Shown: in pieces, positions 1 to 64,000 of the stretch
Layout: the number at the start of each line of letters is the position of its first letter
Numbering within the stretch: position 1 is the first letter of the stretch
DNA from: Planctomycetota bacterium
Lineage (GTDB): Bacteria > Planctomycetota > PLA2 > JAEUHO01
Direction: 5' to 3'
NCBI GenBank assembly: GCA_965222115.1
Contig: CBDCTJ010000007.1
Span: 2,272,001 to 2,336,000 of the forward strand
Length of the DNA: 64,000 nucleotides
The notes under the pieces: generated by a model
Seen by the model: only the letters and a program-made list of their open reading frames with translations
Told to the model about the DNA's origin: nothing
Database searches by the model: none
Position numbers and translations under genes: made by a program

Positions 1-1
1 A

Positions 2-547
2 TTTGCGCTTTCTTCGACCCAGCCCACGCCTGTGACCAAGGCGCGGCAATTGACCTACCTCGGCGATGGTGGCAGCGCAGCCGACAAACTTGTAGCGCGA
101 TATGTGGCGCGCAATCCGAGCAAGCCGTGGGGGAGTTTCTATACGTTGCGGGCCCACGAGTTTGGTCACATTGCCGACTTGCGTGCGCACTACCCACTCT
201 TGGAAAAGTTGCCGGCCAATCTCGCGTTGTTCTTTCGCCACGGCGCAAGTCCCGTCGCCATTGAACGCGCACTGGAGCGACGCGCGCAATTGGGTGCCGT
301 CATCGACGCGCCCGATCCGGATCTGGCGGTTGCCGAGATGTTGCAGGGCCTTCCCTTGACGGAGGATGAACCTGAAGTCCATGCGGGCGGCTACGCGGAC
401 GGGCTGGCCGACATGGTGCGCTACATCGCTGCGCACCCGCGCGAATTCCCCCAGATTGATCGTCGGGCGCGAATCGTTGACCAGTTGCCAAAGCTCAGCA
501 ACGCCGAGCTACAGCGTGTGGCGCGATGCGTGATTGGGCGCCGCTAA
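2..547 (+). CDS. C-terminal part of a hypothetical protein with an HEXXH motif (possible zinc metallopeptidase); 5'-truncated by the window edge
   Basis: Frame is open from base 2 to TAA at 545-547 and contains HEFGH. Confidence 0.55.
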   Translation, partial: FALSSTQPTPVTKARQLTYLGDGGSAADKLVARYVARNPSKPWGSFYTLRAHEFGHIADLRAHYPLLEKLPANLALFFRHGASPVAIERALERRAQLGAVIDAPDPDLAVAEMLQGLPLTEDEPEVHAGGYADGLADMVRYIAAHPREFPQIDRRARIVDQLPKLSNAELQRVARCVIGRR

Positions 548-643
548 CCGCCCGACGCGACTCGACTCAGAGCCCCAAATATGCGCATGTAGAGCGTTAT
601 GACAATAGGTTGCAATCGCGGCGCGGGGAATGACGATGCGGCC

Positions 644-1264
644 ATGAGTAAGTCAAAAGTCCACGTGGGCAGCGCGGTGCCCGATTTCGAAATTCCTGTC
701 TACGACCCCAAGACCGGCGACTTCGGCACGTACTCGCTGGCGCAGGCCAAGGCCGACGGTCGCTGGACGATTCTCTTCTTCTACCCCGCCGACTTTACCT
801 TTGTCTGAGCGACCGAGTTTTCTGCTCTGGCAGAGCAGCAAGATCGTTTCGATAAACTCGGCGCCAACTTGGTCACCGTCAGTTGTGACACAAAGTTCAC
901 GCACCTGGCGTGGCGCACGGTAGAAGGCGAGCTGAGCAAGGTCAACTACATGATGGGCTCCGATCCCACCGGCAGGTTGGCTCGCAAGTTTGGCGTGTAC
1001 ATCAATAACGAAGGCATTCCCCTTCGCGGCACGTTCCTCATTTCGCCCGAAGGCACGTTGATGTTCTCCGAGGTCAACTTCTTGAACGTCGGCCGCAACG
1101 TAGACGAGCTAATGCGCAAGTTCAAAGCCAACATCTACGTGAGTAAGAAACCCGCTGAAGCTTGCCCCTCCACGTGGAAAGATGAAGGCGATGTCACCTT
1201 GTCGCCTTCCGCACGCATGGTTGGCAAAGTCAGCGAAGCGCTCAAGTCGGGTGGCAAGATGTAG
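644..1264 (+). CDS. prxU: Selenocysteine-containing peroxiredoxin (AhpC/Prx1 type, PrxU)
   Basis: ORFs 599-808 and 869-1264 are in the same frame and join through TGA 806-808, giving FFYPADFTFV-U-ATE at the peroxidatic Cys position. It also has LRGTFLISPEG, GRNVDE and a resolving-Cys motif EACPSTW. Confidence 0.93.
822..838 (+). promoter_or_regulatory. Bacterial SECIS-like hairpin of prxU
   Basis: CTGCTCT-GGC-AGAGCAG is a perfect 7-bp stem with a G-first loop, starting 13 nt after the TGA. Confidence 0.75.
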
Positions 1265-1295
1265 CACACGATTAGCAATTGTTGAATTCGCGATC

Positions 1296-1328
1296 GGGCT
1301 CTCACTGTTGCGGTGGGGGCCCGTTTTT
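1296..1328 (+). terminator. Rho-independent terminator after prxU
   Basis: GGGCTCTCACTG-TTG-CGGTGGGGGCCC hairpin followed by GTTTTT. Confidence 0.75.
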
Positions 1329-1347
1329 ATCGAAGTCGAATGCTTGT

Positions 1348-1389
1348 ACCCGTCACCCGTCACCCGTCACCCGTTACCCGAGTCCCGTG
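1348..1389 (+). repeat. (CCCGTYA)n heptamer tandem repeat
   Basis: CCCGTCACCCGTCACCCGTCACCCGTTACCCG. The same unit occurs at ~2450, 3149, 3918, 8684, 43441, 44218 and 45478. Confidence 0.85.
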
Positions 1390-1502
1390 AGCCTCCTCAC
1401 CCTGAGTGGACATCTCCCTAAATCCAGCTGTAGCTCTTTGCTTGTGACTGCGAATGAAATGCAGCACACGGCGTGTGCGCTGGTGATCGGTCGCTACGAA
1501 AC

Positions 1503-1529
1503 GTGCGGATTTTGCCCATACACCGTATC
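1503..1529 (+). repeat. 27-bp dispersed motif (consensus GTGTGGATTTTGCCCGTACACCGTATC), copy 1 of 11
   Basis: Other copies on + are at 4529, 5412, 8032, 9138, 10777, 12303 and 35371. Copies on - are at 26905, 27648 and 27707. Confidence 0.85.
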
Positions 1530-1556
1530 CCCAAGACCGGCCTGGTGTCCCGCGAG

Positions 1557-2306
1557 CTAGAAATCCACCGTCACGCCGACTCGTAGCGTTGCGTCGCCGT
1601 GGGTGCGCCGCAACGAAACATTGGGACGTACGCGGGTTCGAAGCCAGCGGTCGTGTTCCAGCTCGCCAAAGAACGTGCCGAAGAAGTTGCCTGCACCCCA
1701 GCCCACAAGCACATCCGAGGGGTAGTGCTTTCTGGCTGAGACTCTCAAGGCTCCCGTCGCGACCGGTAGAAGTGTTAGCGCACCATCGAGCCACGGGCGC
1801 ACGTCGCGCCGAACACGAGAACGTTTCAGTGCGTATCGAAGGGACGCGGCGCTCCACGCTGTGTGCGACGTGTGGCCGGAGTAAAAACTCAGGTGGTTCT
1901 CTCCATTTGGACGTCGTCGATGCCACAACGCCTTGAAGGGTCGATTGAGCGCCTCGTTTGCCACGCCTGTCGATACGGTGCCCACGAAGGGATCCCACGA
2001 TTGGTACCGCGCACTCTCAACGCCGGAAACGGTCAACGCTCCTAGAACCGATCCACGCAGCAACGCGTCGCTGGCCCGCTCGGCAGCGTCGGTATCACCG
2101 TCGGCAAACTCATCGGAGATATCGTGATCCAAGTCGGCTGCATCGATCGCGATCCCCGCGACAATCGGCGCCCAGGTTCGCCAGTCGGTCGCTGCCGTCT
2201 GCAGTGCTTTCGAGTGTGTCGGCGTCCACCCAGTCGATGAGCACCCGCCCAGCAACAACGCTGACCAGCCGACCCACCACACCATTCGCGTTCGCCCGTC
2301 AGGCAT
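1557..2306 (-). CDS. PAP2-family phosphatase, probable lipoprotein
   Basis: PAP2 motifs K-x6-RP (KALWHRRRP), SFYSGH and R-x5-H-x3-D (RVSARKHYPSD), plus a lipobox-like LLGGC. Confidence 0.85.
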   Translation of the reverse strand: MPDGRTRMVWWVGWSALLLGGCSSTGWTPTHSKALQTAATDWRTWAPIVAGIAIDAADLDHDISDEFADGDTDAAERASDALLRGSVLGALTVSGVESARYQSWDPFVGTVSTGVANEALNRPFKALWHRRRPNGENHLSFYSGHTSHTAWSAASLRYALKRSRVRRDVRPWLDGALTLLPVATGALRVSARKHYPSDVLVGWGAGNFFGTFFGELEHDRWLRTRVRPNVSLRRTHGDATLRVGVTVDF

Positions 2307-2448
2307 GTTGGTATCTCGCCTCCCAACGCGCAGTGTACGAGTAAGCTACTGCGGCAGGGGGCCGTTGGCACGAATTTCGAATGCAGTGGTACAGCTTCCA
2401 TAAACAAGTAACGGGTGCAAATTTTCGTGGGTCATCCAGTAGCGCCCT

Positions 2449-2554
2449 CCCGTTCCCCGTCACCCGTCACCCGTTACCCGTACCCCGAAACCCGTTACCC
2501 GGTCTCAAGGTAGATCGCTCGATGAGCGATGCGTTCGGCGCTTAAGACGTGGAC
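2449..2554 (+). repeat. Composite unit of heptamer array + CTCAAGG core + single GTGGAC, overlapping the stop of the four-helix-bundle gene
   Basis: CCCGTCACCCGTCACCCGTTACCCG...CTCAAGG...CTTAAGACGTGGAC, homologous to 3149-3325 and 8684-8756. Confidence 0.75.
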
Positions 2555-2931
2555 GGCCAAGGCTCGTCGAATCTTCGTTGAAGCACGAACAACATGGCGG
2601 CGGATCGCTCAAGGGTGCTCATGACGGCGGAGATTGCGGCCTCGCTGGCGAGTCCGAGTAGTAGCGCGTGATGTAGAGCTGCGATGGCCTCGGTGCATTC
2701 GGCGTGTGCGATGTCGTACGCTTTGCGCTTCTCGGCTGGCCGCCGCTTCGCCAAGCCCTCTGCGACATTGAGTGCCACGCTGGTACTTGCGCGCCTGAGT
2801 TGGTCGGCAAGTTTTGCGTGGCCACGAGGCCATGCGGCGCACAGGGCGTTGCATCCAAGCGCGGCAGCTTGCGAAGCACGGTAGACATCGAAGCGTTTTA
2901 GGTATTCGAGCGTAGAAGACGCGCTTGTCAT
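2542..2931 (-). CDS. Four helix bundle protein (23S rRNA-IVP / bAvd-like family), copy A
   Basis: FDVY...LADQLRRASTSVALNVAEG...AYDIAHAECTE family signature. GGAG SD precedes ATG 2931. Confidence 0.85.
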   Translation of the reverse strand: MTSASSTLEYLKRFDVYRASQAAALGCNALCAAWPRGHAKLADQLRRASTSVALNVAEGLAKRRPAEKRKAYDIAHAECTEAIAALHHALLLGLASEAAISAVMSTLERSAAMLFVLQRRFDEPWPSTS

Positions 2932-2932
2932 G

Positions 2933-3082
2933 ATGGAACTCCAGCGTGAAGGGATCGCAAGCCGCTTGCTCGCGTGTGCCCCTCGTTGAAAGAGCCGAAG
3001 GCGAAGGAGGGCACACGCGAGGGGGTCGTACAAACAAGGCCCCGCGTGATAGCGACAACCCGTTCTCATGCTGGAGTTCCAT
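2933..3082 (-). other. Structured 5' leader of four-helix-bundle copy A
   Basis: A 17-bp inverted repeat (2933-2949/3066-3082, 1 mismatch) covers the SD and encloses a perfect 13-bp hairpin stem (2969-2981/3009-3021). Confidence 0.65.
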
Positions 3083-3217
3083 TACAAGCGGTGCCCGCGC
3101 GTACCGAACGCGCTGGTGCAACCGGCGGTGCTGTCCAAGGCCCTACCACCCGTTACCCGTCACCCGTTACCCGAACTCAAGGGTGATCATCCGAAGATCG
3201 ATTCGCGCCGCCTTAAC

Positions 3218-3325
3218 GTGGACGTGGACGTGGACGTGGACGTGGACGTGGACGTGGACGTGGACGTGGACGTGGACGTGGACGTGGACGTGGACGTGGA
3301 CGTGGACGTGGACGTGGACGTGGAC
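3218..3325 (+). repeat. (GTGGAC)18 perfect tandem repeat, preceded by heptamers + core (3149-3217)
   Basis: Read directly from the sequence. Confidence 0.95.
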
Positions 3326-3376
3326 GCGAATGGCAAGAACGCGCTAGTCGCATGCGTGCGACATTGGTAAGGTACC

Positions 3377-3532
3377 GAACTGATCGCTGTGTGACGTGAT
3401 TGCTCACTGGCAACACCCGCTTGGGAAGTGCTACGTGCATGCCCCTATTCGCCACAAGGGCGAGGGCACGCACTCGCATTCCCGCGGGTGTTTCCTCGTG
3501 GAGATTCTCGTATGTCACACAGCAATCAGTTC
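3377..3532 (+). other. Structured 5' leader of four-helix-bundle copy B
   Basis: 3377-3397 is complementary to 3512-3532 (ATG + first codons). An inner long hairpin spans 3412-3492 (AACACCCGC...GCGGGTGTT). Confidence 0.7.
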
Positions 3533-3898
3533 TCGGTTACTTCCACCGCGGGTCGGCTTGAACGATTCGACGTGTATCGAATCGCACGGCGTGCCGCGGC
3601 TAGCACTCACAAACTCTGTGGATCGCTGCCTCGAGGCAACGCGGAGCTTGCAAGCCAAGCTCGACGAGCCTCGACAGCCGTCGTCCTTAACATTGCCGAG
3701 GGCATTGGACGTGCCGGGGCAGGCGCAAAGCACCGTTCGTTCTCCATCGCTCGCGGCGAATGTGTCGAGGCGTCGGCGGCGCTCGACCTCATGCAGGCGA
3801 TGGACATCCTCGCGAATGCGAGCGCTGCTCCAACGCTTCGCGACCTAGATCGCGCCCGCGCAATGTTGAATGCGCTCATTCGTCGCTGGAGGGAATGA
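3512..3898 (+). CDS. Four helix bundle protein (23S rRNA-IVP / bAvd-like family), copy B
   Basis: RFDVYRIA...LASQARRASTAVVLNIAEG...FSIARGECVE, with a GGAG SD. Confidence 0.88.
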   Translation: MSHSNQFSVTSTAGRLERFDVYRIARRAAASTHKLCGSLPRGNAELASQARRASTAVVLNIAEGIGRAGAGAKHRSFSIARGECVEASAALDLMQAMDILANASAAPTLRDLDRARAMLNALIRRWRE

Positions 3899-3917
3899 GG
3901 GGTGCGCATTCCAGGTT

Positions 3918-4555
3918 CCCGTCACCCGTTACCCGTAACCCTCATTCAAGGGCGGGCATCCAATGAATGATGCGCGCCGCCTTAACGTGGACGTGGACGT
4001 GGACGTGGACGTCGAGAGCAAATGGCTTTGCCATTTGCACGAGACCCTGAGTAAGCACCAGCGGATCTTTGATCCGCGCAGTGCGCATCGAAGGGTGGAC
4101 GTGAACGATCTGAGCCTTCCCTTTGCCGACTCGCAGACGACGCTCCACGTCAACTTCAACGGCCCCGGGGGGGGGCACGGGTCAATAGCCCAGTGTGAAG
4201 CGCAAGCGCAGCGGCGCGTAACGCTGGGTTTAGACGTCCCCAAAATTGGCCACCCTGAAAGGGTGGCGGAAACCCACGAACATCTACACGCGTAATCTCG
4301 CACAGACGATTCGTGATTTTCATGGCCCCGATTAGAGACGTGTTCGTCGTAAGTGGTTTGAACCCTCTCCCCACAACGCCCTCTCCCAGAGGGAGAGGGG
4401 GGCTTTGACTTGGGAAAGACTGTGAGGCTAAGAGTTTGCGGCTCCCGTTGTCTTTTGGATTGCCTCAGCTGCGAACGAAACGCTGCGGACGGCGTGCGCG
4501 CTGGTGACTGAGCGCTGCTCCATGAAACGTGTGGATTTTGCCCGTACGCCGTATC
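3918..4555 (+). repeat. Full-length modular composite repeat: heptamers, core, (GTGGAC)4, CCCTGAGT..TCGAAGGG hairpin, REP-like 46-bp core, CCCTCTCCC..GGGAGAGGG hairpin, 27-bp motif
   Basis: Colinear with 8684-9164 and 12060-12329, and inverted at 27300-28190. Confidence 0.85.
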
Positions 4556-4658
4556 TCGATACCTCCCCCAAAGCCCCATATTTCGGGATGCATCCAATGT
4601 CGCCCTGGAATGTGTCAAAAACTGATACAAAATCGCTCTCCAGTGAGATACTGAAGAA

Positions 4659-5003
4659 ATGGCCCACCGCGAATCAAGAAATGTCTCGTTGGCTCCGGCC
4701 CAAGATCAATTCGTAAAGGCGATGGTGGATGGGGGCCGCTTTCGTACCGCCAGTGAAGTTGTGCGCGAGGCGCTGCGTCTATTGGAAGAGCGGGAGCATC
4801 GCCGCTTGCTTGAGAAGTGGATCTACGAAGGCCTCACAACCAATGAAGAGGCGCGACTACCCGAAGCAATTAAGAAGCGCGCTCGTGAGCACTTCGAGGG
4901 CCTCTTGTCCGCGCCGCTCGCAGATGTTGAGTACGGCAACGTTGCCGAAGGTGCGTCCGCCATGGCAAAGCTACGATCCGAACTCGAATCGCAGTCGGAC
5001 TGA
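4659..5003 (+). CDS. Type II antitoxin, ParD family (ribbon-helix-helix)
   Basis: NVSL...FVKAMVDGGRFRTASEVVREALRLLEERE signature. Confidence 0.88.
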   Translation: MAHRESRNVSLAPAQDQFVKAMVDGGRFRTASEVVREALRLLEEREHRRLLEKWIYEGLTTNEEARLPEAIKKRAREHFEGLLSAPLADVEYGNVAEGASAMAKLRSELESQSD

Positions 5004-5308
5004 GTTTCACGAGCTATCAACTAACCACCACAGCGGAAGAAGATCTACGCGTTGCTCTACAGTTTGTTGCCAAGCGAGACGGAGTCGACCGGGCACTCCG
5101 CGTGCACAACCGATTCCTCGAGACGTTTAGCGCCATCGCAGAAATGCCACGCATCGGGTACGTGCGACCGGGCTTGACAGGGAATCGCTTTCGTTGGTAC
5201 ACCGTATTCAAGTGGGTTGTGATCTACGACCCCGTGGGTTCACCCATCACGATTCTCCGAGTCTTGCACAGCGCTCAAGAACTAGACCGCATACTTGATG
5301 AAGACTAG
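5000..5308 (+). CDS. Type II toxin, RelE/ParE family (probable CTG start)
   Basis: SYQLTTTAEEDL...AEMPRIGYVRPGL...VVIYDP...ILRVLHSAQEL. The only start-like codon upstream of the N-terminal motif is CTG 5000, which overlaps the ParD TGA. Confidence 0.82.
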   Translation: MSFTSYQLTTTAEEDLRVALQFVAKRDGVDRALRVHNRFLETFSAIAEMPRIGYVRPGLTGNRFRWYTVFKWVVIYDPVGSPITILRVLHSAQELDRILDED

Positions 5309-5448
5309 ATGCAAGTGTGAGCTTTCTTGTCCCTGGTGGACACTCGACAATTATTCGCAAGTCAACGTCCGCGACGTTACTCGAATCGATCGCCGAACTT
5401 CTTCGCGAAACGTGTGGATTTTGCCCGTACACCGTATTCTCCATTCCC

Positions 5449-7851
5449 ATGAAGATCAATCGGACGCTTCGCGTGGCCATAGCCCTATTGTTTCTCGGGG
5501 CGTTGGGTTTCAGCTCGGCACATGGCAAAGACGTCGAAGTTTCAAAAGCCTGGGAACGCAACTGGAAACAGATTGAGCGTCATGACGTGCTTGAACTGGG
5601 CGGCATGAACACCAAGAAGGCCGCGCTTCGGGCGCTTCCGTTTTGGCTGGGGCAAACGGGGCTCATCGCACGCATGGATCGCGAGAAGCTTCGCTATGTC
5701 GTCACGGGCGTGACGAAGGGTTCACCGTCCGATGGGCTCATCAAAGAGGGCGATGTACTTGTGGGTGCAAATGGGAAGGCATTCGCGCGTCCAGAGAGTT
5801 ATCCCGAGTTCGTGGGTCCGCAAGTGGCACTCGGCAATGCGATGCTTGAGAGCTGGGGCAAGCACCAAGGGCAGTTCAAGCTCGACGTTGTGCGTGACGG
5901 CAAGCAGAAAGCCATCACCCTCACGCTTCCGGGTCGTGGCATGTTTGGGGCATCGTTTCCAGAAAAGGACGCGCTCGCCGACGCCATGATTTCGGCAGGC
6001 TGTTCGTTGCTTGTCGCTCGGCAGCTTCCGAGTGGTGCCTGGAGTACAGGCAAGAAGAAGGGTCGGAAGGCGCCCTCGTTCCACACAACATCCCTTGCGA
6101 CCCTCGCGCTTATGGCATCCGATGAGAAGCGTTGGCGTTCGGCGATTAAGCGTGCGGCGCACTGGCTGCGCGATCGCCCGCCGGCCAAACACTTTCTCTC
6201 ATGGCACTATCCCTACCTCGCCATTGTGTTGGGGGAGTACTACCTCCTGACCAAAGACAGCTCGGTGAAGCCGGTGTTTCAACGAGCCGCCGACCTCATG
6301 GTGGAAGGTCAGTTTGACTATTACGGCTCCGGACATTCGTCGTATACCGGCAACTATCGTGGCAATGGGATTTCTGTGTGTACGACTCACGTGCTGCTCG
6401 GATTGGCCTATGCCAAGCGGTGTGGCGCCAAGGTGCCCAGCGAAGTCTTGGGCAACACGATGGATCACATTGAACGCATCAGCCCGCACGGCGGCGTGCC
6501 TTACGTCATTTGGGGACGCACCGAGAAGGCCTTGAAGGAGCCGCCAACCACACCCAACAAGCGCAACGAACACGCCACGCGAACAGGAACGGCACTCATT
6601 GCGTTTCGAATGCTTGATGGTCATCCGGCCCATCAAAAGCGCATGAGTGACTTCCTCGCGCGCAATAGCGACTACATGGACAACGGCCATGCCACCGCCA
6701 ACACCCTCAGTTGGTTGTGGGGCTCTTGGGGGTTGGCGTGTGGCGATTCCAAAGGATTCGCCGATCACATGCGGCGGCGCGCGTGGTGGATTGCACTCAA
6801 GTGGCGACACGACGCGGGCACCATGTCGCAGCCCGCCGAGTGCGTGAACTTTCGCGGTTCCGATCATGCGCTCGGGCCCCACGCCGATGTTGCGTGTCAA
6901 GTCGCAGTGTTGGCCGCACCGCGTCGCACATTGCTCGCCACGGGTCGTGCGGATCGCAGCACCACAAGCGCGTCGGCTGATTCCAAGCGTCGCCTTGTTT
7001 CGCTCGCGCGTTGGGACCATCACCACGGACGGTTGCGTCGCCTTGATCTCATTCCTGCACTGATCAAGAAGAAGGTGCCATTGCTTGCGGACGTTCGAAA
7101 CGATCTTGCCGCATTAGATCCCGATAAGCCAAGTGAGTGGTCCAGGGGATACGAAAAGGTGGCCAAGCGGCTTCCGAAGTTGTGTCGTCAATTGCAGGCC
7201 GCTGCCAAGAACGAATATGACAAGCGCGCATGCGTTCTGCTCGCCACCGCGATTCGACCGAGCATCGACGTCAAACTCACACCCAAAGGCCTCCGCGTGC
7301 GCGGTCGCGTTGAGCAGATTCCCTTCGGCAGTGTGTCACTGCGACTCGTGTTTGATACAGGCGGGAAGGGCCGCGCTTCGGTTCGCAAGCTCCCCGCCAA
7401 CATCGAGGGCAATGCGAAAGGCGGACCGCTTGACCGGGCCAAGCACGAAGCGTTTAGGACCGTTCTCAAGCTCAAGGGCAAGGCGCCTACGCTGATCGAT
7501 TTGCCGGCGACATGTCATATGGAGTGGCAGGGTGTGACGCTCGCGTTTCCGGTGCGCATTCAACACGGAACCAACCCGCATCGCTTCGCCTTCGCCCATC
7601 GCCAACCCCTCATTCGCGTGCCGCTCAAGATCACGCAGTGGGGCAACGAGGGTGTGTTGCTCAGTGGCGGTCTTCGTGACCGTTTGACTTTGAGCTGCAA
7701 TCAAGTCGGCGCGCTCGATGGTGGCGCCTGGCGACTTCTCAAGCGCGAAGAACGCACCAAGAAGTTCCCGCCAAATTCAAAGGTCTGGTGTTCGCTCTAC
7801 GACTTGGGATTTCATCGTCCGTTTGTGCACCAGGTGCAGGCGTGGAAGTAG
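5449..7851 (+). CDS. Secreted PDZ + alpha/alpha-barrel protein (DUF6288-like)
   Basis: Signal peptide MKINR..SSAHG, PDZ-like segment LGQTG...VTKGSPSDGLIKEGDVLVGANG, and prenyltransferase-like repeats QLPSGAW and WHYPYLAIVLGEYYLLTKD. Confidence 0.7.
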   Translation: MKINRTLRVAIALLFLGALGFSSAHGKDVEVSKAWERNWKQIERHDVLELGGMNTKKAALRALPFWLGQTGLIARMDREKLRYVVTGVTKGSPSDGLIKEGDVLVGANGKAFARPESYPEFVGPQVALGNAMLESWGKHQGQFKLDVVRDGKQKAITLTLPGRGMFGASFPEKDALADAMISAGCSLLVARQLPSGAWSTGKKKGRKAPSFHTTSLATLALMASDEKRWRSAIKRAAHWLRDRPPAKHFLSWHYPYLAIVLGEYYLLTKDSSVKPVFQRAADLMVEGQFDYYGSGHSSYTGNYRGNGISVCTTHVLLGLAYAKRCGAKVPSEVLGNTMDHIERISPHGGVPYVIWGRTEKALKEPPTTPNKRNEHATRTGTALIAFRMLDGHPAHQKRMSDFLARNSDYMDNGHATANTLSWLWGSWGLACGDSKGFADHMRRRAWWIALKWRHDAGTMSQPAECVNFRGSDHALGPHADVACQVAVLAAPRRTLLATGRADRSTTSASADSKRRLVSLARWDHHHGRLRRLDLIPALIKKKVPLLADVRNDLAALDPDKPSEWSRGYEKVAKRLPKLCRQLQAAAKNEYDKRACVLLATAIRPSIDVKLTPKGLRVRGRVEQIPFGSVSLRLVFDTGGKGRASVRKLPANIEGNAKGGPLDRAKHEAFRTVLKLKGKAPTLIDLPATCHMEWQGVTLAFPVRIQHGTNPHRFAFAHRQPLIRVPLKITQWGNEGVLLSGGLRDRLTLSCNQVGALDGGAWRLLKREERTKKFPPNSKVWCSLYDLGFHRPFVHQVQAWK

Positions 7852-8101
7852 GGGCTACCTCGCGGGTACTCCCGCGGCATTCTCGAAGTTGGCCGCATGG
7901 GCTCACGGTCAACACTTAAATCGAGCTTCCTCGCGCATAGCGGGCGCCTTTCTGTACTTCGTTGAGCATCCTGCGTGTGACTGCAAGCAATGCGTTACAC
8001 GCGCCGGAGATCGGGCACTACGTCATGAAAAGTGTGGAATTTGTCCGTACACCGTATCTCTCCAAGTGGATCGCAGATCCACGTAGTGCGCACCGAAGGA
8101 C

Positions 8102-8605
8102 CTATTTACGGTTCGCGTCAAATCGACTGAACGCAAAGGCCTCAATTCGCCCTGCAAGCTCGGGCCGTCCGACTAGAACAACAATCCCTGGTACGTTGCT
8201 AACGTCCTGAAGCTCAGGATCAATCGCGCAGTCACGGAAGAACTCAAGCGCTTCTTCCAGGCTCTCGTCTGCATGCCACGTTGTCATCGTAAAACTTGGG
8301 CCCTGAGTCTCTCTAGTCTCACGCTCAACAAGAGTTTCATCCATAAGGTCGTGAAGCAGCTCGCAGTTTGGTCCCCATGTACAGAAGTATGCGAGTCCCT
8401 GCTCGATTGCCCGATCAGCGAACGAATTCCAAACTCGACATGCGTCTTCCGCAACGTCACGCCCGTCCATCACCATGAACAAGCTGAAGCGACGCCCTTC
8501 AATTGGCAAGTCCGTGGGCCAGTCGCAAAGGTCATCGAGCATAAGCAGCATGTACGGTCGACCCGTTGTACTTGAAGCGCTTGTGAGTTGTCGCTGGACC
8601 ATCAT
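8102..8605 (-). CDS. Conserved hypothetical protein
   Basis: Protein-like acidic ORF (YFCTWGPNCELLHDLMD, TMTTWHADESLEEALEFF). The longer ORF start runs through repeat DNA, so the start is trimmed to ATG 8605. Confidence 0.65.
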   Translation of the reverse strand: MMVQRQLTSASSTTGRPYMLLMLDDLCDWPTDLPIEGRRFSLFMVMDGRDVAEDACRVWNSFADRAIEQGLAYFCTWGPNCELLHDLMDETLVERETRETQGPSFTMTTWHADESLEEALEFFRDCAIDPELQDVSNVPGIVVLVGRPELAGRIEAFAFSRFDANRK

Positions 8606-8683
8606 GCTGGGCAGTGTAGCTAGAGTCGTGGCGTAGGGATCGCAAAGAAGTGCCGGGGTCGAGTTTGTGGTCTTGCGTGACTG

Positions 8684-9164
8684 CCCCCGTTCCCCGTTAC
8701 CCCGACTCAACGGTGAGTGTTCGGTGATCGATTCGAGCCACTTTAAGACGTGGACGTCGAGAGCAAATGGCTTTGCCATTTGCACGAGACCCTGAGTAAG
8801 CACCAGCGGATCTCTGATCCGCGCAGTGCGCATCGAAGGGTGGACATGAACGATCGAGCCTTCCCTTTGCCGACCCGCTGGCGATGCCCCACGTCAACTT
8901 CAACGGCCCCGAAGGGGCCACGGAACAATAGCCCAGTGTGAAGCGCAAGCGCAGCGGCGCGTAACGCTGGGTTTAGATATCCCCTAAAAAGAGCCCACCC
9001 TGAATGGGTGGTGGAAACGCACGAGCATCGGGAAGCGGAATCTCGCATAAGCGATTCGCGGTCTTCATGGTGGAGATTGGAAACGTGTTCGTTGGAAGTG
9101 GCAGTTGCGGATGGTGACCGAGCACTACGCCATGAATGTGTGCATTTTGCCCGTACACCGTATC
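8684..9164 (+). repeat. Modular composite repeat, copy 2
   Basis: Near-identical to 4011-4350 (GAGAGCAAATGGCTTTGCC...; 46-bp core at 8927-8972) and ends in the 27-bp motif at 9138-9164. Confidence 0.88.
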
Positions 9165-9246
9165 TCCGTATCCCACGGGTGGGCGTAGCCGGTACGCAGG
9201 ATCTCTGAATCTGGTGGGAAGAAACACGGAAACGTCTCCCAGACCC

Positions 9247-9666
9247 TTAGTACCCCTTAGGGAGGAAGATGCTGGGCAGATCATTCTGGCTTGCCATTTC
9301 AACCAGCCCACTGGTCATTTCTGGACACACGTCATTGTCGCGTTTCGGATTTGACGACTTCACGGGCTCGGTTTTATGCAAACTATCAACGGTTCGTGTA
9401 TCGCCAGGTGTATCGCCCGATTTCATCCTTACGAATCTGGCGCCGATCCCAACAATGACCGCAGTACAGATCACTTGTAAGATCGGGAGCAGTGGGTACT
9501 GAATACCATCATGCTTCTTTAGAAATACCGCCGCTATGAGTCCAAGGCCTAGAATGGTACCGCCGATGGCCTGCACGATTTTGACGCGAGCGTTTGCAAG
9601 TATGCGAATGACTTCAGCGGCATCATCTTCTTTGACTTTTTGGATAAGTATGTGTTCAGCGTTCAT
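9247..9666 (-). CDS. Small two-TM membrane protein
   Basis: ATGA overlap with the upstream gene stop at 9663-9666, and two hydrophobic segments. Confidence 0.6.
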   Translation of the reverse strand: MNAEHILIQKVKEDDAAEVIRILANARVKIVQAIGGTILGLGLIAAVFLKKHDGIQYPLLPILQVICTAVIVGIGARFVRMKSGDTPGDTRTVDSLHKTEPVKSSNPKRDNDVCPEMTSGLVEMASQNDLPSIFLPKGY

Positions 9667-10148
9667 ACACCACTCGATTTCTTCTGCCCTTGTGATGTGA
9701 TCCAGAGTTCCGTGCGCCAAATCTCAAGCCGATTACCAAATGCCATGACCACCGCGCCGTTGGGATGTGTCGGTACGGCGTCCAGCACGCGGGCCCATCG
9801 CGGCAACTGAATAGTTAGGCGATCAGACTCAATGTGCAATCGCACGGGTCCGAAGTATCGAGTGGTCAGACCGGGCACCGAGGCTGGCGGCACGTCGTCG
9901 TCGAATTCGATCTCGTCATCCTCTGCTTGCTGCCACGGGCTCGTATCGGTGCCGGGCGCGTAGAGCACGAGCTTTCCACTCATTGCGACCCAGGCGACGG
10001 CGTCTTCGCCCTTTTTGAGCTCGTTGATCCACCGGACTTGCCGCGCAAACTCCAGCGGGACGCGCACACGATTTTGAGGTTCAACCTTCCGAAATTCGTG
10101 GCGGTGGGCATCGCTCACATTAACTCCTGCCAGCAGCTTGAGGTCCAT
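9663..10148 (-). CDS. MraZ-like (SpoVT/AbrB fold) DNA-binding protein
   Basis: VEPQNRVRVPLEFAR and AVVMAFGNRLEIWRTELW resemble the MraZ DxxxRxxxP and GxxxEIW motifs, and the length is similar to MraZ. Confidence 0.6.
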   Translation of the reverse strand: MDLKLLAGVNVSDAHRHEFRKVEPQNRVRVPLEFARQVRWINELKKGEDAVAWVAMSGKLVLYAPGTDTSPWQQAEDDEIEFDDDVPPASVPGLTTRYFGPVRLHIESDRLTIQLPRWARVLDAVPTHPNGAVVMAFGNRLEIWRTELWITSQGQKKSSGV

Positions 10149-10816
10149 TGATCATACATGAAATGGGAGCACAAATGAGCCTATATAAGCCTTTATCAGC
10201 CCAGATTATCGAATATACAAGATGTAGAACTATAAGATCGGTTTACCTACAAGATGCAGATTCAGGATCCAGGCGGTGGCCTGTGTCTACGGTTCGAATC
10301 AGTGGCCTTATTGCGAAACTGGTGTTTCCGCAGGCGACAACTCTCGCGCTCGCTCTTATGGCACGTAAGTAGATACGGTCTGATAGCGAATTGGACCTGA
10401 GGATCAAGATGGGGAACTGGTGGGAAGTGACCCATTCCGTCAGTCTTGAGCTGCAGATATTGGGTGCACATCGCGTGGACCGCGACATGAAGCCGAAGTG
10501 CGTCACTATTGGGCCGTGCAGAGGTGCTTCTGGAAACGACTCATCCGCCGGTTTGCGAGACGCAGCAGCAGCCGTTCAACGTCTATTTGGACGAATCCCG
10601 CCTCCGAACTTCGGGCGAGTGAACCGCCTCAGGGTGCTTCGTCTTCGTAGTGAAGACGATGCGTTGGCGACACATGTCGACTGCGTTTGTACCACCTTCA
10701 TGGAGAGCGCTGCGTACCCGCAACGCTTGGGCAGCATATCCGCCTTCTGCACGCTCGAGTTTCCTAGCAATGAAAAATGCGGTTTTTGCCCGTACACCGT
10801 ATCCCTTTCTGCATCT

Positions 10817-11782
10817 TTATCTGCTTGCTGTTGCTACCCGCACCCTTTCGACGAACCATGTCAACGTGTCCATGAAGGCGTCGAATGCGGACTCCGTACC
10901 GAGAACGCGATAGTCGAACGAAGGTCGCCGTGCCAGCGCGTCCTCGGGGATGGGGCGTACGCCAGGGATCCGATTGACGCGCTGCCGAAGCTCTTCGCGC
11001 AGTGCTTCGTCGTCGAATGGTCGACGTCTGAGCAAGTGCTGGAACACGACTTCCACGGGCCCGGTTGAATAGAAAGCAAAGGGCCAGATGCTGTCCTTGC
11101 AGTTGTGCGGGTCGTCGGGAACGGGCCATGAAAGGAACATGCTTCGTCGGCCAAAGCTGACGGTTCCGCCATTCGCGCCGCACCAGTCTGCAATGGATCG
11201 CAGCACCGGGACGAACTGCGGTCCTGCATCGTTCTCCACGTGCTGCAGGTACTCGTCGAGAGTCTTGGTGTGCTCGGGCGCCTTGACGATGGCTTTCGCC
11301 GTCGCCTGCCAATCATTGGGCCGGCACACCACAGTGAACACGGGTGCGGGATTGGAGTCGCCGATACGAACAGCCGATACCTCGACGCCAAAGAAGTGGA
11401 CTGAGGCATCGGTGTGTTCGTTCAGCCAGTCCAACGCCGCGCGATGCTCCTCACGTAGCTGCGGCGTTATCCACACGACTGCCGACGCGCCGATGCCGGC
11501 TGCGTATGTAAGGCATTGCCCTAGGTGAGTGTGGTCGCTGGACGCCAGTTGGTTCTCGATAGCGATTCGCGCGCCGGTACCCGACTCTGCAAGGATGTCG
11601 AGGGAGAACGCACCGACCGACATCTCTTGCTCGACAAGCGTGAGCCCGCCCACATCGAGTGCATCACCCAGTCGGTCGAGGTGAGCGGCCAGCCAAGGGG
11701 TAAAGTCTCTCGCTTCGTCCGGCCAGATCGTTCGCAGATCAACCGGTGTGAGAGATCCAAGTCTTTGGGGATCAAAGGTCAC
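10817..11782 (-). CDS. Predicted PD-(D/E)xK nuclease-like protein (N-terminus as in DUF4268-associated proteins)
   Basis: WPDEARDFTPWL...VGAFSLDILAE...IAIENQL...DHTHLGQCLTYAAG signature. Confidence 0.75.
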   Translation of the reverse strand: MTFDPQRLGSLTPVDLRTIWPDEARDFTPWLAAHLDRLGDALDVGGLTLVEQEMSVGAFSLDILAESGTGARIAIENQLASSDHTHLGQCLTYAAGIGASAVVWITPQLREEHRAALDWLNEHTDASVHFFGVEVSAVRIGDSNPAPVFTVVCRPNDWQATAKAIVKAPEHTKTLDEYLQHVENDAGPQFVPVLRSIADWCGANGGTVSFGRRSMFLSWPVPDDPHNCKDSIWPFAFYSTGPVEVVFQHLLRRRPFDDEALREELRQRVNRIPGVRPIPEDALARRPSFDYRVLGTESAFDAFMDTLTWFVERVRVATASR

Positions 11783-12059
11783 GGTTGCTCTCCATACAAG
11801 CTTGAAGCGATGGCATGTAGCTTAAGCGGACCCATGCGAGAACTCGACTCACATAGACAGCAGCATGTGGATATTGGAGAAGCGTCCTTGGCCGGCCATA
11901 GTCCCACTGATTGACTGCTGCTCGCGACGCTCCACGATTCACGCAGCTTGAGGCCGAACGCAGCACGTGGAAATCGCGTTGATGACTTGTTCACGTTTCA
12001 ACGCTGTTACGTGAGACAGTCTAGGTCAAGTCTCTTCGCTACTCAGCGGGCGCTCCCCG

Positions 12060-12329
12060 TCGACGTCAATGGCCCCAAAGGGGCCACGGAACAATAGCCC
12101 AGTGTGAAGCGCAAGCGCAGCGGCGCGTAACGCTGGGTTTAGACGTCCCTTAAATGGGGCCACCCTGCAGGGGTGGTGGAAACGCGCGGACATGGGACGC
12201 GGCATTCTGCGTAAGCGATTCGTCGTCCTGATGGTGGCGATTGGAGACGTGTTCGTCGGAAGTGGTCGTTGCGGAAGGTGACCGAGCACTACGCCATGAA
12301 AAGTGTGCATTTTGCCCGGACACCGTTTC
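12060..12329 (+). repeat. Modular composite repeat, partial copy 3
   Basis: 46-bp core at 12093-12138, CCACCCTGCAGGGTGG hairpin, and 27-bp motif at 12303-12329. Confidence 0.85.
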
Positions 12330-12449
12330 TCCGGTATCTCAGTGAATCTCAACCGCATCTCGCAAGACTTGTTGTCTGTATCAGTGAGTATGCTACCTAG
12401 CGTTGAATAGTCCAAGCAAATCGCTGAGGCGAATGAGAGTTGACCGACT

Positions 12450-14219
12450 ATGACTGCCCTGCCACCATCCCTTTACGGCTGTTTCTCCGACATCGATGAG
12501 AACGCATTGACGCTTTCGTTCATTGCGCTTTCCCATCGGATCGCAGCTGTCCTCGAACGATCCAATTTGAGTGGCGTTGAATTGCCAATCGTACAAGCCG
12601 AACATTTCGTCATTGGGCTCAGCTCCAGCAGATCATCTGGCAAGACTCGTTGGGGGCTGTACTTCGGGCCTCGTTGGACGATTGGAGCCACTGAGTTTCC
12701 AGATCGCGCCATGCTTTGCGCGGCATATCTGGACCATTGGGTATCGCGCTGCCGTGAATCTCAAGCACCTGTTCTGGTAGCTCGCTATGCAGATTCCGCA
12801 TGGGAGTTGCGTGGCGATGTAAAGGGAGCAAGAGTCGAAGTAGAAGTTGCGCACCGCGCTATATCGGCCTACTTGAAATGCGCACGTTCGCCCGAGCAGC
12901 CTTGGCAGCGAATTCGCAATTGTGAGCGAGCTCTTCAACTTGCAGTTTCACTCAGTGATGAGAAACTCGTTAGGCAAGCCCTCGATGCGATACTGGAAGT
13001 CGCTGGCCAATCTGCAGAGAGTGTTCCAGCCACCACAAACCGAGTGATCCGAACGTTGGTGGGATACCGCAAGAAGCTCGATCTTTCGGATCCACGAATC
13101 GAGGATCTTGCAGGCCAATTGGTCTCCAGCCTAGATGCCTTGGACTCGCCCATGCCGCCTGTCCCCAACTTTCCTCAACTGTGTAGCAATGTCAAGACCC
13201 TTCAGTCATACGAAGGCGCGCGCAATCGGCAAAGCGAAGCTGATGCTCATGTAGAGAGGCTCGCGGTAGGTGCAATGAGCATTGCGATTCATGTAGAACC
13301 TCCTTTGGCGGCGTCCTGGATTACTAACGCGATTGAATTGTGCACCAGCCCAAATCTGCGCGAAAGGCTGAATGAACTTCAGGTGGCTCTTGAGCAAGCC
13401 AATACCCTATCGATGGAGCACATGACTGAGTTCTCTACCCGCATGACGATCTCTCAGCAAGAACGTGCAGACTTTGAGCGCGACTTGGTGAAGGGGGGGC
13501 TTGTTCCCGCTGTGAGTCGCTGGCTGAGAATCTTCAGGCCGACAATGGACATGGCACGAGAGCGACTCAAGCAAGAGGCTACGCAGCACCCACTCTTGCA
13601 TCTGATTGAGACGAACGTCATGGACGGCAGACATGTCAGAGCGCGCGTTGGTGGAATCCTTGACGACGAAGTAGGGCAACTGGTTCACTCGCAGTCAGCG
13701 ACAATGGTATTTGAGGCGCCTTTCATGCGAATGGCCATGAATGCACTTCGTCGCGAGTTCAGCTTCGGAGCACACACGTTCGTAGCCTTGCTTCAGAACT
13801 CTGTGGCGTTTGACGGCCACAGGAGCACCATTTTCAATCTTGGGTTCGATCACTATGTCAGAGGGGATTATACTTCTGCAATTCACCTGTTAGTGCCTCA
13901 AGTCGAACACCTGTTCCGAGGTATACTCAAATCGTGCGGCGTGACGCGGAGCGTTCCTGCAGCGGATGGGAGTTACAAAGAACGGCAGCTCGGTGGCCTA
14001 CTCAAGCATACAGACATCAAGCGGCATGTGTCGGAAGACACACTCTGGTATACCGAATGTCTGCTGACGGATCCGCGTGGATGGAACCTCCGCAATAAGG
14101 TCTGTCACGCACTGATACCAGATAGCGAGTTCACGCGAACAGCTTGCGAGCGAGTGATCCACCTAACGATGTTGGTGGCGTTTGAGGCTCTGCCTAGTGG
14201 TAGCAGTGATGGCAAGTGA
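12450..14219 (+). CDS. DUF4209-domain protein with C-terminal HEPN-like RxxxxH motif
   Basis: AIHLLVPQVEHLFR...LLTDPRGWNLRNKVCH. GC content is lower than the flanks. Confidence 0.75.
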   Translation: MTALPPSLYGCFSDIDENALTLSFIALSHRIAAVLERSNLSGVELPIVQAEHFVIGLSSSRSSGKTRWGLYFGPRWTIGATEFPDRAMLCAAYLDHWVSRCRESQAPVLVARYADSAWELRGDVKGARVEVEVAHRAISAYLKCARSPEQPWQRIRNCERALQLAVSLSDEKLVRQALDAILEVAGQSAESVPATTNRVIRTLVGYRKKLDLSDPRIEDLAGQLVSSLDALDSPMPPVPNFPQLCSNVKTLQSYEGARNRQSEADAHVERLAVGAMSIAIHVEPPLAASWITNAIELCTSPNLRERLNELQVALEQANTLSMEHMTEFSTRMTISQQERADFERDLVKGGLVPAVSRWLRIFRPTMDMARERLKQEATQHPLLHLIETNVMDGRHVRARVGGILDDEVGQLVHSQSATMVFEAPFMRMAMNALRREFSFGAHTFVALLQNSVAFDGHRSTIFNLGFDHYVRGDYTSAIHLLVPQVEHLFRGILKSCGVTRSVPAADGSYKERQLGGLLKHTDIKRHVSEDTLWYTECLLTDPRGWNLRNKVCHALIPDSEFTRTACERVIHLTMLVAFEALPSGSSDGK

Positions 14220-14495
14220 GCATCCGCATCGCAATCGACATGGCCTACGAGGTCCGTGGCTCCAAGTCCGCGCGATCATCGATTCCGCCGCGAAGCGTAC
14301 TCCCCACAGTTGTGAGCTACTTGGTAGAAGGAACGAAGACAGGTTGGACGCGCAAGCTCATCGATGCGAGGATTTCTCCCTTCACGGCTAGTTGGTTGAG
14401 CCTGCAATCAAGGTAATGACTCAGCCACCACCGCATAGCTCCCATTCCACGCCCTCCGCGCTATCCTTTCTCCCCTGAGGTGAAGGAGTCCCCGC

Positions 14496-16832
14496 ATGAG
14501 CGCCAGTTTCTCTCAGACTGCCGCCTACATCTGGTCGCTGGCCGACCTCCTCCGCGGTGACTTCAAACAATCCCAGTACGGCCGCGTCATCCTCCCGTTC
14601 ACGATTCTTCGCCGGCTCGAATGCGTACTGGCGGACACAAAGGAACGCGTTCTCAAGGAAGTCGAGAAGCGCAAAGGACTGCCCGAAGACGCGCGTGAGA
14701 AGTTTCTTCTGAAGGCGGCGGGGGAGTCGTTCTTCAACACATCGCCGATGGATCTTTCAAAGCTCGGCAGCGCCGACATCAAGAGCAACTTAATTACCTA
14801 CGTGGAGAGTTTTTCGAAAGACGCCCGCGAGATCTTCGAACACTTCAAATTCAGCGACTTCGTCGAGCGGCTTGATGAGGCCAACTTGCTGTTCAAAGTA
14901 GTTCAGAAGGTTGCGACGACGGATCTGAGCCCTAAGAAGATCGACAACCACCACATGGGGCTCGTCTTTGAGGAGCTGATTCGGCGCTTTGCTGAGAGTT
15001 CCAACGAGACGGCCGGTGAGCACTTTACGCCGCGAGACATTGTGCGGCTGACGACTTCGCTAGTGTTTATGGAAGACAACGATGCCCTATCGGAGAAGGG
15101 GATCATTCGTACCATTTACGATCCCACTGCAGGGACGGGCGGGTTTCTTTCGGCGGGGATGGACTACGTGCACGAGCTCAATCCAAAGACGCTCATGCGG
15201 GCGTTTGGTCAGGAACTCAATCCCGAAAGTTACGCGATTTGCAAGGGAGATATGCTCATCAAGGGGCAGGAGGTAGGGCTCATCAAGTGGGGCAATACGC
15301 TCAGCGACGACCAACATGCGGGACAGAAGTTCGACTACATGCTCTCCAATCCTCCTTTTGGGGTGGACTGGAAGAAGGTCGAGGGGAAGGTCAAGGACGA
15401 GCACAGGCTCAAGGGCTTTGACGGTCGCTTTGGTCCCGGGCTGCCGCGCGTGAGCGATGGATCGCTGCTCTTCCTCATGCATCTGATTAGCAAGATGCGC
15501 GATTTCGATCCGAACGATAGCGACAAGAGCGGAGGGCGCATTGGCATCATTCTCAATGGATCGCCTCTGTTCACCGGTGGGGCTGGTAGTGGGGAGAGCG
15601 AAATTCGCCGCCATATTCTGGAGAGCGATCTGCTAGAGGCCATCGTGGCGCTGCCAACCGACATGTTTTACAACACCGGCATCGCGACTTATGTGTGGAT
15701 CTTGTCGAACAAGAAGGACAAGGAGCGTAAGGGCAAGGTTCAGCTAATCAATGCGGTGCACCTCTATAAGAAAATGCGCAAGAGCTTGGGATCGAAGCGC
15801 CAAGAACTGGGTGACGACGACATTGCGCTCATTACGAGGACGTTTGGCGCGTTTGAGCCCGTCGAGACGTACCGCCTTGACGAAGACGAGGACAAGTCGA
15901 ATAATAGCGGTCGTCCATCGAGGAAGAAGAAGAAAGAGAGACGCGTCTTTGGTTGCAAGATCTTCGATTCGCACGAGTTTGGGTATCGGCGAATCACGGT
16001 GGAGCGCCCCCTGAGGCTTTCGGCGCAGTTCACCGATGAGCGCATCGCAGAATTGCGTTTCGCAACGGGACGATTGAGCGCACCCATGCAGCGAATCTAT
16101 GAGCAGTACGGCGCCACATGGACCAAAGACGAGACCGGCGAAAGCTATGGCAGACTCGATGGCGTGGAGGACGAGGTGCGTGCCATGATTAAGGCCGACT
16201 TCAAGGAGCTGAAGGAGAAGCAGGTCAAGGAAGTGCTGGCCGCCAAGGCATGGTTGGCGCAGAGGGACTTGCTGGGCAAGGCCACGCGGCTTCAGTCGGT
16301 GATCGGTACCGAACAGTTCGACGATTTCAATGAGCTTGATGGTGTGCTCAAGGGAGCGCTCAAAGAGGCGTCTATCAAGCTGGAGGCGAAGGAGAAGAAG
16401 CAGCTCCTGAGTGCAATTACGTGGACCAATCCCGACGCGGAGCCCGTCGTCAAGAGGGTGCTCAAAACGAAGGCTGATTCCATGTACGGGGAGTTTGAGT
16501 ATCGCGGTCAGGTTGTTCAGTTTCAGCCAGATAGCAATCTTCGCGACAATGAGGATGTTCCGCTCACCGCTGAGACCGCGCGGGGCGTGAATGTGAATGC
16601 AGTGAATGAGACCTATTTCAACAAAGAAGTCGCACCGCACGTGAAGGACGCATGGATTGATGCCGGCAAGTGCGACGGGCGGGATGAGCAGATTGGGATT
16701 GTGGGCTATGAGATTCCGTTCAATCGTCACTTCTATCAGTACGAGCCGCCAAGGGACTTGAAGGAGATTGATGCGGACCTGGATGCGCTGAGTGCGAAGA
16801 TTATGGAGATGTTGCAGGAGGTGCGGGCTTGA
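14496..16832 (+). CDS. hsdM: Type I restriction-modification methyltransferase subunit M
   Basis: [31 protein letters not shown] and [11 protein letters not shown] motifs. Confidence 0.96.
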
Positions 16833-18151
16833 ATGGCCGCTACTTGCCCCATCCTGAGTATCAAGACACGGGCCTCAACTGGTTAGGTCCTATTCCAGCG
16901 TCCTGGAAGCTCAGGCGACTAGGGAGCTGTTTTAGGGAGCGAAGGACGAAAGTCAGCGATAAGGAATACGCCCCATTGTCTGTCACCATGCAAGGAGTGG
17001 TTCCGCAACTAGAGAACGCAGCGAAAACCAAAGATGGAGACAACCGAAAGCTGGTTCTAGAAGGAGACTTCGTGATTAACAGCCGGTCCGATCGGAAGGG
17101 TTCATCAGGCGTATCTCCGCGAGATGGCTCAGTTTCCCTGATTAGCATCGTCCTTGAGCCAAAGGAGATTCTCCCCTCGTTTGCGCATCACCTATTGAGA
17201 AGCCGCGCCTTTCAGCAGGAGTTTTATCGTTACGGAAAAGGTATAGTCGCAGATCTCTGGAGCACGAATTACTCGGCAATGAGGAACATTCTTATTCCAC
17301 TGGTGCCCGTAACCGAACAAGCCCAAATCGCTAAGTTCCTCGACTACGAGACGGCGAAGATTGATGCGCTGATTGCGAAACAGCAGCAACTCATTGCCTT
17401 GCTCAAAGAGAAACGTCAGGCCGTCATCAGCCATGCGGTCACCAAAGGCTTGAACCCCGACGCCCCCATGCGCGACTCCGGCGTCGCATGGTTGGGGGAG
17501 GTGCCAGCGCATTGGAGTGTGGCTCGACTGAAGCATCACGTTTGTCAGATAGTCGATGGCGCTCACTTTACGCCCACCTATGTTGAGGTTGGTGTGCCGT
17601 TTCTGAGAGTCACAGACATCCAGACGTTTCCAATCGACGAGTTATCAATCAAGCGAATCCCGCGTGTCGAGCATCGAGAACTTGTCAAGCGGTGCCGCCC
17701 GGAGCGCGGTGATCTACTGTTATCGAAAAATGGGACCATAGGCGTGCCTAGAGTAGTCGATTGGGACTGGGAATTCAGCATCTTTGTCAGCCTGTGCCTT
17801 ATCAAGCTCAAGACCACAGTTAATGTGCGGTTTGCTTACTACGTCTTCCTGACACACCAGATTCGAGAGCAGATTGTCGGCCTCACGAAGCAGAGCACGG
17901 TGGTCAATCTGCATTTGGATAAGATCCAGAATTTCTGGCTCGCTCTCCCCGAATACGAAGAGCAGGTAGCTATCGTCCAGTACTTGGACGAAGAGGTCGA
18001 ACTGTATGATTTGCAGATAAGGCGCAACTTCGACATGATTGAACTCCTCCAGGAACGCCGCACCGCCCTCGTCTCCGCCGCCGTCACCGGCAAAATCGAC
18101 GTACGCAAGTGGAAGCCCCCCGCATCCAAGTCCAAGGCGGAAGTCGCATGA
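16829..18151 (+). CDS. hsdS: Type I R-M specificity subunit S
   Basis: Two TRDs, WLGPIPASW / WLGEVPAHW repeats, and [10 protein letters not shown]...AVTKGL and [10 protein letters not shown] conserved regions. TTGA overlap with hsdM. Confidence 0.95.
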
Positions 18152-21100
18152 ACGCCGACGCACGAGAAGCCGCGTTCCAGAACGACATCATCAACCAGAT
18201 GTGCGCTGCCGGTTGGGTGCCCGGCAAGCAAGATGGCTACGACCGAGAATCCGCCCTCTACTCCCAAGACTGCCTCGACTACGTCAAGACCACACAGCCC
18301 AAGACGTGGGAGAAGTACAAGAAGCTCTACCCGAACGATCCCGACAAGGCGTTCCTCACCAAACTCGCCGCGCAACTCGGTAAGGCCGATCCCCGCGCGT
18401 CCGACAAAAATCTCCGCACCTTCGGAACGCTCGGTGTGTTGCGCAAGGGACTGCGCGACAAATCGGCGTCGTTCAAGCTCTGCCAGTTCAAGCCCGAAGT
18501 CGGGCTCAATCCCGACACGCAGGCCATGTACAAGGGCAACATCCTGCGCGTGGTGCCCGAGCTGGTCTATAGCCCTTACGCAACGAACGAACACTTCGAA
18601 GCCACGGGGTTGAAGGCCAAGGCGTGGCGCATCGACCTCGTGCTCTTCCTCAATGGAATCCCCATTGTGACCATGGAGCTCAAGAGCGAGTTCAAGCAAG
18701 CGGTTGAGAACGCGAAGAAGCAGTACAAGCGCACGCGGCTTCCCAAAGACCCGGTGACCAGTAAGGCCGAGCCGTTGCTGACATTCAAGCGGGGTGCCCT
18801 CGTTCACTTCGCGGTGAGTCAGGCCGAGGCCTACATGACCACCAAGCTCGCGGGCAATGACACCTATTTTCTTCCCTTTAACAAGGGCACCAAGGATGGC
18901 GGCGCTGGCAACGATATCCCTGAAGACATTCATACCTACGCCACGGCATACCTCTGGAACGACGTGCTTGCTCCCGACAACATCCTTCAGATCATCGGGC
19001 GCTTCATTCACCTTGAGATCAAAGAGACTGAGGAATGGGGAGGGCGCAAGAAGAAGAAGGAGACCATGATCTTCCCTCGCTATCACCAGTGGGATCTGGT
19101 GACGCGCCTTATCGCGGCGAGCCGAGAAGAGGGTCCGGGCCATAAGTATCTTGCCCAGCACAGCGCGGGCTCGGGCAAGTCCAACTCGATTGCCTGGACC
19201 GCACACCAGCTTGCCTCGCTCCATGATGAGCAGGGCGAGAAGGTCTTTCATTCCGTAATTGTGGTGACCGATCGCACCGTTCTCGATGATCAGCTTCAAG
19301 ACACCATCTACCAGTTCGACCACGCCGATGGCGTTGTGGGGCGCATCAATCGTGAGGAGGGACAGGGTTCCAAGTCGGAGAAGCTCGCCAAGGCGCTTGA
19401 GGACAGTCAGCCGATTGTGATTGTGACTATACAGACCTTCCCACACGTCTTAGACGCGATTGAAAACAGTCTGACGCTCAAGAAGCGCTGCTACGCCATC
19501 ATTGCCGATGAGGCCCACTCTTCGCAGTCGGGCAGCACGGCCAGCAAGATGAAGGCGGTACTTACGAATGAAGCCGCTGACAACCCGGAGCTTGTGACAG
19601 GCGAGGACCTACTCAATGAGCGCGTCGCGTCGCGCCGGGCATCGCCCAACTTGAGCTACTACGCCTTTACCGCCACGCCCAAGAGCAAAACGATTGAGCT
19701 CTTTGGTCGTGTACCCAATCCGTCCGAGCCGCCGTCCGACACCAATAAGCCGCGCGCGTTCCATATCTATAGTATGCGCCAGGCCATTGAAGAGGGGTAC
19801 ATCCTCGACGTCCTCAAGAACTACACGAGCTACAAAGTGGCCTACAACCTTGCGCAGCGTATGGACAAGGCCGACACGGAGGTGGATGCCAAGAAGGCCA
19901 AAGTCAAGCTCGGTCAGTGGGTGCGCCTTCACGACTATAACATCTCTCAGAAGGTGCAGGTTATCGTCGAGCACTACCGAGAACATGTGATGGGACTCTT
20001 AAACGGTCGCGCCAAGGCGATGGTCGTGACGGGCTCTCGCAAAGAAGCGGTTCGCTACAAGCTTGAGTTCGACAAGTACGTCCAGAAGCGCAAGTACAGT
20101 CGATTGCGCGCGATGGTGGCATTTTCGGGCGAAGTGAAGTTTAGCGCCTCCGATCCCCATGCGGCGGGACTGGTGGGGGAAGCCTTTACCGAGACGGGCA
20201 TGAACCCGGGGCTCAAAGGCCGCGATATGCGCAAGGCGTTCGATACCGATGAGTATCACGTGATGATTGTGGCCAATAAGTTTCAGACCGGCTTTGATCA
20301 ACCCAAGCTCTGCGCCATGTACGTCGATAAGAAGCTGGGTGGTCTTGATTGCGTGCAGACGCTCTCGCGCCTCAACCGTACCTATCCGGGCAAGGTGACC
20401 TACGTCCTCGATTTTTTTAACGACCCCGAAGAGGTGCTGGCGGCGTTTCAGGAGTACTACGAGACCGCGGAATTGCTCGATGTCTCGGATCCCAATGTCA
20501 TTTGGGATCTTTTCGAGAAGCTGCGAAGTGCCCAGATCTTTCAATGGACTGAAGTTGTGCAGTTTACGGAGGTCTTTTTCATCAAGAGCAAGAGCAATGC
20601 GGCCATTATCAACGTGTGTCGGCCCGCCGTCGAGCGTTGGCAGGCGCGCTACCAACAGGCCTACGACAGCGTAGTGTTTCACAAGGGGCAGCTCGATCAG
20701 GCCAAGGCACGCGGCGACGCGACCGCCATAGCAAACGCCGAGTCCGACGTAAAGGACGCCCAGGAGCGACTCGACGCATTGGGCGTGTTCAAATCGGATC
20801 TCGTTTCGTTTACCCGATACTACGAGTTCATGTCGCAGATTGTTGACTACGAGAGCACCGACTTGGAGAGCCTCAGCCTCTACGCCCGTCATCTCGCCCC
20901 GTTGCTACGCGAGAAGACTCCCGATGACGATCCCATCGATTTGAGCTCGGTGCAGCTCAGTCACTACCGGCTCTCGTTTCTCAGGAAACAGGATCTCATG
21001 CTCGTTAAGGATGGTCCCACGGAAGGTCTTTCGCCGGCAGGGGATCTAGGCACGGGCAAGGGGCGAAGCAAGGAGGAAGAGTGGCTTTCGCAGATCATCA

Positions 21101-21399
21101 GTCGCTTGAATGAACTCTTCATCACCGACGGTCTCACCGACAGCGATCTCATCAACTACGCCAACACCATTCGCGACAAGATTAGCGAAAACAAGCGCGT
21201 CATGCACCAAATCGACAACAACTCACCTGAACAGGCGCTCCTCGGCGACTTCCCCGGCGCCCTCGACCAAGCCGTCATGAACAGCGGCGAGGCGCACGAG
21301 AATCAAATGATGCAGTACCTGGGCAGCAAGGAGATCCAGGCCAAGTTTCAGCGCATCGTATTCGATATGCTGCTGCGGAAGCGGGCGAGGGCGCCGTAA
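18148..21399 (+). CDS. hsdR: Type I R-M restriction subunit R
   Basis: IDLVLFLNGIPIVTMELK, HSAGSGKS, IIADEAHSSQ, FTATPK and FQTGFDQP motifs. ATGA overlap with hsdS. Confidence 0.96.
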   Translation: MNADAREAAFQNDIINQMCAAGWVPGKQDGYDRESALYSQDCLDYVKTTQPKTWEKYKKLYPNDPDKAFLTKLAAQLGKADPRASDKNLRTFGTLGVLRKGLRDKSASFKLCQFKPEVGLNPDTQAMYKGNILRVVPELVYSPYATNEHFEATGLKAKAWRIDLVLFLNGIPIVTMELKSEFKQAVENAKKQYKRTRLPKDPVTSKAEPLLTFKRGALVHFAVSQAEAYMTTKLAGNDTYFLPFNKGTKDGGAGNDIPEDIHTYATAYLWNDVLAPDNILQIIGRFIHLEIKETEEWGGRKKKKETMIFPRYHQWDLVTRLIAASREEGPGHKYLAQHSAGSGKSNSIAWTAHQLASLHDEQGEKVFHSVIVVTDRTVLDDQLQDTIYQFDHADGVVGRINREEGQGSKSEKLAKALEDSQPIVIVTIQTFPHVLDAIENSLTLKKRCYAIIADEAHSSQSGSTASKMKAVLTNEAADNPELVTGEDLLNERVASRRASPNLSYYAFTATPKSKTIELFGRVPNPSEPPSDTNKPRAFHIYSMRQAIEEGYILDVLKNYTSYKVAYNLAQRMDKADTEVDAKKAKVKLGQWVRLHDYNISQKVQVIVEHYREHVMGLLNGRAKAMVVTGSRKEAVRYKLEFDKYVQKRKYSRLRAMVAFSGEVKFSASDPHAAGLVGEAFTETGMNPGLKGRDMRKAFDTDEYHVMIVANKFQTGFDQPKLCAMYVDKKLGGLDCVQTLSRLNRTYPGKVTYVLDFFNDPEEVLAAFQEYYETAELLDVSDPNVIWDLFEKLRSAQIFQWTEVVQFTEVFFIKSKSNAAIINVCRPAVERWQARYQQAYDSVVFHKGQLDQAKARGDATAIANAESDVKDAQERLDALGVFKSDLVSFTRYYEFMSQIVDYESTDLESLSLYARHLAPLLREKTPDDDPIDLSSVQLSHYRLSFLRKQDLMLVKDGPTEGLSPAGDLGTGKGRSKEEEWLSQIISRLNELFITDGLTDSDLINYANTIRDKISENKRVMHQIDNNSPEQALLGDFPGALDQAVMNSGEAHENQMMQYLGSKEIQAKFQRIVFDMLLRKRARAP

Positions 21400-21464
21400 C
21401 GGGAACGCCATTCGTTAGCTATCAGACGTTCTGTTCACTTGAGGCCAAGATGCCAGCTCGCACC

Positions 21465-22634
21465 TTACTCTGTGTCAACTATCGCCCAAACTAGAGTCTT
21501 GGGATTCATCTGCCCTGAAGGCGGACTTGATTGTAGTTGACCACGTTTTCTCAGCTCGGTCACACGCTTCCTTATCTCGCTCGAGCTAATGAGACCAAGA
21601 CGTTGCTCTCGCGACAATCGTTCGATGACACGCACGATAAGATCCTTCCTCATGATTCGATTCCGAGCCTGATCGAGAATCAAGTCATCGAGTCCTTCTG
21701 GTTTATGTCGGAGTGCTACCGTCGCCGTTGGCTCGAAGAGTGGGAGATCCGTCTTTGCTGCTTGGGCAAGAAACTCGTTGTGCCCCTTGCACATGGCGTC
21801 GTTCATCAACGTTAAGGCCACCCGGCTGCGGCTGGCAAACACGAGGAAGTACTTCGGGACCTTGTGTTTCCAGCCCCCATAAACTTCGAAGAAGCACACC
21901 TCTTTAAGAGTATCGCGAAGTCGTTTCGTAAGCTCAAGCACAATCGAGCCAGCCTGATGAATTCTATCATTGTCGTCTGAAACCAATGGGCGCCACCAGT
22001 TACCACCAACGGCTGCATCAAGTCGGGCAGCATTCGCGCCTTGTCCCTGCCACTCTTCATAGTCCTCGTCGTCCACGTCCTCTAAGTCAGCAGTCTCCAA
22101 CGCGAGCGCGGCGCGGGCTCTCCGCACAAAGGCATGTGCATTAAAATTTAGTAGAAGCTCGATGCTTTGCCTCTCACGGACGAGGTTTAGGATGGACGTG
22201 ATGGCAGCCCAATCGAGTCCCGCTATCGCGCATGGATCCAGGTACAAGAACGTGGTTCTGCCCTTGGCAAGCTCACGTATGCGGGGGACGGCATCCACGA
22301 ACTCAGACTGTTTGAATTCAGCAAAGTCAAACTTCTTCATCTCATCGTTGAGCGCAGCAGCCAAGATCGGATTGCGCTCCACCACCAGTAGTCTCGGGGT
22401 GGGCGTGACTCCCGAATTCTCGATCGACTCGGCGAGGATTACGGGCGAGCCAACCTCCCCCGACTTAAATCGTCCTGGGCCCGCAAAGCCATCGACGAGC
22501 AAGATCGGTTGCTTTACTGCGCGCGAAAGTATCTGGAGATACGGCGGAATGTACTCACGTAAGATCCGGTCCTTTTGCCGGGACCAAGGGCGCTTCTCCT
22601 TAAAGAAGTCAAGGGGGTCCACGCTCGGTACCAA
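21465..22634 (-). CDS. tcmP: Three-Cys-motif partner protein (TcmP; methyltransferase-like fold)
   Basis: WSRQKDRILREY...VDGFAGPG...GSP...FLYLDP...ELLLNF...YFLVFAS motifs. Lies directly downstream of DUF5131. Confidence 0.85.
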   Translation of the reverse strand: MVPSVDPLDFFKEKRPWSRQKDRILREYIPPYLQILSRAVKQPILLVDGFAGPGRFKSGEVGSPVILAESIENSGVTPTPRLLVVERNPILAAALNDEMKKFDFAEFKQSEFVDAVPRIRELAKGRTTFLYLDPCAIAGLDWAAITSILNLVRERQSIELLLNFNAHAFVRRARAALALETADLEDVDDEDYEEWQGQGANAARLDAAVGGNWWRPLVSDDNDRIHQAGSIVLELTKRLRDTLKEVCFFEVYGGWKHKVPKYFLVFASRSRVALTLMNDAMCKGHNEFLAQAAKTDLPLFEPTATVALRHKPEGLDDLILDQARNRIMRKDLIVRVIERLSREQRLGLISSSEIRKRVTELRKRGQLQSSPPSGQMNPKTLVWAIVDTE

Positions 22635-22636
22635 GC

Positions 22637-23386
22637 TCAGATTCCCTCTGCCAATACGACTGGGAACTCACTCCAATGCCTTCCGTCAAGCATCCGACCG
22701 TTGGCCTTGTTAAATCTCCCACCCCATTGCTTGAAGAAAAACGGAACTGAGGCGGATACGCATTGTTGCTGAATCTGTCGGACCCAATCAGGGCTCATGG
22801 GTCGTGACTTAGCCCCGGATTCACCTCCAACGATAACCCAGTCGATTCCATCTAGCGGGATGCCTCGGAGTTCTCCAAGCAGCGGCTCGATTGACAAAAA
22901 TCGCAGCGCGGCAGGAACTTCTCGAAGTTCGTGGACTCTGTCAATAACGTCCATTCGCTCGACGCTTGTGCCGAACCAGACATTTGGTCGCGGCGAGTGG
23001 AGCCAGTTGTTGGGAATCGCCGCACGAACTCTATGCGGTCGCTTCGTCAGCAAGAGCCAATCCAAGTTGGGCGTCTCTTGAATCAGATTCCACAATCGAA
23101 TCTGGTCTTCTTCCGGCGCCATTTCATCGAATACATCTGCCATCGAAGCGCAAAAGACTCGCCTACGCACGCCTGCAATCCCGGCGTCTCGGTTCCATCG
23201 CAAGGGCTTTGCCCAATGTGCATCTCCAAATCGGCGGCGATCGCCGCGCTTGCCCCAGACGTTGTGTCCGAACCGTTTCGCAAACACTTCGGCGTAGCAG
23301 TTCTCACAACCCGAGCTCACCTTGGCGCAACCCCACCAGGGATTGAACGTGTCGTCGGTCCATTCGATTGGGCTATCCTTGGCCAT
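22637..23386 (-). CDS. DUF5131 (phage Gp37/Gp68-like) protein with Cx6Cx2C motif
   Basis: IEWTDDTFNPWWGCAKVSSGCENCYAE, VFCASMADVF, LLLTKRP, FLSIEPLL, WVIVGGESG and FFFKQWGG motifs. Confidence 0.92.
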   Translation of the reverse strand: MAKDSPIEWTDDTFNPWWGCAKVSSGCENCYAEVFAKRFGHNVWGKRGDRRRFGDAHWAKPLRWNRDAGIAGVRRRVFCASMADVFDEMAPEEDQIRLWNLIQETPNLDWLLLTKRPHRVRAAIPNNWLHSPRPNVWFGTSVERMDVIDRVHELREVPAALRFLSIEPLLGELRGIPLDGIDWVIVGGESGAKSRPMSPDWVRQIQQQCVSASVPFFFKQWGGRFNKANGRMLDGRHWSEFPVVLAEGI

Positions 23387-23656
23387 TACAAACAATATCC
23401 TAACATGATGGAATGACAACGTCCATCGAGGGTGGGCGAGTCTGTTGATGGAGGAGGTGTCTCTCGGTTTGACCTTGTGGATTGAGCGAATCAATCATCG
23501 TACTCCCCACATGCTTGTCAGCGCGACACCTCAAATTATGCCCATGTAATTGACGCTAGACGTTCGGCAGCACCGCGAGTTCGTAAATGTCTAATTCATG
23601 GTGCTTTACAGGCGTCAGGTTCGAAATCGCTTGGTATCTGAGCGCATTCTCAAAAC

Positions 23657-23702
23657 TGACTAGTTTACTTGTCAATACTTATGATGACCAGTAAACTAGT
23701 CA
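23657..23702. promoter_or_regulatory. Inverted-repeat operator-like site upstream of the AAA ATPase
   Basis: TGACTAGTTTACTTGTCA-N10-TGACCAGTAAACTAGTCA (17/18 match), ending 2 nt before ATG 23705. Confidence 0.6.
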
Positions 23703-23704
23703 AT

Positions 23705-24883
23705 ATGCCTCGAAGCGACCTCCTCCAAATCGCTCGCGACTCGTCCTACTGGGACCGTGAACCACCACCATCGATCCCTCGTCGCGTCGATCTTCCGAGC
23801 GAGTTGCGTCCCGACTTGGCGTTGGTTGTTCAGGGGGTGAGGCGGTGCGGGAAATCGACGTTGTTGGGTCAGCTTGTGGAGCGTTACGCGTTGGATCGGC
23901 AGAGGTGCTTGTTCATGAACTTCGAGGATCCTCGTGTGGCGGGATCACTCGACTTCGAGCTCCTACAGAAGTTGGTTGATGAGTTTGAGGCCAGCTTGTG
24001 TGACCCCGCTGCGAGGAACGCACCCGTGGCGTACTTCTTTGATGAGATACAGCATGTGGATGGGTGGCAGCGATGGCTTCGTAGTCAGCTTGATCGGCCG
24101 AGCCATCGTCGCTTTGTTGTGACGGGTTCAAACGGGCGACTGCTTTCGGGGGAACTTGGGTCGAGTCTTACCGGTCGGCACCTTGCGGTTGAGTTGTTTC
24201 CATTTGATCTGGAAGAAGTTCGGCTCAAGGATCCCACGATGGGGGTAAGGGAGTACCTGCACGCTGGGGGCTTCCCCGCGCCGCTTGGCTCAGAGGATGG
24301 TGATCGCATTCGCCGGACGTATTTCAATGACATCGTGGAGCGCGATGTGCGTGAGCGTGTGTCGGCTCGATCGAGTGCTCCGCTTCGTAGGCTAGGGCAG
24401 ATGCTCTTTGAATCGGCGGGGTCTGAACTGAGCATGCGACGGATTGCGGCAGCGCTCGGGATAGCGCCGGATACGGCGTCTCTATATGTAGGGGCATTGG
24501 AGGATGCGTATCTTGTGTTCTCGTGCCCGTTCTTTGCTTGGTCTGAACGCAAGCGCTCGATTCGAAATAAGAAGTATTATCCCGTTGACACAGGACTCAG
24601 GCGGTGTGTGGTCACGCGAACGGGTAAGGACCTCGGAAAGATGCTCGAGTGTGCCACGTACTTGAAACTTCGGAGGACGACAAGAGACATCTACTACTGG
24701 CGTGGTCGAGGCGAGGTCGACTTCGTAGTCTTGGTCGATGGGGCGCCCACGCCCGTTCAAGTGAGTTGGGAGGGTCCTTCGGAGCGACACATGGCGGCGC
24801 TCGATGAGTTTTATGAGGCGCATCCGCAAGCGAACGAGGCGGTTACGGTCACAGGGGAGTCGTTTGAACTGCTAGTGGGATAA
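23705..24883 (+). CDS. AAA_14 ATPase with DUF4143 domain
   Basis: GVRRCGKST, FFDEIQ, VTGS, LTGR, GGFP, KYYPVDTGL and EVDFV motifs. Confidence 0.9.
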   Translation: MPRSDLLQIARDSSYWDREPPPSIPRRVDLPSELRPDLALVVQGVRRCGKSTLLGQLVERYALDRQRCLFMNFEDPRVAGSLDFELLQKLVDEFEASLCDPAARNAPVAYFFDEIQHVDGWQRWLRSQLDRPSHRRFVVTGSNGRLLSGELGSSLTGRHLAVELFPFDLEEVRLKDPTMGVREYLHAGGFPAPLGSEDGDRIRRTYFNDIVERDVRERVSARSSAPLRRLGQMLFESAGSELSMRRIAAALGIAPDTASLYVGALEDAYLVFSCPFFAWSERKRSIRNKKYYPVDTGLRRCVVTRTGKDLGKMLECATYLKLRRTTRDIYYWRGRGEVDFVVLVDGAPTPVQVSWEGPSERHMAALDEFYEAHPQANEAVTVTGESFELLVG

Positions 24884-24962
24884 CGATAGAGATGCCTATT
24901 CGAGCGCGTGTGTATTCACCCCCTAACGCACGTCTTGGGTCACACGCTTTCTGATAGAGTGC

Positions 24963-26900
24963 TTGCCCGTGAGAATTCCAATACAAATACTCTTGGTTGG
25001 CGCGCTTGTATTGGCAGTCCTCGCGATTCGTTTGTCATTACAGCCACCTCTACCACGCTATCCCGAATTTAGATCCGTAACCGAAACCGAGAAAGAGGCC
25101 ATTCGCGCGGCGTTTTCGTTTGAAGAAAAACGCCTCACATTTCAGAGCACGAAGACGGCAGAACAACTTGCGGCGTCCTTGGAGCGCTTTCGTCCCATCG
25201 CTGTACTTGCGGCGTATCAAGATGCGTTTGATCGACTCAGGGGATCAAGCGTAAAGGAGATGTCCGCGACGTTGCTGGATCACGATCGTATGCCGATTGG
25301 AACTTGGCTGTCGAGCAAGCGCGATAGCAATCTCAATACCGTGCTGATTCGTATCCTGACCAATGAAGACGAGGCGTTCCCCATTCGCGATTCTGCGGCG
25401 GTTGCCCTTTGCTGGGAGGGGAACGAATCGGCTCTCAACGACCTATCCGATTTCGTCCTCGACATGAATGCGAGCCCTGACGTGCGCACGCGTGTGCTTG
25501 GGCGATTGCATCGTATTCGCGTTCGGCCGCCCAAGGCGTTCGACGTGCTCCTCCAGTTGCCGTTTCGGAATCACGACTTCTATGCGGCAGCCATCTTGGC
25601 GGTGGTCGGGGCGTCGCAGGCGCCACGTCTTGTGGCCGAGGGGCTTCTGCATGTTGGCGCAGACGATGATCTTGGCCATGTACTGGCCCTGGCTTCGGAG
25701 GCTATCGCTGCGGATGACACGCGCGTTGTCGCACTTGCACGGGTTGCGCAACGGCGAATCGTCGATGCCTGGCTTGCTAGGGATCTAGGTGACGAGCCCT
25801 TGCCGACGTTTCCCATGGAGGCTCTCTCGGGCGCCGACGTACCTGAGGATGTATTGACACGTTTGAAGGATCGGACCTACTCATCGCGTGACGCACTCCA
25901 TGCGCTTGGCGCCGTGTTTACGCAGTGGATCAGTGATCATCCCCAGGTGTTGGATAGTGATTTCGAGCGTCGATGGACGCGGCACACGCGGAGCGAGACG
26001 TACGAGCTTGCGCGCAAGACGCTAAAGGACAGCCTGGAGGGCCCAGTACGGTATGAGCCCTTTGATGTAGCTGCGGCGCACATTGCGAGTGTGACGAACC
26101 ATGAGGACCATTGTCCTCGCGTGTTGAACGCATTTGATCGTCTCGCACTATTGTTAGCCAAAGATATAGAAGGGCTTCGCGAGCCGGACGCAATCCTTCG
26201 ACAAATGCATCGTCGGCTTCTGCCACAACGGATTCGGTATCGATCCGGTTATGAGATGGATCCAAGTTCGTTTCTCTACAACGTATTGCATGACCGAACT
26301 GGAAATTGTGTGGGGCTGACGTCGCTCTACGTGGCACTTGGCCAGCGTTTGAATCTTCCGCTCGTGGCCGTGAGTTCACCGAGGCACGTGCATTTGCGCT
26401 GGAAAGATGCGCATACGACACTGGACATCGAACTCACTGATCGAGGTCGGATTCTTGATCCCAGCGAGATTAGCGGCAAACCCACGCGCGAATTGTCGAT
26501 GCGGGCGCTCGTTTCGATCGCGTTGTCGAATCGTTCCATGAGCTATGCACTATCGGAGCGACTAGCGGATACGCCCATGCGAAGACGTATAGCGAAAGCA
26601 TCTGCGTTGCGCGCGCAGGCGTGGGATCCGAAAAATGGCGGCGGCTATCTTGCACAGGCGATTTGTGAAACGATTGAGAAGAATCATGAGCGCGCCATCG
26701 AATGCGTAGAGCACGCCATGGCCTTAATGCCCAATGAAGCAGAGCCACTTGGAGCGATGGGGCAGGTCTTGCTTGAGCGTGGAGACATAAAAGATGCGCA
26801 AGCATGGTTCGAACGCGCGCTTCGGATTGATCCGGAAAATGAAGTGGCGAAACGTGGCATTGAGCTGTGTCAGACTCGGGCCCAAAGCGGTTCGAGATGA
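24963..26900 (+). CDS. Transglutaminase-like (SirB1-type) + TPR protein with N-terminal membrane anchor
   Basis: GNCVGLTSLYVALGQRLNLPL...PRHVHLRW and C-terminal TPR helices. Confidence 0.72.
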   Translation: MPVRIPIQILLVGALVLAVLAIRLSLQPPLPRYPEFRSVTETEKEAIRAAFSFEEKRLTFQSTKTAEQLAASLERFRPIAVLAAYQDAFDRLRGSSVKEMSATLLDHDRMPIGTWLSSKRDSNLNTVLIRILTNEDEAFPIRDSAAVALCWEGNESALNDLSDFVLDMNASPDVRTRVLGRLHRIRVRPPKAFDVLLQLPFRNHDFYAAAILAVVGASQAPRLVAEGLLHVGADDDLGHVLALASEAIAADDTRVVALARVAQRRIVDAWLARDLGDEPLPTFPMEALSGADVPEDVLTRLKDRTYSSRDALHALGAVFTQWISDHPQVLDSDFERRWTRHTRSETYELARKTLKDSLEGPVRYEPFDVAAAHIASVTNHEDHCPRVLNAFDRLALLLAKDIEGLREPDAILRQMHRRLLPQRIRYRSGYEMDPSSFLYNVLHDRTGNCVGLTSLYVALGQRLNLPLVAVSSPRHVHLRWKDAHTTLDIELTDRGRILDPSEISGKPTRELSMRALVSIALSNRSMSYALSERLADTPMRRRIAKASALRAQAWDPKNGGGYLAQAICETIEKNHERAIECVEHAMALMPNEAEPLGAMGQVLLERGDIKDAQAWFERALRIDPENEVAKRGIELCQTRAQSGSR

Positions 26901-27020
26901 GTGGGATTCGGAGTATGCCCCAATTCCACACGTTTCGTTCGGTCGTGCTCGGCCACCAACGCGCACGCGATACGCAACGATTCGTTCGCGGCTCGCGGCA
27001 CGCCGGGCTATCATGCGTGC

Positions 27021-27275
27021 ATGACTGACCAGGACGTCATCGCACGAATCACGACCGATCCCGAGATCTTTGGGGGCAAGCCCATCGTGCGTGGACGGCG
27101 ACTCGCGGTCGAGCATGTGTTGTCGATGTTGGAGGCGGGTGACGACATCGAGACAATCCTCGAAGGCTATCCCTGGCTAGAGCGTGAAGACATCTTGGCA
27201 TGCATTGGCTACGCGCAACGGATCGTGGCCAATGAACGTATTGAACTCAGATCCGTCGATACCGGTACGGAGTGA
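27021..27275 (+). CDS. DUF433-family antitoxin
   Basis: RITTDPEIFGGKPIVRGRRLAVEHVL...YPWLEREDILACIGYA signature. Confidence 0.9.
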   Translation: MTDQDVIARITTDPEIFGGKPIVRGRRLAVEHVLSMLEAGDDIETILEGYPWLEREDILACIGYAQRIVANERIELRSVDTGTE

Positions 27276-27304
27276 GGCTATTAGTAGACGCGTGCGTGTG
27301 GGGT
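27272..27304 (+). pseudogene. 5' stub of a DUF5615/PIN-like toxin truncated by repeat DNA
   Basis: GTGA overlap with the DUF433 stop. MRLLVDACVWG then runs straight into the repeat shared with 27880 onward. Confidence 0.65.
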
Positions 27305-28190
27305 GAGGGTTTACGGGCACGAACGACAATCCAATGGTCTCGCCAGCCGCAAACGGCACTTCTGACGAACACGTTTCAAATCGCAGCAATGGAGAACACA
27401 AGACACTCATGCGCGATGCCGCTCGCAGATTTCTGTTCGTTTCCGCCACCCCTACAGGGTGGTTCCATTTTGGGGACGTCTATACCCAGCGTTACGCGCC
27501 GCTGCGCTTGCGCTTCACACTGGGCTATTGACCCGTGGCCCCTCCGGGGCCGTTGAAGTTGACGTGGAACGCCGTCTGCGAGTCGGTCAGTAAGAGGTTC
27601 TGACGCTGCGCGGGAGACCGTATCGCGGAGACGAGGGCACGGTGGGGGATACGCAGTACGGACAAATTTCAAACGCTTCGCGGTATATGGACCTGGGAAG
27701 CGGTGGGATACGGAGTACGCCAAAATCCACACATCTCGTTCGGCCGTGCTCGGCCACCAACGCGCTCGCCATACGAAACGATTCATTTGCAGCCCGAGGC
27801 AATCAAGAGCTACGAAATCAAAGCGCGTTGTTGTCGCCAGCTCTGAAGCCCCCCTCTCCCTCTGGGAGAGGGGGGTTGGGGGGTGAGGGTTTACGCATAC
27901 GAACGACGATTCAGTGGTCTCGCCATCCGCAAACGGCACTTCCGACGAACACGTTTCAAACCGCAGCGATCGAAAACACATAACACTCATGCGCGATGCC
28001 GCTCGCTGATTTACGCTCGTTTCCGCCACCCCTACAGAGTGGTTCCATATAGGTACGCCGTAACCCAGCGTTACGCGCCGCTGCGCTTGCGCTTCACACT
28101 GGGCTATTGTCCCGTGGCCCCTCCGGGGCCGTTGATGTTGATGCGGAACGCCGTCGGCGAGTCGACTAGTAAGAGGTTCTCACGCTGCGT
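27300..28190 (-). repeat. Two inverted-orientation copies of the modular composite repeat (27300-27610 and 27640-28190)
   Basis: 46-bp cores at 27484-27529 and 28063-28108, 27-bp motifs at 27648 and 27707, and a CCCTCTCCC..GGGAGAGGG hairpin at ~27852. Confidence 0.88.
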
Positions 28191-28275
28191 GGGAGCCATA
28201 CGCGCGTGTTTGCCACTTGAGCTAAAGTAGTACTGACCGAACCCCCGTTGTTTGCTTCCGCGATCACGCTCCACA

Positions 28276-28881
28276 CTAAGCACACTCCCAATCAAACCAC
28301 GACAACGCCGAACACGCGGCGCAGCGCGCAATGAGAATGAACCAGGAATAGTAGTCCTGGCGTCTGGCAATCCGCGCAGGTTCCGTCAACTCTTCGTTGT
28401 TTCCCGAGTATTGAAACGCCACCGTGAAGCGAAACAGTTTACTGTTGCACGTTGGGCACGCGTGTTGATGCCAGCCTTCTTTGCCCATCGGCTGGTGGTC
28501 GTCCCAGTGACCGAACTCGCCGTCATATCCATCGCGACGGTGATCGAATTGAAAGTGTGGTGTGTCGTGCGAACCAATTGCGTAGGGGGGTACGAACTCC
28601 GTTGATTTTTCGTCATACGTGACCGTGCGGACCCAAAGCGGTAGAGGCGCGTCGGCGCGAACAGCGAACGTAGAGGTAAAGCTTCCATACTCCCTGTTTA
28701 CTTCTTCGAGTTCACGTGCCATCGCGGGCATGGCAACTCCCTTCACGCAGCGAGGCGGATTCTCACGCATGGTTCGAATGTAGGCGTCGTCCCGCGACTC
28801 AGATTTCATGGAGGCACAGGTGAATATGAGGAACCCGACGAAGATACATGTGGCCACAACGGAATAGACGAAAGGACCCAT
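28276..28881 (-). CDS. Hypothetical protein with N-terminal TM and two CxxC motifs
   Basis: HACPTC and RCAAC motifs. The start codon is uncertain. Confidence 0.55.
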   Translation of the reverse strand: MGPFVYSVVATCIFVGFLIFTCASMKSESRDDAYIRTMRENPPRCVKGVAMPAMARELEEVNREYGSFTSTFAVRADAPLPLWVRTVTYDEKSTEFVPPYAIGSHDTPHFQFDHRRDGYDGEFGHWDDHQPMGKEGWHQHACPTCNSKLFRFTVAFQYSGNNEELTEPARIARRQDYYSWFILIARCAACSALSWFDWECA

Positions 28882-29079
28882 GAAGCGATTCCAGACTTGG
28901 GACGGCACGAGGCGCTCGTGGCAGAGTGCCTCGTGCCGGATTCTATCCATAGAGAGACGGCGCCCTTCTATTCGATCCCATTCCCCGGAGAATCGCCGCG
29001 TAAGGGGCCGTGGCCACAATGCGTCGCCACGTACCCTAAATATTGAGACAGATCCCAGGGCCATGGCGTTTCTCTTGTA

Positions 29080-31029
29080 ATGAATGAACAAGCCCCCCTC
29101 GTAGTTGAACGACTTTTGGCTGAGCGACAGTGGTTGTGTGCGCTTGCGCGTTCTTTGGTACGTGATGAAAACGCCGCGGATGACCTGGAGCAGGATGCTT
29201 GGGTGGCATCGATGAAGAAGCCGCCGATTTCCGGTGCGTCACCGCGGGGTTGGTTGGCGACGGTGGTTCGCAATCGCGCACGGGACAACCACCGACGGAC
29301 TATGCGACGCGCAACGCGTGAGGCACGGGCGGCGCGACCGGAGGCACAGCGTTCAGCGGCAGAGTTGGCGGAGCAGGCGGATACGCAGCGGCGGGTGATT
29401 GAGGCGGTGTTGGCGCTAGAACAGCCGTACCGAACTACCGTGCTCATGCGCTACTTCGACGAACTTGACGTGCGGGAGATCGCCGCTCGCATGGACACGA
29501 CCCCTTCCACCGTTCGCACGCGCTTGTCGCGCGCCATGGCGCGACTGCGTGCGGCGCTTGGGCAAGCGTACGGCAACGACGTGGCATGGAAGCGCGCCCT
29601 CGTTCCGTTCTTAGCAACCGGCTCGTCGTCGCACGGTTCATCTATTCGTCGATCGGCGAACGAGGACAAGCGCGGACAGGCGACATCGTCCGGTGGACGG
29701 CTTGGCTTTGCGCTCGCGCTTGCGAGTCTGTTGGCGGTGGGGAGCGTTTTTTGGTGGGCGCCTTGGCAGTCCGACGTATCTGTGGAACGAGCGCCAACGA
29801 CTGCTAGCGCCTCGGCGGATGTGTCTCCACCTCGGCTCGAAGGCGGTGCTCGAGATAACTCTCTTGAGGCCTACGATGCGAATCGAAGCGAGGAATCGGC
29901 AGCTCGGGAGCGTGCGGGTCGAGAAGGAGGCGCGAAGCCACCCTCAAATACGAGCGCCCAGAAGTCCGGAGGTGTCATTCGAGTCGTCGTGCTTGATGGA
30001 CAGTCCAGTGTGGTCGAAGGCGCCGATGTGCTCCTAATTGATCGCAGCGACGCAAAGCATCCGATTCGAGGCGCTCTCTTGGGTCGTGCCACATCCGACG
30101 CGGAGGGACGCGCAACGTTTGAAGGCATTGCACCGAAGGGCAATCTTCATGTTCGTGCGGCCTATCAGGAAACGTCCGCGATTACGGGGGAGTTCGATGG
30201 CAGCCAGCCGCCTCGTGACCCGATACGCGTTGTTCTCGGACCGTCACGCGTCATCGCGGGTCGCGTGATCAATGACGACGGGCATGCGATTGCGGACGCC
30301 ACCGTATTCGTCCATGCGCGCTTTGAAGGCGCCATCATTGCCATTGCGATTCAGCCCACCGACGATTTGGGAGCGTTTCGAATTGCAGGGCTGCCTGAAT
30401 CGTTGCTCAACGTCGGCGAAGAGAAGCCCGCTTCCATCGAAGTGCGCGCCAAGGGCTATGGGGAGTGCTGGCACGAGCTGTCAAACACGAACGAAAACCT
30501 AGGCCAACTCACCCTCAAGCTATCGAAATCGCGCACCATTGAGGGCCGCATCGTCAATGAGCGTGGGCACCCCATTGCGGATGCGGGCTTGGAGTTTCCC
30601 GACTCGGTTGGTGGGACATCCACAAACAGCGAGGGCCGGTTTCGCGCCGGTCGATTGCCTCAACGCACCGTCAAGCTTCGTATCAATTCAACCCAGCATG
30701 CACCGCGCCTCATTGATGTGCCGTTCGAAGGGCAGTTCAAACGCAATCTGGGTGATATCGTCTTGCATCCCGGGAAACCGATCGCGGGTATCGTGCTCGA
30801 CAAAGACGGCAATCCCCTATCGGGCGCCCTAGTTGCCATCTCCAGCGATGCGGTGGATCAGATTGTCCGGCAGGGCGAGTCCGACGAGCACGGCCGCTTC
30901 CGGTTCGAGCACTTTGGTGAGGGGGAACACAAAATCTATCTGTTCACCGACAGCGGCGATAAGGCCACACGCACGGGCGTGAGTGCCGGGGAAGAGAACG
31001 TAGAGATTCGCTTAGGCGGCGGAAAGTAG
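29080..31029 (+). CDS. ECF sigma-70 factor fused to a TM segment and carboxypeptidase-regulatory-like (beta-sandwich) repeats
   Basis: Region 2 AADDLEQDAW..RGWLATVVRN, region 4 EIAARMDTTPSTVRTRLSRA, and repeated IxGRxxNxxGHxIADA units. Confidence 0.85.
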   Translation: MNEQAPLVVERLLAERQWLCALARSLVRDENAADDLEQDAWVASMKKPPISGASPRGWLATVVRNRARDNHRRTMRRATREARAARPEAQRSAAELAEQADTQRRVIEAVLALEQPYRTTVLMRYFDELDVREIAARMDTTPSTVRTRLSRAMARLRAALGQAYGNDVAWKRALVPFLATGSSSHGSSIRRSANEDKRGQATSSGGRLGFALALASLLAVGSVFWWAPWQSDVSVERAPTTASASADVSPPRLEGGARDNSLEAYDANRSEESAARERAGREGGAKPPSNTSAQKSGGVIRVVVLDGQSSVVEGADVLLIDRSDAKHPIRGALLGRATSDAEGRATFEGIAPKGNLHVRAAYQETSAITGEFDGSQPPRDPIRVVLGPSRVIAGRVINDDGHAIADATVFVHARFEGAIIAIAIQPTDDLGAFRIAGLPESLLNVGEEKPASIEVRAKGYGECWHELSNTNENLGQLTLKLSKSRTIEGRIVNERGHPIADAGLEFPDSVGGTSTNSEGRFRAGRLPQRTVKLRINSTQHAPRLIDVPFEGQFKRNLGDIVLHPGKPIAGIVLDKDGNPLSGALVAISSDAVDQIVRQGESDEHGRFRFEHFGEGEHKIYLFTDSGDKATRTGVSAGEENVEIRLGGGK

Positions 31030-31143
31030 ACGTGAGGGTCTGCCACACGCGTTGTTTTCTAATTGCGCCCGATTTGCAGCCGCTCTTCAGTCCTCAAACA
31101 ACTCCCATGCACGAGCGAACGCCCGCCTCGCAGTCGAAATCAA

Positions 31144-33351
31144 TCACTTCTCAATCAACGTCGCTTTCAAAATCTTGTCACCCACGCGAATCTTGTCCAC
31201 AACATCCATGCCCGACGTGACCATGCCGTAGCATGTGTAGCGTTCGTTGAGGGGTGTGTACTCGGTGTGCATGAAGAACAACTGGCAGCCGCCGTCGTCT
31301 TTTTGGCTCTTGGGCATGCCGAGGGCGCCGCGGATATAGGGCAGGCGAGTAATTTCGTCGGGGATAGACCAACCGCCGTCGCCGGCGCCGTGGCCCAAGG
31401 GGTCGCCGCCTTGGATGACAAAGTTGGGGACCACGCGATGCCAGCGCGTGCCGTTGTAGAGGCCCGCGTGAGCTGCCAACACGATGTTTACAGCATGGAC
31501 GGGCGCGGCGTCTGCATCCAAAGCGACTTCGAATGCACCTTGCGAGGTCTCGAAGCGAATGCAGGCGTTGTCCGCAGGTATGGCGACGGCAATCTTCAAA
31601 ATCTCGGTTTCGTTCAACCACGCACCTTTGCCTTTGGTGACATCGACGCCGAAGATCGCCGACGTTGGTCGTGGAAGTCCTTTCCACTCGTTTACGGCGA
31701 GCCCACCGCCCTTGATCTCATTCGCCGCGTCCGGCTTGAGCGTTTTGATGCTCTTTGCTGCGGCACGTCGAATCCAAGCAGATTCGGGCGAACTTGCCGC
31801 CGCGCCCAGCCAATGGGTGAGCCGTTTCTTGAGTTCCTCGGGGCATGTCTTGTCTTGAATCAGCTCGCCTGCTGCTGCGGCAAACGATGCCCGCGAGATG
31901 TCGTGCTCATCGGCTGCACTGCCGGATGCTGACGACGTGGAAAAACTCTCCAGCAAATGCTCCACGGCGTGCCACGCACGAACCTTGCATGCGAGCGAGG
32001 TCAGCGCGCCGGCCTTATAGCGGTCCATCTTCGTCCAGGAAGGACCTGGCTCTGTGTGCTTCACCAGCCACGGCTTGATTGCATCGTTCTCTTTGAGTTT
32101 CGAAAGTTCCGACTCCGCCGTCATCCATACCAAGCCGTGGGCATCGTCGTGCTCGTCGAGCCATGCGAGTGTCCTTGCCACACCCTCTTCGCCTTTGGTC
32201 AATGTTGCCGCCACAGCACCAGGTCCTAACTCGGGCCCCGCGTCGGATCCCAGCGCGGCGCGTTCCTTGCTTGTGGACCATGCGCCCCACGCATTGCGAT
32301 TACCGAGCTTTGCTAATGCGATGGCCAGCCGTTCCTTTAGACGCGCGTCTTTCTCACGCTTGAACTGCGCTGCCAACGCGTCACGTGCGCTCGATTTCCG
32401 AGGCTCCTCCGTTCGTTTCGAAAGTGCCCCGATGGCAAGTTCTGCAACCTTGGGACCGTCGTGTCCAAGCAAGGAGGCCAACGTCAACTCTACATCATCG
32501 CCCTCGCGCGCACTGAGTATGCGAGAGATGAGGTCACTGACGACTCGCGGATCGGCGTGTTTGGCCAGTGCGAATACCGGCGCATGGGACGCAGCCGACA
32601 GCTTCTTAGGCAGCAAGATCCCGAGCGGTCGAACGACGGCCATCGTGCGCTTTGCATTGGCGTCTTTGAGGTGGGGGAGCAGCGCTTCGCAAAGAGCACT
32701 ATCTCCATCCCATGCATCGTCCTCTTTCTTAGCCGCCTTGCGATGGGCACCGGCCAACATCCAAACCGCAAACTCCGCGGCGTGCCGTACGACGTTGTGC
32801 TTTACGCCCATCATGGGTATTACGGATTTGAGCACCGAGGCATCTTTCGAGCGTGCAAGCCCCAAGAGCGCGCCGCGGGCAACCGCAGCATCGTTTGACT
32901 TCAACAACGGTACAAGATGCTTCGCGATATCGCTTGCACCAGTCCATCCCATTGCCTCCGCGGCTGCAGCAACTGCACTTGGCGACTTCGATTTGAGATG
33001 GTGCTGAATCGCCTCCGCAAGGTCCTTGCTCTGTGCGATGCCCGCGCACCACAGCGCCGCGTCCAAATCCCCGGCAGTCTTGTGTCCTGCGCGTAGATAG
33101 GTATTGAGCATGGATATCGCCTGAGGATCGTCTTCACCGATACGCCCCAACGCACGCAAGGCATAGAGGCGCGACAGTGGATGCGCATCGGGCGTCAGAT
33201 GCGCTTTCAATGTCTTTGCACCGTGTCGACGCATCTCAACCGCTAGGATCGCCGCACGCTCTTCAAGCGGGGCGGGCGGCTCGGCAAGCGCGAAATTCGG
33301 CGCATAAAGCACAGCCAGAAGGAGGAACGTTCTGCAGGCGTATGACATCAA
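31144..33351 (-). CDS. Cyclophilin-type peptidyl-prolyl isomerase with N-terminal HEAT repeats, secreted
   Basis: WHRVVPNFVIQGGDP.G.G.GG, GALGM and GMDVVDKI motifs, plus a signal peptide. Confidence 0.88.
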   Translation of the reverse strand: MMSYACRTFLLLAVLYAPNFALAEPPAPLEERAAILAVEMRRHGAKTLKAHLTPDAHPLSRLYALRALGRIGEDDPQAISMLNTYLRAGHKTAGDLDAALWCAGIAQSKDLAEAIQHHLKSKSPSAVAAAAEAMGWTGASDIAKHLVPLLKSNDAAVARGALLGLARSKDASVLKSVIPMMGVKHNVVRHAAEFAVWMLAGAHRKAAKKEDDAWDGDSALCEALLPHLKDANAKRTMAVVRPLGILLPKKLSAASHAPVFALAKHADPRVVSDLISRILSAREGDDVELTLASLLGHDGPKVAELAIGALSKRTEEPRKSSARDALAAQFKREKDARLKERLAIALAKLGNRNAWGAWSTSKERAALGSDAGPELGPGAVAATLTKGEEGVARTLAWLDEHDDAHGLVWMTAESELSKLKENDAIKPWLVKHTEPGPSWTKMDRYKAGALTSLACKVRAWHAVEHLLESFSTSSASGSAADEHDISRASFAAAAGELIQDKTCPEELKKRLTHWLGAAASSPESAWIRRAAAKSIKTLKPDAANEIKGGGLAVNEWKGLPRPTSAIFGVDVTKGKGAWLNETEILKIAVAIPADNACIRFETSQGAFEVALDADAAPVHAVNIVLAAHAGLYNGTRWHRVVPNFVIQGGDPLGHGAGDGGWSIPDEITRLPYIRGALGMPKSQKDDGGCQLFFMHTEYTPLNERYTCYGMVTSGMDVVDKIRVGDKILKATLIEK

Positions 33352-33500
33352 TCGACCTCCGACGCTAGACTAGTCGGGTTGAGGCGCCTCACCGAGCTAT
33401 GGAACCATGGCGCCCAGGCTCGCGCCGTACGTGTGCGGCGGCGCGTGCGCTCAAAACAATATGAAACCACCCGCGGGAAGCGGGCGTTATGAGGTGCACC

Positions 33501-35207
33501 ATGCGGGACGTATCGAACCAAGGCATCGTGTTTCAAGACATCGAGGCGTCGGCGCCCGATCCCGAGGGGCTTGTCGATCAGTATGCCAAGTTGAATGCGG
33601 CCTATGACGAGGCGAAGGACGCCGCGGAGCGTGAGAAGGCCGTGGCTGCTTGGGACGCCCTGCGGCGGAGTGTGTCCACGTGGCATTCGCTTGTGGGACT
33701 AAAGTTCAACCAAGACACGCAGGATGCCGAGCGCAAAGCCGCACTGGATTTTCGCAACGAGTTGGCCCCTAAAATTCAGGAGCACGATCTGGCGTTTATT
33801 CGCCGCGTGGTCTCGGGTGAACATGCGGGCGAACTGTCTTCCAAGTACGGGCGTCAACTGTTGGACTTGTGGGATTGCCAATCCGCATCGTTCGATCCCG
33901 CAATCGAAGAGGAACTCGTAGCCGAGTCCAAGACGGCTTCCGAATACGTTGAACTTACCTCGTCGGCTCGATTTGAGTACAAAGGCGAGACCCTCACGCT
34001 CTCTGAGTTATCCAAGTACCGCGAACACAGCGACCGAGACGTGCGTCACGAGGTCAGCGGAATGTCGTGGGGATGGTTTGAAGACAACGCCGAGAAGCTC
34101 GATCAGATCTTTGATCGACTCGTTGGGCTTCGCGTGACGCAGGCCAAGGCGCTGGGTTACAAAAACTTCGTTGAGCTCGGCTACAAGAAGATGAGCCGGA
34201 TCGACTACAACCAAGACGACGTCGCGCGCTACCGCAAGGCGGTCAAGGACTTTGTGGTTCCGCTGTGTTCCGAGATTCGCGAGAGTCAGCGAAAGAAGCT
34301 CGGCGTGGACAAACTCATGGCGTGGGACCTGCCGGTCCACGACCCGAAAGGCAATCCCAAGCCCAAGGGCGACTATGAGTTCATGGTCAAGCAGGCCCGT
34401 GCCATGTTTGATGAGATGGGCGGGGGCCTTGGCAAATTCTTCCGCGTCATGTCCGATGGCGAGCTCATGGATCTCAAATCGCGTAAGGGCAAAGCGGGTG
34501 GGGGATTTTGCACGAGTTTCCCCAAGTACGGCGTGCCCTACATCTTTGCCAATTTCAATGGCACCAAGGGCGATGTGGAAGTGTTCACGCATGAGATGGG
34601 ACACGCGTTTCAGTGTTGGTCCAGCTCCGACGACCGGATCATGGACACGATTTGGCCCACCTACGAAGCCGCCGAAGTTCACTCCATGAGTCTTGAGTTC
34701 TTGACGTGGCCCCACATGGAGAAGTTCTTTGGCGATGATGCCGAGCGTTTCCGCAAACTCCATCTCACGCAATCGCTGCTCTTCTTGCCCTACGGTGTGG
34801 CCGTGGATCATTTCCAACACCTTGTGTATGAGCGTCCCGATGCAACGCCCGCCGAGCGCCTTGCCCTGTGGAAAGACATGGAAGCTACGTATCTGCCCGA
34901 GTGGGATCACGGCGACCTCAAGCGCGCTGCCGACGGCGGACTCTGGCAACGTCAACGCCATATCTATCGTATGCCGTTTTATTACATCGATTACACGCTG
35001 GCACAAGTGTGCGCGTTTCAATTTCTGCGCCTGTCGCGCAATGATCCCGACGACGCCATGGCGCGCTACGTGAAGCTCTGCAAGCGCGGCGGCGAGGCAC
35101 CCTTCCAGGAACTTGTGCGTTCAGCGGGACTACGCAGCCCCTTTGATGACGGCTGCTTAGAAGATGTCGTAACCACGGCACGCGAAGCGCTCGGTGCCTC
35201 CGTCTGA
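33501..35207 (+). CDS. M3B-family oligoendopeptidase
   Basis: GKAGGGFCT, FANFNGT, HEMGHAFQ, EVHSMSLE and HIY.MPFYYIDY motifs. Confidence 0.92.
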   Translation: MRDVSNQGIVFQDIEASAPDPEGLVDQYAKLNAAYDEAKDAAEREKAVAAWDALRRSVSTWHSLVGLKFNQDTQDAERKAALDFRNELAPKIQEHDLAFIRRVVSGEHAGELSSKYGRQLLDLWDCQSASFDPAIEEELVAESKTASEYVELTSSARFEYKGETLTLSELSKYREHSDRDVRHEVSGMSWGWFEDNAEKLDQIFDRLVGLRVTQAKALGYKNFVELGYKKMSRIDYNQDDVARYRKAVKDFVVPLCSEIRESQRKKLGVDKLMAWDLPVHDPKGNPKPKGDYEFMVKQARAMFDEMGGGLGKFFRVMSDGELMDLKSRKGKAGGGFCTSFPKYGVPYIFANFNGTKGDVEVFTHEMGHAFQCWSSSDDRIMDTIWPTYEAAEVHSMSLEFLTWPHMEKFFGDDAERFRKLHLTQSLLFLPYGVAVDHFQHLVYERPDATPAERLALWKDMEATYLPEWDHGDLKRAADGGLWQRQRHIYRMPFYYIDYTLAQVCAFQFLRLSRNDPDDAMARYVKLCKRGGEAPFQELVRSAGLRSPFDDGCLEDVVTTAREALGASV

Positions 35208-35515
35208 ACGGATCGCGTGCGCCGGTAGTGGGTTGACCTCACGCAGAGACGCCACGATTCAGAGGCGCAGTGGGAATCTCGCCGATCTGCCATGAGCCTT
35301 GGCGTTACGTCCCTGCGCCCCCGCGCTCTTCGCGCCCTTGCGTGAGGTAGATTGCACCCAACTTAGACGCGTGTGGTTTTTGTCCGTACTCCGCATCGCG
35401 CATTTGCATAGTCTGTACACCCTTTCCCAAACCTGAGCCGCCGCCGTTCGTTGTGTAAAGGAGTTAGGGACTCAACAGATTCTGGGCTGGCATGCCACAC
35501 TTCGAGGAGACTCGC

Positions 35516-37312
35516 GTGACGCGTCATCTATTTGTTTCGATACTTGTACTTGGCTCCTTGCTTGCACTTCCTGGTGAACTTGCAGAACGCGCACACGCCG
35601 AAGAAGGCGACGAGAAGACCACCAGTGAGCTCACGCTAACAACAGACCGCGTGGTGGTCTTCAAGGATGGCTACAGCCTCTTCGTTCGTCGCGGTACGGC
35701 GACAGCCGATGAGCATGGCGATGTTCATACGTTTGAGGTTCCCGATGCCGCGGTGCTCGGAACGTTCTGGGCATTCTCCGCTGATGCAAAACTGTTGGGT
35801 ATGAAGGCGGAAGTCGTCACCACAAAGTTGGAGAACACGGAGACGTCCCGCGCCGTCTCGATGGTTGATCTTCTGCGTGCTAATCAGGGGAATTCGATCA
35901 CCTTACGATTCGATCAAGATAAGAGCGTGACGGGAATCATTGCCGAGGTCTTGGACCGCGCCGTACGAACTCAGCCCGAGCGACTACGCCGTCTGCAACC
36001 GCCATCCCAGCCGTCACCAACTGTCAGTGAGCGCGAGATTCACACGGAGGGAGGTCAGTTTGTGCGCTTACGCGAAACACCCCGCGGCGAGTTGGTGTTG
36101 CCCGTAGCATCGATCCGCACAATCTCCGCAGCGAGATTGAAGGTCGAGTCCAAGCGTGTCTTTGAGTCCAACGTTGCGCGCAAGCGTCTCACGGTAGCGT
36201 TGGGAAGCGATGCGGCCGGCAAAGACGTTACGGTGCGGCTGCTCTACTTTGCGCCGGGCCTACGGTGGATTCCCAGTTATCGGGTTTCGGGTGAACTCAA
36301 AGACGAGGCGAACCTCGCACTTCAAGGCGAGGTGCTCAATGAGGCGCTAGATCTTGAGGACGTGGCGTTGGATCTCGTTGTTGGTGTGCCCCACTTCAAG
36401 TTCCGCGAGACCGTTTCGCCCCTAAGCCTTGAAACTCACCTTCGCAACGCCTTGCAACGCGCGGCGCCACAGCTCATGGGTCAGATGGCGAGCAATATGT
36501 CGCACACACAATTCCGCACACGCGCGGGCGAGGTTCATGTACCGCGTTCCACAACGACGATGGACATTGCACCGGAACTTGCGTCGGGTGGCAGCAACGA
36601 CCTCTTCGTGTATTCGATTCCCAAACTCAGTTTGACGCGCGGCGGTCGGGCAACCATTCCGCTATGGCAACAGAATGTGCCCCTGCGTCATTTGTATACC
36701 CTCGACATATCCCTGGGGCGCGACGCCCGCGGCGGCAAGACATTTGTGCGCGGAGGCCAAGTCTCCGGGCGCGGTCGCACGACGGGCGACACACCGATCG
36801 ACACCGCCAATCACGTGGTTTGGCACCAACTTGAGCTTAGCAATCAGAGTGATGTGCCCTGGACCACCGGCCCCGCACTCACCATGCGCGGCTTGCTACC
36901 GCTTGGCCAAGACATGTTGACCTACACGTCGGTGGGGGAGAAATCGCTTCTGCCCCTCACTGTCGCCATCGACGTGCGTGCCGACTACACCGAGGAAGAG
37001 GTCAATCGCGAGGCCAATCAACTCACGTGGAGCGGCAAGAAATACGCCCGCGTAACGAAGCAGGCCACAGTAAAGATCAAGAACTTCCGCGGCGAGAACA
37101 CCACGACGCGCATTCGCATAGGCCTTGGTGGTCGCGTGACGACGGTCTCCGACAACGCCAAACACGTCGTCAACGACTTCCGCAGTAGTGATTGGACCCG
37201 CTCCGGCTACGCCACCCGCGTCAACAATCATAGCGATATCGAGTGGACCATCGACCTCACCGCCGGCGAGACCAAGGAGCTGACGTTTACTTATGAGTTT
37301 TACGTCCGCTGA
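35516..37312 (+). CDS. Secreted DUF4139-like protein
   Basis: GAGGAG SD before a GTG start, a signal peptide, and VVVFKDGY, LRWIPSYR, DLVVGVP and PWTTGP motifs. Confidence 0.65.
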   Translation: MTRHLFVSILVLGSLLALPGELAERAHAEEGDEKTTSELTLTTDRVVVFKDGYSLFVRRGTATADEHGDVHTFEVPDAAVLGTFWAFSADAKLLGMKAEVVTTKLENTETSRAVSMVDLLRANQGNSITLRFDQDKSVTGIIAEVLDRAVRTQPERLRRLQPPSQPSPTVSEREIHTEGGQFVRLRETPRGELVLPVASIRTISAARLKVESKRVFESNVARKRLTVALGSDAAGKDVTVRLLYFAPGLRWIPSYRVSGELKDEANLALQGEVLNEALDLEDVALDLVVGVPHFKFRETVSPLSLETHLRNALQRAAPQLMGQMASNMSHTQFRTRAGEVHVPRSTTTMDIAPELASGGSNDLFVYSIPKLSLTRGGRATIPLWQQNVPLRHLYTLDISLGRDARGGKTFVRGGQVSGRGRTTGDTPIDTANHVVWHQLELSNQSDVPWTTGPALTMRGLLPLGQDMLTYTSVGEKSLLPLTVAIDVRADYTEEEVNREANQLTWSGKKYARVTKQATVKIKNFRGENTTTRIRIGLGGRVTTVSDNAKHVVNDFRSSDWTRSGYATRVNNHSDIEWTIDLTAGETKELTFTYEFYVR

Positions 37313-37401
37313 AACGAGCATTGACTCCGATTCGGATCCTGTAAGCTAAGCTTACGCGCATCGAGCTGCAGCGCTTGCTAGTTCCGCTAGGAGTCTTGAC
37401 C

Positions 37402-38238
37402 ATGCAACCATTTTCGGCCGGCGGGGTGCTTGCCCGTGCAGCAGTCGCCATGGTGCGAAACGCGCCGCTTTTGCTGATCGCGAGTGCACTTGTCTTAACA
37501 CCTTTGGTGCTGTGGCGAGTCGCCACCCTGCCTTCGTTTGAAGAAGTTGAAAAGCTCCTCGCCTACTATGAGTCGATAAAGAGCGTTTTCGACAAGCCAC
37601 CGGCAGAAATCGAAGCCTTGATCTGGCGAAGTGCGAAGGCCGACGCTATTTACTACGGCTTGCTTGTACTGTCTGTGACGTTGATTGCAGGTCTCGTTGC
37701 CCGACCCATTCGGAGTTCACTTTCAACGACAGCCTCTTGGCTCGACGACAACAGCGATACGCCAAGTGGAGACATGCGCGCAACAGCGGTTCGATCCGGT
37801 TCGAACTGGCTCACGCTTGTTCCCCTTCTGCTCCTACTCGCCCTCGTTATCACGCTGGGTGTAATTGCCGGCACTGCGTGCTTGCTCATTCCTGGCATCA
37901 TGATTCTCACGGCGTGGTTCGTCGCGGCACCTGCAATGGCCGTTGAGAACAAGGGTATCGCCGATTCGTTGAGGCGCAGCGCACAGCTTACGCGTGGCGC
38001 TCGTTGGGGCATATTCGGGATCTTGTTTCTCTCTCTAGTCGTCAGTCTTGTTCTCTCGCTCGTAATTGGTATGGCTCTGGGTCCGATTCACGCCGGTAGC
38101 TACAACACGCATATCTGGACACCGATCGCGCTGAATCTCGTACTCGTGATTTTCGGTGCCGTGTGTCAAGTTGTGGCCTATCACGACCTTGTCACCCTTA
38201 AGGAGGGTCCATCGGCACCGCCTTCGGTGGGTTCATGA
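37402..38238 (+). CDS. Integral membrane protein
   Basis: Multiple TM helices and LLIPG...AMAVENKGIADSLRRSAQLTRGARW. AGGAG SD. Confidence 0.75.
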   Translation: MQPFSAGGVLARAAVAMVRNAPLLLIASALVLTPLVLWRVATLPSFEEVEKLLAYYESIKSVFDKPPAEIEALIWRSAKADAIYYGLLVLSVTLIAGLVARPIRSSLSTTASWLDDNSDTPSGDMRATAVRSGSNWLTLVPLLLLLALVITLGVIAGTACLLIPGIMILTAWFVAAPAMAVENKGIADSLRRSAQLTRGARWGIFGILFLSLVVSLVLSLVIGMALGPIHAGSYNTHIWTPIALNLVLVIFGAVCQVVAYHDLVTLKEGPSAPPSVGS

Positions 38239-39194
38239 TGAATAGCGAATCTGTTGACTGCAGAGACTGCCTGCTGCGGCGCGCGGGTTTACTTGCCGTC
38301 GTCATGGGCATAGCCGTTGGACTCTTTGCCTGCGGTCGGCCCGATATTCCGAAGGCCAAGCCGTTGGGTCCGGAGGCCTACCAAATCGACGAAGGCGACC
38401 GACCCCAAGCGGGCGAATTTATTCGCTATAAGCCCGCCGATGTACGAGCAGGGGGGCTAGACATCGCATGTATTCGATACGCCCCGACGTCTGGCAAGGG
38501 CCCGGATGTCCTTTTCGTTGGCGTCGTCCATGTGGCCGATGAAACGTATTACCGAACTATTCAAAAGGTGTTGGACGCCTGCCCCACGGTGCTCTATGAG
38601 GCCATCAAACCGCCCGATGTTTCCGTCGCAGATTGGTGGAATCAGAGTCAGGCACACGGGAAAGGGTTGCAAGCGCAGCTCGCGGGGTGGTTTGGATTTA
38701 TCTATCAACTCGCGGCTATCGACTATAGCCATCCGCGATTTGTCCATTGCGACATGACGGCGGAGGAGTTTCAACGCGCCGGAGGGCACGACTTGGTCCC
38801 CGGCCTTGAGCGCCAAGGCGACGTTTCTCAGAAGGTGGGCGGCGTGCTCACGCGGATTCGCTCATTGGGTGACTCGGTACTCACACCCGACAGTCCGCTC
38901 TCGTCCATCGGTCGCACCATGTTCGCAAAGACACTCGGTGCCCAGGATCTTGCGGAGACGCTTGATATGTTTCCCGGCATGGCCGATCTGATTCTTCACA
39001 AACGAAATGACATCGTGATCGAGCGATTGGGCGAACGTCTCGAACGATCGTCCGCGAGTGACGGCCCCATCGCCATTTTTTACGGCGCGGCCCACGGTGA
39101 GGGAATCGAGCAGGGGCTTCGAGAACGTTACAACTACGAACGCATTGACGCCACGTGGTATCGGGCTTGGGCGACGCGTCCACCCATTCGGTAA
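38235..39194 (+). CDS. Probable lipoprotein, TraB/GumN-like conserved hypothetical
   Basis: LFAC lipobox and GVVHVAD..YY, VLYE, RN and IFYGAAH motifs. Confidence 0.65.
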   Translation: MMNSESVDCRDCLLRRAGLLAVVMGIAVGLFACGRPDIPKAKPLGPEAYQIDEGDRPQAGEFIRYKPADVRAGGLDIACIRYAPTSGKGPDVLFVGVVHVADETYYRTIQKVLDACPTVLYEAIKPPDVSVADWWNQSQAHGKGLQAQLAGWFGFIYQLAAIDYSHPRFVHCDMTAEEFQRAGGHDLVPGLERQGDVSQKVGGVLTRIRSLGDSVLTPDSPLSSIGRTMFAKTLGAQDLAETLDMFPGMADLILHKRNDIVIERLGERLERSSASDGPIAIFYGAAHGEGIEQGLRERYNYERIDATWYRAWATRPPIR

Positions 39195-39249
39195 ACCCAC
39201 GATCGGCTTATACCTCGTGAGCCCTGCGCAGCAGTACCCTTGATTCAGA

Positions 39250-40206
39250 CTAGCTGCCAGACGCTCCGTCATAGGTTCCGTCGGTCAGCTCAAGGAACTT
39301 GGATTCGAGTGTGGCGCCCTCGTGGAACGCTCGAATGACAAGTCCGTAGTCGGTTGTCAAGAGCTTTTGAATCTGGTGCAGTGCTTCGGCTTTGTCCTCG
39401 GGTGCGATTGAGTTGAGCGACACATTGAATTCGGTCGTAGACGTTGCGTCCACAGACTTGACAATAGGCAATTGCAGAAGTGCCTCGTTCGCGGCATCTG
39501 GCAACTCCGACATCAGGGATATGCGCAGGAGTACGCCCTCGGATGTGAGCTCCGCCATTGACGCGGCACGAACGAGCTTCCCTTGGTGCAAGACGACGAT
39601 GTGGTCGCAGATGTCTTGGATTTCTCGCAAGTTGTGACTGCTCACCATCACAGTCTGATCGCCATGGTACGACGTCATAAGGTCCCGCATTTTGCGCGCG
39701 TTGTCTGGGTCCAGCCCCGCCGTTGGCTCGTCCAAAAAGACGACTTCCGGGGTACCGATGAATGCCTGGCAAAGCGCTACACGCTTAAACATGCCGTGAC
39801 TGAGCGTTGCTGCGCTACGCCCGGCGATTTCTCGCAGCCCGACCAAATCAAGCGCCTGCACGGCCTGCTTGCGCGCCTCACTCAACGAGGCGCCTCCGAG
39901 CCGCGCGAACATGACCAATTGTTCGACAACCGGCGCGCCGCGTTGAAAGGCTGCGTCCTGAGGCAACATGGAGAACCGACCGCAAAGTTCGCCAATCGTT
40001 GACACATCGACGCCCAGCACGCGTACGGTCCCTTGGGTGGGGCGCAAGAATCCGGCTGCGATCGAAAACAGTGTAGTCTTCCCGGCGCCATTGGGACCAA
40101 TCAGTCCACACAACGCGCCGCGCGGCACATCAAACGATACATCGTCCAGCGCGCGCGACGCGCCAAAGTGCTTGGACAGTCCTTGAAAGGAGACGGCCGT
40201 TTCCAT
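39250..40206 (-). CDS. ABC transporter ATP-binding protein
   Basis: GPNGAGKTT, LSHGM, FLDEPTAGLD and SSH motifs. Confidence 0.92.
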   Translation of the reverse strand: METAVSFQGLSKHFGASRALDDVSFDVPRGALCGLIGPNGAGKTTLFSIAAGFLRPTQGTVRVLGVDVSTIGELCGRFSMLPQDAAFQRGAPVVEQLVMFARLGGASLSEARKQAVQALDLVGLREIAGRSAATLSHGMFKRVALCQAFIGTPEVVFLDEPTAGLDPDNARKMRDLMTSYHGDQTVMVSSHNLREIQDICDHIVVLHQGKLVRAASMAELTSEGVLLRISLMSELPDAANEALLQLPIVKSVDATSTTEFNVSLNSIAPEDKAEALHQIQKLLTTDYGLVIRAFHEGATLESKFLELTDGTYDGASGS

Positions 40207-41105
40207 TACAAATCTCGCCGATGAAACGCTCGTATTCCCAAAAACAAGAAAAACGCGGTCATGGCCAACAGCACAGTCACGGCCACAAGCCTTGTCATCA
40301 TATCGGGTGAGAGCGAATCGTATTTCCAACCCCAAGGCAGAAGTCGATCAAGCCAGGCTTGGTCTCCGGGGATTTGGCCATTGAGATATTTGAGGCCGAT
40401 TATTGGGATGCCGACCGCCAAAAGACACATAACTAGTGATGCCACCGATTGGCCGCTCGCGGATGATATCCATCCGCAGAGCGCCAGATAAGGAAGCGAA
40501 AGAACGAGGCACGCCACATAGCCCTGGAGAACCCAGGCAAGAATGTTTCCGAAACCATAGATTTTAGAGAACTTTAGGCCCACAAATACGAGCATCACAA
40601 GAAACAGTATCGTGCAAGACACGAAGAGCGATTTGCATGCACCTAGGAATCGCCCAACGTACACGTTGACCCGTTCAGTCCTCAACAGGAGATAGCGCAA
40701 GCCCTTACTGCCGATATCGCCTGCGGTTTGGTTGTAGCCCGCGGTGCAGGCGACAAACGGGAAGAACAACAGAAAGATCACCAAGATAGCGCTCACAAGC
40801 GCAGGCTGTTCTCTCAGCATATATTCCGTTTGGCGTGGGTCACCCGTTACAAATGCCATGGTATCGGAAACGAGCTCTTCTTTGGCGACCTTGTCGATTT
40901 GCGCTAGCGTTTCCGCTTCGTGGTGTCCTGCTTCGCGCCCCTTTTGTAAGGCCATGTCGATGGGCATGATGAGTGCCGACATGATGATGATGCCCACAAG
41001 CAAAGTGGCGAGAAGTGAAGCGATTCCACCTGTTGTGCGGTACGTAAACTTCGACCAGTAGTGGGAGACGAGGCGCACGTGCCGCCAGCGAAGCCCGGTT
41101 AGCAT
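40206..41105 (-). CDS. ABC-2 type transporter permease
   Basis: Six TM segments, GLRYLLLR and terminal FHRRDL. TAATG coupling to the ATPase. Confidence 0.82.
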   Translation of the reverse strand: MLTGLRWRHVRLVSHYWSKFTYRTTGGIASLLATLLVGIIIMSALIMPIDMALQKGREAGHHEAETLAQIDKVAKEELVSDTMAFVTGDPRQTEYMLREQPALVSAILVIFLLFFPFVACTAGYNQTAGDIGSKGLRYLLLRTERVNVYVGRFLGACKSLFVSCTILFLVMLVFVGLKFSKIYGFGNILAWVLQGYVACLVLSLPYLALCGWISSASGQSVASLVMCLLAVGIPIIGLKYLNGQIPGDQAWLDRLLPWGWKYDSLSPDMMTRLVAVTVLLAMTAFFLFLGIRAFHRRDL

Positions 41106-41255
41106 CGATTGCGCCAAGGCAAGTGTCTCCCGGTGGAGCCGACAACGAAAAACGGCGAGACGGACGTAGGCACGTGCCTTAGAACGACGTCGGAACGAAG
41201 CCTCCGACCCATGGGTGACATCGCCACGGGTATAGAGAAAACGGGCAAGCAACAA

Positions 41256-41329
41256 TGGAGGCACCGTCCGGAATCGAACCGGAGTACACGGATTTGCAAT
41301 CCGTTGCCTAACCACTCGGCCACGGTGCC
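41256..41329 (-). tRNA. tRNA-Cys (GCA)
   Basis: GGCACCGTGGCCGAGTGGTTAGGCAACGGATTGCAAATCCGTGTACTCCGGTTCGATTCCGGACGGTGCCTCCA, with CCA encoded. Confidence 0.97.
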
Positions 41330-41497
41330 ACGTTCGCGCTCGGAAAACCGAGCAGGTCCGATAGGAAACAACGGCGTTCGGGCGAAGGCAAGATCGGCGT
41401 AGGCGGCGCCGCTAATGTTCATGTGAGCGCAGCAAATGGGGGTTTCAGGATTCTCCCGGCAGGCGACCCCGCTCATGACGTTATGACGTGGAGGACC

Positions 41498-43378
41498 ATG
41501 ACGACCCACCAACGACGGCAACTGATGCGCTTGGTCACGCAGTATGCGCGGCGCGGTTGGTCTGTGGCGTATGGGCTCCTGCGCGATGCCGACGAGGCCT
41601 ACGACGCCGTGCAACAGGGCTACATGGTAGCGGCCCGGAAACCGCACGCGATTCCCGAGGACGATCCCTGGCCCTGGTTTGGTGTGGTGGTTGCTCACGA
41701 GGCGAGAAATCTCCGTCGCAAGAAGCGACCCACGACCAATCGCGATGTGCAGCCGAGCCTCGCAGTCGAGGGATCCGACCCGCAGGCGGTGACCCATGAA
41801 CGTGAGTTGATGCAGCGCGTTCGTGAAGCCATCGATTCGCTGCCGCTCGATGAACGCGATGCTGTCACGTTGATTCACATGACTGGTATGACCCACGCGG
41901 CGGCAGCCGAGGCGCTGGATGTGCCTCGACAGACCGTCACGCTTCGCGCCAAGCGCGGGTTAGAAAGGCTCGCCCACCGCCTTCGCGCGCCGTTGCCAGA
42001 GATTCCTCGTTATGTGGCGGGAATATCCGTCGCAGCGCCTACGTTTGGTTGGGATGTTGCAAAGGCACAGTGGAGTGCCAACGCCTTGACGTCATCAACA
42101 ATCGGGGCAACGACGCCGGTTGCAACGTCCGTCACTGCCGCAGGAGGAGTTGCCGTGGCAACGAAACCAATCTGGATCGTATCGCTCTTGACGGCGTTTG
42201 GCCTTGGGCTTGTGGGTGGGGGCGTATGGCAAGCCTCTCGCACGTCAGCGGCCGATGCGTCGGCGTCGCAACAGACAAAGGAAAATGCCAGCCTCACGGG
42301 TCCGTCCGATGCCACACCCAAGCTCAAGTCAAGTTCGTCGGAGGCGGCGGGTGATGAAGCGACGTCGGCCGAAGCGTGGGCGCGATTGAGATCAGAGAAT
42401 GAGATCCTGCGACGCAAGATGGAGGAACTCTCGAAGCGACTCGAAGAAGCCAAACGCAAGATTCCCGATCACAAGGGACCGCTATTCACCTTTGGGCCCG
42501 TTGGGCAACTGCCTGCCGTACGCGACGCCAATTGGCGCTATCTTGCACATGCATCCAAGGTAGTCAGCGATGTGCTCCGCGAACGATTGCGATATCGCGA
42601 TGCCGGGGAAGCCGTACCGAGAGAACTGAATATTCGCATGCAGGAACACACTGAACAGGTGCGTACCTACGAATACCGCACATTGGATCGCATTGCTAGC
42701 GACGCGAGACACAACGGGGAGCTCACACATCCCATTAGCCTCTGCAACCTTCTGGGGGCTATGGTGGAAGAAGCTGGCCATTCGCTCACCGAGGATCAAG
42801 TCGCAGCGATTACGACGTTGGGCAAGGTGTTTGATAAGCAGTACGAAGACCTGCGCAAGCAGCTCGAGGGTGCACCCCGCGTGAAACGGATCGTGGAGGA
42901 GTACCGATTGAAGGGGCGCTTTGTTGAGGACCTCAAGGGTGTGTTGACCCCGGAACAACGCGCCGTGGCCTACAACGAAGCCACGGAGGGCATGGCGGGC
43001 TTGGATCTCTATTGCCCCACGCTCATGATTCTGCACACCTCGCCGGTGATTGGCGGCACGAGCGCCGACGAGATTGGCACCAAGCTAACCGAGATACTCA
43101 TTCGTAAGTACGGCATTGCGGACGAGCATCAGGCGTCACTTGCACGCATCGTTGCTTCCTGGACTCAGGCTACGTCATCTCTTGTATCGAACGTCGTGCC
43201 AGAAAACCGCGTCCGCAATTACACGTTTGCCGAGGGCCTATCTGCCGGTGAAGCCACCGTTGCCCTCGTCGATCAACTGCTCCGCGATATCGAGTTGACA
43301 GACGAAGCCAAAAAGAAGGTCATGGATGACTACGCCATCTATGTGCCGCGTCGGGTTGTGGAGGGCGAGGGGAAGTAG
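41498..43378 (+). CDS. ECF sigma-70 factor with long TM-anchored C-terminal extension
   Basis: GGAGG SD, AYDAVQQGY region 2, LPLDERDAVTL...AAAEALDVP region 4, and a TM at about residue 230. Confidence 0.82.
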   Translation: MTTHQRRQLMRLVTQYARRGWSVAYGLLRDADEAYDAVQQGYMVAARKPHAIPEDDPWPWFGVVVAHEARNLRRKKRPTTNRDVQPSLAVEGSDPQAVTHERELMQRVREAIDSLPLDERDAVTLIHMTGMTHAAAAEALDVPRQTVTLRAKRGLERLAHRLRAPLPEIPRYVAGISVAAPTFGWDVAKAQWSANALTSSTIGATTPVATSVTAAGGVAVATKPIWIVSLLTAFGLGLVGGGVWQASRTSAADASASQQTKENASLTGPSDATPKLKSSSSEAAGDEATSAEAWARLRSENEILRRKMEELSKRLEEAKRKIPDHKGPLFTFGPVGQLPAVRDANWRYLAHASKVVSDVLRERLRYRDAGEAVPRELNIRMQEHTEQVRTYEYRTLDRIASDARHNGELTHPISLCNLLGAMVEEAGHSLTEDQVAAITTLGKVFDKQYEDLRKQLEGAPRVKRIVEEYRLKGRFVEDLKGVLTPEQRAVAYNEATEGMAGLDLYCPTLMILHTSPVIGGTSADEIGTKLTEILIRKYGIADEHQASLARIVASWTQATSSLVSNVVPENRVRNYTFAEGLSAGEATVALVDQLLRDIELTDEAKKKVMDDYAIYVPRRVVEGEGK

Positions 43379-43440
43379 TAGACGTCCGGACCCCGCAAAA
43401 AAGTGCCGGGTGTAAATTTGCGAGGTTCGCGTGTCTCCCT

Positions 43441-43628
43441 TCACCCTTCACCCGTCACTCGTCACCCGTTACCCATAACCCGTACTCAAGGGCGGGCATC
43501 CGATGAACGATTCGCGCAGCCTTAACGTGGACGTGGACGTGGACGTGGACGTGGACGTGGACGTGGACGTGGACGTGGACGTGGACGTGGACGTGGACGT
43601 GGACGTGGACGTGGACGTGGACGTGGAC
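43441..43628 (+). repeat. Heptamers + core + (GTGGAC)17 (43527-43628)
   Basis: Read directly from the sequence. Homologous to 3918-4010. Confidence 0.93.
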
Positions 43629-43677
43629 GTGTGGTGGCCACGTGAATACCGCTTGTGAGCGACACCCATAACGCACC

Positions 43678-43833
43678 GAACTGATTGTTGTGTGACGTGA
43701 AGGCTCACTGGGCAACACCCGCTTGGGAAGTGCTACGTGCATGCCCCATTCGCCACGAGGGCGAGGGCACGCACTCGCATTCCCGCGGGTGCTTCCTCGT
43801 GGAGATTCTCGTATGTCACACAGCAATCAGTTC
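43678..43833 (+). other. Structured 5' leader of four-helix-bundle copy C
   Basis: 43678-43698 pairs fully (with G-U) with 43813-43833. Inner hairpin at 43716-43791. Confidence 0.7.
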
Positions 43834-44199
43834 TCGGTTACTTCCACAGCGAGTCGACTTGAACGATTCGACGTATATCGAATCGCACGGCGTGCCGCGG
43901 CTAGCATTCACAAGCTCTGTGGATCGCTGCCTCGAGGCAACGCCGAGCTTGCGAGCCAAGCTCGACGAGCCTCTACAGCCGTTGTCCTCAACATCGCAGA
44001 GGGCATCGGACGTGCTGGCGCGGGCGCAAAACACCGCTCGTTCTCCATCGCGCGCGGCGAATGCGTCGAGGCGGCAGCAGCCCTCGACCTCATGCAGGCG
44101 ATGGGCATCCTTGCCGGTGCGAGTGCGGCCCCAACGCTCCGCGACCTGGATCGTGTACGTGCGATGTTGAATGCGCTCATTCGTCACTGGAGAGAGTGA
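43813..44199 (+). CDS. Four helix bundle protein (23S rRNA-IVP / bAvd-like family), copy C
   Basis: 128 aa and nearly identical to copy B, with many synonymous differences. Confidence 0.88.
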   Translation: MSHSNQFSVTSTASRLERFDVYRIARRAAASIHKLCGSLPRGNAELASQARRASTAVVLNIAEGIGRAGAGAKHRSFSIARGECVEAAAALDLMQAMGILAGASAAPTLRDLDRVRAMLNALIRHWRE

Positions 44200-44217
44200 G
44201 AGGCGCCCATTCCAAGT

Positions 44218-44388
44218 TCCCGTCACCCGTTACCCGTACTCAAGGGCGGTCATCCGAAGATCGATTCACGCCGCTTTGACGTGGACGTGGACGTGGACGT
44301 GGACGTGGACGTGGACGTGGACGTGGACGTGGACGTGGACGTGGACGTGGACGTGGACGTGGACGTGGACGTGGACGTGGACGTGGAC
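44218..44388 (+). repeat. Heptamers + core + (GTGGAC)18 (44281-44388)
   Basis: Read directly from the sequence. Homologous to 3149-3325. Confidence 0.93.
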
Positions 44389-44395
44389 GTGTATG

Positions 44396-44479
44396 TAGGC
44401 CAGGTGGGACTCGAACCCACATAGGTTTTCACCCGGGGGATTTTAAGTCCCCTGCGTATACCAATTCCGCCACTGGCCC
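44396..44479 (-). tRNA. tRNA-Leu (TAA), CCA not encoded
   Basis: GGGCCAGTGGCGGAATTGGTATACGCAGGGGACTTAAAATCCCCCGGGTGAAAACCTATGTGGGTTCGAGTCCCACCTGGCCTA, with a long variable arm. Confidence 0.95.
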
Positions 44480-45241
44480 GCGGACGTACACGGTACCGCA
44501 GACGCAGCCGCTGGCTATCAGCGTGCATCGAGGGAATCGACTGCAAGATTTGCGATTCGGTTCACTGTGGAGTCGATCGCTTGCCAATCAAGAATCTCCC
44601 CTTCGCAATCGGATCGATGGGGCGAAGGTAGCGTGCGTTCGTGGAGGCCGCCGCGTAGTCCTCTACGCAAGAACGACACGGGCGTGCGGGACCGAGCATC
44701 CATCGGTCAGCACCTGAATCGGGCCCAGCATCTCGCATAACCCAATCTCATGACGGTGTGCTGACATGGGAGAAGACAAACTACCTACCTTCGCCCTGCG
44801 TCTCGATTGATCTGACCGAACTCGACATGCAGAACCCACTACACTGGTGCGCCATGAGACATTGTCCTTGAAGGTGCCTTGGGCGGGCAGGGAGGTCGTC
44901 GTGAAGCGTTTTCGATCGAGTCGCTACAAGTCGGTGCGAATGGCGACGATGGTATTTGCGTGCTTGGTGGGTGGGGGACTTCTCGGCTGTGCATCCAGTC
45001 CCGGCTGAGGCCCCGGAGGATGTGGTGACGGGCCGGAGGCCGCGTCCGATATTGCCATTGATTCTCCGGGTCGCGTACGTCGCAGCAGCTTGTTTCAGCG
45101 CGCCAGCCGACCGAACAAGAACACCAAGTACGGGGCGAACAATAAGGACTATTCGCACCCTTGGCCATAGCGCTTAGTCGGGTCGCTTGCGATAACGACG
45201 GATCTGCTACGATGGAATCGCCTTGCGATAGGAGGACTCGA

Positions 45242-45457
45242 ATGTCACGCGCACACATTCGTTTAGCACTTGTACTTGCTTTCTTGCTTGTGCTTCCCGT
45301 GGGTCTTGCCGGTTGTCAATCGGAACGTGGATATACCGATGGCGTGGGCATTCCGTCGCCCTTCTCAAGCTCAGGGCGACCCGTATATTCCGGCAGCGAA
45401 GGCAGCCGCGAGGGTCTCGGCGCCAAGGACAAAGACTACGTGCATGCGTGGCCCTAG
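45242..45457 (+). CDS. Small lipoprotein
   Basis: AGGAGG SD, hydrophobic stretch and LAGC lipobox. Confidence 0.7.
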   Translation: MSRAHIRLALVLAFLLVLPVGLAGCQSERGYTDGVGIPSPFSSSGRPVYSGSEGSREGLGAKDKDYVHAWP

Positions 45458-45477
45458 ACCACACGGCACGCCAACTG

Positions 45478-45678
45478 CCCGTTTCCCGTATCCTCCGTCA
45501 CCCGTGTCCCCGTAATCCGTTACCCGTGTCCCCGTAATCCGTTACCCGTGAACCGCCCGATGATCGATTCGTCCCGCGTCTAGGAGGTCGAGAACAGATA
45601 GGCGAAGCCCATATGCGCGAGACCCCGGTAAGCACCAGCGGATCTTTGATCCGCGCGGTGAGCATCGAAGGGTGGACG
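45478..45678 (+). repeat. Degenerate composite repeat (heptamers, core remnant, GAGACCC..GTAAGCACCAGCGGATCTTTGATCCGCGC..TCGAAGGGTGGAC)
   Basis: Homologous to 3918-4100 and 8684-8846. Confidence 0.8.
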
Positions 45679-45843
45679 GGAAATGGGAAACACCCGTCTC
45701 TATCGGAGGAGTAATTGATCGCCGCGAGTGGGCTCATCTCGCGCAGAGGGAACACGCCCCCTTATCGGCAGGCCAATAGCGTGCGAGTTGGATCATATAT
45801 ATCCATTTTGGATAATTTCTGGCCAGTATGGTGGGATCAGGGC

Positions 45844-46113
45844 ATGAATGTGTCACTCTCCGAGGATCAGAAGAAGTTCATCGAGGACGCCATCCAGGGC
45901 GGTCGCTACTTTTCGTCCGCTGAGGTCGTGCGTGCCGGACTTCGATTGCTCATGGAAAGAGAGGAATCACGAAGGGCGCAGCTTGAACGACTCAGAAACG
46001 GAATACAGCTCGGCCTTGACGACATAGAGAATGGCAATGTAGTTGACGCAGGAGAGTTTTTTCAAGCGTTGAGGGAGCAACTATTGGCCCGCAAGTCGGC
46101 TGCGGACGAGTGA
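45844..46113 (+). CDS. Type II antitoxin, ParD family
   Basis: MNVSL...GGRYFSSAEVVRAGLRLL...LRNGIQLGLDD. Palindrome TATCCA-TTT-TGGATA at 45800-45814 upstream. Confidence 0.9.
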   Translation: MNVSLSEDQKKFIEDAIQGGRYFSSAEVVRAGLRLLMEREESRRAQLERLRNGIQLGLDDIENGNVVDAGEFFQALREQLLARKSAADE

Positions 46114-46415
46114 GCCGAAGCATCCTTTCCGCACGTGCATCGAGAGACATTGATGCGATTGTGGCGTTTATCGCAGGTGACTCTATTGATGCGGCCCTTC
46201 GCATGATTGACGAATTTTACGACGCGTGCGCCCTGACCTTCGCTCATCCCGGAATAGGTCACGTCCGACCCGATCTTATTAATGACGACCATGTACGCTT
46301 TTGGTCAGTCCGCGCATTCTTGCTGATTTACCGCGTATTCGATTCGAAGCCAATCGTAGTTCGCGTCGTTGACGGACGCAGAGACGTCCCGAACATTCAA
46401 CTGGACAACGATTGA
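46110..46415 (+). CDS. Type II toxin, RelE/ParE family
   Basis: GTGA overlap and LSARASRDIDAIVAFIA...HPGIGHVRPDL...LLIYR...VVRVVDGRRD. Confidence 0.9.
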   Translation: MSRSILSARASRDIDAIVAFIAGDSIDAALRMIDEFYDACALTFAHPGIGHVRPDLINDDHVRFWSVRAFLLIYRVFDSKPIVVRVVDGRRDVPNIQLDND

Positions 46416-46570
46416 CTCGCTTCTTCGTGTCCTTCGCGAGAGCCACTCCACTGCTTCTTGGCTCGTTCCGCGTTCCGCCGGCCTTAGCCCCCGCCAATTG
46501 CGTTCCACAACGCTTGCGCTCCCAGCGCCTCCGCAACATTGCGTCTCTGCGTGAGGCAAGTCGCGAACAG

Positions 46571-49500
46571 CTACGCCCCCAAATCATCCACCTTTAAGTC
46601 ATCTTCAATGTGTAGCGCGGGATCGTAGGGGAGATCGCGTTGCCAAGAATGGCCGAAGGCCCAGCGAAGGTTGGCGCGTTGGTCTTCGATGATGAGATAG
46701 AAGCAGGGGATAAGCACCAAGATGAGCAGCGTGGCGAATGCGAGGCCGAACACAATCGATACGGCCATGGGAATCAGGAACTGGGCTTGAAAGCTGGTTT
46801 CGAGCATGAGGGGCGCAAGACCCACGCATGTGGTGATGGACGTAAGGAGAATCGCGCGGACGCGACCGCGGGCGCCCTGAACCAACGCTTCGCGTGTGCG
46901 CATGCCGCTGCGACGAAGACGGTTGACGTAGTCCACAAGAATCAATCCGTCATTAACAACAATGCCTGCCAGCGCAACCGAGCCAATCATCGAAAGTAGC
47001 GTAAAGGGATAGCCCAAGAGTGCATGGCCGCCGATGGCGCCAACGAACGAGAATGGAATCACACCCATGACAATGATCGGCTGAACGTAGGAGCGAAACA
47101 CGATGGCAATGATCATGAAGATTACGAGCAGCGCGAGAGGAAAGAGGATCCTGAGAGACCCCAAAGACTCTTGAAGCTCCTTCTTTTCACCCTCAAATCG
47201 CACCGACGCACCACGAAACTCATTGCCGAGCGTGGCGAGTTTCGTCTCCAGAACCTTACTGATTTCATTGACGTTGGCCTTTTGCGTGTCGACTTCGGCC
47301 CGGACCGTGGCGGTGCGTTTGCCATCCACGCGACGCAATGCCGCGTAGCCGCGTTCGGTCGTGAATGTGGCGATCTCCGATAGCTTGGTGCGCTCGCCGC
47401 TTGGCAGTTGCACACGAATCTCACCAAGATCATCGAGGTTTTGACGGTAACGCTCCGGCAACATGACGCGAACCGTCACCTCGTCACGCCCCACTTGAAG
47501 GTCTTGTGCCTCGAATCCAAAAAGTGCGTTTCGAAGTTGAATGGCAAGGCCCGTCGTAGTGACTCCTAGGATCCGTGCGTCCGGGCGCAAGCGTATACGC
47601 GCTTCGAGTTTTCCGAGTTGTAGATCGTCATAGAGTTCTTCTACGCCGTCAAAGGAACGCACCAACTTGCTGACGTGTACGACGGCCCGTCGCAGCGTTT
47701 CTGGCTCGTCGCAGCGCACTTGAATCTCAATGTCGGGCCCCTGCGGGCCTCCACCCAGCGCCTTCCAGCTCAGCCGCTCAACGCCTGCAAACTCAGAGGA
47801 TTGCTTGCGTAGATCGCTCAGCAAGACGCCCGATACGCGCAATCCCTTGGATTCTCGATCTTCTGCGGGCACCAATTCCATGGTGACTTGTCCCACTGTG
47901 GCGGGATCGTTTGCGATCTCCTTACCGCGATCATTGAACGACGCACCCACGACCGTGAATACGGTTTGAACTTCCGGCTGCTTTGAGACCAGACGTTCGA
48001 TTGCAGCGAGTGTGCGCACGGTTTCTGCTTCGGGTGTGCCGGCCGCCATCTCAAGACGCGCGGTAACCGTTTCCGCATCGGTGTCCTGCAACAAGACGAA
48101 TGGAACAATACCGCCGGCAACCAGTCCAGCAGACGCCATCAACAGGCTCGTCACAAGCGCTACCGTCACGTAGCGCCAACGAAGGGCGAATCGAACGAGG
48201 CCTTCTAAGGCATTGGGGATGATGACTTCAAAGATCCGATGCCGCGCTTCCCCGAAACGATGGAAGAACCCTCGAAGGCCCGTAGCGTCCTTTCGGGTCG
48301 TCTTGTTGCCGTGGGCCAAATGTCCCGGAAGAATCAAAAATCCTTCGATCAAAGATACTGACAATGCGGCGATCACCACCACGGGCAATACGCCCAGGAA
48401 AGCACCCATACGTCCTTCAATAAACATGAGCGGCAAAAACGCGGCAATGGTCGTAGATACTGCCGCAATGACCGGCCACGTAACCTCGCGCGCCCCCAAC
48501 TCCGCCGCTGCAAGTGGTGCGAGGCCCTGTCGTCGTCGTCGAAAGATGTTTTCGCCAATGACAATGGCGTCATCCACGATGAGGCCGAGCACCACAATCA
48601 AGCCAAACATGCTGATGAGATTGATCGATGCACCAAATGCGTACATGAGAATAAACGTGCCCATAAACGACACGACCAAGCCAATAGCTACCCACAACGC
48701 GATGCGCAATTCCAAGAACACCGCAAGCGCGATCAATAGGAGAATGAACCCAGCCAACGCATTGCGCGTCATCAAATCGAGACGCTGGCGGATAAAGCGG
48801 CTGAGGTCCGTCGTGACCGAGAGTTTGACCGCGCCGCCCAGTTTGGTGGGGTTGTTCTTGACGTAGGCCGTCACCTGATCCGATATCTTGATTGCATCTT
48901 GCTCAGGTGACTTAAATACGTTGATCGAAATGGCTCGCTTGGAGGCAAATCGCCCCCGCGCTACGACATCTTCAAAGGCGGGCTGAATATCGGCGATGTC
49001 GCGCAGCAATACCGCCGTGCCATCGGGCCTTGTGACGACCACCTTTTCTTCCAGTTCTGCCACGGTGCGCGATTCACCGAGCGTGCGCACCCGTACATTG
49101 GACGTGAGTCCCTTGAGTTGACCGCCGGGGACGTCTTCATTGAGCGCCCGAAGGACGCGGCCGACCGTTTCAAACGTGAGCCCGTACTGCTCCAACATCT
49201 CAGGACGTAATGTGATGTGGTACTCGCGCTCACGCGAACCCGTAACAACGAGCTCTGTGACTTCGGGCAACTCAAGTAAATCGTCTTGAACCTCCTCCGA
49301 AATCGCTCGCAATCGCTCCTCACTCACGTCGCCGTGGACTACCACCGCAATGGCGGGAATGTAGGGCCGCTGCTCAACGATTTCGGGTTCTTCGGCACCA
49401 TCGGGCAAGTCGGGTTTGACCTTGTCGAGCTCGGCCCGCATATCTTCGAGCACCTGCGCGCGATCCGCGCCATCGTCTACTTTGCCAACGATGAGTGTGA

Positions 49501-49762
49501 CGCCTTCAAAGACCTCGGCGCGAATCTCCTCTACGCCAACGACATCTTCGATTTCACGCTCGATGCGGCGCGTGACGCTGCGTTCGATTTCCTCCGGTGT
49601 GGCACCTGGGTACGCAACGGTGATGAGAATCTGCTCGGCTTCAATGTTTGGAAAAAACTCCCGCAGGAGCTTGAACCAACACACGACGCCGCCTAGCAGG
49701 ATGCCCACCATAATGAGGTTGACGGCAACCGGGTTGCGAACCGAAAACCGTGGGATATTCAT
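46571..49762 (-). CDS. RND efflux permease (AcrB/AcrD/AcrF family)
   Basis: 1063 aa with YPGATPEEIE, GLIVDDAIVIGENI, GIVVNDGLILVD and RAILLTSITT motifs. Confidence 0.95.
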   Translation of the reverse strand: MNIPRFSVRNPVAVNLIMVGILLGGVVCWFKLLREFFPNIEAEQILITVAYPGATPEEIERSVTRRIEREIEDVVGVEEIRAEVFEGVTLIVGKVDDGADRAQVLEDMRAELDKVKPDLPDGAEEPEIVEQRPYIPAIAVVVHGDVSEERLRAISEEVQDDLLELPEVTELVVTGSREREYHITLRPEMLEQYGLTFETVGRVLRALNEDVPGGQLKGLTSNVRVRTLGESRTVAELEEKVVVTRPDGTAVLLRDIADIQPAFEDVVARGRFASKRAISINVFKSPEQDAIKISDQVTAYVKNNPTKLGGAVKLSVTTDLSRFIRQRLDLMTRNALAGFILLLIALAVFLELRIALWVAIGLVVSFMGTFILMYAFGASINLISMFGLIVVLGLIVDDAIVIGENIFRRRRQGLAPLAAAELGAREVTWPVIAAVSTTIAAFLPLMFIEGRMGAFLGVLPVVVIAALSVSLIEGFLILPGHLAHGNKTTRKDATGLRGFFHRFGEARHRIFEVIIPNALEGLVRFALRWRYVTVALVTSLLMASAGLVAGGIVPFVLLQDTDAETVTARLEMAAGTPEAETVRTLAAIERLVSKQPEVQTVFTVVGASFNDRGKEIANDPATVGQVTMELVPAEDRESKGLRVSGVLLSDLRKQSSEFAGVERLSWKALGGGPQGPDIEIQVRCDEPETLRRAVVHVSKLVRSFDGVEELYDDLQLGKLEARIRLRPDARILGVTTTGLAIQLRNALFGFEAQDLQVGRDEVTVRVMLPERYRQNLDDLGEIRVQLPSGERTKLSEIATFTTERGYAALRRVDGKRTATVRAEVDTQKANVNEISKVLETKLATLGNEFRGASVRFEGEKKELQESLGSLRILFPLALLVIFMIIAIVFRSYVQPIIVMGVIPFSFVGAIGGHALLGYPFTLLSMIGSVALAGIVVNDGLILVDYVNRLRRSGMRTREALVQGARGRVRAILLTSITTCVGLAPLMLETSFQAQFLIPMAVSIVFGLAFATLLILVLIPCFYLIIEDQRANLRWAFGHSWQRDLPYDPALHIEDDLKVDDLGA

Positions 49763-51261
49763 CGCCCGCCGGGCTCCTTGGAAGGCGACGCCTTGGAAGC
49801 TGAAGCTTCCTCAGACATGACGCGGATCGTTGTGCCGTCATCGATGGACTCGAGGTTGGTCAGAATGACCTGTTCTCCCGGTTTGAGTCCGTCTTTAAGC
49901 AACACCGATCCAGGCAGGCTGCGCCAAATTTGAACACGTCGGCCTTCGACGGTGGCCACCTTTGACCCCTCGGTTGCATCCGCATCGCCTTCCGTTGCAT
50001 CTGAGGGCTTCGCAATAAACAATCGACCGGCAAGAAACGCTTGACGCGGTATCTGATACACATCGTCGAAGCGCTCGCCTTCGATCACAGCGCGAATGGG
50101 TTGCCCGGGTGCCAGTGGGTTCGTGGTGGGCGTGCCGGGTATCTCTACGTATACACGAAACGAACGTGCGCCTGCTTGAATCACGGGATCCTTACGCGTG
50201 ACCGTACCCTTGAACAATGCCTGCGGTGGATCACGCGTGTCGGCAGGATCAAAGAGCGAAACGTTGCTGCCCGGGCTTACGGCTCGGTAGCGACTGGCGG
50301 GCATCGCGATGGCCGCCTCGAGTGTGCTCATGTCGAGGACCGTAAAGAGGGGGGCGCCCACGCGCACCCATGATTCCTTTTGTGCGTCGCGCGACACGAC
50401 GACACCTTCGAAGGGTGCGCGCACCTTGCCGCGATCAATATTGCGCTGCGCGCTATCCAAGTCGTGACTGCGAACCGCCAACGCCGCCTTTGCGGCGCGC
50501 TCGGCTTGCAGATTATCGTCAAGTTGCGACTCAATGGTGACGACTTGCTGCTCGCGAGACTTCACGACACTGTGTTGACGATCCAAATCGCTGGGTGAAA
50601 GCGTGCGCGGCACGAGCTTTTGTATGCGCCGGTACTCGCGCCGTGCGGCGTCCGAGTCTTCACGCGCAAGTTTGAGGCGGCGCGTCATGCCTTCACGTTG
50701 AACGCCCAGTTTGGCGATCTCTGCTGTTTGGGCCGCGATCTCGCTCTTGAGTCGTGCCGACGCGATTTCGTAGTCCGTCGTGTCAAGCGTCACAAGCACC
50801 GGAAGCTTCTCGGCATTGCCGTTGGCATGGCCCTTTCGAACCGGGACGCCCACCTCGAGCCGTTCATCTACGTCTGCCGTGCGTGCGTTGATCTCCGCCG
50901 ACACTGTCGTTTGGTGAAGTGCGCGCACTTCGCCGTACCCTGTAATGGATTCCTGAACGTTTTCCTGCTTGGCATCCAAGGTGCGAACCAACACGGGAAT
51001 CAACTCGGCCCCGGCGGTCTTGGTCTGTTGCTTCTTCGCGGCGAGCATCTTAAAGACGGAAAAACCTACGAAGAGCAGTAGCCCAATCAATATCAAGCTG
51101 GTGATGAATCGGCGCGTGATGTCGGGTGACGAGTCGTCTCCGGACGTGGCTGCCGATGAAAGCGCGTCAAGCATCTCCGGCGACCGATTGTTGGTTGCGG
51201 AAGAAACGGATTCGTCAGGGGGAGGAGGCGGATTCACGGGCTTTTGATCCGGGGGAGACAC
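49759..51261 (-). CDS. RND efflux periplasmic adaptor (MFP)
   Basis: TM anchor, coiled coil, VRAPFEGVV and GLKPGEQVI. ATGA overlap with the permease. Confidence 0.88.
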   Translation of the reverse strand: MSPPDQKPVNPPPPPDESVSSATNNRSPEMLDALSSAATSGDDSSPDITRRFITSLILIGLLLFVGFSVFKMLAAKKQQTKTAGAELIPVLVRTLDAKQENVQESITGYGEVRALHQTTVSAEINARTADVDERLEVGVPVRKGHANGNAEKLPVLVTLDTTDYEIASARLKSEIAAQTAEIAKLGVQREGMTRRLKLAREDSDAARREYRRIQKLVPRTLSPSDLDRQHSVVKSREQQVVTIESQLDDNLQAERAAKAALAVRSHDLDSAQRNIDRGKVRAPFEGVVVSRDAQKESWVRVGAPLFTVLDMSTLEAAIAMPASRYRAVSPGSNVSLFDPADTRDPPQALFKGTVTRKDPVIQAGARSFRVYVEIPGTPTTNPLAPGQPIRAVIEGERFDDVYQIPRQAFLAGRLFIAKPSDATEGDADATEGSKVATVEGRRVQIWRSLPGSVLLKDGLKPGEQVILTNLESIDDGTTIRVMSEEASASKASPSKEPGGR

Positions 51262-51380
51262 GGCAGGTCGGTTGAACCGAGGCGAGCGATGCCATGGTAC
51301 GTCTGCGTGCCGGGCGCACGCCGGGCTTTCAGTCAGGAATTCACCCGTTCATTGCGGCCCGTGGCGCCGGTCTCAGGCGA

Positions 51381-52454
51381 CTACCCGCGGGGCACGAACG
51401 AAACCGTGACGTGCATAATGGTCCAGTAGGGAAACGCTTCTCGCGAGAGCAGCGCATGGAAGCCCGCAAGTTGCGGATCGTTGCGAAAGCCGTAAGCCCA
51501 CACGATGCCCGCGGCGAGCAGCGCGAGCACGACCGCGCCATGCATTAGGTTGAATCCCATGCGAGAGCTTCGCCACCATGCCCAACTCTTGGGATTGGCT
51601 TTGCCCGCGGGTCGCGATGCAAGTTGACGATCCACGAATACGTACCACGCGGTGACATGCAACGTGACGATGGCGTACACACGCCCTGTAATCAGTATGT
51701 CGAATATGAGAATCAGGGGGACGGCCAGAAAGACGATCAATATCGGACGATACGTTCGCCCAAATGCTGCGAGTCCTCCTGGGAATGTCTTGTGGCAACG
51801 CCGCAAGGCCCAAATCGTCAGACCAAGCACGGTAAGGAACGCCGTTAGTGCAATCGCCGCCCGCGATGTCGTTGCGAGCCCGTGAAAGATGCCGTCGGTG
51901 TAGCGCCGTGCGCCGCCGATGCGAAATGCGGCGCCCACCAAAAACGTCGCCGCAATACCGCCGAATACGAGCAGCGGCACCGCCCAGAGAAAGGGTCGCG
52001 ACAGGGACTTGGGAACGCCCTCCGGTCCATCGCGGTTGGCGTGGAAGAAAAACATCTGGTCGCGGAAGTCGTGCACCATGAAGTAGCCGTAAAACAGCGC
52101 CGCGGCGAGTGCGCCCTGCAGCGCACCACCTGCGTGAAAGGCCCACGAAAGTAAGACGCCAACGCCCGCCAAACCCGCGAACCAAATCCACGACTTCAGG
52201 CGGCGAAAGGTGCGCGACGTCGCCATGTACACAATGGCGACAATGAAGTGTGCGAGCGCTAGGTAGCGCATCGACGTTTCCACGGCATGCCACACAAGCC
52301 GTTCGGGACGCGCTCGACCTGCGAGGGCGTTTTCCGTGGCGATGATGCCCAAAAAGAGCAGCGAACTTCCAATCACCAGTCCAAGCGCAACGAGCCAATT
52401 GCGTTCCGTCACGGTGGACAACAATCGCGTGGGGGTGGAGGCAACGCCCGTCAT
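51381..52454 (-). CDS. Polytopic membrane protein with conserved His residues
   Basis: About 9 TM segments, with LAHF, VHDFRD, LHVTAWY and MHVT motifs. Confidence 0.7.
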   Translation of the reverse strand: MTGVASTPTRLLSTVTERNWLVALGLVIGSSLLFLGIIATENALAGRARPERLVWHAVETSMRYLALAHFIVAIVYMATSRTFRRLKSWIWFAGLAGVGVLLSWAFHAGGALQGALAAALFYGYFMVHDFRDQMFFFHANRDGPEGVPKSLSRPFLWAVPLLVFGGIAATFLVGAAFRIGGARRYTDGIFHGLATTSRAAIALTAFLTVLGLTIWALRRCHKTFPGGLAAFGRTYRPILIVFLAVPLILIFDILITGRVYAIVTLHVTAWYVFVDRQLASRPAGKANPKSWAWWRSSRMGFNLMHGAVVLALLAAGIVWAYGFRNDPQLAGFHALLSREAFPYWTIMHVTVSFVPRG

Positions 52455-52568
52455 GGAAGAAAACCTATCGCGACCCGGGTGGCGACCGTATTCATTTCGG
52501 CGCTATTCCGTGCTGGGGAACGTAGAATGCTCCATCGCCGGCGAACGTCGGTCGCAAAGGAGTCCGTC

Positions 52569-52805
52569 ATGCGCGTAAGCCTCAAGTTCTGCAGCATGTG
52601 AAACTATGAGCCTCAGGCCGTCAGTTTGACGACCCTCTTGCTCGAAAATCTCAAGCAGGGCATTTCAAGCTTTGAACTGATACCCGACGGCGGTGGGTGT
52701 TTCGAACTTACGGTGGACGGAAAGCTGATCTACTCCAAGTTGGAAACGGGTGAGTTTCCTGACGAGAAGAAGATTCTGAAGTCGCTGGCGGCCAGAGTTT
52801 CCTAG
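52569..52805 (+). CDS. SelT/SelW/SelH (Rdx) family selenoprotein, CxxU
   Basis: AAAGGAG SD, then MRVSLKFCSM-U(TGA 52599)-NYEPQAVSL...LIPDGGGCFELTVDGKLIYSKLETGEFPDE, ending at TAG 52803-52805. Confidence 0.92.
52616..52634 (+). promoter_or_regulatory. SECIS-like hairpin of the Rdx selenoprotein
   Basis: GGCCGTCA-GTT-TGACGACC stem (one mismatch) with a G-first loop, 14 nt after the TGA. Confidence 0.65.
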
Positions 52806-52869
52806 CCGTATTGCGCGGTCAGATAGATTCTCGACCGGTTACGGGCGAAGGGGAGCCGATGCCCAGCCA

Positions 52870-53511
52870 TTGGACGCAGTGAGTCGAACGTTGGCCTATC
52901 CCTGTCAAGACTGTGGGCGTACGTTGCGCGGCGGTGTGCCCGGTCGTGTGCTCGCCTGTGCTCACTGCGGCAGTCCGGTTGTTGTGCCGCATCACCATGA
53001 GCGAGGCGACGGCGATTCGATCCGTCCGTTGGGCGCGACCGAATCAGTTAAAACCAAAGCATCACAAACCAACGCATCACAAACCAAACGTGCCGTGAAT
53101 ACGTCTGCGACCCGCAAGCCCGCGCGGGCCCCGTCAACGGGCGTTCCGTGGGTGAAGGTCGCCCTCGTTGCCATCGTGTTGACCGCCGTCCATGCTTTCA
53201 TCTACCGCGCGGCGACCAAGGACGCGCGACGTGAGATTGAAGCCATCGAACGCACGCACGACTCGGCTTCGCTCGCAGGGGCGAAGCATCCCGGCGGGGC
53301 ACCGCAGCCGGACACACCAACGTTTGCTACGTGGCGCGAGCAGATGGAGCGATTTGAGGCCCACGAACATCTGGCAAGTAAGCGCAACTACGTATCGCTG
53401 ATGCGCAGCGCGCTGCTTGCGTCCTTGTTAATTCAGCTTGGGCTTATCGCCTGGATGCTTGCGCGCTTTACTCGTGCCCCACGCTCTCGAACGTCGCGCA
53501 CGAATCGATGA
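52870..53511 (+). CDS. Zinc-ribbon membrane protein
   Basis: CQDC...CAHC and two TM segments. Confidence 0.65.
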   Translation: MDAVSRTLAYPCQDCGRTLRGGVPGRVLACAHCGSPVVVPHHHERGDGDSIRPLGATESVKTKASQTNASQTKRAVNTSATRKPARAPSTGVPWVKVALVAIVLTAVHAFIYRAATKDARREIEAIERTHDSASLAGAKHPGGAPQPDTPTFATWREQMERFEAHEHLASKRNYVSLMRSALLASLLIQLGLIAWMLARFTRAPRSRTSRTNR

Positions 53512-53600
53512 TCCACGTCACTCGGTGTCGTTCATCGTCTGAGCGTTCATGGTCTTCGCGTTAATCTTCTTAGCCATGCGCCTGTTCTGACGAGTCCGGG

Positions 53601-54035
53601 CTAGGCTTTGACTTCCTTCGTAGCCTCTTCGGTTCCGGCATCGTCGTTTTCCGAATCTTTGTTTTCTGGGGGCGTTCCGCGTTCAAGGACATGGCCTTCG
53701 ACATCGACCGAACCCGGTTCGCTGTCCCAAATGAAGTCGGCGATGTCGCCCGTGACCCCTGTCTGTAGGTGCTGAAGAAATTGGCGGCGCGCCTCGTGAT
53801 CGCGGAACTTGGCTTGGCCCCGATTACGCGTTCCTGGATGGGGGAAGATGGGGACGTCGATGGGGATTGACTCGTAGTACTTGCCACCTTCGTCCACGTA
53901 GTGCTCGGCGTGAATGCGCAGAGTCAATGGACCGCCGAGCTCTTCCAGCATCGAGCGTTCCTTGCCGTCGGGTGCGATTTCCCAACGGAGAAACAAGTGG
54001 CTCGTATCTTCACCGAGGACGACTTCTGCACGCAT
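53601..54035 (-). CDS. Hypothetical protein
   Basis: Acidic protein-like ORF downstream of the TPR gene. Confidence 0.55.
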   Translation of the reverse strand: MRAEVVLGEDTSHLFLRWEIAPDGKERSMLEELGGPLTLRIHAEHYVDEGGKYYESIPIDVPIFPHPGTRNRGQAKFRDHEARRQFLQHLQTGVTGDIADFIWDSEPGSVDVEGHVLERGTPPENKDSENDDAGTEEATKEVKA

Positions 54036-54116
54036 GCGGGGAGCCTATCGCAAATGTCCGTGGATGCCAGTGCGGTGTCTGCCCGCGACGTTCTCCGTGG
54101 CCGCGACTGCGGGGTG

Positions 54117-55409
54117 CTACGAACAGCCGTTGAATCCGAACCGTCGAACCCGTTCCTTTAGCACCGCATCGCGCTTCTTTTTCGAGGTCCGAATGTAGGC
54201 CTTCCACGCCTCAAGTGGCGCTCGCCACGCCTTTTCTGCCGCGGCCTTCCTTTCTGCGTCCTCATCATCATTGGGTGGCGGCGGATAAAGTTCGTGAATC
54301 TGAATGAGTCGCTCCAGCGATTCGATACAGATCGGATCGGCCTTGTGGGCTTTTCGAAAGTGAGGCTCGGCTTCGTACGGCTTCTCCTCAACGTCCAACA
54401 GGATGTCCCCGAGCCAGCGGTGGCCTTGCGATGCGGTTGGTTCCAACTTGATGTACGTGCGAATCATTCGCTTGGCTCGCGCAAGCATCTCAGCTTGTTT
54501 GACTTCATCCTTTATCGATTCGCTGAGGTAACGGAGGCAGTTGCCCAGTCGAAGATAGGCCAAGCGCATCTGTTGGGGCTCGCCCATGGAACGTTTCCCC
54601 TGTTCCCAGTGCTTGATAGCGTCCTCGTAGCCTGCGGCCGCCTCCTTGTATTTGTTCTGTGCACCCGCACAGAGGGCGTATTCCAGGTGGTATCGCGGAT
54701 CAAAGGGGAACTGCGTTCGAAGCTCTAGAAATATCGACTCCGCGTCCGCATGACGCGCACCCGAGCGATAGGCCGTGGCTTGATTCCACATGGCGGCGGC
54801 GCGCTTGCGCGTATCGCGAAGTCGCTTGGCAACTTCTTTCGCGGCGCCAAACTGTTTCGCCGCTGCGTGTGGATCAGCTCGATGTGCGGCCAAATACTGG
54901 CGCCCCATTGCACTAAATGCTTCGTACAGCAGATTGTCGCGAGCCTGGGCATTGGCACGTGGATTGGCGTGCCGCGCACGGGTCAAATGGAGTGCAGCCT
55001 GGTCCGGGCGACCATCCGCATACAGCGACGCGAAACCCAGGAGGAAGAGCACGTCCGGGTGTTGATCCGCGCGCGGTGTTGCAGACCGTAGGCGAGCAAT
55101 CCATCGATGCGCGCGCTTGGCCGATCCCGCAAGTGCCGCCGCTTGGCCGCCGCCCAAGAGCGCCGCTCGGTGTGTCGGATGTTGATGAAACACGTCTTCG
55201 AACTGCCGCTCGGCCTGAACGGCCAATCGGGCCGCGCCCTTGGTGTCGCCGGCTTTGTGCTTTTGCTCTGCGAGGTTGAGGGCTGTCGCTGCACTGCGGA
55301 TTATGGCATCTAAGTCGGATCGCGCATTGACGGAAGCAGCCAAGGCGGATACACCAAGCAACACGGCGGCGGATTGGAGTGCGAGCGGTTTCAGGGTTGC
55401 CAACTTCAT
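54117..55409 (-). CDS. Secreted TPR-repeat protein
   Basis: Signal peptide and repeated TPR-like helices (AYLRLGNCL, GHRWLGDIL). Confidence 0.75.
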   Translation of the reverse strand: MKLATLKPLALQSAAVLLGVSALAASVNARSDLDAIIRSAATALNLAEQKHKAGDTKGAARLAVQAERQFEDVFHQHPTHRAALLGGGQAAALAGSAKRAHRWIARLRSATPRADQHPDVLFLLGFASLYADGRPDQAALHLTRARHANPRANAQARDNLLYEAFSAMGRQYLAAHRADPHAAAKQFGAAKEVAKRLRDTRKRAAAMWNQATAYRSGARHADAESIFLELRTQFPFDPRYHLEYALCAGAQNKYKEAAAGYEDAIKHWEQGKRSMGEPQQMRLAYLRLGNCLRYLSESIKDEVKQAEMLARAKRMIRTYIKLEPTASQGHRWLGDILLDVEEKPYEAEPHFRKAHKADPICIESLERLIQIHELYPPPPNDDEDAERKAAAEKAWRAPLEAWKAYIRTSKKKRDAVLKERVRRFGFNGCS

Positions 55410-55472
55410 GAAGTGCCTTTGATTCCGCCGTCAAGTGTGTCATGACCCAAGGCCCGAACCGGGTGGTCGAGA

Positions 55473-55997
55473 CTATTTCTTGGAATCGGTCGGCTCAGTG
55501 TTGGGTGCGTCCTGCGATTTTTCAGCCGACGTGCTCTCGGCCGCCATGTTTTCGGCAGACTTGGCAATCTCCACTACCAAACCGCGCATTGTCTCGTCTC
55601 GTATGCGACGGGAGAGGCTGCGCAGCACAGGGGCATGGGTCTTGGCGAGGACGCGAAGTGCCGCCGTGGACGCCTCGACCACCTCCGGACTCGATGAGCC
55701 GAGTTTCATGACCAGATCGCGAATGAACGCGACCGCGGCGGGCGATATGGGACGCTGTCCCGCGGGTTCGATTCGCGCGAGTGTGTTCGACTCCAATTCG
55801 TAAGGCTGGCCGCCGATCTCCACATGCACGCGACCGCGTGTGACGCGCTGGATTTTGCAGAGGAGGCGCTCCCCGCTTTCCAGCACCACGGCATCCGGCG
55901 CCTGTTCGCCTGCCCTGCCCTCGCGAACGGGTACCGCAATGAGGGCGGTGACCGCCGCAATGCTGACAAGGATCAAACGAATCGATGATCGGCTCAT
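55473..55997 (-). CDS. Secreted hypothetical protein
   Basis: Signal peptide and DAVVLESGERL motif. AGGAG SD. Confidence 0.65.
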   Translation of the reverse strand: MSRSSIRLILVSIAAVTALIAVPVREGRAGEQAPDAVVLESGERLLCKIQRVTRGRVHVEIGGQPYELESNTLARIEPAGQRPISPAAVAFIRDLVMKLGSSSPEVVEASTAALRVLAKTHAPVLRSLSRRIRDETMRGLVVEIAKSAENMAAESTSAEKSQDAPNTEPTDSKK

Positions 55998-56639
55998 GGC
56001 GAATCACTCCTATGCGACTCTTGAATCTTAGCCGCGTTCGAAATTGGGGACCATCTCCCCATACGTCGCGCGATATCGCCCACACTCCCGTGCCATTGAT
56101 TCGGGACGTTGGTGTAGCAGACCCGCACGATTGAGAGGCATGCGAACGATGCACAGTGCTCTCAATTTCATAAGCACCTTATTTATATGAGGTTACGAGC
56201 GCGCCGCGTCGAAATTCGGTGGAATGAGTTTTGCGAAAAACACACGACGCCCTCCGACGTTTGGATCGCTGATTGGCATTTGCCCGTCCGCGACCTCGTG
56301 GCGGGCAGAAAATGGCTACCTAACCAGCACCGCGAGCCGGGGCCGGTGGGTGCCGGCAGGTTTTTCCTTTTGAAGATTTCGCCTTTTGGCGATTTCGTCG
56401 CTCGGCCTGATTTTTCCATCCGGCTGGTGAATGTGGGCGCGATGCTTGCGACGCAGGCAGGCGCTCTCTATAAGTTTGGACGTCTCGTCCCGTAAGATAG
56501 GGCGAGTTGTCTGCCGGTGTTTCAACGTGCAGGTTTCAACGCACTCGAGTCCCTCGATCTCTCGATTTGAGCCTCGCGTGTGAGACGAAACCGCATTTGA
56601 CACCGTGGGTTTTGGGCGTGTTTAAGCGTCGGGAGAATT

Positions 56640-59111
56640 TTGATGCTCCGATCTTCGTTTGGGTCTGGTGAATCTCATATTTGGGATTCATGCATTCGGA
56701 ATGCGGCTGTCCTCGTAGCAATTGTGCTTGGGATTACGCTTTCGGCTTGTGGCGGAGGGGCCCCTGGTTCACCGTCCGATGAGCATGTGCAGGAGCCGGT
56801 GGTTCGAAACTTTTCGCCGTTTATGTCGCCCATTGATTTTTCGCAGGGCGCCGGACAGCAGTTTCCCACGTACACCGATTCCGCGTTGACGATCTCTACG
56901 GACCCCAACTATCCGGGCAAGATCGTCATCTACTTCAATAATGACACTGAGCTCGACCCGAACAGCATCTTCATCGCCGGGAATCCATTCCTCGGGGTGG
57001 ACCCATCCGTGCTGTTGTTCACCCATGAGATTCCTGGCGTGGGCAATGCGAAGGTCGACATCGATGCACGCGTGGAGGGCAATCGCATTATTCTTCAGCC
57101 CTTGCCAGGCTTGAATGGTGAATATGCCACACCCGATGGAAGTGGTGGCTACAACACCAATCTTCCCGAGGGCCAGTTCACGGTCGGTATCTTTAAGAAC
57201 TTGAAGAACTCGGCGGGCAAGGATCTGCGTGATGCGCCGGTGTTCCACACGTTCTTTGTAGGCACACTCGACACGGTTCGTCCAACGGTGATCAACAAGT
57301 CGCCAGGCGATGGTGAACTCGGCGTAGGGGCGAGCGTTCCGCCGCCGGCCGCGCCTCCCGGTCTTCCCCCGAGCGCCTATGTCAATGTTACGGGCAGCAT
57401 TTTCGGGGACGTCTCGCCGGATATCGTTGTTCGCTTTAGTGAACCGATTTCAGCCACCAGCGTCTCCTCTAACAACATGATCGTTGACTTCACTGCGCAG
57501 GGCATAGGGACAGTGACCATCGCGCCCGCATTTGGCTACCCCATTCTAAAGAGTTCGCTGCAGCAGGCCACGTTGCCTTCCAATGGACACGAACTCGTAT
57601 TCCGTCCCGATTACTCCAATGGTGGGTACCCCTTTGGTCGTCAGATTCGCGTACGTGTATTGGGACTCTTCGATTTGGACCCCGATACGGGGCTGCCAAC
57701 GAATCCCAATTATCCCGACGAGACGCAGGCGGATAACTCAAGCCCCATCAAGGACTTGTCGGGCAACTCGTTGTTGCACACCGAGGAGTGGACGTTCCAG
57801 ACCATCGCACCTCCGGATCTTCCGGAGAACCCGTATCCCGAGGATCAGGTGTGGTTCTCCGCCACAGACCGCGTAGGTGTGATTGACACAATCAACTACC
57901 CAGACTTCATTAGGGCATCAAATGGCACGCCGTTCCCACAGGGTATCCCCCGCAATGTCTTGCCCCAGTTCACCGACACGATCGCAACCGACGTAACCAT
58001 CCCCAACTTTGACCCCAAGGAGATCAATGTTGACCGTCGTATTGGTAGCAACTGCCACAGCTATGCCTACGTGCAGTCGGAGAACACTGGGCAGATCGTG
58101 ATTGTCAACACGCGAGATTCGATTCCCGTGGCGCTCATCAACACACCCACGCCGGGTGGGTTGACGGTGTACAACGGCGCGGTGAACTCACTGATCGTGA
58201 CGAACAGCTCTGCAAATACGATTTCGTTGTTTGAGATTGGCGCGCTCAATGTGGGACAACAGTTCCTTTCGGGTGCCATTTACGTAAACCGCGTGATCCC
58301 AACCGGTAACTCGCCCAGCTCCATCACCGTTACCGCCGGAGGATCGTTGCGACGTGACCGTTTGCAATCTGGTCCCGCGACCCCAATTATCATGTGGATT
58401 GACCGACTCGATGGAACGGTCAACACGGCCAACTTCACTTCGGAAGGCGCGATCAAGACATTTACGTTTGGTGCCGATACGCCACCCAATGACGTATCGT
58501 GGACGCCGTGTTTCGGCCCCCCCGCGATACCGCCGATCATGTATGCGGCGATCTCGCAGAGTGGTCCGATTCTTGAGGGTAAGGTTGCGTTCTACATCGC
58601 GGGCCCCGGGTGCTCCACGGGTGCACAAACGGTGAATCGCCCCGATGCGATCGTGGGTGACCTTGGAGGGTTTGATAGCCCGGCAGGTCTCGACAATATT
58701 TGGCCGAACTTCAACACGCCGGCCTACTTCTTGGTCGCAGAGTCTGGGTCGTTGGGCAATCGCGTCACGTCGATTCAGCCCGGCTTGAGCGGCTCGCTGC
58801 CCGAGGTATTGGTGCAGTACAACAATGTGGGCGCGAACCCATCGACCGTTGCACACGTGCCAGGCGTTCCGTTCGGCATTACAGTTCCCAACCCACCTCC
58901 TGGATGTATTTACGACGGTTTCATTATGCCGCTTCCTCCGGGGACCTTCACGCCGGCATTTACCAATAATCACAATGACATCTACGTGGGTGCCACGGGC
59001 GGAGGTGTTGTGACGCAGGGCAACATTACGACGGGCTTTAGTCCGGCGTTCCAGTGGAGCCCCATACCGATCTCTGGCTTGCGCGGGATTTATACGACAT
59101 CGAGTCAGTAG
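56640..59111 (+). CDS. Large surface lipoprotein with Ig-like domains and a beta-propeller-like C-terminus
   Basis: LSAC lipobox, DTVRPTVINKSP, VVRFSEPI, IKDLSGN and repeated beta-strand motifs. The start may lie downstream. Confidence 0.7.
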   Translation: MMLRSSFGSGESHIWDSCIRNAAVLVAIVLGITLSACGGGAPGSPSDEHVQEPVVRNFSPFMSPIDFSQGAGQQFPTYTDSALTISTDPNYPGKIVIYFNNDTELDPNSIFIAGNPFLGVDPSVLLFTHEIPGVGNAKVDIDARVEGNRIILQPLPGLNGEYATPDGSGGYNTNLPEGQFTVGIFKNLKNSAGKDLRDAPVFHTFFVGTLDTVRPTVINKSPGDGELGVGASVPPPAAPPGLPPSAYVNVTGSIFGDVSPDIVVRFSEPISATSVSSNNMIVDFTAQGIGTVTIAPAFGYPILKSSLQQATLPSNGHELVFRPDYSNGGYPFGRQIRVRVLGLFDLDPDTGLPTNPNYPDETQADNSSPIKDLSGNSLLHTEEWTFQTIAPPDLPENPYPEDQVWFSATDRVGVIDTINYPDFIRASNGTPFPQGIPRNVLPQFTDTIATDVTIPNFDPKEINVDRRIGSNCHSYAYVQSENTGQIVIVNTRDSIPVALINTPTPGGLTVYNGAVNSLIVTNSSANTISLFEIGALNVGQQFLSGAIYVNRVIPTGNSPSSITVTAGGSLRRDRLQSGPATPIIMWIDRLDGTVNTANFTSEGAIKTFTFGADTPPNDVSWTPCFGPPAIPPIMYAAISQSGPILEGKVAFYIAGPGCSTGAQTVNRPDAIVGDLGGFDSPAGLDNIWPNFNTPAYFLVAESGSLGNRVTSIQPGLSGSLPEVLVQYNNVGANPSTVAHVPGVPFGITVPNPPPGCIYDGFIMPLPPGTFTPAFTNNHNDIYVGATGGGVVTQGNITTGFSPAFQWSPIPISGLRGIYTTSSQ

Positions 59112-59113
59112 CG

Positions 59114-59173
59114 CCGCCTCTATTGAAACCGCGTCTATTGAAACCGCGTCTATTGAAACCGCGTCTATTGAAA
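59114..59173 (+). repeat. 15-bp tandem repeat x4 (CCGCGTCTATTGAAA)
   Basis: Read directly from the sequence. The first copy has one mismatch. Confidence 0.9.
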
Positions 59174-59178
59174 TACAT

Positions 59179-59204
59179 GGGCCGCGCACGAATCTGCGCG
59201 GCCC
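59179..59204. terminator. Hairpin between convergent genes
   Basis: GGGCCGCGCA-CGAATC-TGCGCGGCCC. Confidence 0.65.
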
Positions 59205-59241
59205 CTTCCATTTTCGCCCGTGTTCGAGAGATTCCCGCCGA

Positions 59242-59823
59242 CTACATTCTGAGCGCTAGGCGAACGATCTCGCCCACTTGAGTTGGGTCCGAGACTTCAC
59301 CTACGCACCGTTCGACGCGCTTGGCGGCGTCAGCGGGCGTCAATCCAAGATTGATGAGGGCCCGCACGGCATCGTGAGTTGCGGTGCCTGTGGTCATCGG
59401 GGCAGGCACATCATCTGCCGTTTGGCTGAACACCTCTCGCAACTCCACGACGATGCGCTCGGCGGTCTTTTTGCCCACGCCTTTGACGCGGGTGAGTGAC
59501 GCGACGTCGCCATGCGAGACCGAGGCCTGTAGTTCCCTTGGCTCAAAGCCTGAGAGCAAAGAGAGCGCCACGACCGGACCCACGCCGGACACGCGAATGA
59601 GCGCGCGAAATACCTCGCGTTCGGAGTTTGTGGCGAATCCGAACATACGCCACTCGTCTTCGCGAACGACAAGGTGAACCCAAAGATGGGCGTTCTCGCC
59701 CTTGGAAGGAAGCGCCTCGTAGGTGGAAAGAGGAATTCGCAGGACATAGCCGATGCCACCCGCGCGGAGCGTGGTTGCGGTAGGGGACTTGGCCAGCACG
59801 GTGCCTTGAATCGAGTCATACAC
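59242..59823 (-). CDS. ruvA: Holliday junction branch migration protein RuvA
   Basis: GGIGY, HLVVRED, LIRVSGVGP and GVGKKTAERIVVEL motifs. Confidence 0.95.
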   Translation of the reverse strand: MYDSIQGTVLAKSPTATTLRAGGIGYVLRIPLSTYEALPSKGENAHLWVHLVVREDEWRMFGFATNSEREVFRALIRVSGVGPVVALSLLSGFEPRELQASVSHGDVASLTRVKGVGKKTAERIVVELREVFSQTADDVPAPMTTGTATHDAVRALINLGLTPADAAKRVERCVGEVSDPTQVGEIVRLALRM

Positions 59824-60165
59824 GGGCCGAAGTATACCGGCGGGCGCACGACAAACTCGCACCGCGTGGGCAAGTACCTAGCCCGGATTATTCATGAAGC
59901 GCGCGTCGAAGAGACCCCGGTAGGCTCACCGCGGCACGGTTCGTCAGATCCCCGTGACCACGGTCTACTACAGGTGGTTCTTGCGAAGGATTCGGATTCA
60001 AGATCGAAGCGGCAAGTTCGAGGCGATACAAAAAAAGTACCGTCGAGCGACTTTCCGCAAAGAGATTGGATTCGAAGACCAGCAAGAACCGCGCGATTCA
60101 CCCCAGTTCATGAATATTCCGGGCTACGTAGGGTGTCGCCCATTCAACGATGTGAGGATCCCTAA

Positions 60166-61482
60166 ATGCACGACCTGCGTACACGAGTGCCCGTTGGCAA
60201 GCTATCCGAGCACGCGGGTAGCGACAATGCCGTCATGATCGCGGGTTGGGTTCGGCTCCGACGAACGTCGGGCGCCAAACTCGCTTTTTTGGAGATTCGC
60301 GACGGCAGCGGACGCGTTCAAGTGGTCGTGAATCGCAAGGACGTTGGTGACGAAGCCATGGACGCCGTGGCGCGCGTGCCCATTGAGAGCAGTATTGTGA
60401 TTCACGGCACGGTGCACGAAGACAAGCGTCAAGTGGGCGGTGTTGAAATACACGCCACGGGGGTGCATGTACTTCACGAATCCGTGGATGACTACCCGCT
60501 GGGTAAGAAGGACCACGGAGAAGGGTTTCTCCAGGACCAGCGGCATCTGTGGTTGCGTAGCACCAAGACGGCGGCCGTGCTTCGCGTGCGTGCCGAAGTT
60601 ATCGCGGCGTGTCGCGACCATCTGGGTGACCAGGGATTCACGTGTGTGGATGCGCCCATCTTCAACTCAGCGGCCGCTGAAGGGACTGCCACCCTCTTTC
60701 CGGTTGAATACTTTGGTTCCACGGTCTACCTGTCGCAGACGGGGCAACTGCACATGGAAGCCGCGGCGCAAGCGCTGGGCAAGGTGTACTGCTTCGGTCC
60801 TACGTTCCGTGCAGAGAAGTCCAAGACACGTCGCCACTTGACCGAGTTTTGGATGCTTGAACCCGAGATCGCATTCGCGGATCTCGATGAAGACATGGAT
60901 TTGATGGAGAGCTTGATCGCCTACGTCGTAGAACGCGTGATTACCAACTGTTCCGGCGAGTTGGCAACGCTTGAGCGTGACGTGGAATCGCTCAAGCGCT
61001 GCGTGCCCCCGTTTCCCCGCATCTCGTACGACGAGGCGCTAGAACGACTCAAGGGCCACGAAGCGGAGATTCCGTGGGGCGAGGATTTTGGTGCGCCGCA
61101 GGAGACGGCGGTCTCCAAGCAGTTTGATCGACCCATTCTGGTGCATCGCTTTCCAATGAAGATCAAGGCGTTTTATATGAAGGCCGATCCCGAGCGACCC
61201 GAGGTCGTGCTTGGGTGCGACATGATTGCACCCGACGGGTATGGCGAGATCATTGGCGGCGGAGAGCGCTCGTCTGATTTGGCCTATCTCGAACACAAGA
61301 TTGCGGAGGAGGGCCTTCCCAAGGAAGCCTATGAGTGGTATCTCGACTTGCGACGCTATGGCGCGAGTCCGAGTGCGGGTTTTGGTATGGGGCTTGAGCG
61401 CGTCGTGGCTTGGCTATGCGACATTGGCCATGTTCGTAAGGCAATCCCCTTTGCGCGCACCATGGCGAGGACCCATCCCTAA
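60166..61482 (+). CDS. asnS: Asparagine--tRNA ligase
   Basis: OB-fold GWVR..R..FLEIRDGS, YLSQTGQL, FGPTFRAEKSKTRRHLTEFWMLEPE and GFGMGLER motifs. Confidence 0.95.
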   Translation: MHDLRTRVPVGKLSEHAGSDNAVMIAGWVRLRRTSGAKLAFLEIRDGSGRVQVVVNRKDVGDEAMDAVARVPIESSIVIHGTVHEDKRQVGGVEIHATGVHVLHESVDDYPLGKKDHGEGFLQDQRHLWLRSTKTAAVLRVRAEVIAACRDHLGDQGFTCVDAPIFNSAAAEGTATLFPVEYFGSTVYLSQTGQLHMEAAAQALGKVYCFGPTFRAEKSKTRRHLTEFWMLEPEIAFADLDEDMDLMESLIAYVVERVITNCSGELATLERDVESLKRCVPPFPRISYDEALERLKGHEAEIPWGEDFGAPQETAVSKQFDRPILVHRFPMKIKAFYMKADPERPEVVLGCDMIAPDGYGEIIGGGERSSDLAYLEHKIAEEGLPKEAYEWYLDLRRYGASPSAGFGMGLERVVAWLCDIGHVRKAIPFARTMARTHP

Positions 61483-61604
61483 CTGAATTGCGCGTACCCG
61501 TCTCTCGTTGGAACCATCGGCGCGGCGGTACGTTACTCTTGGTTTGAGCTCAAGCTCGACACGACTGTGCAAACGACGCTAAAGCGTAAGGAGTCCCAGC
61601 CACG

Positions 61605-62645
61605 ATGAATCGTGATCCCAACGCCCCTGCCAGTGGTTTCGATCTGGCGTCGGCCGCCGCACAGATCGCGTCGTTGGAGGCTGCCATTGGCGCCACGGTT
61701 GTGGGTCAGGCAGGCGTGATCGGTGAGGCGGTGGCGTGTGTGTTGGCGGGCGGGCATGGGCTTTTGGAGGGACCTCCAGGACTTGCCAAGACGCTTTTGG
61801 TGCGTTCGCTTGCGAGTGCGGTCGGCCTTTCGTTTTCACGCATTCAATTCACGCCCGATCTCCTTCCCGCCGACATCACCGGCACCGACGTGCTCGTGGA
61901 GGACGGCAACAAGCGATCCTTTGAGTTTCGAGAGGGGCCGCTATTTGGCCACATCGTTCTCGCCGACGAAATCAACCGCGCAACGCCGAGAACACAAGCA
62001 GCGCTGATTGAAGCCATGGCCGAAGGCACCGTGCATTCCGGCGGCGTGCGCCATTCGTTGCCCCAGCCCTTCTCGGTGCTCGCCACCCAGAACCCCATCG
62101 AACACGAAGGGACGTTTCCTCTGCCGGAAGCGCAGCTGGACCGCTTCCTCTTGAAAGTTGTTGTGCGTACGCCACCCGAAGATGCATTGGTTGAGATCCT
62201 CTCGCGTACGAACCGTGCGACGCCCACACTGCCCGACCCTGTCATGACTCGAGAACAACTCCAGGGATTGATCGCCGCAGGACGTTCCGTGGCGTTGGCC
62301 GAACCCTTGGCACGCCACGTGTCTCGTATCGTCACCGCGACCGACGTTACCAGTCCGCGTTGCACCGACGCGGCGCGGCGCAACCTGAGGCTCGGTATCA
62401 GCCCTCGAGGAGGTGAAGCGGTATGTCGCGTGGCGCGCGTTGCAGCACTACGCGCCGGACGAGCGTACGTGTCGGCCGAAGATCTTGCCTGGGCGCTGCG
62501 ACCCGCATTGCGTCATCGCCTGTTACCCAGCTTCGATGCCGAAGCGCGCGGTTTGATCGGTGACGCACTCCTTCGCGATGTGTTACACGACGTGCCCAAA
62601 CTTCCTTCAGAAGTCGAGTCCATCCTTCAAGCCATTGCCGACTAG
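61605..62645 (+). CDS. MoxR-family AAA+ ATPase
   Basis: [41 protein letters not shown] and [22 protein letters not shown] motifs. Confidence 0.93.
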
Positions 62646-62650
62646 CTTCT

Positions 62651-62680
62651 AACCCGGACTATTCATGAGTGGTCCGGGTT
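62651..62680. terminator. Bidirectional terminator-like hairpin
   Basis: AACCCGGAC...GTCCGGGTT inverted repeat between convergent stops. Confidence 0.65.
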
Positions 62681-63998
62681 AGTCCGATGACTTGGGTGTT
62701 GCGGCGTCCACGTTTTCTTGAATATTCTTTTGGGCGCGGTCACGGGCATTCGTCCAATCAGAACGCGCACGGGCATCGCCTGGGTCGGCAATCGATACCC
62801 GGCGAAATGCGCTCGCAGCTCGGGCATAAAGCTCGTGGACCTCTTTCGCGGCCTCGGCCGTGGGCGGTTTTCCTGTAGCGGCGATGCGTTTCAGTGCCAC
62901 GTTGGCCGACCAAACGAACCATTGCCCATAGGCATTTTGAACCGTTGGCTCACTCTCTTCGCCGCTTGAGAGGCGTTTCAACGCGTCGTTGGCAACGTTG
63001 AGCCGCCGCGTGGCCTCGTCGAACTCGCCGAGTGCCGCCACTGTGGGCGCGCTCAGTCCATAGGCCCGAAAGCGCAACATCAAACGCCGCCGATTCGTGG
63101 ATGTGCGATCCGGATCCAGGGCATCCATCGTTGCGATGGCCTCGTCGAAGTGTGCTCGTGTGCGTTTGTGGTTTCCCGAGGCAAGACTTCGTTCGGCGCG
63201 AGTCAAACACAACCACACATACAGCTCGCGCGTAGCCGCGGACGCCTGATCCGTAGGCGCCTGCTCAAATGCGGCGCGTTCGTGGTTCTCGAATGCGACC
63301 TGAAATCCTAGGCGAAACGCTAAATCGGCGGCCACCACATGGGAACGCCGACGAAGGCGCGCTATTTCCTTATCGCCCGGCCGTTCGCGAATGAGCCGAT
63401 CCCAAATTGAAATGGCAATCTGCTGGTTGTCGTAGGCGCGTTTCGTCTGACCCAGATTGGGTACACCGACACGCCCTTGCATCTCGGCCAAGAGCGAAAT
63501 GTGTCTTGCACGCAATGCGGCAAGCTTCGGCTCCTTGCGTCCGTATTCATCAAGTCCAACGAGCCCTTCTTGCACCATGGCGGCCAAACGCTTGCGAACG
63601 TCCAACGTGCCTGGCACATGGCCCAAGTTCTCAACAATGTCGCCGAGCAACGTTCCTAAAAAGTTCTCCGATCCTATAAGGATCTTACGCAGCTTTCCTG
63701 TGGCGCGCTCCGCTGCCACGCGTTGTCGATGGGATTCTTGGGCTTCTTCCTGCGCGAGCCGTTCGTTCTTCTTCGCTTCTAGCGCAGACGCACGCGCAAC
63801 GCCCTCTTGATGCGATGCTTCGCGTGCCCACATAAGACTTGCGGCCGTTCCCGCAATCAAGGCCACCACGGCGAGCGCACCGGCAACGACGACACCCGTG
63901 TGGCGCTTCGCTATCATCTTGGCGCGGTACGCCATGCTCGGCGACCTCGCATCAATCGGTTCGGCATTGAGGTAGCGTTCAATGTCGTCGCGTAATGC
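62679..63998 (-). CDS. C-terminal part of a Ser/Thr protein kinase with TM and TPR-like region; 5'-truncated by the window edge
   Basis: Frame is open to the edge and reads ALRDDIERYLNAEPIDARSPSMAYRAKMIAKRH, typical of the end of planctomycete kinase domains. Confidence 0.7.
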   Translation of the reverse strand, partial: ALRDDIERYLNAEPIDARSPSMAYRAKMIAKRHTGVVVAGALAVVALIAGTAASLMWAREASHQEGVARASALEAKKNERLAQEEAQESHRQRVAAERATGKLRKILIGSENFLGTLLGDIVENLGHVPGTLDVRKRLAAMVQEGLVGLDEYGRKEPKLAALRARHISLLAEMQGRVGVPNLGQTKRAYDNQQIAISIWDRLIRERPGDKEIARLRRRSHVVAADLAFRLGFQVAFENHERAAFEQAPTDQASAATRELYVWLCLTRAERSLASGNHKRTRAHFDEAIATMDALDPDRTSTNRRRLMLRFRAYGLSAPTVAALGEFDEATRRLNVANDALKRLSSGEESEPTVQNAYGQWFVWSANVALKRIAATGKPPTAEAAKEVHELYARAASAFRRVSIADPGDARARSDWTNARDRAQKNIQENVDAATPKSSD

Positions 63999-64000
63999 AC

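Follow-up and report, generated by a model that had tools for sequence, protein, structure and literature searches.

A lineage-restricted, asymmetric repeat unit of ~35 bp as a possible terminal repeat of MITE-like elements and landing site of an IS1111-type insertion sequence

Known elements that come close to the repeat described here include bacterial MITEs, such as Correia/NEMIS of Neisseria. Small accessory modules, often toxin–antitoxin pairs, are also bounded by short conserved sites in the pdif modules of Acinetobacter plasmids, in which each site has inverted 11-bp arms for XerC and XerD, separated by a 6-bp spacer, and successive sites point in opposite directions. Terminal repeats can in turn serve as targets, and the IS1111-type elements IS4321 and IS5075 enter a transposon terminal repeat always at the same position and with the same orientation. 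The targets of this pair are the 38-bp terminal repeats of the Tn21 family, according to a work cited in PMC11187229, which reports transposon terminal repeats, REPs and attC sites as targets of IS1111 elements and characterizes the family by a DEDD transposase, subterminal inverted repeats of 11 to 13 bp, terminal extensions of 7 and 3 nt, and a long non-coding region 3′ of the transposase gene. REPs are also reported as IS110/IS1111 targets in 10.1101/2025.01.17.633520.

A 27-base motif that recurs in the 64-kb window (the whole stretch of DNA that was analyzed) had been put forward in an original prediction as an integron-like recombination site at the boundaries of accessory gene cassettes. 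Here, we find that this motif is the core of a lineage-restricted repeat unit of ~35 bp that is asymmetric and non-palindromic, and that resembles each of several known systems in part. As in MITEs, terminal inverted repeats of ~30 bp enclose short non-coding units (137–515 bp; six pairs, all with the GTATC ends outward) that are intergenic, lie near gene ends, occur in one lineage only, and, in one case, are present or absent at otherwise similar loci. Unlike MITEs, the family has no regular target-site duplication and mostly unrelated interiors, consists mainly of solo ends that often stand in co-oriented arrays, and comes with no parent IS having the same ends among those found. Like arrays of integron attC sites, which are themselves targets of the IS1111 family (PMC11187229), co-oriented copies part small accessory units that include toxin–antitoxin genes, and conservation stops abruptly on one side; unlike attC sites, they have no accompanying IntI in the assembly, no imperfect-palindrome hairpin and no GTTRRRY core, and unlike integron cassettes, the units show both gene orientations, long non-coding repeats and inverted pairs. 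The extragenic unit of ~35 bp, its tens of copies, their frequent position downstream of genes and the coexistence of singlets, tandem pairs and inverted pairs recall REP/BIME and REPIN–RAYT systems, whose REPs form a target class of IS110/IS1111 in the papers cited above, but our unit is no palindrome, the genome's Y1 gene has another repeat on its flanks, and the copies cluster in islands. The resemblance to Tn21-family terminal repeats lies in the entry of an IS1111-type element at a fixed position and orientation, although the sequences are unrelated. In contrast to pdif sites, the unit has, by our reading, no dyad of the XerC/XerD kind, and the copies on the + strand of the window are direct.

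Sequence and distribution of the repeat unit

The consensus of the repeat unit is CGAAAAGTGTGGATTTTGCCCGTACACCGTATCYC, and a subtype B reads ..GTGTGAAATCGTTCCTGACACCGTATC. The profile of 45 ungapped copies holds 1–2 bits of information over ~35 positions and close to none on either side. It shows two conserved boxes, spaced by roughly one turn of the helix, and a conserved end, CCGTATCYC, that contains no GTTRRRY core. The terminal CCGTATC heptamer is repeated a variable number of times after many copies, and the sole dyad that we could read in the unit is GTGT..ACAC. Folds of the DNA of eight copies gave z-scores of −1.68 to +0.22 against shuffles, with no attC-type hairpin; the motif had already been described as not attC-like from the lack of a GTTRRRY palindrome. 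Folds of nine copies as RNA gave z-scores between −3.55 and +1.42 (median ~0.03), and the consensus fold of ten long-type copies comprised five pairs at −2.9 kcal/mol.

Genome-wide, nhmmer located 49 copies with E ≤ 1e-3, a number that rises to 56 when the limit is relaxed to E < 1. They occupy no fewer than 20 loci, and the reversed genome has none. The 27-mer had no match in 100 dinucleotide shuffles, and chance does not explain the 11 copies of the original prediction, all of which were recovered at their positions. Extending the scan to relatives, as had been proposed, showed how narrow the distribution is: at up to three mismatches the 27-mer gave 22 matches in its own genome and none in 40 related genomes, a degenerate two-box pattern gave 23 and none, and scans of public contigs returned single matches only, in unrelated taxa of the genome collection. 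Copies are not spread evenly among core genes, the pattern that had been named as the one that would speak against a recombination site. They cluster instead in islands whose accessory genes are atypical in codon usage, beside toxin–antitoxin, restriction–modification and Rhs/immunity genes, with ParDE, a DUF433 pair, type I RM, CdiI, BlaI/BlaR-like genes and Rhs as named cargo. These observations are in keeping with the conclusion, which our analysis supports, that the motif represents the sequence of a DNA end or breakpoint, as opposed to a conserved regulatory site.

With a crude ORF picker and Pfam, all copies proved intergenic, as claimed, and two that appeared to lie inside genes were covered by ORFs over-extended upstream of the real start. 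The GTATC end lies within 130 nt of a predicted gene end in 22 of the 49 copies, as against 4 of 49 for the opposite side, an asymmetry that fits an element body on the GTGTGG side. In 36 of the 49 copies this end points toward a stop codon, the reverse motif then lying downstream of the gene's stop; seven copies have a start codon 10–130 nt downstream, among them those of the DUF6288 gene at 10 nt and of a CarboxypepD_reg gene at 16 nt. Six of the 41 paralogs of an ECF-sigma/CarboxypepD_reg family adjoin copies, which point in either direction with respect to the sigma-fusion genes.

Copies and genes in the 64-kb window

Seven copies on the + strand form a co-oriented solo array that delimits units of 0.9–3 kb. 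The GTATC end of the leftmost (1496..1530; E = 8.8e-9) is separated by 27 nt from the stop codon of a −-strand PAP2 gene. A composite non-coding repeat block (2412..4521) follows, made up of CCCGT[CT]A heptamer arrays, two four-helix-bundle genes that we take to be 23S rRNA IVS-like, a (GTGGAC)n tract at 3217–3327, and modules W, X, Y and "long"; it terminates in the copy at 4522..4557 (+), a "long type" whose left extension of ~100 nt (4425–4521) is common to seven other copies. This copy stands 103 nt upstream of parD. The parD–parE pair (4659..5290, +; PF03693, 6.4e-11, and PF05016, 4.1e-12) has co-oriented repeat units on both sides, the second being a solo unit at 5406..5438 (+) with nothing else repeated nearby, 115 nt past the end of parE and 10 nt short of the start codon (ATG) of the DUF6288 gene. 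The ParDE-bearing unit (4556–5438) measures 883 nt. A −-strand DUF7684 gene has its stop codon 43 nt from the GTATC end of the copy at 8025..8060 (+), and the copy at 9135..9166 (+) forms the right end of a composite non-coding block (8685–9175) and is followed by one extra CCGTATC heptamer. The array is completed by the copies at 10771..10805 (+), 13 nt from the stop codon of a −-strand gene that encodes 321 aa and has no Pfam match, and at 12296..12330 (+), which forms the right end of a block at 12049–12341 and lies 120 nt upstream of a DUF4209 gene.

A defence-type segment of 14.5 kb (12450..26900), with DUF4209, type I RM genes hsdM/S/R, DUF5131, a DUF4143 ATPase and a transglutaminase–TPR gene, is bracketed by inward-facing GTATC ends at 12330 and 26903. 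The second of these belongs to a degenerate long-type copy with a 1-nt indel (26903..26938, −; E = 1.1e-4), 4 nt past the stop of the transglutaminase/TPR gene. Beyond it, a tandem doublet (27646..27739, −) consists of an A-type unit (27705–27739), a 24-nt spacer and a B-like unit (27646–27680), with its outer GTATC end ~90 nt from the end of the DUF433 toxin–antitoxin-like pair, and a diverged copy with four mismatches (35366..35398, +; E = 8.6e-5) lies 94 nt upstream of a 606-aa gene. Measured against the 27-mer, the copies at 1503, 4529, 5412, 8032, 9138, 10777 and 12303 (all +) have one to three mismatches, that at 35371 (+) has four and that at 27648 (−) six, and those at 27707 (−) and 26905 (−) differ by a 1-nt indel (nhmmer E = 7.6e-5 and 1.1e-4). 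For seven window copies no partner was found, even as a degenerate copy at E ≤ 50.

The distances from motif to gene that accompanied the original prediction were all right (10 nt to the ATG at 5449, and 13, 4 and 27 nt to the stops at 10817, 26900 and 1557). Its gene labels fared less uniformly: ParD and ParE stood, the "PDZ protein" matched DUF6288 and gave no PDZ match at E ≤ 0.01, and neither the "MraZ-like pair" (9247–9720 and 9663–10148) nor the "nuclease-like gene" (10817–11782) matched any Pfam family. The description of the units as holding one or two genes does not hold either, since the unit at 1530–4555 contains three genes and non-coding repeats and the units between copies range from zero to seven genes plus repeats, with genes on both strands. 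The window is indeed devoid of a candidate enzyme of the kinds sought, as none of the seven PF00589 matches and neither of the two PF01797 matches in the genome falls inside it.

Sharp ends, paired copies and an insertion sequence in the motif

Among 35 copies, similarity runs past GTATC for at most 19 nt in every pairwise comparison and leftward for up to 494 nt, which bears out the earlier observation that it extends on the GTGTGG side and halts after GTATC; runs of more than ~5 nt past GTATC are reiterated CCGTATC heptamers. The mutual resemblance of paralogous HEAT-RHS units likewise starts exactly at a GATAC end. Neighbors up to 600 nt apart comprise six inverted pairs with GTATC outward, none inward, and six tandem pairs, and the inverted similarity spans the repeat unit, reaching 60 nt in one pair. 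Pair interiors are mostly unrelated to each other, a single unit being present in two copies: the 327-bp unit at C3:482355-482681 is found again at C3:486272-486689 with 77–91% identity, the similarity ceases where the intact terminal copy reaches its outer GTATC end, and at its other end the second unit has a terminal copy that is split by the IS1111-type IS described below. Upstream of a family of 282-aa genes, a block of ~137 nt is present at one locus and replaced by 6 nt at four paralogous loci; it begins exactly at a GATAC end and consists of a reverse B unit, a spacer, a reverse A unit and a degenerate forward copy. Direct A-then-B units 5–132 nt apart at one end also occur. A target-site duplication (TTCAGA) accompanies one of the six inverted pairs, and none of 49 single units has a flanking direct repeat of at least 4 nt. 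Most copies are solo. Besides the array in the window, six co-oriented solo copies lie at C7:641.8-669.6 kb with units of 0.17–10 kb; neighbors 0.6–12 kb apart share their orientation in 14 of 19 cases, and two compact toxin–antitoxin units have co-oriented copies on both sides.

Two perfect copies flank a 7.3-kb segment (C7:645813-653134) that starts with the remnant of an integrase gene. The gene lacks its first ~183 codons and carries two frameshifts, and its homology to an intact 403-aa relative starts 13 nt beyond the GTATC of a perfect copy. Only two of the seven PF00589 matches in the genome touch a copy, and together they make up this broken, 5′-truncated remnant; no intact integrase stands next to any copy. 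The search for a tyrosine recombinase beside the motif, suggested earlier, thus yielded a remnant and no intact gene, and that for a RAYT/Y1 transposase failed, as the sole intact Y1 (RAYT-like) gene (C7:1411595-1412047) is flanked by a different repeat with no motif match nearby. The position of the motif 13 nt from the truncation point and at the bounds of duplicated units, and its presence or absence among paralogous loci, support its being the end of a DNA unit.

In the assembly, which is 90% complete, the best score to the IntI model TIGR02249 was 86 bits against a cut-off of 265, with none above it, and the genome gave no match to serine recombinases (Resolvase, PF00239), Y2 HUH transposases (Y2_Tnp, PF04986), DDE_Tnp_1 (PF01609) or DDE_3 (PF13358); genes with rve (PF00665) exist, none flanked by the repeat unit. 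Neither an autonomous element nor a parent IS bounded by the unit was found in the families searched (PF00665, PF01609, PF13358, PF04986, PF00239, PF01797 and PF00589). Population data of low-depth contigs yielded no recombinant junctions and no gain or loss with GTATC breakpoints. An integron site was rejected on the IntI score, the lack of an attC-type hairpin, the presence of genes in both orientations and the inversion of half of the close pairs. What stands of the integron-like claim is a breakpoint or end sequence beside accessory genes, and not the integron mechanism; an HUH transposase, also proposed, finds no counterpart in a Y2 gene or in the Y1 gene.

The IS found in the motif is of the IS1111 type, with DEDD (PF01548) and PF02371 domains, 11-bp subterminal inverted repeats (ATGAAAAGGCC and GGCCTTTTCAT), terminal extensions of 7 and 3 nt, and a non-coding region of 383 nt 3′ of the transposase gene. 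Two of its three copies are inserted in the motif at ATACGG^AGTACGGG, in the same orientation and after GATACNG, and the third lies inside the non-coding region of another IS copy at ..CG^AGTCCGGG. Comparison of the seekRNA with the target gave one 7-mer match (CGTACTC), and shuffled non-coding regions give at least one in 54% of trials. We regard as supported that the repeat unit is a landing site for a site-specific recombinase of the IS1111 type.

Competing explanations and implications

Our preferred reading, which we hold tentatively, is that the repeat units are ends and solo ends of small, lineage-specific, non-autonomous and non-coding MITE-like elements. The unit would be the outer terminal repeat, a complete element would have two inverted copies with their GTATC ends outward, and a full end could carry both direct units, A then B. 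In its favor are the discrete and lineage-restricted repeat family, the outward geometry of the inverted pairs, the duplicated 327-bp unit, the ~137-nt block carried by one locus and lacking at four paralogous ones, the sharp outer boundary, the IS insertions and the asymmetry in distance to gene ends. Solo copies may be ends left after deletion or recombination of full elements, which would have spread by transposition, and the enzyme may be encoded in the missing 10% of the assembly, lost, or of a family outside those searched. On this reading, the elements would have built up in flexible genome islands where insertions are tolerated, which would be why repeat units edge accessory gene units, and they would now double as the programmed landing site of the IS1111-type element. 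Several observations sit uneasily with this reading, namely, the lack of a consistent target-site duplication in pairs and single units, the lack of an autonomous element in the searched families, the mostly unrelated interiors, the preponderance of solo copies (including those in the window without a partner), the co-oriented arrays, which are unexpected from independent insertions, and the cassette-like look of the two toxin–antitoxin units.

The main rival, in our estimate a somewhat unlikely one, is a site at which a trans-acting recombinase, tyrosine-type or RNA-guided DEDD, integrates, excises or inverts gene units. Crossover would occur at the GTATC end with one site at one end of each unit, a system integron-like in its working without being an integron. 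Such a site would suit the arrays that delimit units in the window and on C7, the shared orientation of most neighbors, the accessory-type cargo from ParDE to Rhs, the sharp one-sided boundary of conservation and the 7.3-kb segment with its integrase remnant first; the variable CCGTATC reiteration could come from mis-registered exchange, and the inverted pairs could be invertible segments. It is harder to square with the lack of IntI and serine recombinases, of any PF00589 match touching a copy other than the broken remnant, of dyad symmetry or a hairpin, and of recombinant junctions in the low-depth contigs, and with units that mix gene orientations and long non-coding repeats. The 327-bp duplicate and the ~137-nt indel, moreover, are non-coding and bounded by inverted copies and are not made by excision or integration. 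We consider unlikely the more specific form of non-integron cassette exchange, in which a non-IntI recombinase of this bacterium, probably of planctomycete type to judge by its gene families, would act on a ~35-bp unstructured, asymmetric site, cross over in the GTATC heptamer and build and shuffle toxin–antitoxin, RM, Rhs-immunity and sigma-factor units; one candidate would be a DEDD recombinase guided by RNA and akin to the IS1111 element already found to target the site. Direct arrays, the 7.3-kb segment and cargo with atypical codon usage would also be expected of att-site scars, left by integrative islands stacked in tandem at one attachment sequence whose integrases were later lost. This seems to us quite improbable, as ordinary integration does not truncate an integrase next to the site, as has happened here at codon ~184, many units are shorter than 1 kb, the 20 or more loci are scattered and include tight inverted pairs, and no intact integrase adjoins a copy.

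The remaining explanations assign the unit a function in the host. A REP/BIME-like extragenic repeat, decidedly unlikely in our view, would act in protein binding, transcription insulation or termination, or mRNA stability, be kept by selection, have spread through gene conversion or in some other way, and anchor recombination only incidentally. The length and strictly extragenic position, the reverse motif downstream of stops, the restriction of conservation to a unit with two boxes a helical turn apart, and the reports of REPs as IS110/IS1111 targets (10.1101/2025.01.17.633520 and PMC11187229) are consistent with such a role, but the unit is no palindrome, its RNA and DNA folds are no better than those of shuffles, and the Y1 gene is associated with another repeat. 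That not even the degenerate pattern occurs in any of the 40 relatives speaks against a conserved role in the host, the copies cluster in islands and not among core genes, and the integrase cut 13 nt beyond one copy points to a breakpoint rather than an evolved site. Least probable, to a degree that makes it very hard to credit, is a directional promoter or operator, e.g., for an ECF sigma factor, driving the gene on the GTATC side: the seven copies upstream of start codons and the six ECF-sigma/CarboxypepD_reg paralogs that adjoin copies could be so explained, but the GTATC end mostly faces stop codons, copies next to sigma-fusion genes point both toward and away from them, the box spacing is, by our reading, unlike ECF or sigma-70 geometry, and the motif is missing in relatives that share these gene families.

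If cassette exchange proved to be the correct reading, the site would represent a second, independent bacterial route to cassette arrays, of interest for research on integrons and defence islands. If instead the MITE-like reading holds, the unit would document, for a lineage that has received little study, a family of MITE-like repeats that are not palindromic, one that marks flexible genome regions and serves as a landing pad for IS1111-type elements, and it would be useful for annotation, for finding islands and for understanding the choice of safe repeat targets by RNA-guided IS.

A discrete repeat unit and its genomic setting

The 27-bp sequence proposed to bound accessory gene cassettes recurs in the window far beyond chance expectation. 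Seven plus-strand sites match it with 1 to 3 mismatches, and none appeared in 100 dinucleotide-preserving shuffles. The four remaining sites of the original prediction are also present and less well conserved, with 4 mismatches at 35371 (+), 6 at 27648 (-), and a 1-nt indel in each of 27707 (-) and 26905 (-), which a profile search detected (nhmmer E=7.6e-5 and 1.1e-4, respectively). The distances it gave from copies to start and stop codons are all correct. In the source assembly (4.55 Mb in seven contigs, C1 to C7, 90% complete), where the window occupies G000:C7:2272001-2336000, 33 copies lie within 6 mismatches of the 27-mer compared with 0 for the reversed pattern, and a profile search finds 56 copies at E<1, 49 of them at E<=1e-3, and 0 in the reversed genome. 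The profile of 45 ungapped copies describes a discrete unit of ~35 nt, CGAAAAGTGTGGATTTTGCCCGTACACCGTATCYC, with information near zero on either side, and a second subtype reads ..GTGTGAAATCGTTCCTGACACCGTATC; we refer to the two subtypes as A and B. Similarity to the left of the unit reaches 494 nt and is confined to subfamilies. Past the conserved GTATC end (GATAC on the reverse strand), no two copies are alike over more than 19 nt, the longer runs there being extra CCGTATC heptamers. The ~100-nt left extension common to long-type copies has some synonymous-looking changes, but by eye also a stop in one copy and frame-shifting indels in two. No conserved structure was found in these copies (-2.9 kcal/mol, 5 pairs), and a conserved RNA structure in the extension was rejected.

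The copies are extragenic and clustered, lying in the window, at C7:641.8-669.6 kb, C3:451-494 kb and C1:96-118 kb, and beside five paralogous loci that encode HEAT-repeat and RHS proteins. Genes adjoining them are of accessory type: ParDE, a DUF433 pair, type I RM, DUF4143 ATPases, CdiI-type immunity, BlaI/BlaR-like regulators, a pPIWI-associated nuclease, RHS proteins, ECF-sigma/CarboxypepD_reg fusions and DUF7684, both occurrences of which adjoin a copy. Pfam bears out the ParD/ParE label and also supports PAP2, DUF433 and DUF4209 in the window; the gene labeled a PDZ protein matches DUF6288 instead, and those called MraZ-like and nuclease-like have no Pfam match. Beyond the Pfam-checked genes, calls come from a crude codon-score ORF picker, on which the following flank and orientation counts rest. 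Codon scores are lower for copy-flanking genes than for the genome (median 0.091 versus 0.127 per codon, Mann-Whitney p=3e-12), a predicted gene end lies within 130 nt of the GTATC end in 22/49 copies and of the other side in 4/49, and the GTATC end points toward a stop codon in 36 of the 49.

Within the window, composite blocks of non-coding repeats at 1344-1529, 2412-4558, 8685-9175 and 12049-12341 each have a motif copy as their last module; the copy at 5406-5438 is solitary and outside any such block. (GTGGAC)n hexamer tracts occur at 3217-3327 (~18 units), at 3988-4010 and near 8750, in a region where BLAST coverage is as high as 112 matches genome-wide. Two genes for four-helix-bundle proteins, which we take to be 23S rRNA IVS-like, lie at 2542-3069(-) and 3428-3898(+), with arrays of CCCGT[CT]A heptamers on both sides of each gene. 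Their DNA modules have 16 paralogs (78-89% identity) across C7 2.31-2.85 Mb, mostly distant from the motif. A link of the motif to these genes was rejected because, of the 16 modules, all beyond the 37-kb query stretch, just 2 lie within 5 kb of a copy; so was a link to the heptamer arrays, of which 4/11 are near copies, all four within the window. The first ~50 codons of ORF 8102-8833(-) come from a non-coding repeat module (W), and because its DUF7684 match begins at residue 113, the ORF has probably been called too long at its 5′ end. Fusions of ECF sigma-70 domains to CarboxypepD_reg repeats are encoded at 29080-31029(+), C7:642089-645631(-) and C7:2456285-2459752(+); of about 41 paralogs in this family, 6 lie no more than 4 kb from a motif copy, and Sigma70_r4_2 has 61 matches in the genome. 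The abundance of these fusions and gene families such as DUF6288 suggest a planctomycete-like bacterium. At gathering thresholds, Rfam matched nothing in the whole window beyond two tRNA genes, 41259-41329 and 44396-44479, both on the minus strand. The 48,116-base contig C6, with a GC content of 39.7% compared with 55-59% in the other six and almost no genes called by the ORF picker, may be of foreign origin or may have been binned wrongly.

Repeat units at the boundaries of DNA segments

Among neighboring copies no more than 600 nt apart there are 6 inverted pairs, with the GTATC ends pointing outward in all and inward in 0, and also 6 tandem pairs, 4 of which place an A-type or A-like unit before a B-type or B-like one, with the A-B spacer conserved at three loci. 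A 327-bp unit with inverted copies at its ends (C3:482355-482681) occurs again 4 kb away (C3:486272-486689), where the likeness extends as far as the outer edge of the one terminal copy that is intact, and the other terminal copy is interrupted by an insertion sequence (IS). Of seven paralogous loci that share the region upstream of a 282-aa gene, one has an extra block of ~137 nt, composed of a reverse B unit, a spacer, a reverse A unit and a degenerate forward copy and starting exactly at a GATAC end; 6 nt stand in its place at four loci, and the other two carry the motif with different outer flanks. A second candidate for such a filled versus empty site, C7:2559292, proved to be a variable region with no clean insertion.

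The mutual likeness of the HEAT-RHS paralogs begins exactly at a GATAC end. Each of the five loci (C1:97549-105206, C5:78029-85647, C7:1565179-1573025, C7:2549427-2556964 and C3:454639-460623) consists of a HEAT-repeat gene followed by a gene for an RHS protein of ~2,100 aa whose C-terminus varies. The C1 and C5 loci are 97.4% identical over 7.2 kb with flanks at 75-87%, suggesting gene conversion. At C7:645786-645812, a perfect copy with one extra heptamer abuts a tyrosine-recombinase pseudogene (C7:645813-646516) that lacks its first ~183 codons, contains two frameshifts and has no paralog in its own genome. Its homology to an intact 403-aa relative from genome G013, where that gene adjoins a Fic-type gene, starts 13 nt after GTATC, at 86% over the piece used as query. 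The integrase frame runs open through the motif, which led us to consider an SSV-type split integrase; this was rejected since the G013 homologue puts the break inside ..NRDLTLASAVFQWA.., just upstream of the conserved ..YVDENP.., and since homology starts only at GTTCCAG.

The IS, of IS1111 type, is 1,532 bp long. Its 365-aa product contains DEDD_Tnp_IS110 and Transposase_20 domains, and a 383-nt non-coding region lies downstream of the gene; its ends have 11-bp subterminal inverted repeats with terminal extensions of 7 and 3 nt. PMC11187229 describes subterminal inverted repeats, terminal extensions and a 3′ non-coding region as traits of the IS1111 family, and attC sites and REPs as its targets; its reference list also names Tn21-family terminal repeats. 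Three copies with 98-99% identity lie outside the window, at C3:484747-486278, C7:506861-508423 and C7:2360461-2362002. Two of them are inside motif copies, after GATACNG and in identical orientation. The third sits in the non-coding region of another IS copy at a similar CG^AGTCCGGG sequence; behind it, parts of its own 3′ non-coding region are repeated in tandem (three matches, ~330 nt). Complementarity of a putative seekRNA in the IS non-coding region to the motif could not be shown beyond chance, and a possible second IS110-type insertion at C7:2975112 was not substantiated.

Distribution in related genomes and sequencing reads

At up to 3 mismatches, the 27-mer has no match in 40 related genomes (24 of the same family, 11 of the same order and 5 of the same phylum, none of the same genus) compared with 22 in its own genome, and a degenerate two-box pattern has none in these relatives and 23 matches at home. 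Exact scans of public contigs returned 7 single matches, in unrelated taxa of a genome collection, and 4 single matches in a metagenome collection. The motif is thus lineage-restricted among the sequences searched, which counts against a conserved transcription-factor site. None of the titles and abstracts retrieved on 23S-IVS protein repeats, integrons and attC, or MITEs in Planctomycetes describes it. The best ortholog of the window's M3 peptidase in the relatives is 62% identical, and in the 60 kb around the ortholog in the related genome G008, it is the sole window gene matching as an ortholog, three other queried genes giving weak partial matches (31-39% identity). With no synteny here, the relatives are too distant to define insertions.

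In four sequencing runs of one study, the stretch is present as low-depth contigs, compared over 4050-20000. At every contig joint at the motif, the shorter side measures 27-33 letters, no more than the repeat itself, and is therefore indistinguishable from other copies; in run X2 a hole spans ~8.8-16.7 kb that no low-depth contig bridges. The run contigs carry no weight for or against recombination at the motif. Contigs of runs X1 and X4 are ~91% identical to window 4425-4672 (21 differences in 248), and in X4 position 4425 is preceded by a motif copy and CCCCCA instead of the window sequence, so the same samples contain a related strain with a different arrangement.

Nature of the repeat

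We tentatively favor the view that the repeat units are the ends of MITE-like elements, which best fits the outward-only pairs, the second occurrence of a unit bounded by such a pair, the indel that distinguishes paralogous loci and the proximity of genes to one side of the unit. Against this weigh the rarity of target duplication (1/6 inverted pairs and 0/49 single units), the absence of a parent element with this repeat at its ends among the families searched, the mostly unrelated pair interiors, the solo state of most copies, and the co-oriented arrays of 7 and 6 copies, with the same orientation in 14/19 neighbor pairs 0.6-12 kb apart. Such arrays, and two compact toxin-antitoxin units with a copy on either side, keep a recombinase site under consideration as a less likely reading. 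For it, no enzyme was found, the site is neither symmetric nor structured, and no recombinant was observed in the low-depth contigs. An integron-like system, as the original prediction had it, is not borne out: the 90%-complete assembly yields no integron integrase (best TIGR02249 score 86 bits versus a cut-off of 265). Its claim that the window holds no such enzyme stands, 0/7 PF00589 matches in the genome falling there. Three non-Xer tyrosine recombinases are encoded elsewhere (C7:2445 kb, C7:2413 kb and C4:20 kb) and, like the IS1111-type transposase with its 3′ RNA, are candidate binders of the A and B units. The genome search found no serine recombinase, and no Y2 HUH transposase, for which the control genomes gave no match either.

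A REP-like host element appears fairly improbable; the single intact Y1 gene is flanked by a repeat different from the motif, eight copies fold no better than shuffled sequence as single-stranded DNA (z -1.68 to +0.22), which also tells against an attC-type hairpin, and for RNA folds of nine reverse-strand copies z lies between -3.55 and +1.42, its median being close to 0. That the copies are stacked att scars of islands is improbable, since only two PF00589 matches touch a copy and both belong to a single broken gene at C7:645.8-646.5 kb. A promoter is highly improbable; judged by eye, ECF and sigma-70 promoter geometry did not match. The MITE-like reading remains our preferred one. The IS leaves the kind of repeat unspecified, and its landing in the motif shows the motif to be a repeat established in the lineage.

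Follow-up and report, generated by a model that had tools for sequence, protein, structure and literature searches.

Proteins of the PF05635 four-helix-bundle family are frequent among bacteria and we know of no function assigned to them outside DGRs. Within DGRs, Avd is a cofactor of the reverse transcriptase and its gene sits between two direct repeats, VR and TR. The literature describes Avd as homologous to the PF05635 family (PMC10053308), and records PF05635 genes in rRNA inserts and between cas genes (PMC3936711). The closest described system is the 23S rRNA IVS of Leptospira and Coxiella burnetii, which shares with the cassettes considered here a PF05635 gene, short tandem repeats, a long stem beside the gene, a sporadic distribution and the lack of a known function or mobility enzyme (PMC4990558). 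In Coxiella the repeats are tandem heptamers (GACAGAT) that precede the S23p ORF and differ in number from strain to strain (PMC4990558). In a literature survey confined to sources outside subscription journals, four-helix-bundle genes bracketed by microsatellite units were found in print only for rRNA inserts, and such bracketing outside rRNA is apparently undescribed.

The window analysed is a stretch of 64,000 nucleotides from a Planctomycetota bacterium (contig CBDCTJ010000007.1, positions 2,272,001 to 2,336,000), and coordinates within it are counted from its first base. Its elements are built around a composite unit, U, that consists of a heptamer array (CCCGTYA)n, a core of ~40 nt and a hexamer array (GTGGAC)n. 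The features are as follows.

1349..1411, plus strand: degenerate unit U0 with at least 4 heptamers, a decayed core and one GTGGAC, beyond a PAP2-family gene
2449..2554, plus strand: unit U1, with (CCCGTYA)-type heptamers at 2449-2501, core at ~2502-2548 and a single GTGGAC at 2549-2554
2542..2931, minus strand: gene B, a type-B four-helix-bundle protein of 129 aa
2932..3146, minus strand: B leader, a long hairpin with arms 2933-2949 / 3066-3082 and inner stem 2969-3021
3147..3325, plus strand: unit U2, with heptamers at 3147-3173, core at 3174-3217 and (GTGGAC)18 at 3218-3325
3326..3511, plus strand: non-conserved spacer, then A leader, with hairpin arms 3377-3395 / 3514-3532
3512..3898, plus strand: gene A, a type-A four-helix-bundle protein of 128 aa
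3918..4010, plus strand: unit U3, with heptamers at 3918-3941, core at 3942-3986 and (GTGGAC)4 at 3987-4010
4010..4112, plus strand: 'tail' module of two small hairpins, which closes the element
~43390-43430: 'head' hairpin repeat, preceding U4
43433..43628, plus strand: unit U4, with heptamers, core and (GTGGAC)17
43629..43812, plus strand: spacer and A leader of the second locus
43813..44199, plus strand: gene A2, a type-A four-helix-bundle protein 95% identical to gene A
44219..44388, plus strand: unit U5, with heptamers, core and (GTGGAC)18
45478..45690, plus strand: gene-less unit with a heptamer-type array, degenerate core and no hexamers, then a tail module

Genes B (minus strand) and A (plus strand) are divergent and lie between U1, U2 and U3. 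The original prediction, that three units on the plus strand with n = 1, 18 and 4 bracket two divergent four-helix-bundle genes, was borne out, with the units at 2449, ~3147-3149 and 3918; the same brackets, claimed for a third gene at 43813, were found there as one U with n = 17 and another with n = 18. Not included in the prediction were the degenerate U0 at 1349-1411 and the gene-less unit at 45478-45690. All three genes belong to the PF05635 / TIGR02436 four-helix-bundle (23S rRNA IVS protein) family. PF05635 scores were 64.7 bits for A, 68.2 for A2 and 58.5 for B (curated cut-off 33.8 bits), and those for TIGR02436 spanned 55.7-70.2 bits among the window genes, with 66.9 for A and 55.7 for B (curated cut-off 24). 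The solved structure nearest to the cassette proteins is the homopentamer 2GSC. The stop codon of B sits within the CTTAA end of U1, and only a few bases separate the end of U5 from the 3' end of a minus-strand tRNA gene (44396-44479). The tail module has 42 matches and part of it is also scattered alone in the genome.

A profile search of the whole genome found 18 PF05635 genes, all above the curated cut-off, at 14 loci on a single contig, C7, between 2.274 and 2.848 Mb. There are two paralog types, A with 8 copies and B with 10, distributed over 4 loci with a B-A pair, 4 with A alone and 6 with B alone, and orientation is fixed by type, A always being on the strand of U and B always opposite. 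The recurring order is U, B (reversed), B leader, U, A leader, A, U, tail. Parts of U flank 17 of the 18 genes on both sides within 500 bp. Conversely, of the 27 hexamer arrays (n>=3) in the genome 19 are within 500 bp of a PF05635 gene, as are 26 of the 37 (CCCGNNN)n>=3 arrays and 20 of the 26 matches to the core, and these genes with their surroundings make up well under 1% of the genome. In the window itself (GTGGAC)3 matched 49 times and CCCGTYACCCGTYA 9 times, against 0.00 expected for each in 100 shuffles. These counts support the claim that the association of protein, leader and repeats is no coincidence: the genes recur together with their leaders and both microsatellites as a single modular unit. 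In each cassette a single A or B gene of the PF05635 family, with its structured 5' leader, has the directional junction module U on both sides.

This anatomy departs from that of the 23S rRNA IVS in several respects. The cassettes lie between protein genes and not in rRNA (Rfam detected two tRNAs only, and no rRNA, in the window); their flanks are direct composite units rather than inverted arms around the ORF; two repeat types occur, and two paralog types in fixed opposite orientations; and the 18 copies are clustered at the replication terminus. No inverted arms were found around the A and B genes, long stems being confined to the 5' leaders. The proposed kinship with Avd is one of family and fold homology only (for the homology, PMC10053308). 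In contrast to DGRs, there is no adjacent DGR-type reverse transcriptase and the repeats are non-coding microsatellite units, not a TR/VR pair with VR in a target gene. Integron cassettes offer another comparison, since they too are small genes flanked by direct copies of a junction site, some reversed, and gene-less sites exist. However, no integron integrase lies beside the loci, U lacks both the imperfect palindrome of attC and a conserved fold, and the loci are dispersed singly or in pairs and not collected in one array.

The two parts of U differ markedly in their conservation. Hexamer arrays are 100% pure at up to 33 copies (n = 1 to 33 across loci), and every locus carries the same array sequence, over as much as 198 bp, whereas the cores diverge by 26% among copies. 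Arrays are positioned exactly at the cassette junctions, between the conserved core and the conserved leaders. They lie outside coding sequence and their length differs between loci, observations that bear on a possible likeness to contingency-locus microsatellites, which switch expression by their length from within a coding sequence or between promoter elements. Contigs of 4 sequencing runs (one study, two samples), shallow and broken at the arrays, showed neither variation in array length nor presence or absence of a cassette, and no RNA run was listed as containing this DNA. A Ser-Thr tail on B encoded by the arrays was ruled out, as the B stop codon comes ahead of the array in the copies checked. 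Also rejected was a cis hairpin in which the two arrays form an enclosing stem: (GUGGAC)8 paired with (CCCGUCA)7 gave a ddG of -31 kcal/mol, as against -88 for a perfect complement, and it ranked only 7th of 30 heptamers of the same composition, so the pairing is not special among permuted heptamers. The core as a structured RNA or attC-like site was excluded by the absence of a conserved fold (alifold -0.9), and it had no Rfam match at the gathering score or at E<=1.

Structure is instead predicted in the leaders, which have fold z-scores of -6.5 (A) and -4.4 (B). In the predicted A leader the arms enclose an almost invariant inner stem, and the AUG and first 7 codons are paired; in the predicted B leader the hairpin pairs the GGAG ribosome-binding site. 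The A leader has 63 pairs, of which 49 are invariant and 2 compensatory, with 12 of 503 cells unpaired; the B leader has 71, with 41 invariant, 5 compensatory and 27 of 707 cells unpaired. G-U pairs exceed A-C mismatches in both (29 vs 8 in A, 52 vs 11 in B), which means that the sense RNA accommodates the structure better than the opposite strand does. Distances among leaders are 0.07 (A) and 0.125 (B), far below dS. Gene-adjacent hairpins containing GGAG or GGAGG are also present in the relatives L007, L004 and G031.

The genes themselves are old and constrained. For type A, dN/dS was 0.081 and dS 0.58 (28 pairs), and for type B 0.123 and 0.65 (45 pairs); the minimum pairwise dS among A copies was 0.40. 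The gene trees are star-like, their end branches measuring about 0.09, and the distance among A copies grows with genomic distance (rho 0.69). What was copied to the 14 intergenic loci is the cassette and U alone, as no flanking gene family recurs and no recurrent flanking protein was found within 3 kb of them. Remnants with leader stubs and no gene occur on C7 at 2443.7k and on C3 at 354.5k. The family was thus amplified long ago to 14 intergenic loci near the terminus, and every copy was then kept by purifying selection. The original prediction of a mobile unit is therefore upheld as history, by the cassette and U at 14 loci, the decayed remnants and the patchiness of the family, but not as recent movement, given the minimum dS of the A copies.

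Strong purifying selection on all 18 old copies is no less compatible with a host-useful family than with a selfish one. On such an account the cassettes would be a multigene family of RNA- or DNA-binding toroids, serving for example in defence or RNA metabolism, with each locus tuned by its microsatellite in the contingency manner and U acting as a regulatory spacer, not a recombination module. Arrays that vary so widely in length across loci and yet are pure, their placement between conserved core and conserved leaders, and the occurrence of divergent pairs of the two paralog types in two genomes all agree with it. However, the family is patchy, being present in 14 of 40 genomes of the class at 0-20 copies each and absent from 26, including the near-complete, few-contig genomes G001, G002, G003 and G015. 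The arrays are non-coding, about 10 units are gene-less and some loci are decayed, no promoter- or terminator-like consensus sites were found in 2300-4300, with no promoter consensus in or near U, and neither A nor B matched a PADLOC defence model. A host-useful family with tuned expression is rather unlikely.

Exchange between loci has left one clear conversion tract. Loci 5 and 11 have exact common runs of 94, 47 and 86 nt that start 0 nt from the hexamer array, and left of the array they are only 75% identical. That the near-identical tract begins exactly at the array points to array-seeded recombination between the two loci. Other long identical runs are mostly in constrained leaders and may reflect selection instead. 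The explanation that we favour, tentatively and at somewhat less than an even chance, is that the cassettes are a direct-repeat, lineage-specific variant of a microsatellite-packaged four-helix-bundle cassette, a kind otherwise known from ORF-bearing 23S rRNA IVS, and that they recombine through their arrays in an enzyme-free manner. No dedicated enzyme would be involved; the perfect arrays would provide the homology by which host recombination excises, inserts and converts cassettes, and replication slippage would keep them pure and variable in length. In the sense mRNA the leaders would fold into long stems, concealing the ribosome site or the start codon, and translation would be controlled in this way. 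Two further steps are wholly conjectural: leader control would probably operate via RNase III-type processing, by analogy with intervening sequences, and the proteins, which are basic and form toroids, are probably nucleic-acid binders whose ligands may be the arrays or their own leaders.

A caveat to the array-recombination model is that it leaves the replication polarity of the arrays unaccounted for. The leading strand holds GTGGAC in 23 of 25 hexamer arrays; for the heptamer arrays the figure is 33 of 34. The elements on C7 lie at 2.27-2.94 Mb, about 0.5 Mb or less from the terminus, which skew places at 2.775 Mb. Their orientation flips between 2.815 and 2.842 Mb, and genes in the area show only a weak strand bias (0.33-0.66). 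Such a distribution, and the presence of canonical G-quadruplex motifs on the opposite strand of 33 of 37 heptamer arrays, might suggest a chromosome system of the terminus region in which polar arrays, like KOPS or matS, bind proteins or orient motors. The family and arrays are missing from most relatives, however, and so cannot serve a core function of the chromosome; the repeats vary in sequence from genome to genome, clustering may be mere local copying in a permissive region, and binding of the arrays by A or B is purely putative. We regard a terminus system as highly improbable.

Polarity also bears on whether the cassettes were moved in trans by an enzyme that acts on ssDNA or RNA at the replication fork, either an IS200-type Y1 transposase or a reverse transcriptase with an Avd-like cofactor, the arrays then arising from slippage at the junctions. 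Such an enzyme would produce a replication-polar orientation of the kind observed, with its switch near the terminus and little gene-strand bias to explain it, and strand bias relative to replication is one of the traits, beside a Y1 transposase and terminal hairpins, by which IS200/IS605 and REP-RAYT elements are recognised. Arrays exactly at cassette junctions fit as well, as does the role of Avd in DGRs, and candidate enzymes are encoded in the genome. One is a single Y1 transposase gene; the others are 6 multi-copy RVT_1 genes, which were taken for putative group II intron-type enzymes. A seventh RVT_1 match, a reverse transcriptase of 996 aa, is a Cas6-RT-Cas1 fusion, and no DGR reverse transcriptase was found in the genome. 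The prediction had called the unit self-contained, and here it fared less well, as no transposase, recombinase, reverse transcriptase or other enzyme of any kind is linked to the cassettes. For the 14 loci, none of the 7 RVT_1 matches was reported within 3 kb of a cassette; one RVT_1 match, one of three that score equally, lies 1.3 kb left of the U of locus 5. The Phage_integrase matches are away from the loci, the closest being 1.4 kb from a decayed remnant, and the sole Y1 gene is about 0.9 Mb away. In addition U has no conserved hairpin of the sort that Y1 transposases use, and polarity could also stem from local copying with inversions symmetric about the terminus. There is no sign of recent transposition, since every A pair has a dS of at least 0.40 and a conversion tract accounts for the one close B pair. 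Movement by an enzyme in trans is unlikely.

None of 28 other genomes of the host's family contains (GTGGAC)5, and the heptamer pattern is absent from all 39 other genomes of the class. Among 14 loci, a metagenome scan revealed no relative above 48% identity, bar two fragments of 34 residues at 53-56%. Elsewhere (GTGGAC)5 occurs at at least 111 loci in other phyla, many in Myxococcales MAGs, and among the loci listed only 4 have a four-helix-bundle ORF within 1.5 kb (as detected with a narrow HMM built for this study); GTGGAC by itself is thus not tied to the family outside this lineage.

Related layouts occur in other genomes. L007, of the same family, has an inverted-arm form whose arms are 97 nt long and which includes a leader hairpin and a hexamer array of 33 copies, and inverted arms were present at 6 of 20 distant loci; the cassettes described here differ in that their arms are direct and their hexamer and heptamer arrays only weakly complementary. 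The array-recombination model does not account for the retention across families of two repeat classes, CCCG-rich repeats and ACGTNN hexamers. A distinctly improbable but more far-reaching possibility is that the two microsatellites are specific ligands of two toroids, with protein and array forming a self-maintaining unit that requires no transposase. If so, toroids on arrays at the fork would promote slippage and array-templated strand exchange; their binding would generate the arrays, copy cassettes nearby and impose both polarity and restriction to the terminus, and would explain why the repeat classes persist while exact sequences drift with the proteins. With 18 diverged and selected copies of two types, RNA leaders and two polar microsatellites, the cassettes form a clean natural data set. 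It makes testable the ligands of the toroids, the use of arrays as portable homology for enzyme-free exchange and the cause of replication polarity, and bears on the old puzzle of long 6- and 7-base tandem repeats in some bacteria. The two repeat classes recur across families, and in G031, from another family, the same layout is found with other microsatellites, a divergent two-type pair lying between three direct composite units.

The original prediction had described two divergent genes lying between three copies of one composite unit (U: (CCCGTYA)n heptamers, a core of ~40 nt and (GTGGAC)n hexamers) with 1, 18 and 4 hexamers, and the window sequence reads exactly so at 2449-4010. The units at 2449, 3147 and 3918 are indeed all on the + strand whichever way the gene points, and a third gene at 43813 has equivalent brackets, with 17 hexamers in the unit on one side and 18 on the other. 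The core has the form CTCAAG..TCCGATGATCGATTCGCGCC.. in the window. Two units, one degenerate and one without hexamers, are additional to the earlier description.

1349-1411: degenerate unit
2449-2554, + strand: unit U1, one hexamer
2542-2931, - strand: gene B, matching PF05635 and TIGR02436 over the curated cut-offs
3147-3325, + strand: unit U2, 18 hexamers
3512-3898, + strand: gene A, matching PF05635 and TIGR02436 over the curated cut-offs
3918-4010, + strand: unit U3, four hexamers
4010-4112: 'tail' module
43813-44199: gene A2, a second gene of type A, at the second locus
45478-45690: unit without hexamers and without a gene

A and B are two paralog types of the PF05635 four-helix-bundle family. 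(GTGGAC)3 was matched 49 times in the window and a two-heptamer pattern nine times, against 0.00 expected from shuffles in both cases. A PAP2-family gene (1557-2306) is sited between the degenerate unit and U1, so that the units bracket at least one gene outside the four-helix-bundle family. A pair of ParD antitoxin and ParE toxin genes (PF03693, PF05016; 4659-5308) lies directly to the right of the first element. The second locus stops a few bases short of a tRNA gene on the - strand, and between this tRNA gene and the gene-less unit at 45478 is a small ORF (45243-45458) with a lipoprotein-like signal peptide.

In the genome as a whole (G000, 4.55 Mb in 7 contigs), of which the window occupies C7:2272001-2336000, there are 18 matches to PF05635, all on contig C7 at 2.274-2.848 Mb. 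The eight type A genes share 90-95% protein identity among themselves and the ten of type B are 40-44% identical to A. Searching the genome by BLAST with modules taken from the window gave a module order, along the direction of U, of U, B (reversed), B leader, U, A leader, A, U and tail, and 14 cassette loci were found, comprising four B-A pairs, four solo A and six solo B. Type A genes invariably share the strand of U and type B genes invariably face the other way, a rule that is also kept in two wholly inverted loci. When co-occurrence was counted across the genome, parts of U were found within 500 bp on both sides of 17 of the 18 genes, the lone exception being an A gene at 2346 kb without a downstream unit. 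Conversely, 19/27 hexamer arrays (n of at least 3), 26/37 (CCCGNNN)n arrays (n of at least 3) and 20/26 core matches lie no more than 500 bp from a PF05635 gene. About ten units without a gene make up the remaining arrays and cores; at least two of these (C7 2443.7 kb and, on contig C3, 354.5 kb) contain leader stubs and are therefore decayed cassettes, so that decay has occurred at some loci. Every heptamer array of the genome is part of the U/cassette system. The suggestion that these are not coincidental microsatellites is thus upheld, the 14 loci forming a modular element family with a strict grammar. Convergent genes stand on either side at 8/14 loci, as judged from a crude ORF call of the flanks.

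The tail module has 42 matches across the genome and contains the hairpins GCAAATGGC..GCCATTTGC and GCGGATC..GATCCGC. The inner 54 nt of the module is also found by itself, dispersed over several contigs in either orientation in the manner of a REP-type repeat. Separate from U is a 'head' palindromic repeat (CCCGCAAA, a 16-nt loop containing GTGCCGGGTG, then TTTGCGGG) at ~43390-43430 of the window, at C7 2346442, 2669438, 2671793, 2841722 and 2846717, and at C3 354394. A loose pattern for it gave 17 genome matches, about 12 of them true, with seven at or adjoining cassette elements, and the repeat may mark a favoured site of insertion or resemble a terminator in function.

Pairwise Nei-Gojobori estimates gave a dN/dS of 0.081 for type A (28 pairs, mean dS 0.58, minimum dS 0.40) and 0.123 for type B (45 pairs, mean dS 0.65), and both gene trees were star-like with end branches of about 0.09, from which it follows that purifying selection has acted on every copy ever since the family was amplified long ago. 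The two paralog types are thus under selection, and in a fixed orientation. Divergence among the 5' leaders is only 0.07 for A and 0.125 for B, five- to eight-fold below synonymous sites, and their folding compared with shuffles gave z = -6.5 (A) and -4.4 (B). The outer stem of the A leader joins 3377-3395 to 3514-3532, a segment made up of the AUG and first seven codons, and a stem in the B leader pairs the GGAG just ahead of the AUG. Across copies, 49 of 63 predicted pairs in A were invariant and 2 compensatory, with 12/503 cells non-standard; for B the values were 41 of 71, 5 and 27/707. G-U cells outnumbered A-C cells (29 to 8 in A, 52 to 11 in B), and the stems are therefore better in sense RNA than on the opposite strand. 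Conserved, predicted sense-RNA stems consequently cover the translation start, and the leaders appear from this pattern of conservation to be functional RNA. Hairpins holding GGAG or GGAGG also adjoin the gene in relatives from other genera (L007, L004 and G031). The leader stems would control translation, perhaps via RNase III as in the intervening sequences (IVS) of 23S rRNA, and the A and B proteins would be putative nucleic acid-binding proteins.

Hexamer arrays are 100% pure at up to 33 copies (198 bp) and neighbouring cores differ by 26%; slippage would maintain this purity. The only close gene pair is that of B at 2634 kb and 2731 kb (loci 5 and 11), which are 4% apart. The pair is a mosaic with exact runs of 94, 47 and 86 nt that start right at the hexamer array (distance 0) and peter out toward the leader, and across the array the core and heptamers are only 75% identical. 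We read this single case as a tract of conversion that began in the array. Other long stretches of identity fall mostly within constrained leaders; one of 108 nt, between loci 11 and 12, takes in B's start and 5' end. Distance between A copies grows with genomic distance (rho 0.69), and B copies showed no such trend. Contigs from sequencing runs end at arrays. The cassettes would have spread long ago, and host recombination on the arrays would now keep, exchange and at times lose them.

Cumulative GC skew places the origin near 0.605 Mb and the terminus, approximately, near 2.775 Mb of C7, and all C7 units lie within 2.27-2.94 Mb. The GTGGAC strand is the leading strand in 23/25 hexamer arrays and the CCCGTYA strand in 33/34 heptamer arrays, counts that carry no probability since the copies are non-independent events. 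Unit orientation flips between 2.815 and 2.842 Mb on C7, and the C3 units are on the - strand of a contig with negative skew. The units are thus clustered at the terminus and polarised with replication. Nearby genes show little strand bias (0.33 to 0.66), and the polarity is therefore not accounted for by co-orientation with them. A canonical G-quadruplex motif is present on the opposite strand of 33/37 heptamer arrays.

A reverse transcriptase or nuclease acting in trans had also been envisaged. Flank comparison and genome profile matches linked no enzyme to the 14 loci. When the 76 ORFs called, crudely, in the 3 kb around these loci were compared all against all, no flanking protein family recurred. 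The seven RVT_1 matches in the genome comprise two sets of three with equal or nearly equal scores (C3:81659, C7:1004494 and C7:1984989; C7:881482, C7:2631845 and C7:3037923), with open frames of 515 and 445 aa, which are probably multi-copy group II introns, and one 996-aa protein. One RVT_1 match of these two sets is found 1.3 kb to the left of cassette locus 5. The 996-aa protein is a Cas6-RT-Cas1 fusion (L138:661-3648, C7 about 261-264 kb) like those of type III CRISPR adaptation modules, which take up spacers from RNA. None of seven tyrosine recombinase and two Y1 transposase matches in the genome was at a cassette locus. With reverse transcriptase, recombinase and transposase matches unlinked to cassettes, the system is not a diversity-generating retroelement (DGR), nor do A and B count functionally as Avd, the DGR accessory protein.

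The exact repeats appear to be private to this genome among those compared, many of which are fragmented MAGs where repeats assemble poorly: (GTGGAC)5 was found in 0/28 other genomes of the family and the heptamer pattern in 0/39 others of the class. Among 14 loci from a metagenome scan no protein relative exceeded 48% identity, save two 34-residue fragments at 53-56%. PF05635 itself is patchy, occurring in 14/40 genomes of the class at 0-20 copies each, and in this survey was not present in near-complete relatives of few contigs. Its association with short-period repeats is general: arrays of period 5-9 lie within 600 bp at 10/20 distant loci; inverted arms were seen at 6/20 and direct flank matches at 3/20, one of the latter being a tandem of inverted-arm cassettes. 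In L007, which belongs to a different genus within the family, inverted arms of 97 nt enclose a gene, and a leader hairpin and a hexamer array of 33 copies are present as well. A parallel architecture exists in a second family of the same order. G031 has 20 PF05635 matches of two paralog types (A' 84-86% and B' 82-89% identical mutually, A' vs B' 49%), with three divergent pairs. Each pair is set among three directly repeated composite units, in which (CCCGAA / CCCGAC / CCCGACC)n is combined with hexamers of (ACGTTC)n and a core whose motif resembles TCGATCATTCGA, and one locus is wholly inverted with all repeats reverse-complemented. Its module order is unlike that of U, and at 35-43% identity A and B do not match A' and B' cleanly as orthologs, so this layout is either old or arose in parallel. 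The hexamers of these lineages are all of ACGTNN type (ACGTGG in G000, ACGTTC in G031, ACGTTG at two loci from metagenomes). Beyond this lineage (GTGGAC)5 turns up frequently, in Myxococcales MAGs among others, and a narrow custom HMM found a four-helix-bundle ORF within 1.5 kb at 4 of 111 such loci among the matches listed; the hexamer alone is therefore not diagnostic. Several Myxococcales MAGs hold many hexamer arrays of GTGNAC / GCGCAC type, and four Myxococcales contigs (L025, L031, L042, L070) carry small gene-less hairpins with (GTGGAC)n / (GTCCAC)n arms and a ~25-nt loop.

The closest published system is the ORF-bearing 23S rRNA IVS, which has the gene family and a stem in common with the cassettes. 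The Coxiella IVS has tandem heptamers varying in number among strains (PMC4990558). Location in rRNA and inverted arms around the ORF define an IVS, and the cassettes here have neither. Genes of PF05635 type have been recorded between cas genes (PMC3936711), and the Avd homology of the protein family is stated in PMC10053308. No account of microsatellite-bracketed four-helix-bundle cassettes outside rRNA was found in the literature searched. The finding is therefore a variant of the microsatellite-packaged four-helix-bundle cassette class and not a new class.

Contig C6 (48,116 bases) has a G+C content of 39.7%, compared with 55-59% in all others, and may represent a plasmid or phage, or else contamination introduced at binning.

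Follow-up and report, generated by a model that had tools for sequence, protein, structure and literature searches.

Each of the 18 genes for proteins of the PF05635/TIGR02436 family found in a planctomycete-like genome (8 of B-type and 10 of A-type) carries a nested stem-loop leader of 140–165 nt, which is structured, conserved, strictly linked to the gene and embeds the gene start. We give about an even chance to a model in which this leader is a family-specific, structured, cis-acting 5′ mRNA leader that keeps translation of the PF05635 genes locked. PF05635 proteins, which also go by the name of 23S rRNA intervening-sequence proteins, occur widely, have solved structures and share kinship with Avd of diversity-generating retroelements, outside which we know of no function for them. 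The leader offers a concrete handle on the function of the family.

The window, i.e. the whole stretch of 64,000 nt that was analysed, includes the gene copies A, B, and C, whose features and flanking elements are located as follows.

2542..2931 including the stop codon, (−) strand: copy A gene, encoding an A-type four-helix-bundle protein (MTSASSTLEYLKRF...); PF05635 E 8.6e-16, TIGR02436 E 4.7e-15
2932..3096, (−) strand: copy A leader, a nested and branched conserved block of ~165 nt 5′ of the AUG, kept in 10/10 A-type copies
2933..2949, (−) strand: copy A 3′ arm, which holds the GGAG Shine-Dalgarno site (inverted repeat and consensus structure)
2969..3021, (−) strand: copy A inner hairpin (CUCGCGUGUGCCC ... 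GGGCACACGCGAG), consensus helix 78-92 with 118-132
3066..3082, (−) strand: copy A 5′ arm, anti-Shine-Dalgarno (...AUGGAACUCCAGC...; inverted repeat and consensus structure)
3147..3325, (+) strand: flank element E between copies A and B, with CCCGTNA heptamers, a ~45-nt core and (GTGGAC)18
3375..3511, (+) strand: copy B leader; the homology of the 8 B-type copies starts at the 5′ arm (CACCGAACUG)
3377..3397, (+) strand: copy B 5′ arm (inverted repeat; consensus helix 1)
3412..3492, (+) strand: copy B inner hairpin of ~80 nt, composed of the stacked helices 3-6 and nearly invariant among the 8 copies
3500..3503, (+) strand: copy B GGAG Shine-Dalgarno site, mostly within an internal loop of the consensus structure
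3512..3532, (+) strand: copy B 3′ arm, consisting of the AUG and the first codons (inverted repeat and consensus structure)
3512..3898 including the stop codon, (+) strand: copy B gene, B-type (MSHSNQFS...); PF05635 E 1e-17, TIGR02436 E 1.6e-18
3918..4012, (+) strand: second flank element E, downstream of copy B and in the same orientation as the first
43676..43812, (+) strand: copy C leader, B-type, with 5′ arm 43678-43698 and 3′ arm 43813-43833
43813..44199 including the stop codon, (+) strand: copy C gene, B-type; PF05635 E 8.5e-19

The first-pass annotation had described a nested stem-loop on the genes A, B, and C, and all three leaders were indeed predicted to fold stably, with all three genes assigned to PF05635. 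The details of this description were likewise borne out. The outer stem of copy A, formed by 17 nt at 2933-2949 and 3066-3082 with 94% complementarity, covers the Shine-Dalgarno site; the AUG (2929-2931) is located in a small bulge, and codons 2-4 (2922-2928) pair outward with 3084-3090. The helix of the copy A inner hairpin comprises 14 pairs, one of which shows a compensatory change, and in the consensus structure the A-type leader is branched and asymmetric, with two additional small hairpins confined to its 5′ side. In the fold of copy B, pairing of the 5′ arm with the AUG and the first codons encloses the hairpin at 3412-3492, the inverted repeat being 3377-3395 with 3514-3532 (19 nt, 95% complementary). 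The 5′ arm of copy C reads ATTGTTG in place of ATCGCTG, by which a C·A mismatch becomes a U-A pair and a C-G pair becomes U·G, and the inner motif TGCCC..TTCGCC..GAGGG(G)CAC is common to the A and B leaders. The two types differ in the part of the initiation region that is paired: in the A-type consensus, all four bases of GGAG are paired (10/10 copies), with a small bulge accommodating the AUG, whereas in the B-type consensus the AUG is paired and GGAG resides mostly in an internal loop. The leader arms are unique sequences, both located upstream of or over the gene start, and no inverted repeat enclosing a gene was present within 2300-4200.

The predicted folding energies of the leaders are about −90 to −99 kcal/mol, with z-scores of −5.5 to −9.1. 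The individual values are −98.6 kcal/mol for copy B (3360-3550; shuffled sequences −60.3 ± 4.2; z −9.1), −92.0 kcal/mol for copy A (2900-3100, minus strand; z −5.5) and −92.4 kcal/mol for copy C (43661-43851; z −7.2), and in each case 0 of 200 shuffled sequences reached an energy as low. The helices extend over 20–30 near-continuous pairs. The predicted cost of opening the region from −15 to +12 is 22.5–34.0 kcal/mol in all 18 leader copies, whereas 250 control ORFs of the same genome having a Shine-Dalgarno site average 13.0, with their 95th percentile at 19.2, and only 6 of them reach 22.5. By this measure the start sites of all 18 genes are occluded beyond the genome norm; by mean unpaired probability this applies to the A-type only, since the B-type start regions, with values of 0.31–0.39, do not stand apart from the controls, whose median is 0.40.

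All 18 PF05635 genes are located on contig C7 between 2.27 and 2.85 Mb, between protein-coding genes, and the two paralog types are often arranged as divergent pairs. When the genome was searched by blastn, the B leader was found in exactly 8 copies, 8/8 at gene starts, and the A leader gave 11 matches, 10 at gene starts and the eleventh being a truncated, gene-less remnant; in this test for REP- or MITE-like behaviour the leader was never seen as an independent dispersed repeat. Element E, which belongs to the neighbouring context outside the leader, brackets each PF05635 gene as direct, not inverted, repeats and also occurs without genes. The genes and the E repeats are concentrated near the terminus, as placed by GC skew, and their polarity flips there. 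A profile of the A and B proteins matches 2gsc_A (E 6.2e-17) and 2rld_A (E 4.5e-5), and Avd itself gave no match to this profile at E ≤ 0.001. In a search for exact matches, a 21-base word taken from the B inner hairpin was absent from the collections of genome and metagenome contigs scanned, and a protein-seeded scan of metagenome contigs retrieved one distant relative only; because these scans found no further copies, the A- and B-type leaders are known from this genome alone among the collections searched.

The paralogs within each type are old, with dS values of 0.63 (B) and 0.73 (A), and the dN/dS ratios of 0.07 for B (28 pairs) and 0.11 for A (45 pairs) indicate that the proteins are under purifying selection. 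The leaders have diverged far less, by 0.067 (B) and 0.118 (A), i.e. 11% and 16% of dS, and their variation is concentrated in the loops of both types (variable columns in the B leader, 14/102 paired vs 13/38 unpaired; in the A leader, 24/109 paired vs 29/50 unpaired). Overall, paired columns are about five times less variable than unpaired ones. Three pairs of the A leader have changed on both sides, a number reached by 3 of 500 shuffles; in the B leader there are two such pairs, both in helix 1 (24 pairs), and this covariation is weak, with 54 of 500 shuffles reaching two. These two pairs correspond to amino acid exchanges encoded by the B-type coding arm that are matched in the 5′ arm, namely H3Y in 1/1 copy (pair 32/160) and N5K in 3/5 copies (pair 24/168). 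Between the A- and B-type of this genome, identity amounts to 54% for the leaders and 60% for the coding sequences.

The layout recurs with different sequences in five other genera of the order (G003, G044, G043, G013, and G026), where 22 of 41 subfamily genes examined are preceded by one hairpin of 72–94 nt. In these 22 selected copies, the 3′ arm of the hairpin holds the Shine-Dalgarno site, and the hairpin ends 0–4 nt before the start codon in 21, the remaining one being a degenerate copy (L047+) with a distance of 14 nt; the arm sequences differ between genera. In G013, the hairpin ends upstream of the Shine-Dalgarno site in three copies. Occlusion is less general in other genomes of the order than in the present one: 11 of 46 scorable copies exceed the 95th percentile of the controls, among them 0/5 in G013 and 0/2 in G001.

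MAFFT alignments across genera align the inner hairpin only, not the outer arms, which were therefore compared through a covariance model built from four G003 leaders and searched among 40 genomes of the order. This model matches only G003, G044, G043, and G026, and all matches but two weak ones lie at starts of PF05635 genes or beside gene fragments. In the resulting alignment, which is fitted to the structure of the model itself and holds both strands of each hairpin, 20 of 31 pairs show changes on both sides, the cells with two-sided changes number 169 as opposed to 71 ± 6.5 in shuffles (0/500 reach 169), and 89% of the cells are paired compared with 45–51% when the partners are slid. A gap-free register anchored at the Shine-Dalgarno site, which is illustrative because about 5 of the 32 sequences are anchored on a wrong partner, gave 78–84% pairing at five positions after GGAG, with three types of Watson-Crick pairs (plus G·U) at each of them. 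Within the inner hairpin, GUGAGGGCGA is kept in G003, G044, G043, and G013. The two G026 paralog types have hairpins that are 73% identical, compared with 57% for the coding sequences and 43% for the proteins, and two G026 copies are without the inner hairpin and have kept the gene and the outer stems. The G003 covariance model does not detect the leaders of the genome studied here, and their kinship to those of the relatives is suggested by layout, gene homology and short shared motifs. A Shine-Dalgarno-in-stem layout like the one found here is also present in the distant family G063, and upstream hairpins with heptamer-like arms occur in several distant members of the phylum.

According to the model that we favour, a transcript starting at or upstream of the 5′ arm would fold into one long, nearly perfect nested helix whose 3′ strand is the translation initiation region of the PF05635 mRNA, the paired region being the Shine-Dalgarno site plus spacer in the A-type and the relatives, and the AUG plus the first seven codons in the B-type. 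With the initiation region buried in the helix, the 30S subunit would be unable to load, and the gene would be translationally closed by default. Transcription of the sense strand from upstream of the 5′ arm and an action of the lock on translation or stability are steps that we infer; among the sequencing runs on record, a search for this stretch returned none of RNA type. Opening might be brought about by RNase III processing, by a helicase, by binding of the encoded proteins to the inner hairpin, or by an internal transcription start. Given 20–30 near-continuous pairs, the helix would constitute double-stranded RNA of the kind cut by RNase III, and a gene for this enzyme is present in the genome. 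The stability of the leader and its conservation, at about one eighth of the synonymous rate, together with covariation that is maintained even with amino acid changes, predict that expression of the PF05635 genes is tightly gated. If so, the leader would add a large and easily recognised RNA motif to the bacterial cis-regulators.

The first-pass annotation had called the element an undescribed cis-regulatory RNA or ncRNA partner of the Avd-like protein. As to its novelty, a search with Rfam 15 matched only two tRNAs in the window, with the leader remaining below every gathering score; in E-value mode, the region 2880-3580 gave two matches of chance level only (E 1.2 and 5), and full-text literature searches yielded no description of the leader. 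A role as sense RNA fared less well in the strand comparisons. In 17/18 copies of this genome and in 20/25 relatives, the fold of the antisense strand is as stable as that of the sense strand or more so. In the alignment based on the covariance model, the 21 sense rows contain 21 G·U vs 30 A·C cells and the 20 antisense rows 30 G·U vs 13 A·C cells. The sense consensus helices of six groups contain 95 G·U vs 52 A·C, an excess that is biased because these structures were predicted on the sense strand. Folding energies and G·U vs A·C counts therefore do not favour the sense strand. Compensatory pairing says nothing on which strand is selected, and since the helices are 87% Watson-Crick (1530/1749 non-gap cells), either strand can fold.

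These strand results fit a hairpin acting at the DNA level, i.e. folded single-stranded or cruciform DNA serving the recombination, copying or movement of a cassette, in which case the overlap with the gene start would exist only because the palindrome abuts the gene. The bracketing of each of the multiple genes by direct copies of E, which also occurs free of genes, fits such a function, as do the clustering and the polarity flip at the inferred terminus, which are typical of strand-specific DNA processes. Yet no requirement at the DNA level would place the Shine-Dalgarno site in the 3′ arm in five genera with unrelated arms or the end of the arm 0–4 nt from the start codon in nearly all of the selected relatives; moreover, recombination palindromes do not resemble the branched and asymmetric A-type leader, the leader nowhere forms a repeat of its own, and no gene for a recombinase or HUH transposase adjoins the copies. 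The matches to Y1_Tnp (2) and tyrosine recombinases (7) in the genome lie elsewhere, one of them 1.2 kb from the truncated A remnant. On balance we regard the DNA-level function as unlikely but conceivable. If the outer repeats instead delimited an invertible DNA switch, an invertase would be expected nearby; as stated, no recombinase gene adjoins the copies. These repeats flank about 115 bp directly 5′ of the gene, as in invertible promoters, but the interior is palindromic throughout, so that inversion would change little, and no strand-changing joints were seen in contigs from four DNA runs, all belonging to a single study, in a search that was weak because contigs drop rare variants and mostly pieces of paralogous copies were matched. 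Together with a retron-like msr-msd or another free-standing ncRNA, which the long hairpin enclosed by outer inverted repeats brings to mind, this switch has very little probability in our assessment, given that the genes are without a reverse transcriptase (RT), Rfam gave no match, and the 3′ arm is the start region of the gene itself.

Two further readings assign the hairpin a different purpose. The leader could insulate the genes from read-through: with an own promoter inside the leader, the native mRNA would be devoid of the 5′ arm and translated, and the fold with its silencing would affect only transcripts that read in from outside. The physical lock is identical to that of the model of default closure, the genes, found in either orientation with unrelated neighbours on both sides, behave as inserted cassettes do, and the conservation of the B-type sequence begins exactly at the 5′ arm; furthermore, the proteins are clearly under selection and therefore must be made somehow. 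A scan of 2400-4100 for the sigma-70 consensus, however, gave 0 promoter-like sites in or near the leader, and a scan of the same region for terminators 0 terminator-like sites. Inspection by eye had suggested an ECF-type promoter (GGAAC-N16-GTT) within the A leader, an idea that was dropped because the relatives are without it. As insulation alone also offers no explanation for an interior consisting wholly of nested, almost invariant helices, we consider it improbable. Alternatively, the hairpin might chiefly be a binding partner of the encoded proteins, in autoregulation or in an RNA-protein particle, with occlusion being secondary. This is in line with the strong conservation of the inner-hairpin sequence beyond pairing, including the GUGAGGGCGA motif shared by four of the relatives, with the G026 types, whose hairpins are more alike than their genes and proteins, with G013, which keeps the hairpin although the Shine-Dalgarno site is uncovered, and with the homologous Avd of diversity-generating retroelements, which works with nucleic acid. 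Against it, the similarity between A and B is no greater in the leaders than in the coding sequences, and the two G026 copies lacking the inner hairpin have kept the gene and outer stems; such a primary role seems rather doubtful to us. A broader version, in which the PF05635 protein has its cognate nucleic-acid ligand in the hairpin and controls its own expression or propagation by binding it, is likewise unlikely, if conceivable. It would jointly require that every PF05635 gene is accompanied by a long hairpin, of which the stem of rRNA intervening sequences, the heptamer hairpins and the nested leader are forms, that the A and B proteins bind this hairpin as RNA or folded single-stranded DNA, and that the DNA form belongs to a cassette polarised by replication and clustered at the chromosome terminus. 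If true, hairpin and binder would together make up a self-contained module of a new kind.

The leader shares features with several known systems. A resemblance to the msr-msd of retrons, suggested in the first-pass annotation, could not be upheld: the outer inverted repeats, here of 17–19 nt at 94–95% complementarity, are a likeness that is not specific for retrons, and the present element differs by having no adjacent RT, a 3′ arm that is the coding start and no match to a retron family of Rfam. The genome has 7 RVT_1 matches; the RTs checked, one representative of each of two multi-copy size classes, are flanked by group II intron RNA domains and hence are group II intron genes, and the single RT that lies less than 1.5 kb from one of the 18 genes is of intron class by its size. 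Diversity-generating retroelements have in common with the genes studied here a related protein family, to which the solved PF05635 structures PDB 2GSC and 2RLD belong, and are distinguished by the template repeat, variable repeat and RT, none of which adjoins the genes here; a kinship of Avd to PF05635 is stated in the literature (PMC10053308).

A closer parallel may be provided by the intervening sequences (IVS) of 23S rRNA, in which the Shine-Dalgarno site of PF05635 genes is part of a stem cut by RNase III; by analogy, the leader would link the free-standing PF05635 copies to these stems. The IVS of Coxiella burnetii has been described as having an S23p ORF whose putative Shine-Dalgarno site is removed by the RNase III cut, short tandem repeats (heptamers) of variable number adjoining the ORF, and a decay of the ORF (PMC4990558). 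The two systems have the gene family PF05635/S23p, its association with a long stem and flanking heptamer/hexamer arrays in common. In contrast, the element described here is located outside rRNA, its hairpin encloses the leader only and not the ORF, the ORFs are under strong purifying selection (dN/dS 0.07–0.11) rather than decaying as reported for Coxiella, and there are 18 copies of two paralog types, often in divergent pairs. An rRNA IVS with a PF05635 ORF was looked for in this genome and not found; the one detected 23S rRNA gene, at 2.146 Mb, contains an insert of ~830 nt whose ORF is LAGLIDADG-like, and is free of PF05635 ORFs.

With respect to the proposed mode of action, the closest counterparts are the fold-back inhibition of the IS10 transposase mRNA and the RNase III-processed leaders of phage and bacterial genes that occlude start sites. 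In such leaders the Shine-Dalgarno site or the start codon is engaged by base pairing with a segment located upstream, and translation requires that the 5′ arm be removed or never made. The PF05635 leaders share this pairing of an upstream segment with the Shine-Dalgarno site or start codon, but their helices are far longer and more stable, with about −90 kcal/mol over 140–165 nt, and they are nested and conserved across genera as a signature of the gene family.

Each of the three PF05635/TIGR02436 genes in the window (copies A, B and C), members of the family known as the "23S rRNA intervening-sequence protein", alias four-helix-bundle protein, carries a nested stem-loop leader of 140-165 nt whose 5' arm pairs with a 3' arm at the translation start.

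PF05635/TIGR02436 genes in the window, all with an additional NCBIfam match, and the predicted folds of their leaders; for each leader, 0 of 200 dinucleotide shuffles were as stable
2542-2931, minus strand: copy A, Pfam E 8.6e-16; leader -92.0 kcal/mol, z -5.5
3512-3898, plus strand, divergent from copy A: copy B, Pfam E 1e-17; leader -98.6 kcal/mol, z -9.1
43813-44199, plus strand: copy C, Pfam E 8.5e-19; leader -92.4 kcal/mol, z -7.2

The arms proposed in the first-pass annotation are real, since an inverted-repeat search recovered 3377-3395 with 3514-3532 in copy B (19 nt, 95% complementary) and 2933-2949 with 3066-3082 in copy A (17 nt, 94%). Comparison of the copy B and copy C sequences also bears out its statement that the two substitutions in the 5' arm of copy C preserve the stem, a C.A mismatch becoming U-A and a C-G pair becoming U.G. 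In the predicted structures of the B-type leaders, the outer helix holds the AUG and the first codons and the Shine-Dalgarno (SD) site GGAG lies mostly within an internal loop; in those of the A-type leaders, GGAG is fully paired, the AUG lies inside a four-base bulge and codons 2-4 pair further out.

The leader shared by the three window genes is present at all 18 PF05635 genes of the 4.55-Mb assembly, every one of which is located on contig C7 (CBDCTJ010000007.1; the window corresponds to C7:2272001-2336000) between 2.27 and 2.85 Mb. They comprise eight B-type (MSHS[NK]QFS...) and ten A-type (MTSASSTLEYLKRF...) paralogs, with four divergent A/B neighbour pairs. In a blastn search of the genome the B leader was found eight times and the A leader ten times, each at a gene start, so that the leader is part of the gene unit and not a free repeat. 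Homology among the B-type copies begins at the 5' arm, the mean minor-allele fraction being 0.37 in the 13 upstream columns vs 0.02-0.10 within the leader. The copies are old paralogs (B-type: mean dS 0.63, 28 pairs; A-type: mean dS 0.73, 45 pairs), and dN/dS values of 0.07 and 0.11, respectively, indicate that the proteins are made and matter. Leader divergence amounts to 0.067 in B (11% of dS) and 0.118 in A (16% of dS), and the variation is located in the loops: 14 of 102 paired vs 13 of 38 unpaired columns vary in the B leader, and 24 of 109 vs 29 of 50 in the A leader. Because the leaders vary so little, covariation within the genome is thin, with two-sided changes in 2 of 63 pairs in B (reached by 54 of 500 shuffles) and in 3 of 63 in A (3 of 500). 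Two compensations in B are telling because they accompany substitutions in the coding 3' arm that alter the protein: the His3-to-Tyr change of one copy is compensated by G-to-A in the 5' arm, and Asn5-to-Lys, present in five copies, by A-to-U in three of them.

Burial of the start site, which the first-pass annotation had claimed for the SD or start codon, was assessed by two measures. The opening cost, i.e. the free energy required to hold positions -15 to +12 unpaired in the context -170 to +40, is 22.5-34.0 kcal/mol and exceeds the control 95th percentile in all 18 copies; for the controls, 250 long ORFs with an SD-like word taken from this contig, the mean was 13.0, the 95th percentile 19.2 and the maximum 31.0, and only six of them reached 22.5. 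The cruder measure, the mean unpaired probability of positions -14 to +5, is less striking: the A-type copies (0.15-0.21) lie below the control 5th percentile of 0.22, and the B-type copies (0.31-0.39) near the control median of 0.40. How strongly the start is occluded is not conserved across relatives, as the control 95th percentile of the opening cost is exceeded by only 11 of 46 scorable copies elsewhere in the order and by 3 of 26 beyond it.

PF05635 is present in 15 of 41 related genomes, including this one; a 12-sequence profile, used to delimit the subfamily, recovered members from 14 of 40 genomes of the order and, at E <= 1e-25, from 30 of 401 in a sample of the phylum. Of 41 subfamily genes examined in the order, 22 from genomes G003, G044, G043, G013 and G026 (from the last, both paralog types) were selected and possess a single hairpin of 72-94 nt whose 3' arm holds the SD site and whose 3' end is separated from the start codon by 0-4 nt in 21 cases and by 14 nt in a degenerate copy (L047+). 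Among the 19 genes left out, four are cut by contig ends, two G026 copies have lost the inner hairpin and retained the outer stems, three G013 copies have a hairpin ending upstream of the SD site, and ten, including both genes of genome G001, show no such hairpin or have an unclear start. The arm sequences vary by genus (GGCCUCCAGG/CCYGGAGGCC, GUGAUCUCCG/CGGAGAUCAC, AGUUCCUUCAGG/CUUGGAGGAACU and GGGGGCUCCU/AGGAGUCUUC; an example from this genome is AUGGAACUCCAGC/GCUGGAGUUCCAU). In G026, which belongs to a different family of the order, two paralog types likewise form divergent pairs (L023, L047, L035), and the outermost arm of the B-like type pairs with codons 2-5 as in this genome; identity between the G026 types is 73% for hairpins, 57% for coding sequences and 43% for proteins. 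The same SD-in-stem design is found in G063, a member of a more distant family, and in several further distant members the upstream hairpins have heptamer-like arms and stop short of the SD site.

A covariance model built from four G003 leaders (31 pairs) matched, among 40 genomes of the order, only G003, G044, G043 and G026 and, two weak matches aside, always at the start of a PF05635 gene or next to a PF05635 gene fragment; the leaders of this genome gave no match to it. Covariation in homologs, the test named in the first-pass annotation, was found in the resulting alignment of 49 rows, in which about 24 hairpins are represented by both strands: 20 of 31 pairs show two-sided changes, with 169 two-sided cells vs 71 +/- 6.5 in shuffles (0 of 500 reach 169) and 89% paired cells vs 45-51% with slid partners. 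These figures are generous because the structure guided the alignment and the rows are related to one another; even so, the signal is strong.

The strand on which the element acts is the weak point of the mRNA-leader reading. As 1530 of 1749 non-gap helix cells are Watson-Crick, both strands fold, and the antisense fold matches or exceeds the sense fold in stability in 17 of 18 copies of this genome and in 20 of 25 from the relatives, to which base composition may contribute. In the model alignment, 21 sense rows contain 21 G.U vs 30 A.C cells, nine of the latter being one conserved C.A position in the inner hairpin, and 20 antisense rows contain 30 G.U vs 13 A.C; sense-predicted consensus structures give 95 G.U vs 52 A.C, a count biased to the sense strand. 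Neither the strand energies nor these counts show the signature usually left by a sense-strand RNA. A hairpin acting at the DNA level as part of a cassette is nevertheless considered unlikely: the 3' arm is the translation start region in five other genera with unrelated arms, and the predicted A-type structure is branched and asymmetric and no simple palindrome, both of which argue for a role at the mRNA level. No recombinase or HUH transposase gene was found beside the PF05635 copies in the genome.

Binding of the hairpin by the encoded protein as its primary role we regard as quite improbable, and more would be at stake if the hairpin did turn out to serve as ligand for these function-less proteins; insulation against read-through, combined with an internal promoter, is rated a little lower still. 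A retron, a free-standing ncRNA or an invertible switch is very improbable. The retron likeness drawn in the first-pass annotation did not hold, as no reverse transcriptase accompanies the PF05635 genes among the seven RVT_1 matches in the genome. Six multi-copy reverse-transcriptase genes fall into two size classes (L061, L064; C3:81659, C7:881482 and others), and the one representative checked per class lies in each case within a group II intron with D1-D4 and D5-D6 matched. An rRNA intervening sequence was likewise rejected, the 23S rRNA gene (L128, C7:2146135-2149887) having no PF05635 ORF. With 3753 nt vs a 2925-position model, this gene is about 830 nt longer and includes an ORF bearing a LAGLIDADG-like motif (GFVDGEGCF), which makes the presence of an intron with a homing endonuclease probable.

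Separate from the leader, the genes are flanked by a composite repeat, E, consisting of a CCCGTNA heptamer run, a core of about 45 nt and a (GTGGAC)n array.

Repeat E and tRNA genes in the window
2456-2553, 3147-3325, 3918-4012, 43440-43631, 44221-44391: repeat E
41259-41329, minus strand: tRNA gene
44396-44479, minus strand: tRNA gene, immediately following the hexamer array on the downstream side of copy C

E flanks every four-helix-bundle gene as direct repeats, in the same orientation as B-type and the opposite orientation to A-type genes, and is also found alone; 44 of its 47 blastn matches lie on C7 at 2.27-2.94 Mb, and 25 of 27 hexamer arrays (3-33 units each) on C7 at 2.2-3.0 Mb. Genes of relatives are adjoined by analogous short tandem repeats of other sequence (GGGTTC, CCCGTG/CCCATG). 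Outside the window, at C7:2443858-2443954, an A-type leader is represented by its 5' half alone, without a gene; this remnant adjoins a minus-orientation E element, and a tyrosine-recombinase match lies some 1.2 kb away from it. Along C7, cumulative GC skew is lowest at about 0.55-0.6 Mb and highest at about 2.70-2.75 Mb, also outside the window, by which the terminus likely lies at the latter position, inside the cluster of 18 genes and E repeats. The polarity of E flips at 2.74 Mb (left 29 plus/2 minus, right 3 plus/10 minus), and PF05635 gene orientation largely tracks this flip. Small adjacent ORFs at 4659-5003 and 5102-5308 resemble, by eye, a ParD/CopG-type antitoxin and a ParE/RelE-type toxin, and a second intergenic repeat of about 30 nt (GAAACGTGTGGATTTTGCCCGTACACCGTAT-like; window positions ~1504, 5413, 8033 and 10778) has 15 blastn matches in the genome.

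Taken together, the original observation is confirmed and broadened. The reading we consider most likely, at about even chances, is a cis-acting leader whose long helix would hold the translation start closed and which would probably be an RNase III-type substrate; the genome encodes an RNase III. In line with the proposal of an undescribed element, no Rfam family matches the leader, and a search of article full texts found no description of a leader of such kind. The closest published case is the intervening sequence of Coxiella, in which a putative SD site and a variable number of tandem heptamers lie ahead of the homologous S23p ORF, RNase III cleavage at the 5' side removes this SD site, in vitro synthesis of the S23p protein required the addition of a strong ribosome-binding site, and the protein showed no toxicity in E. 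coli (PMC4990558). By this case, an SD site in an RNase III-cut stem is already known for the PF05635 family. Both systems share the gene family and an SD site within a stem, whereas the element described here lies outside the rRNA, consists of the leader only and belongs to genes under strong purifying selection.
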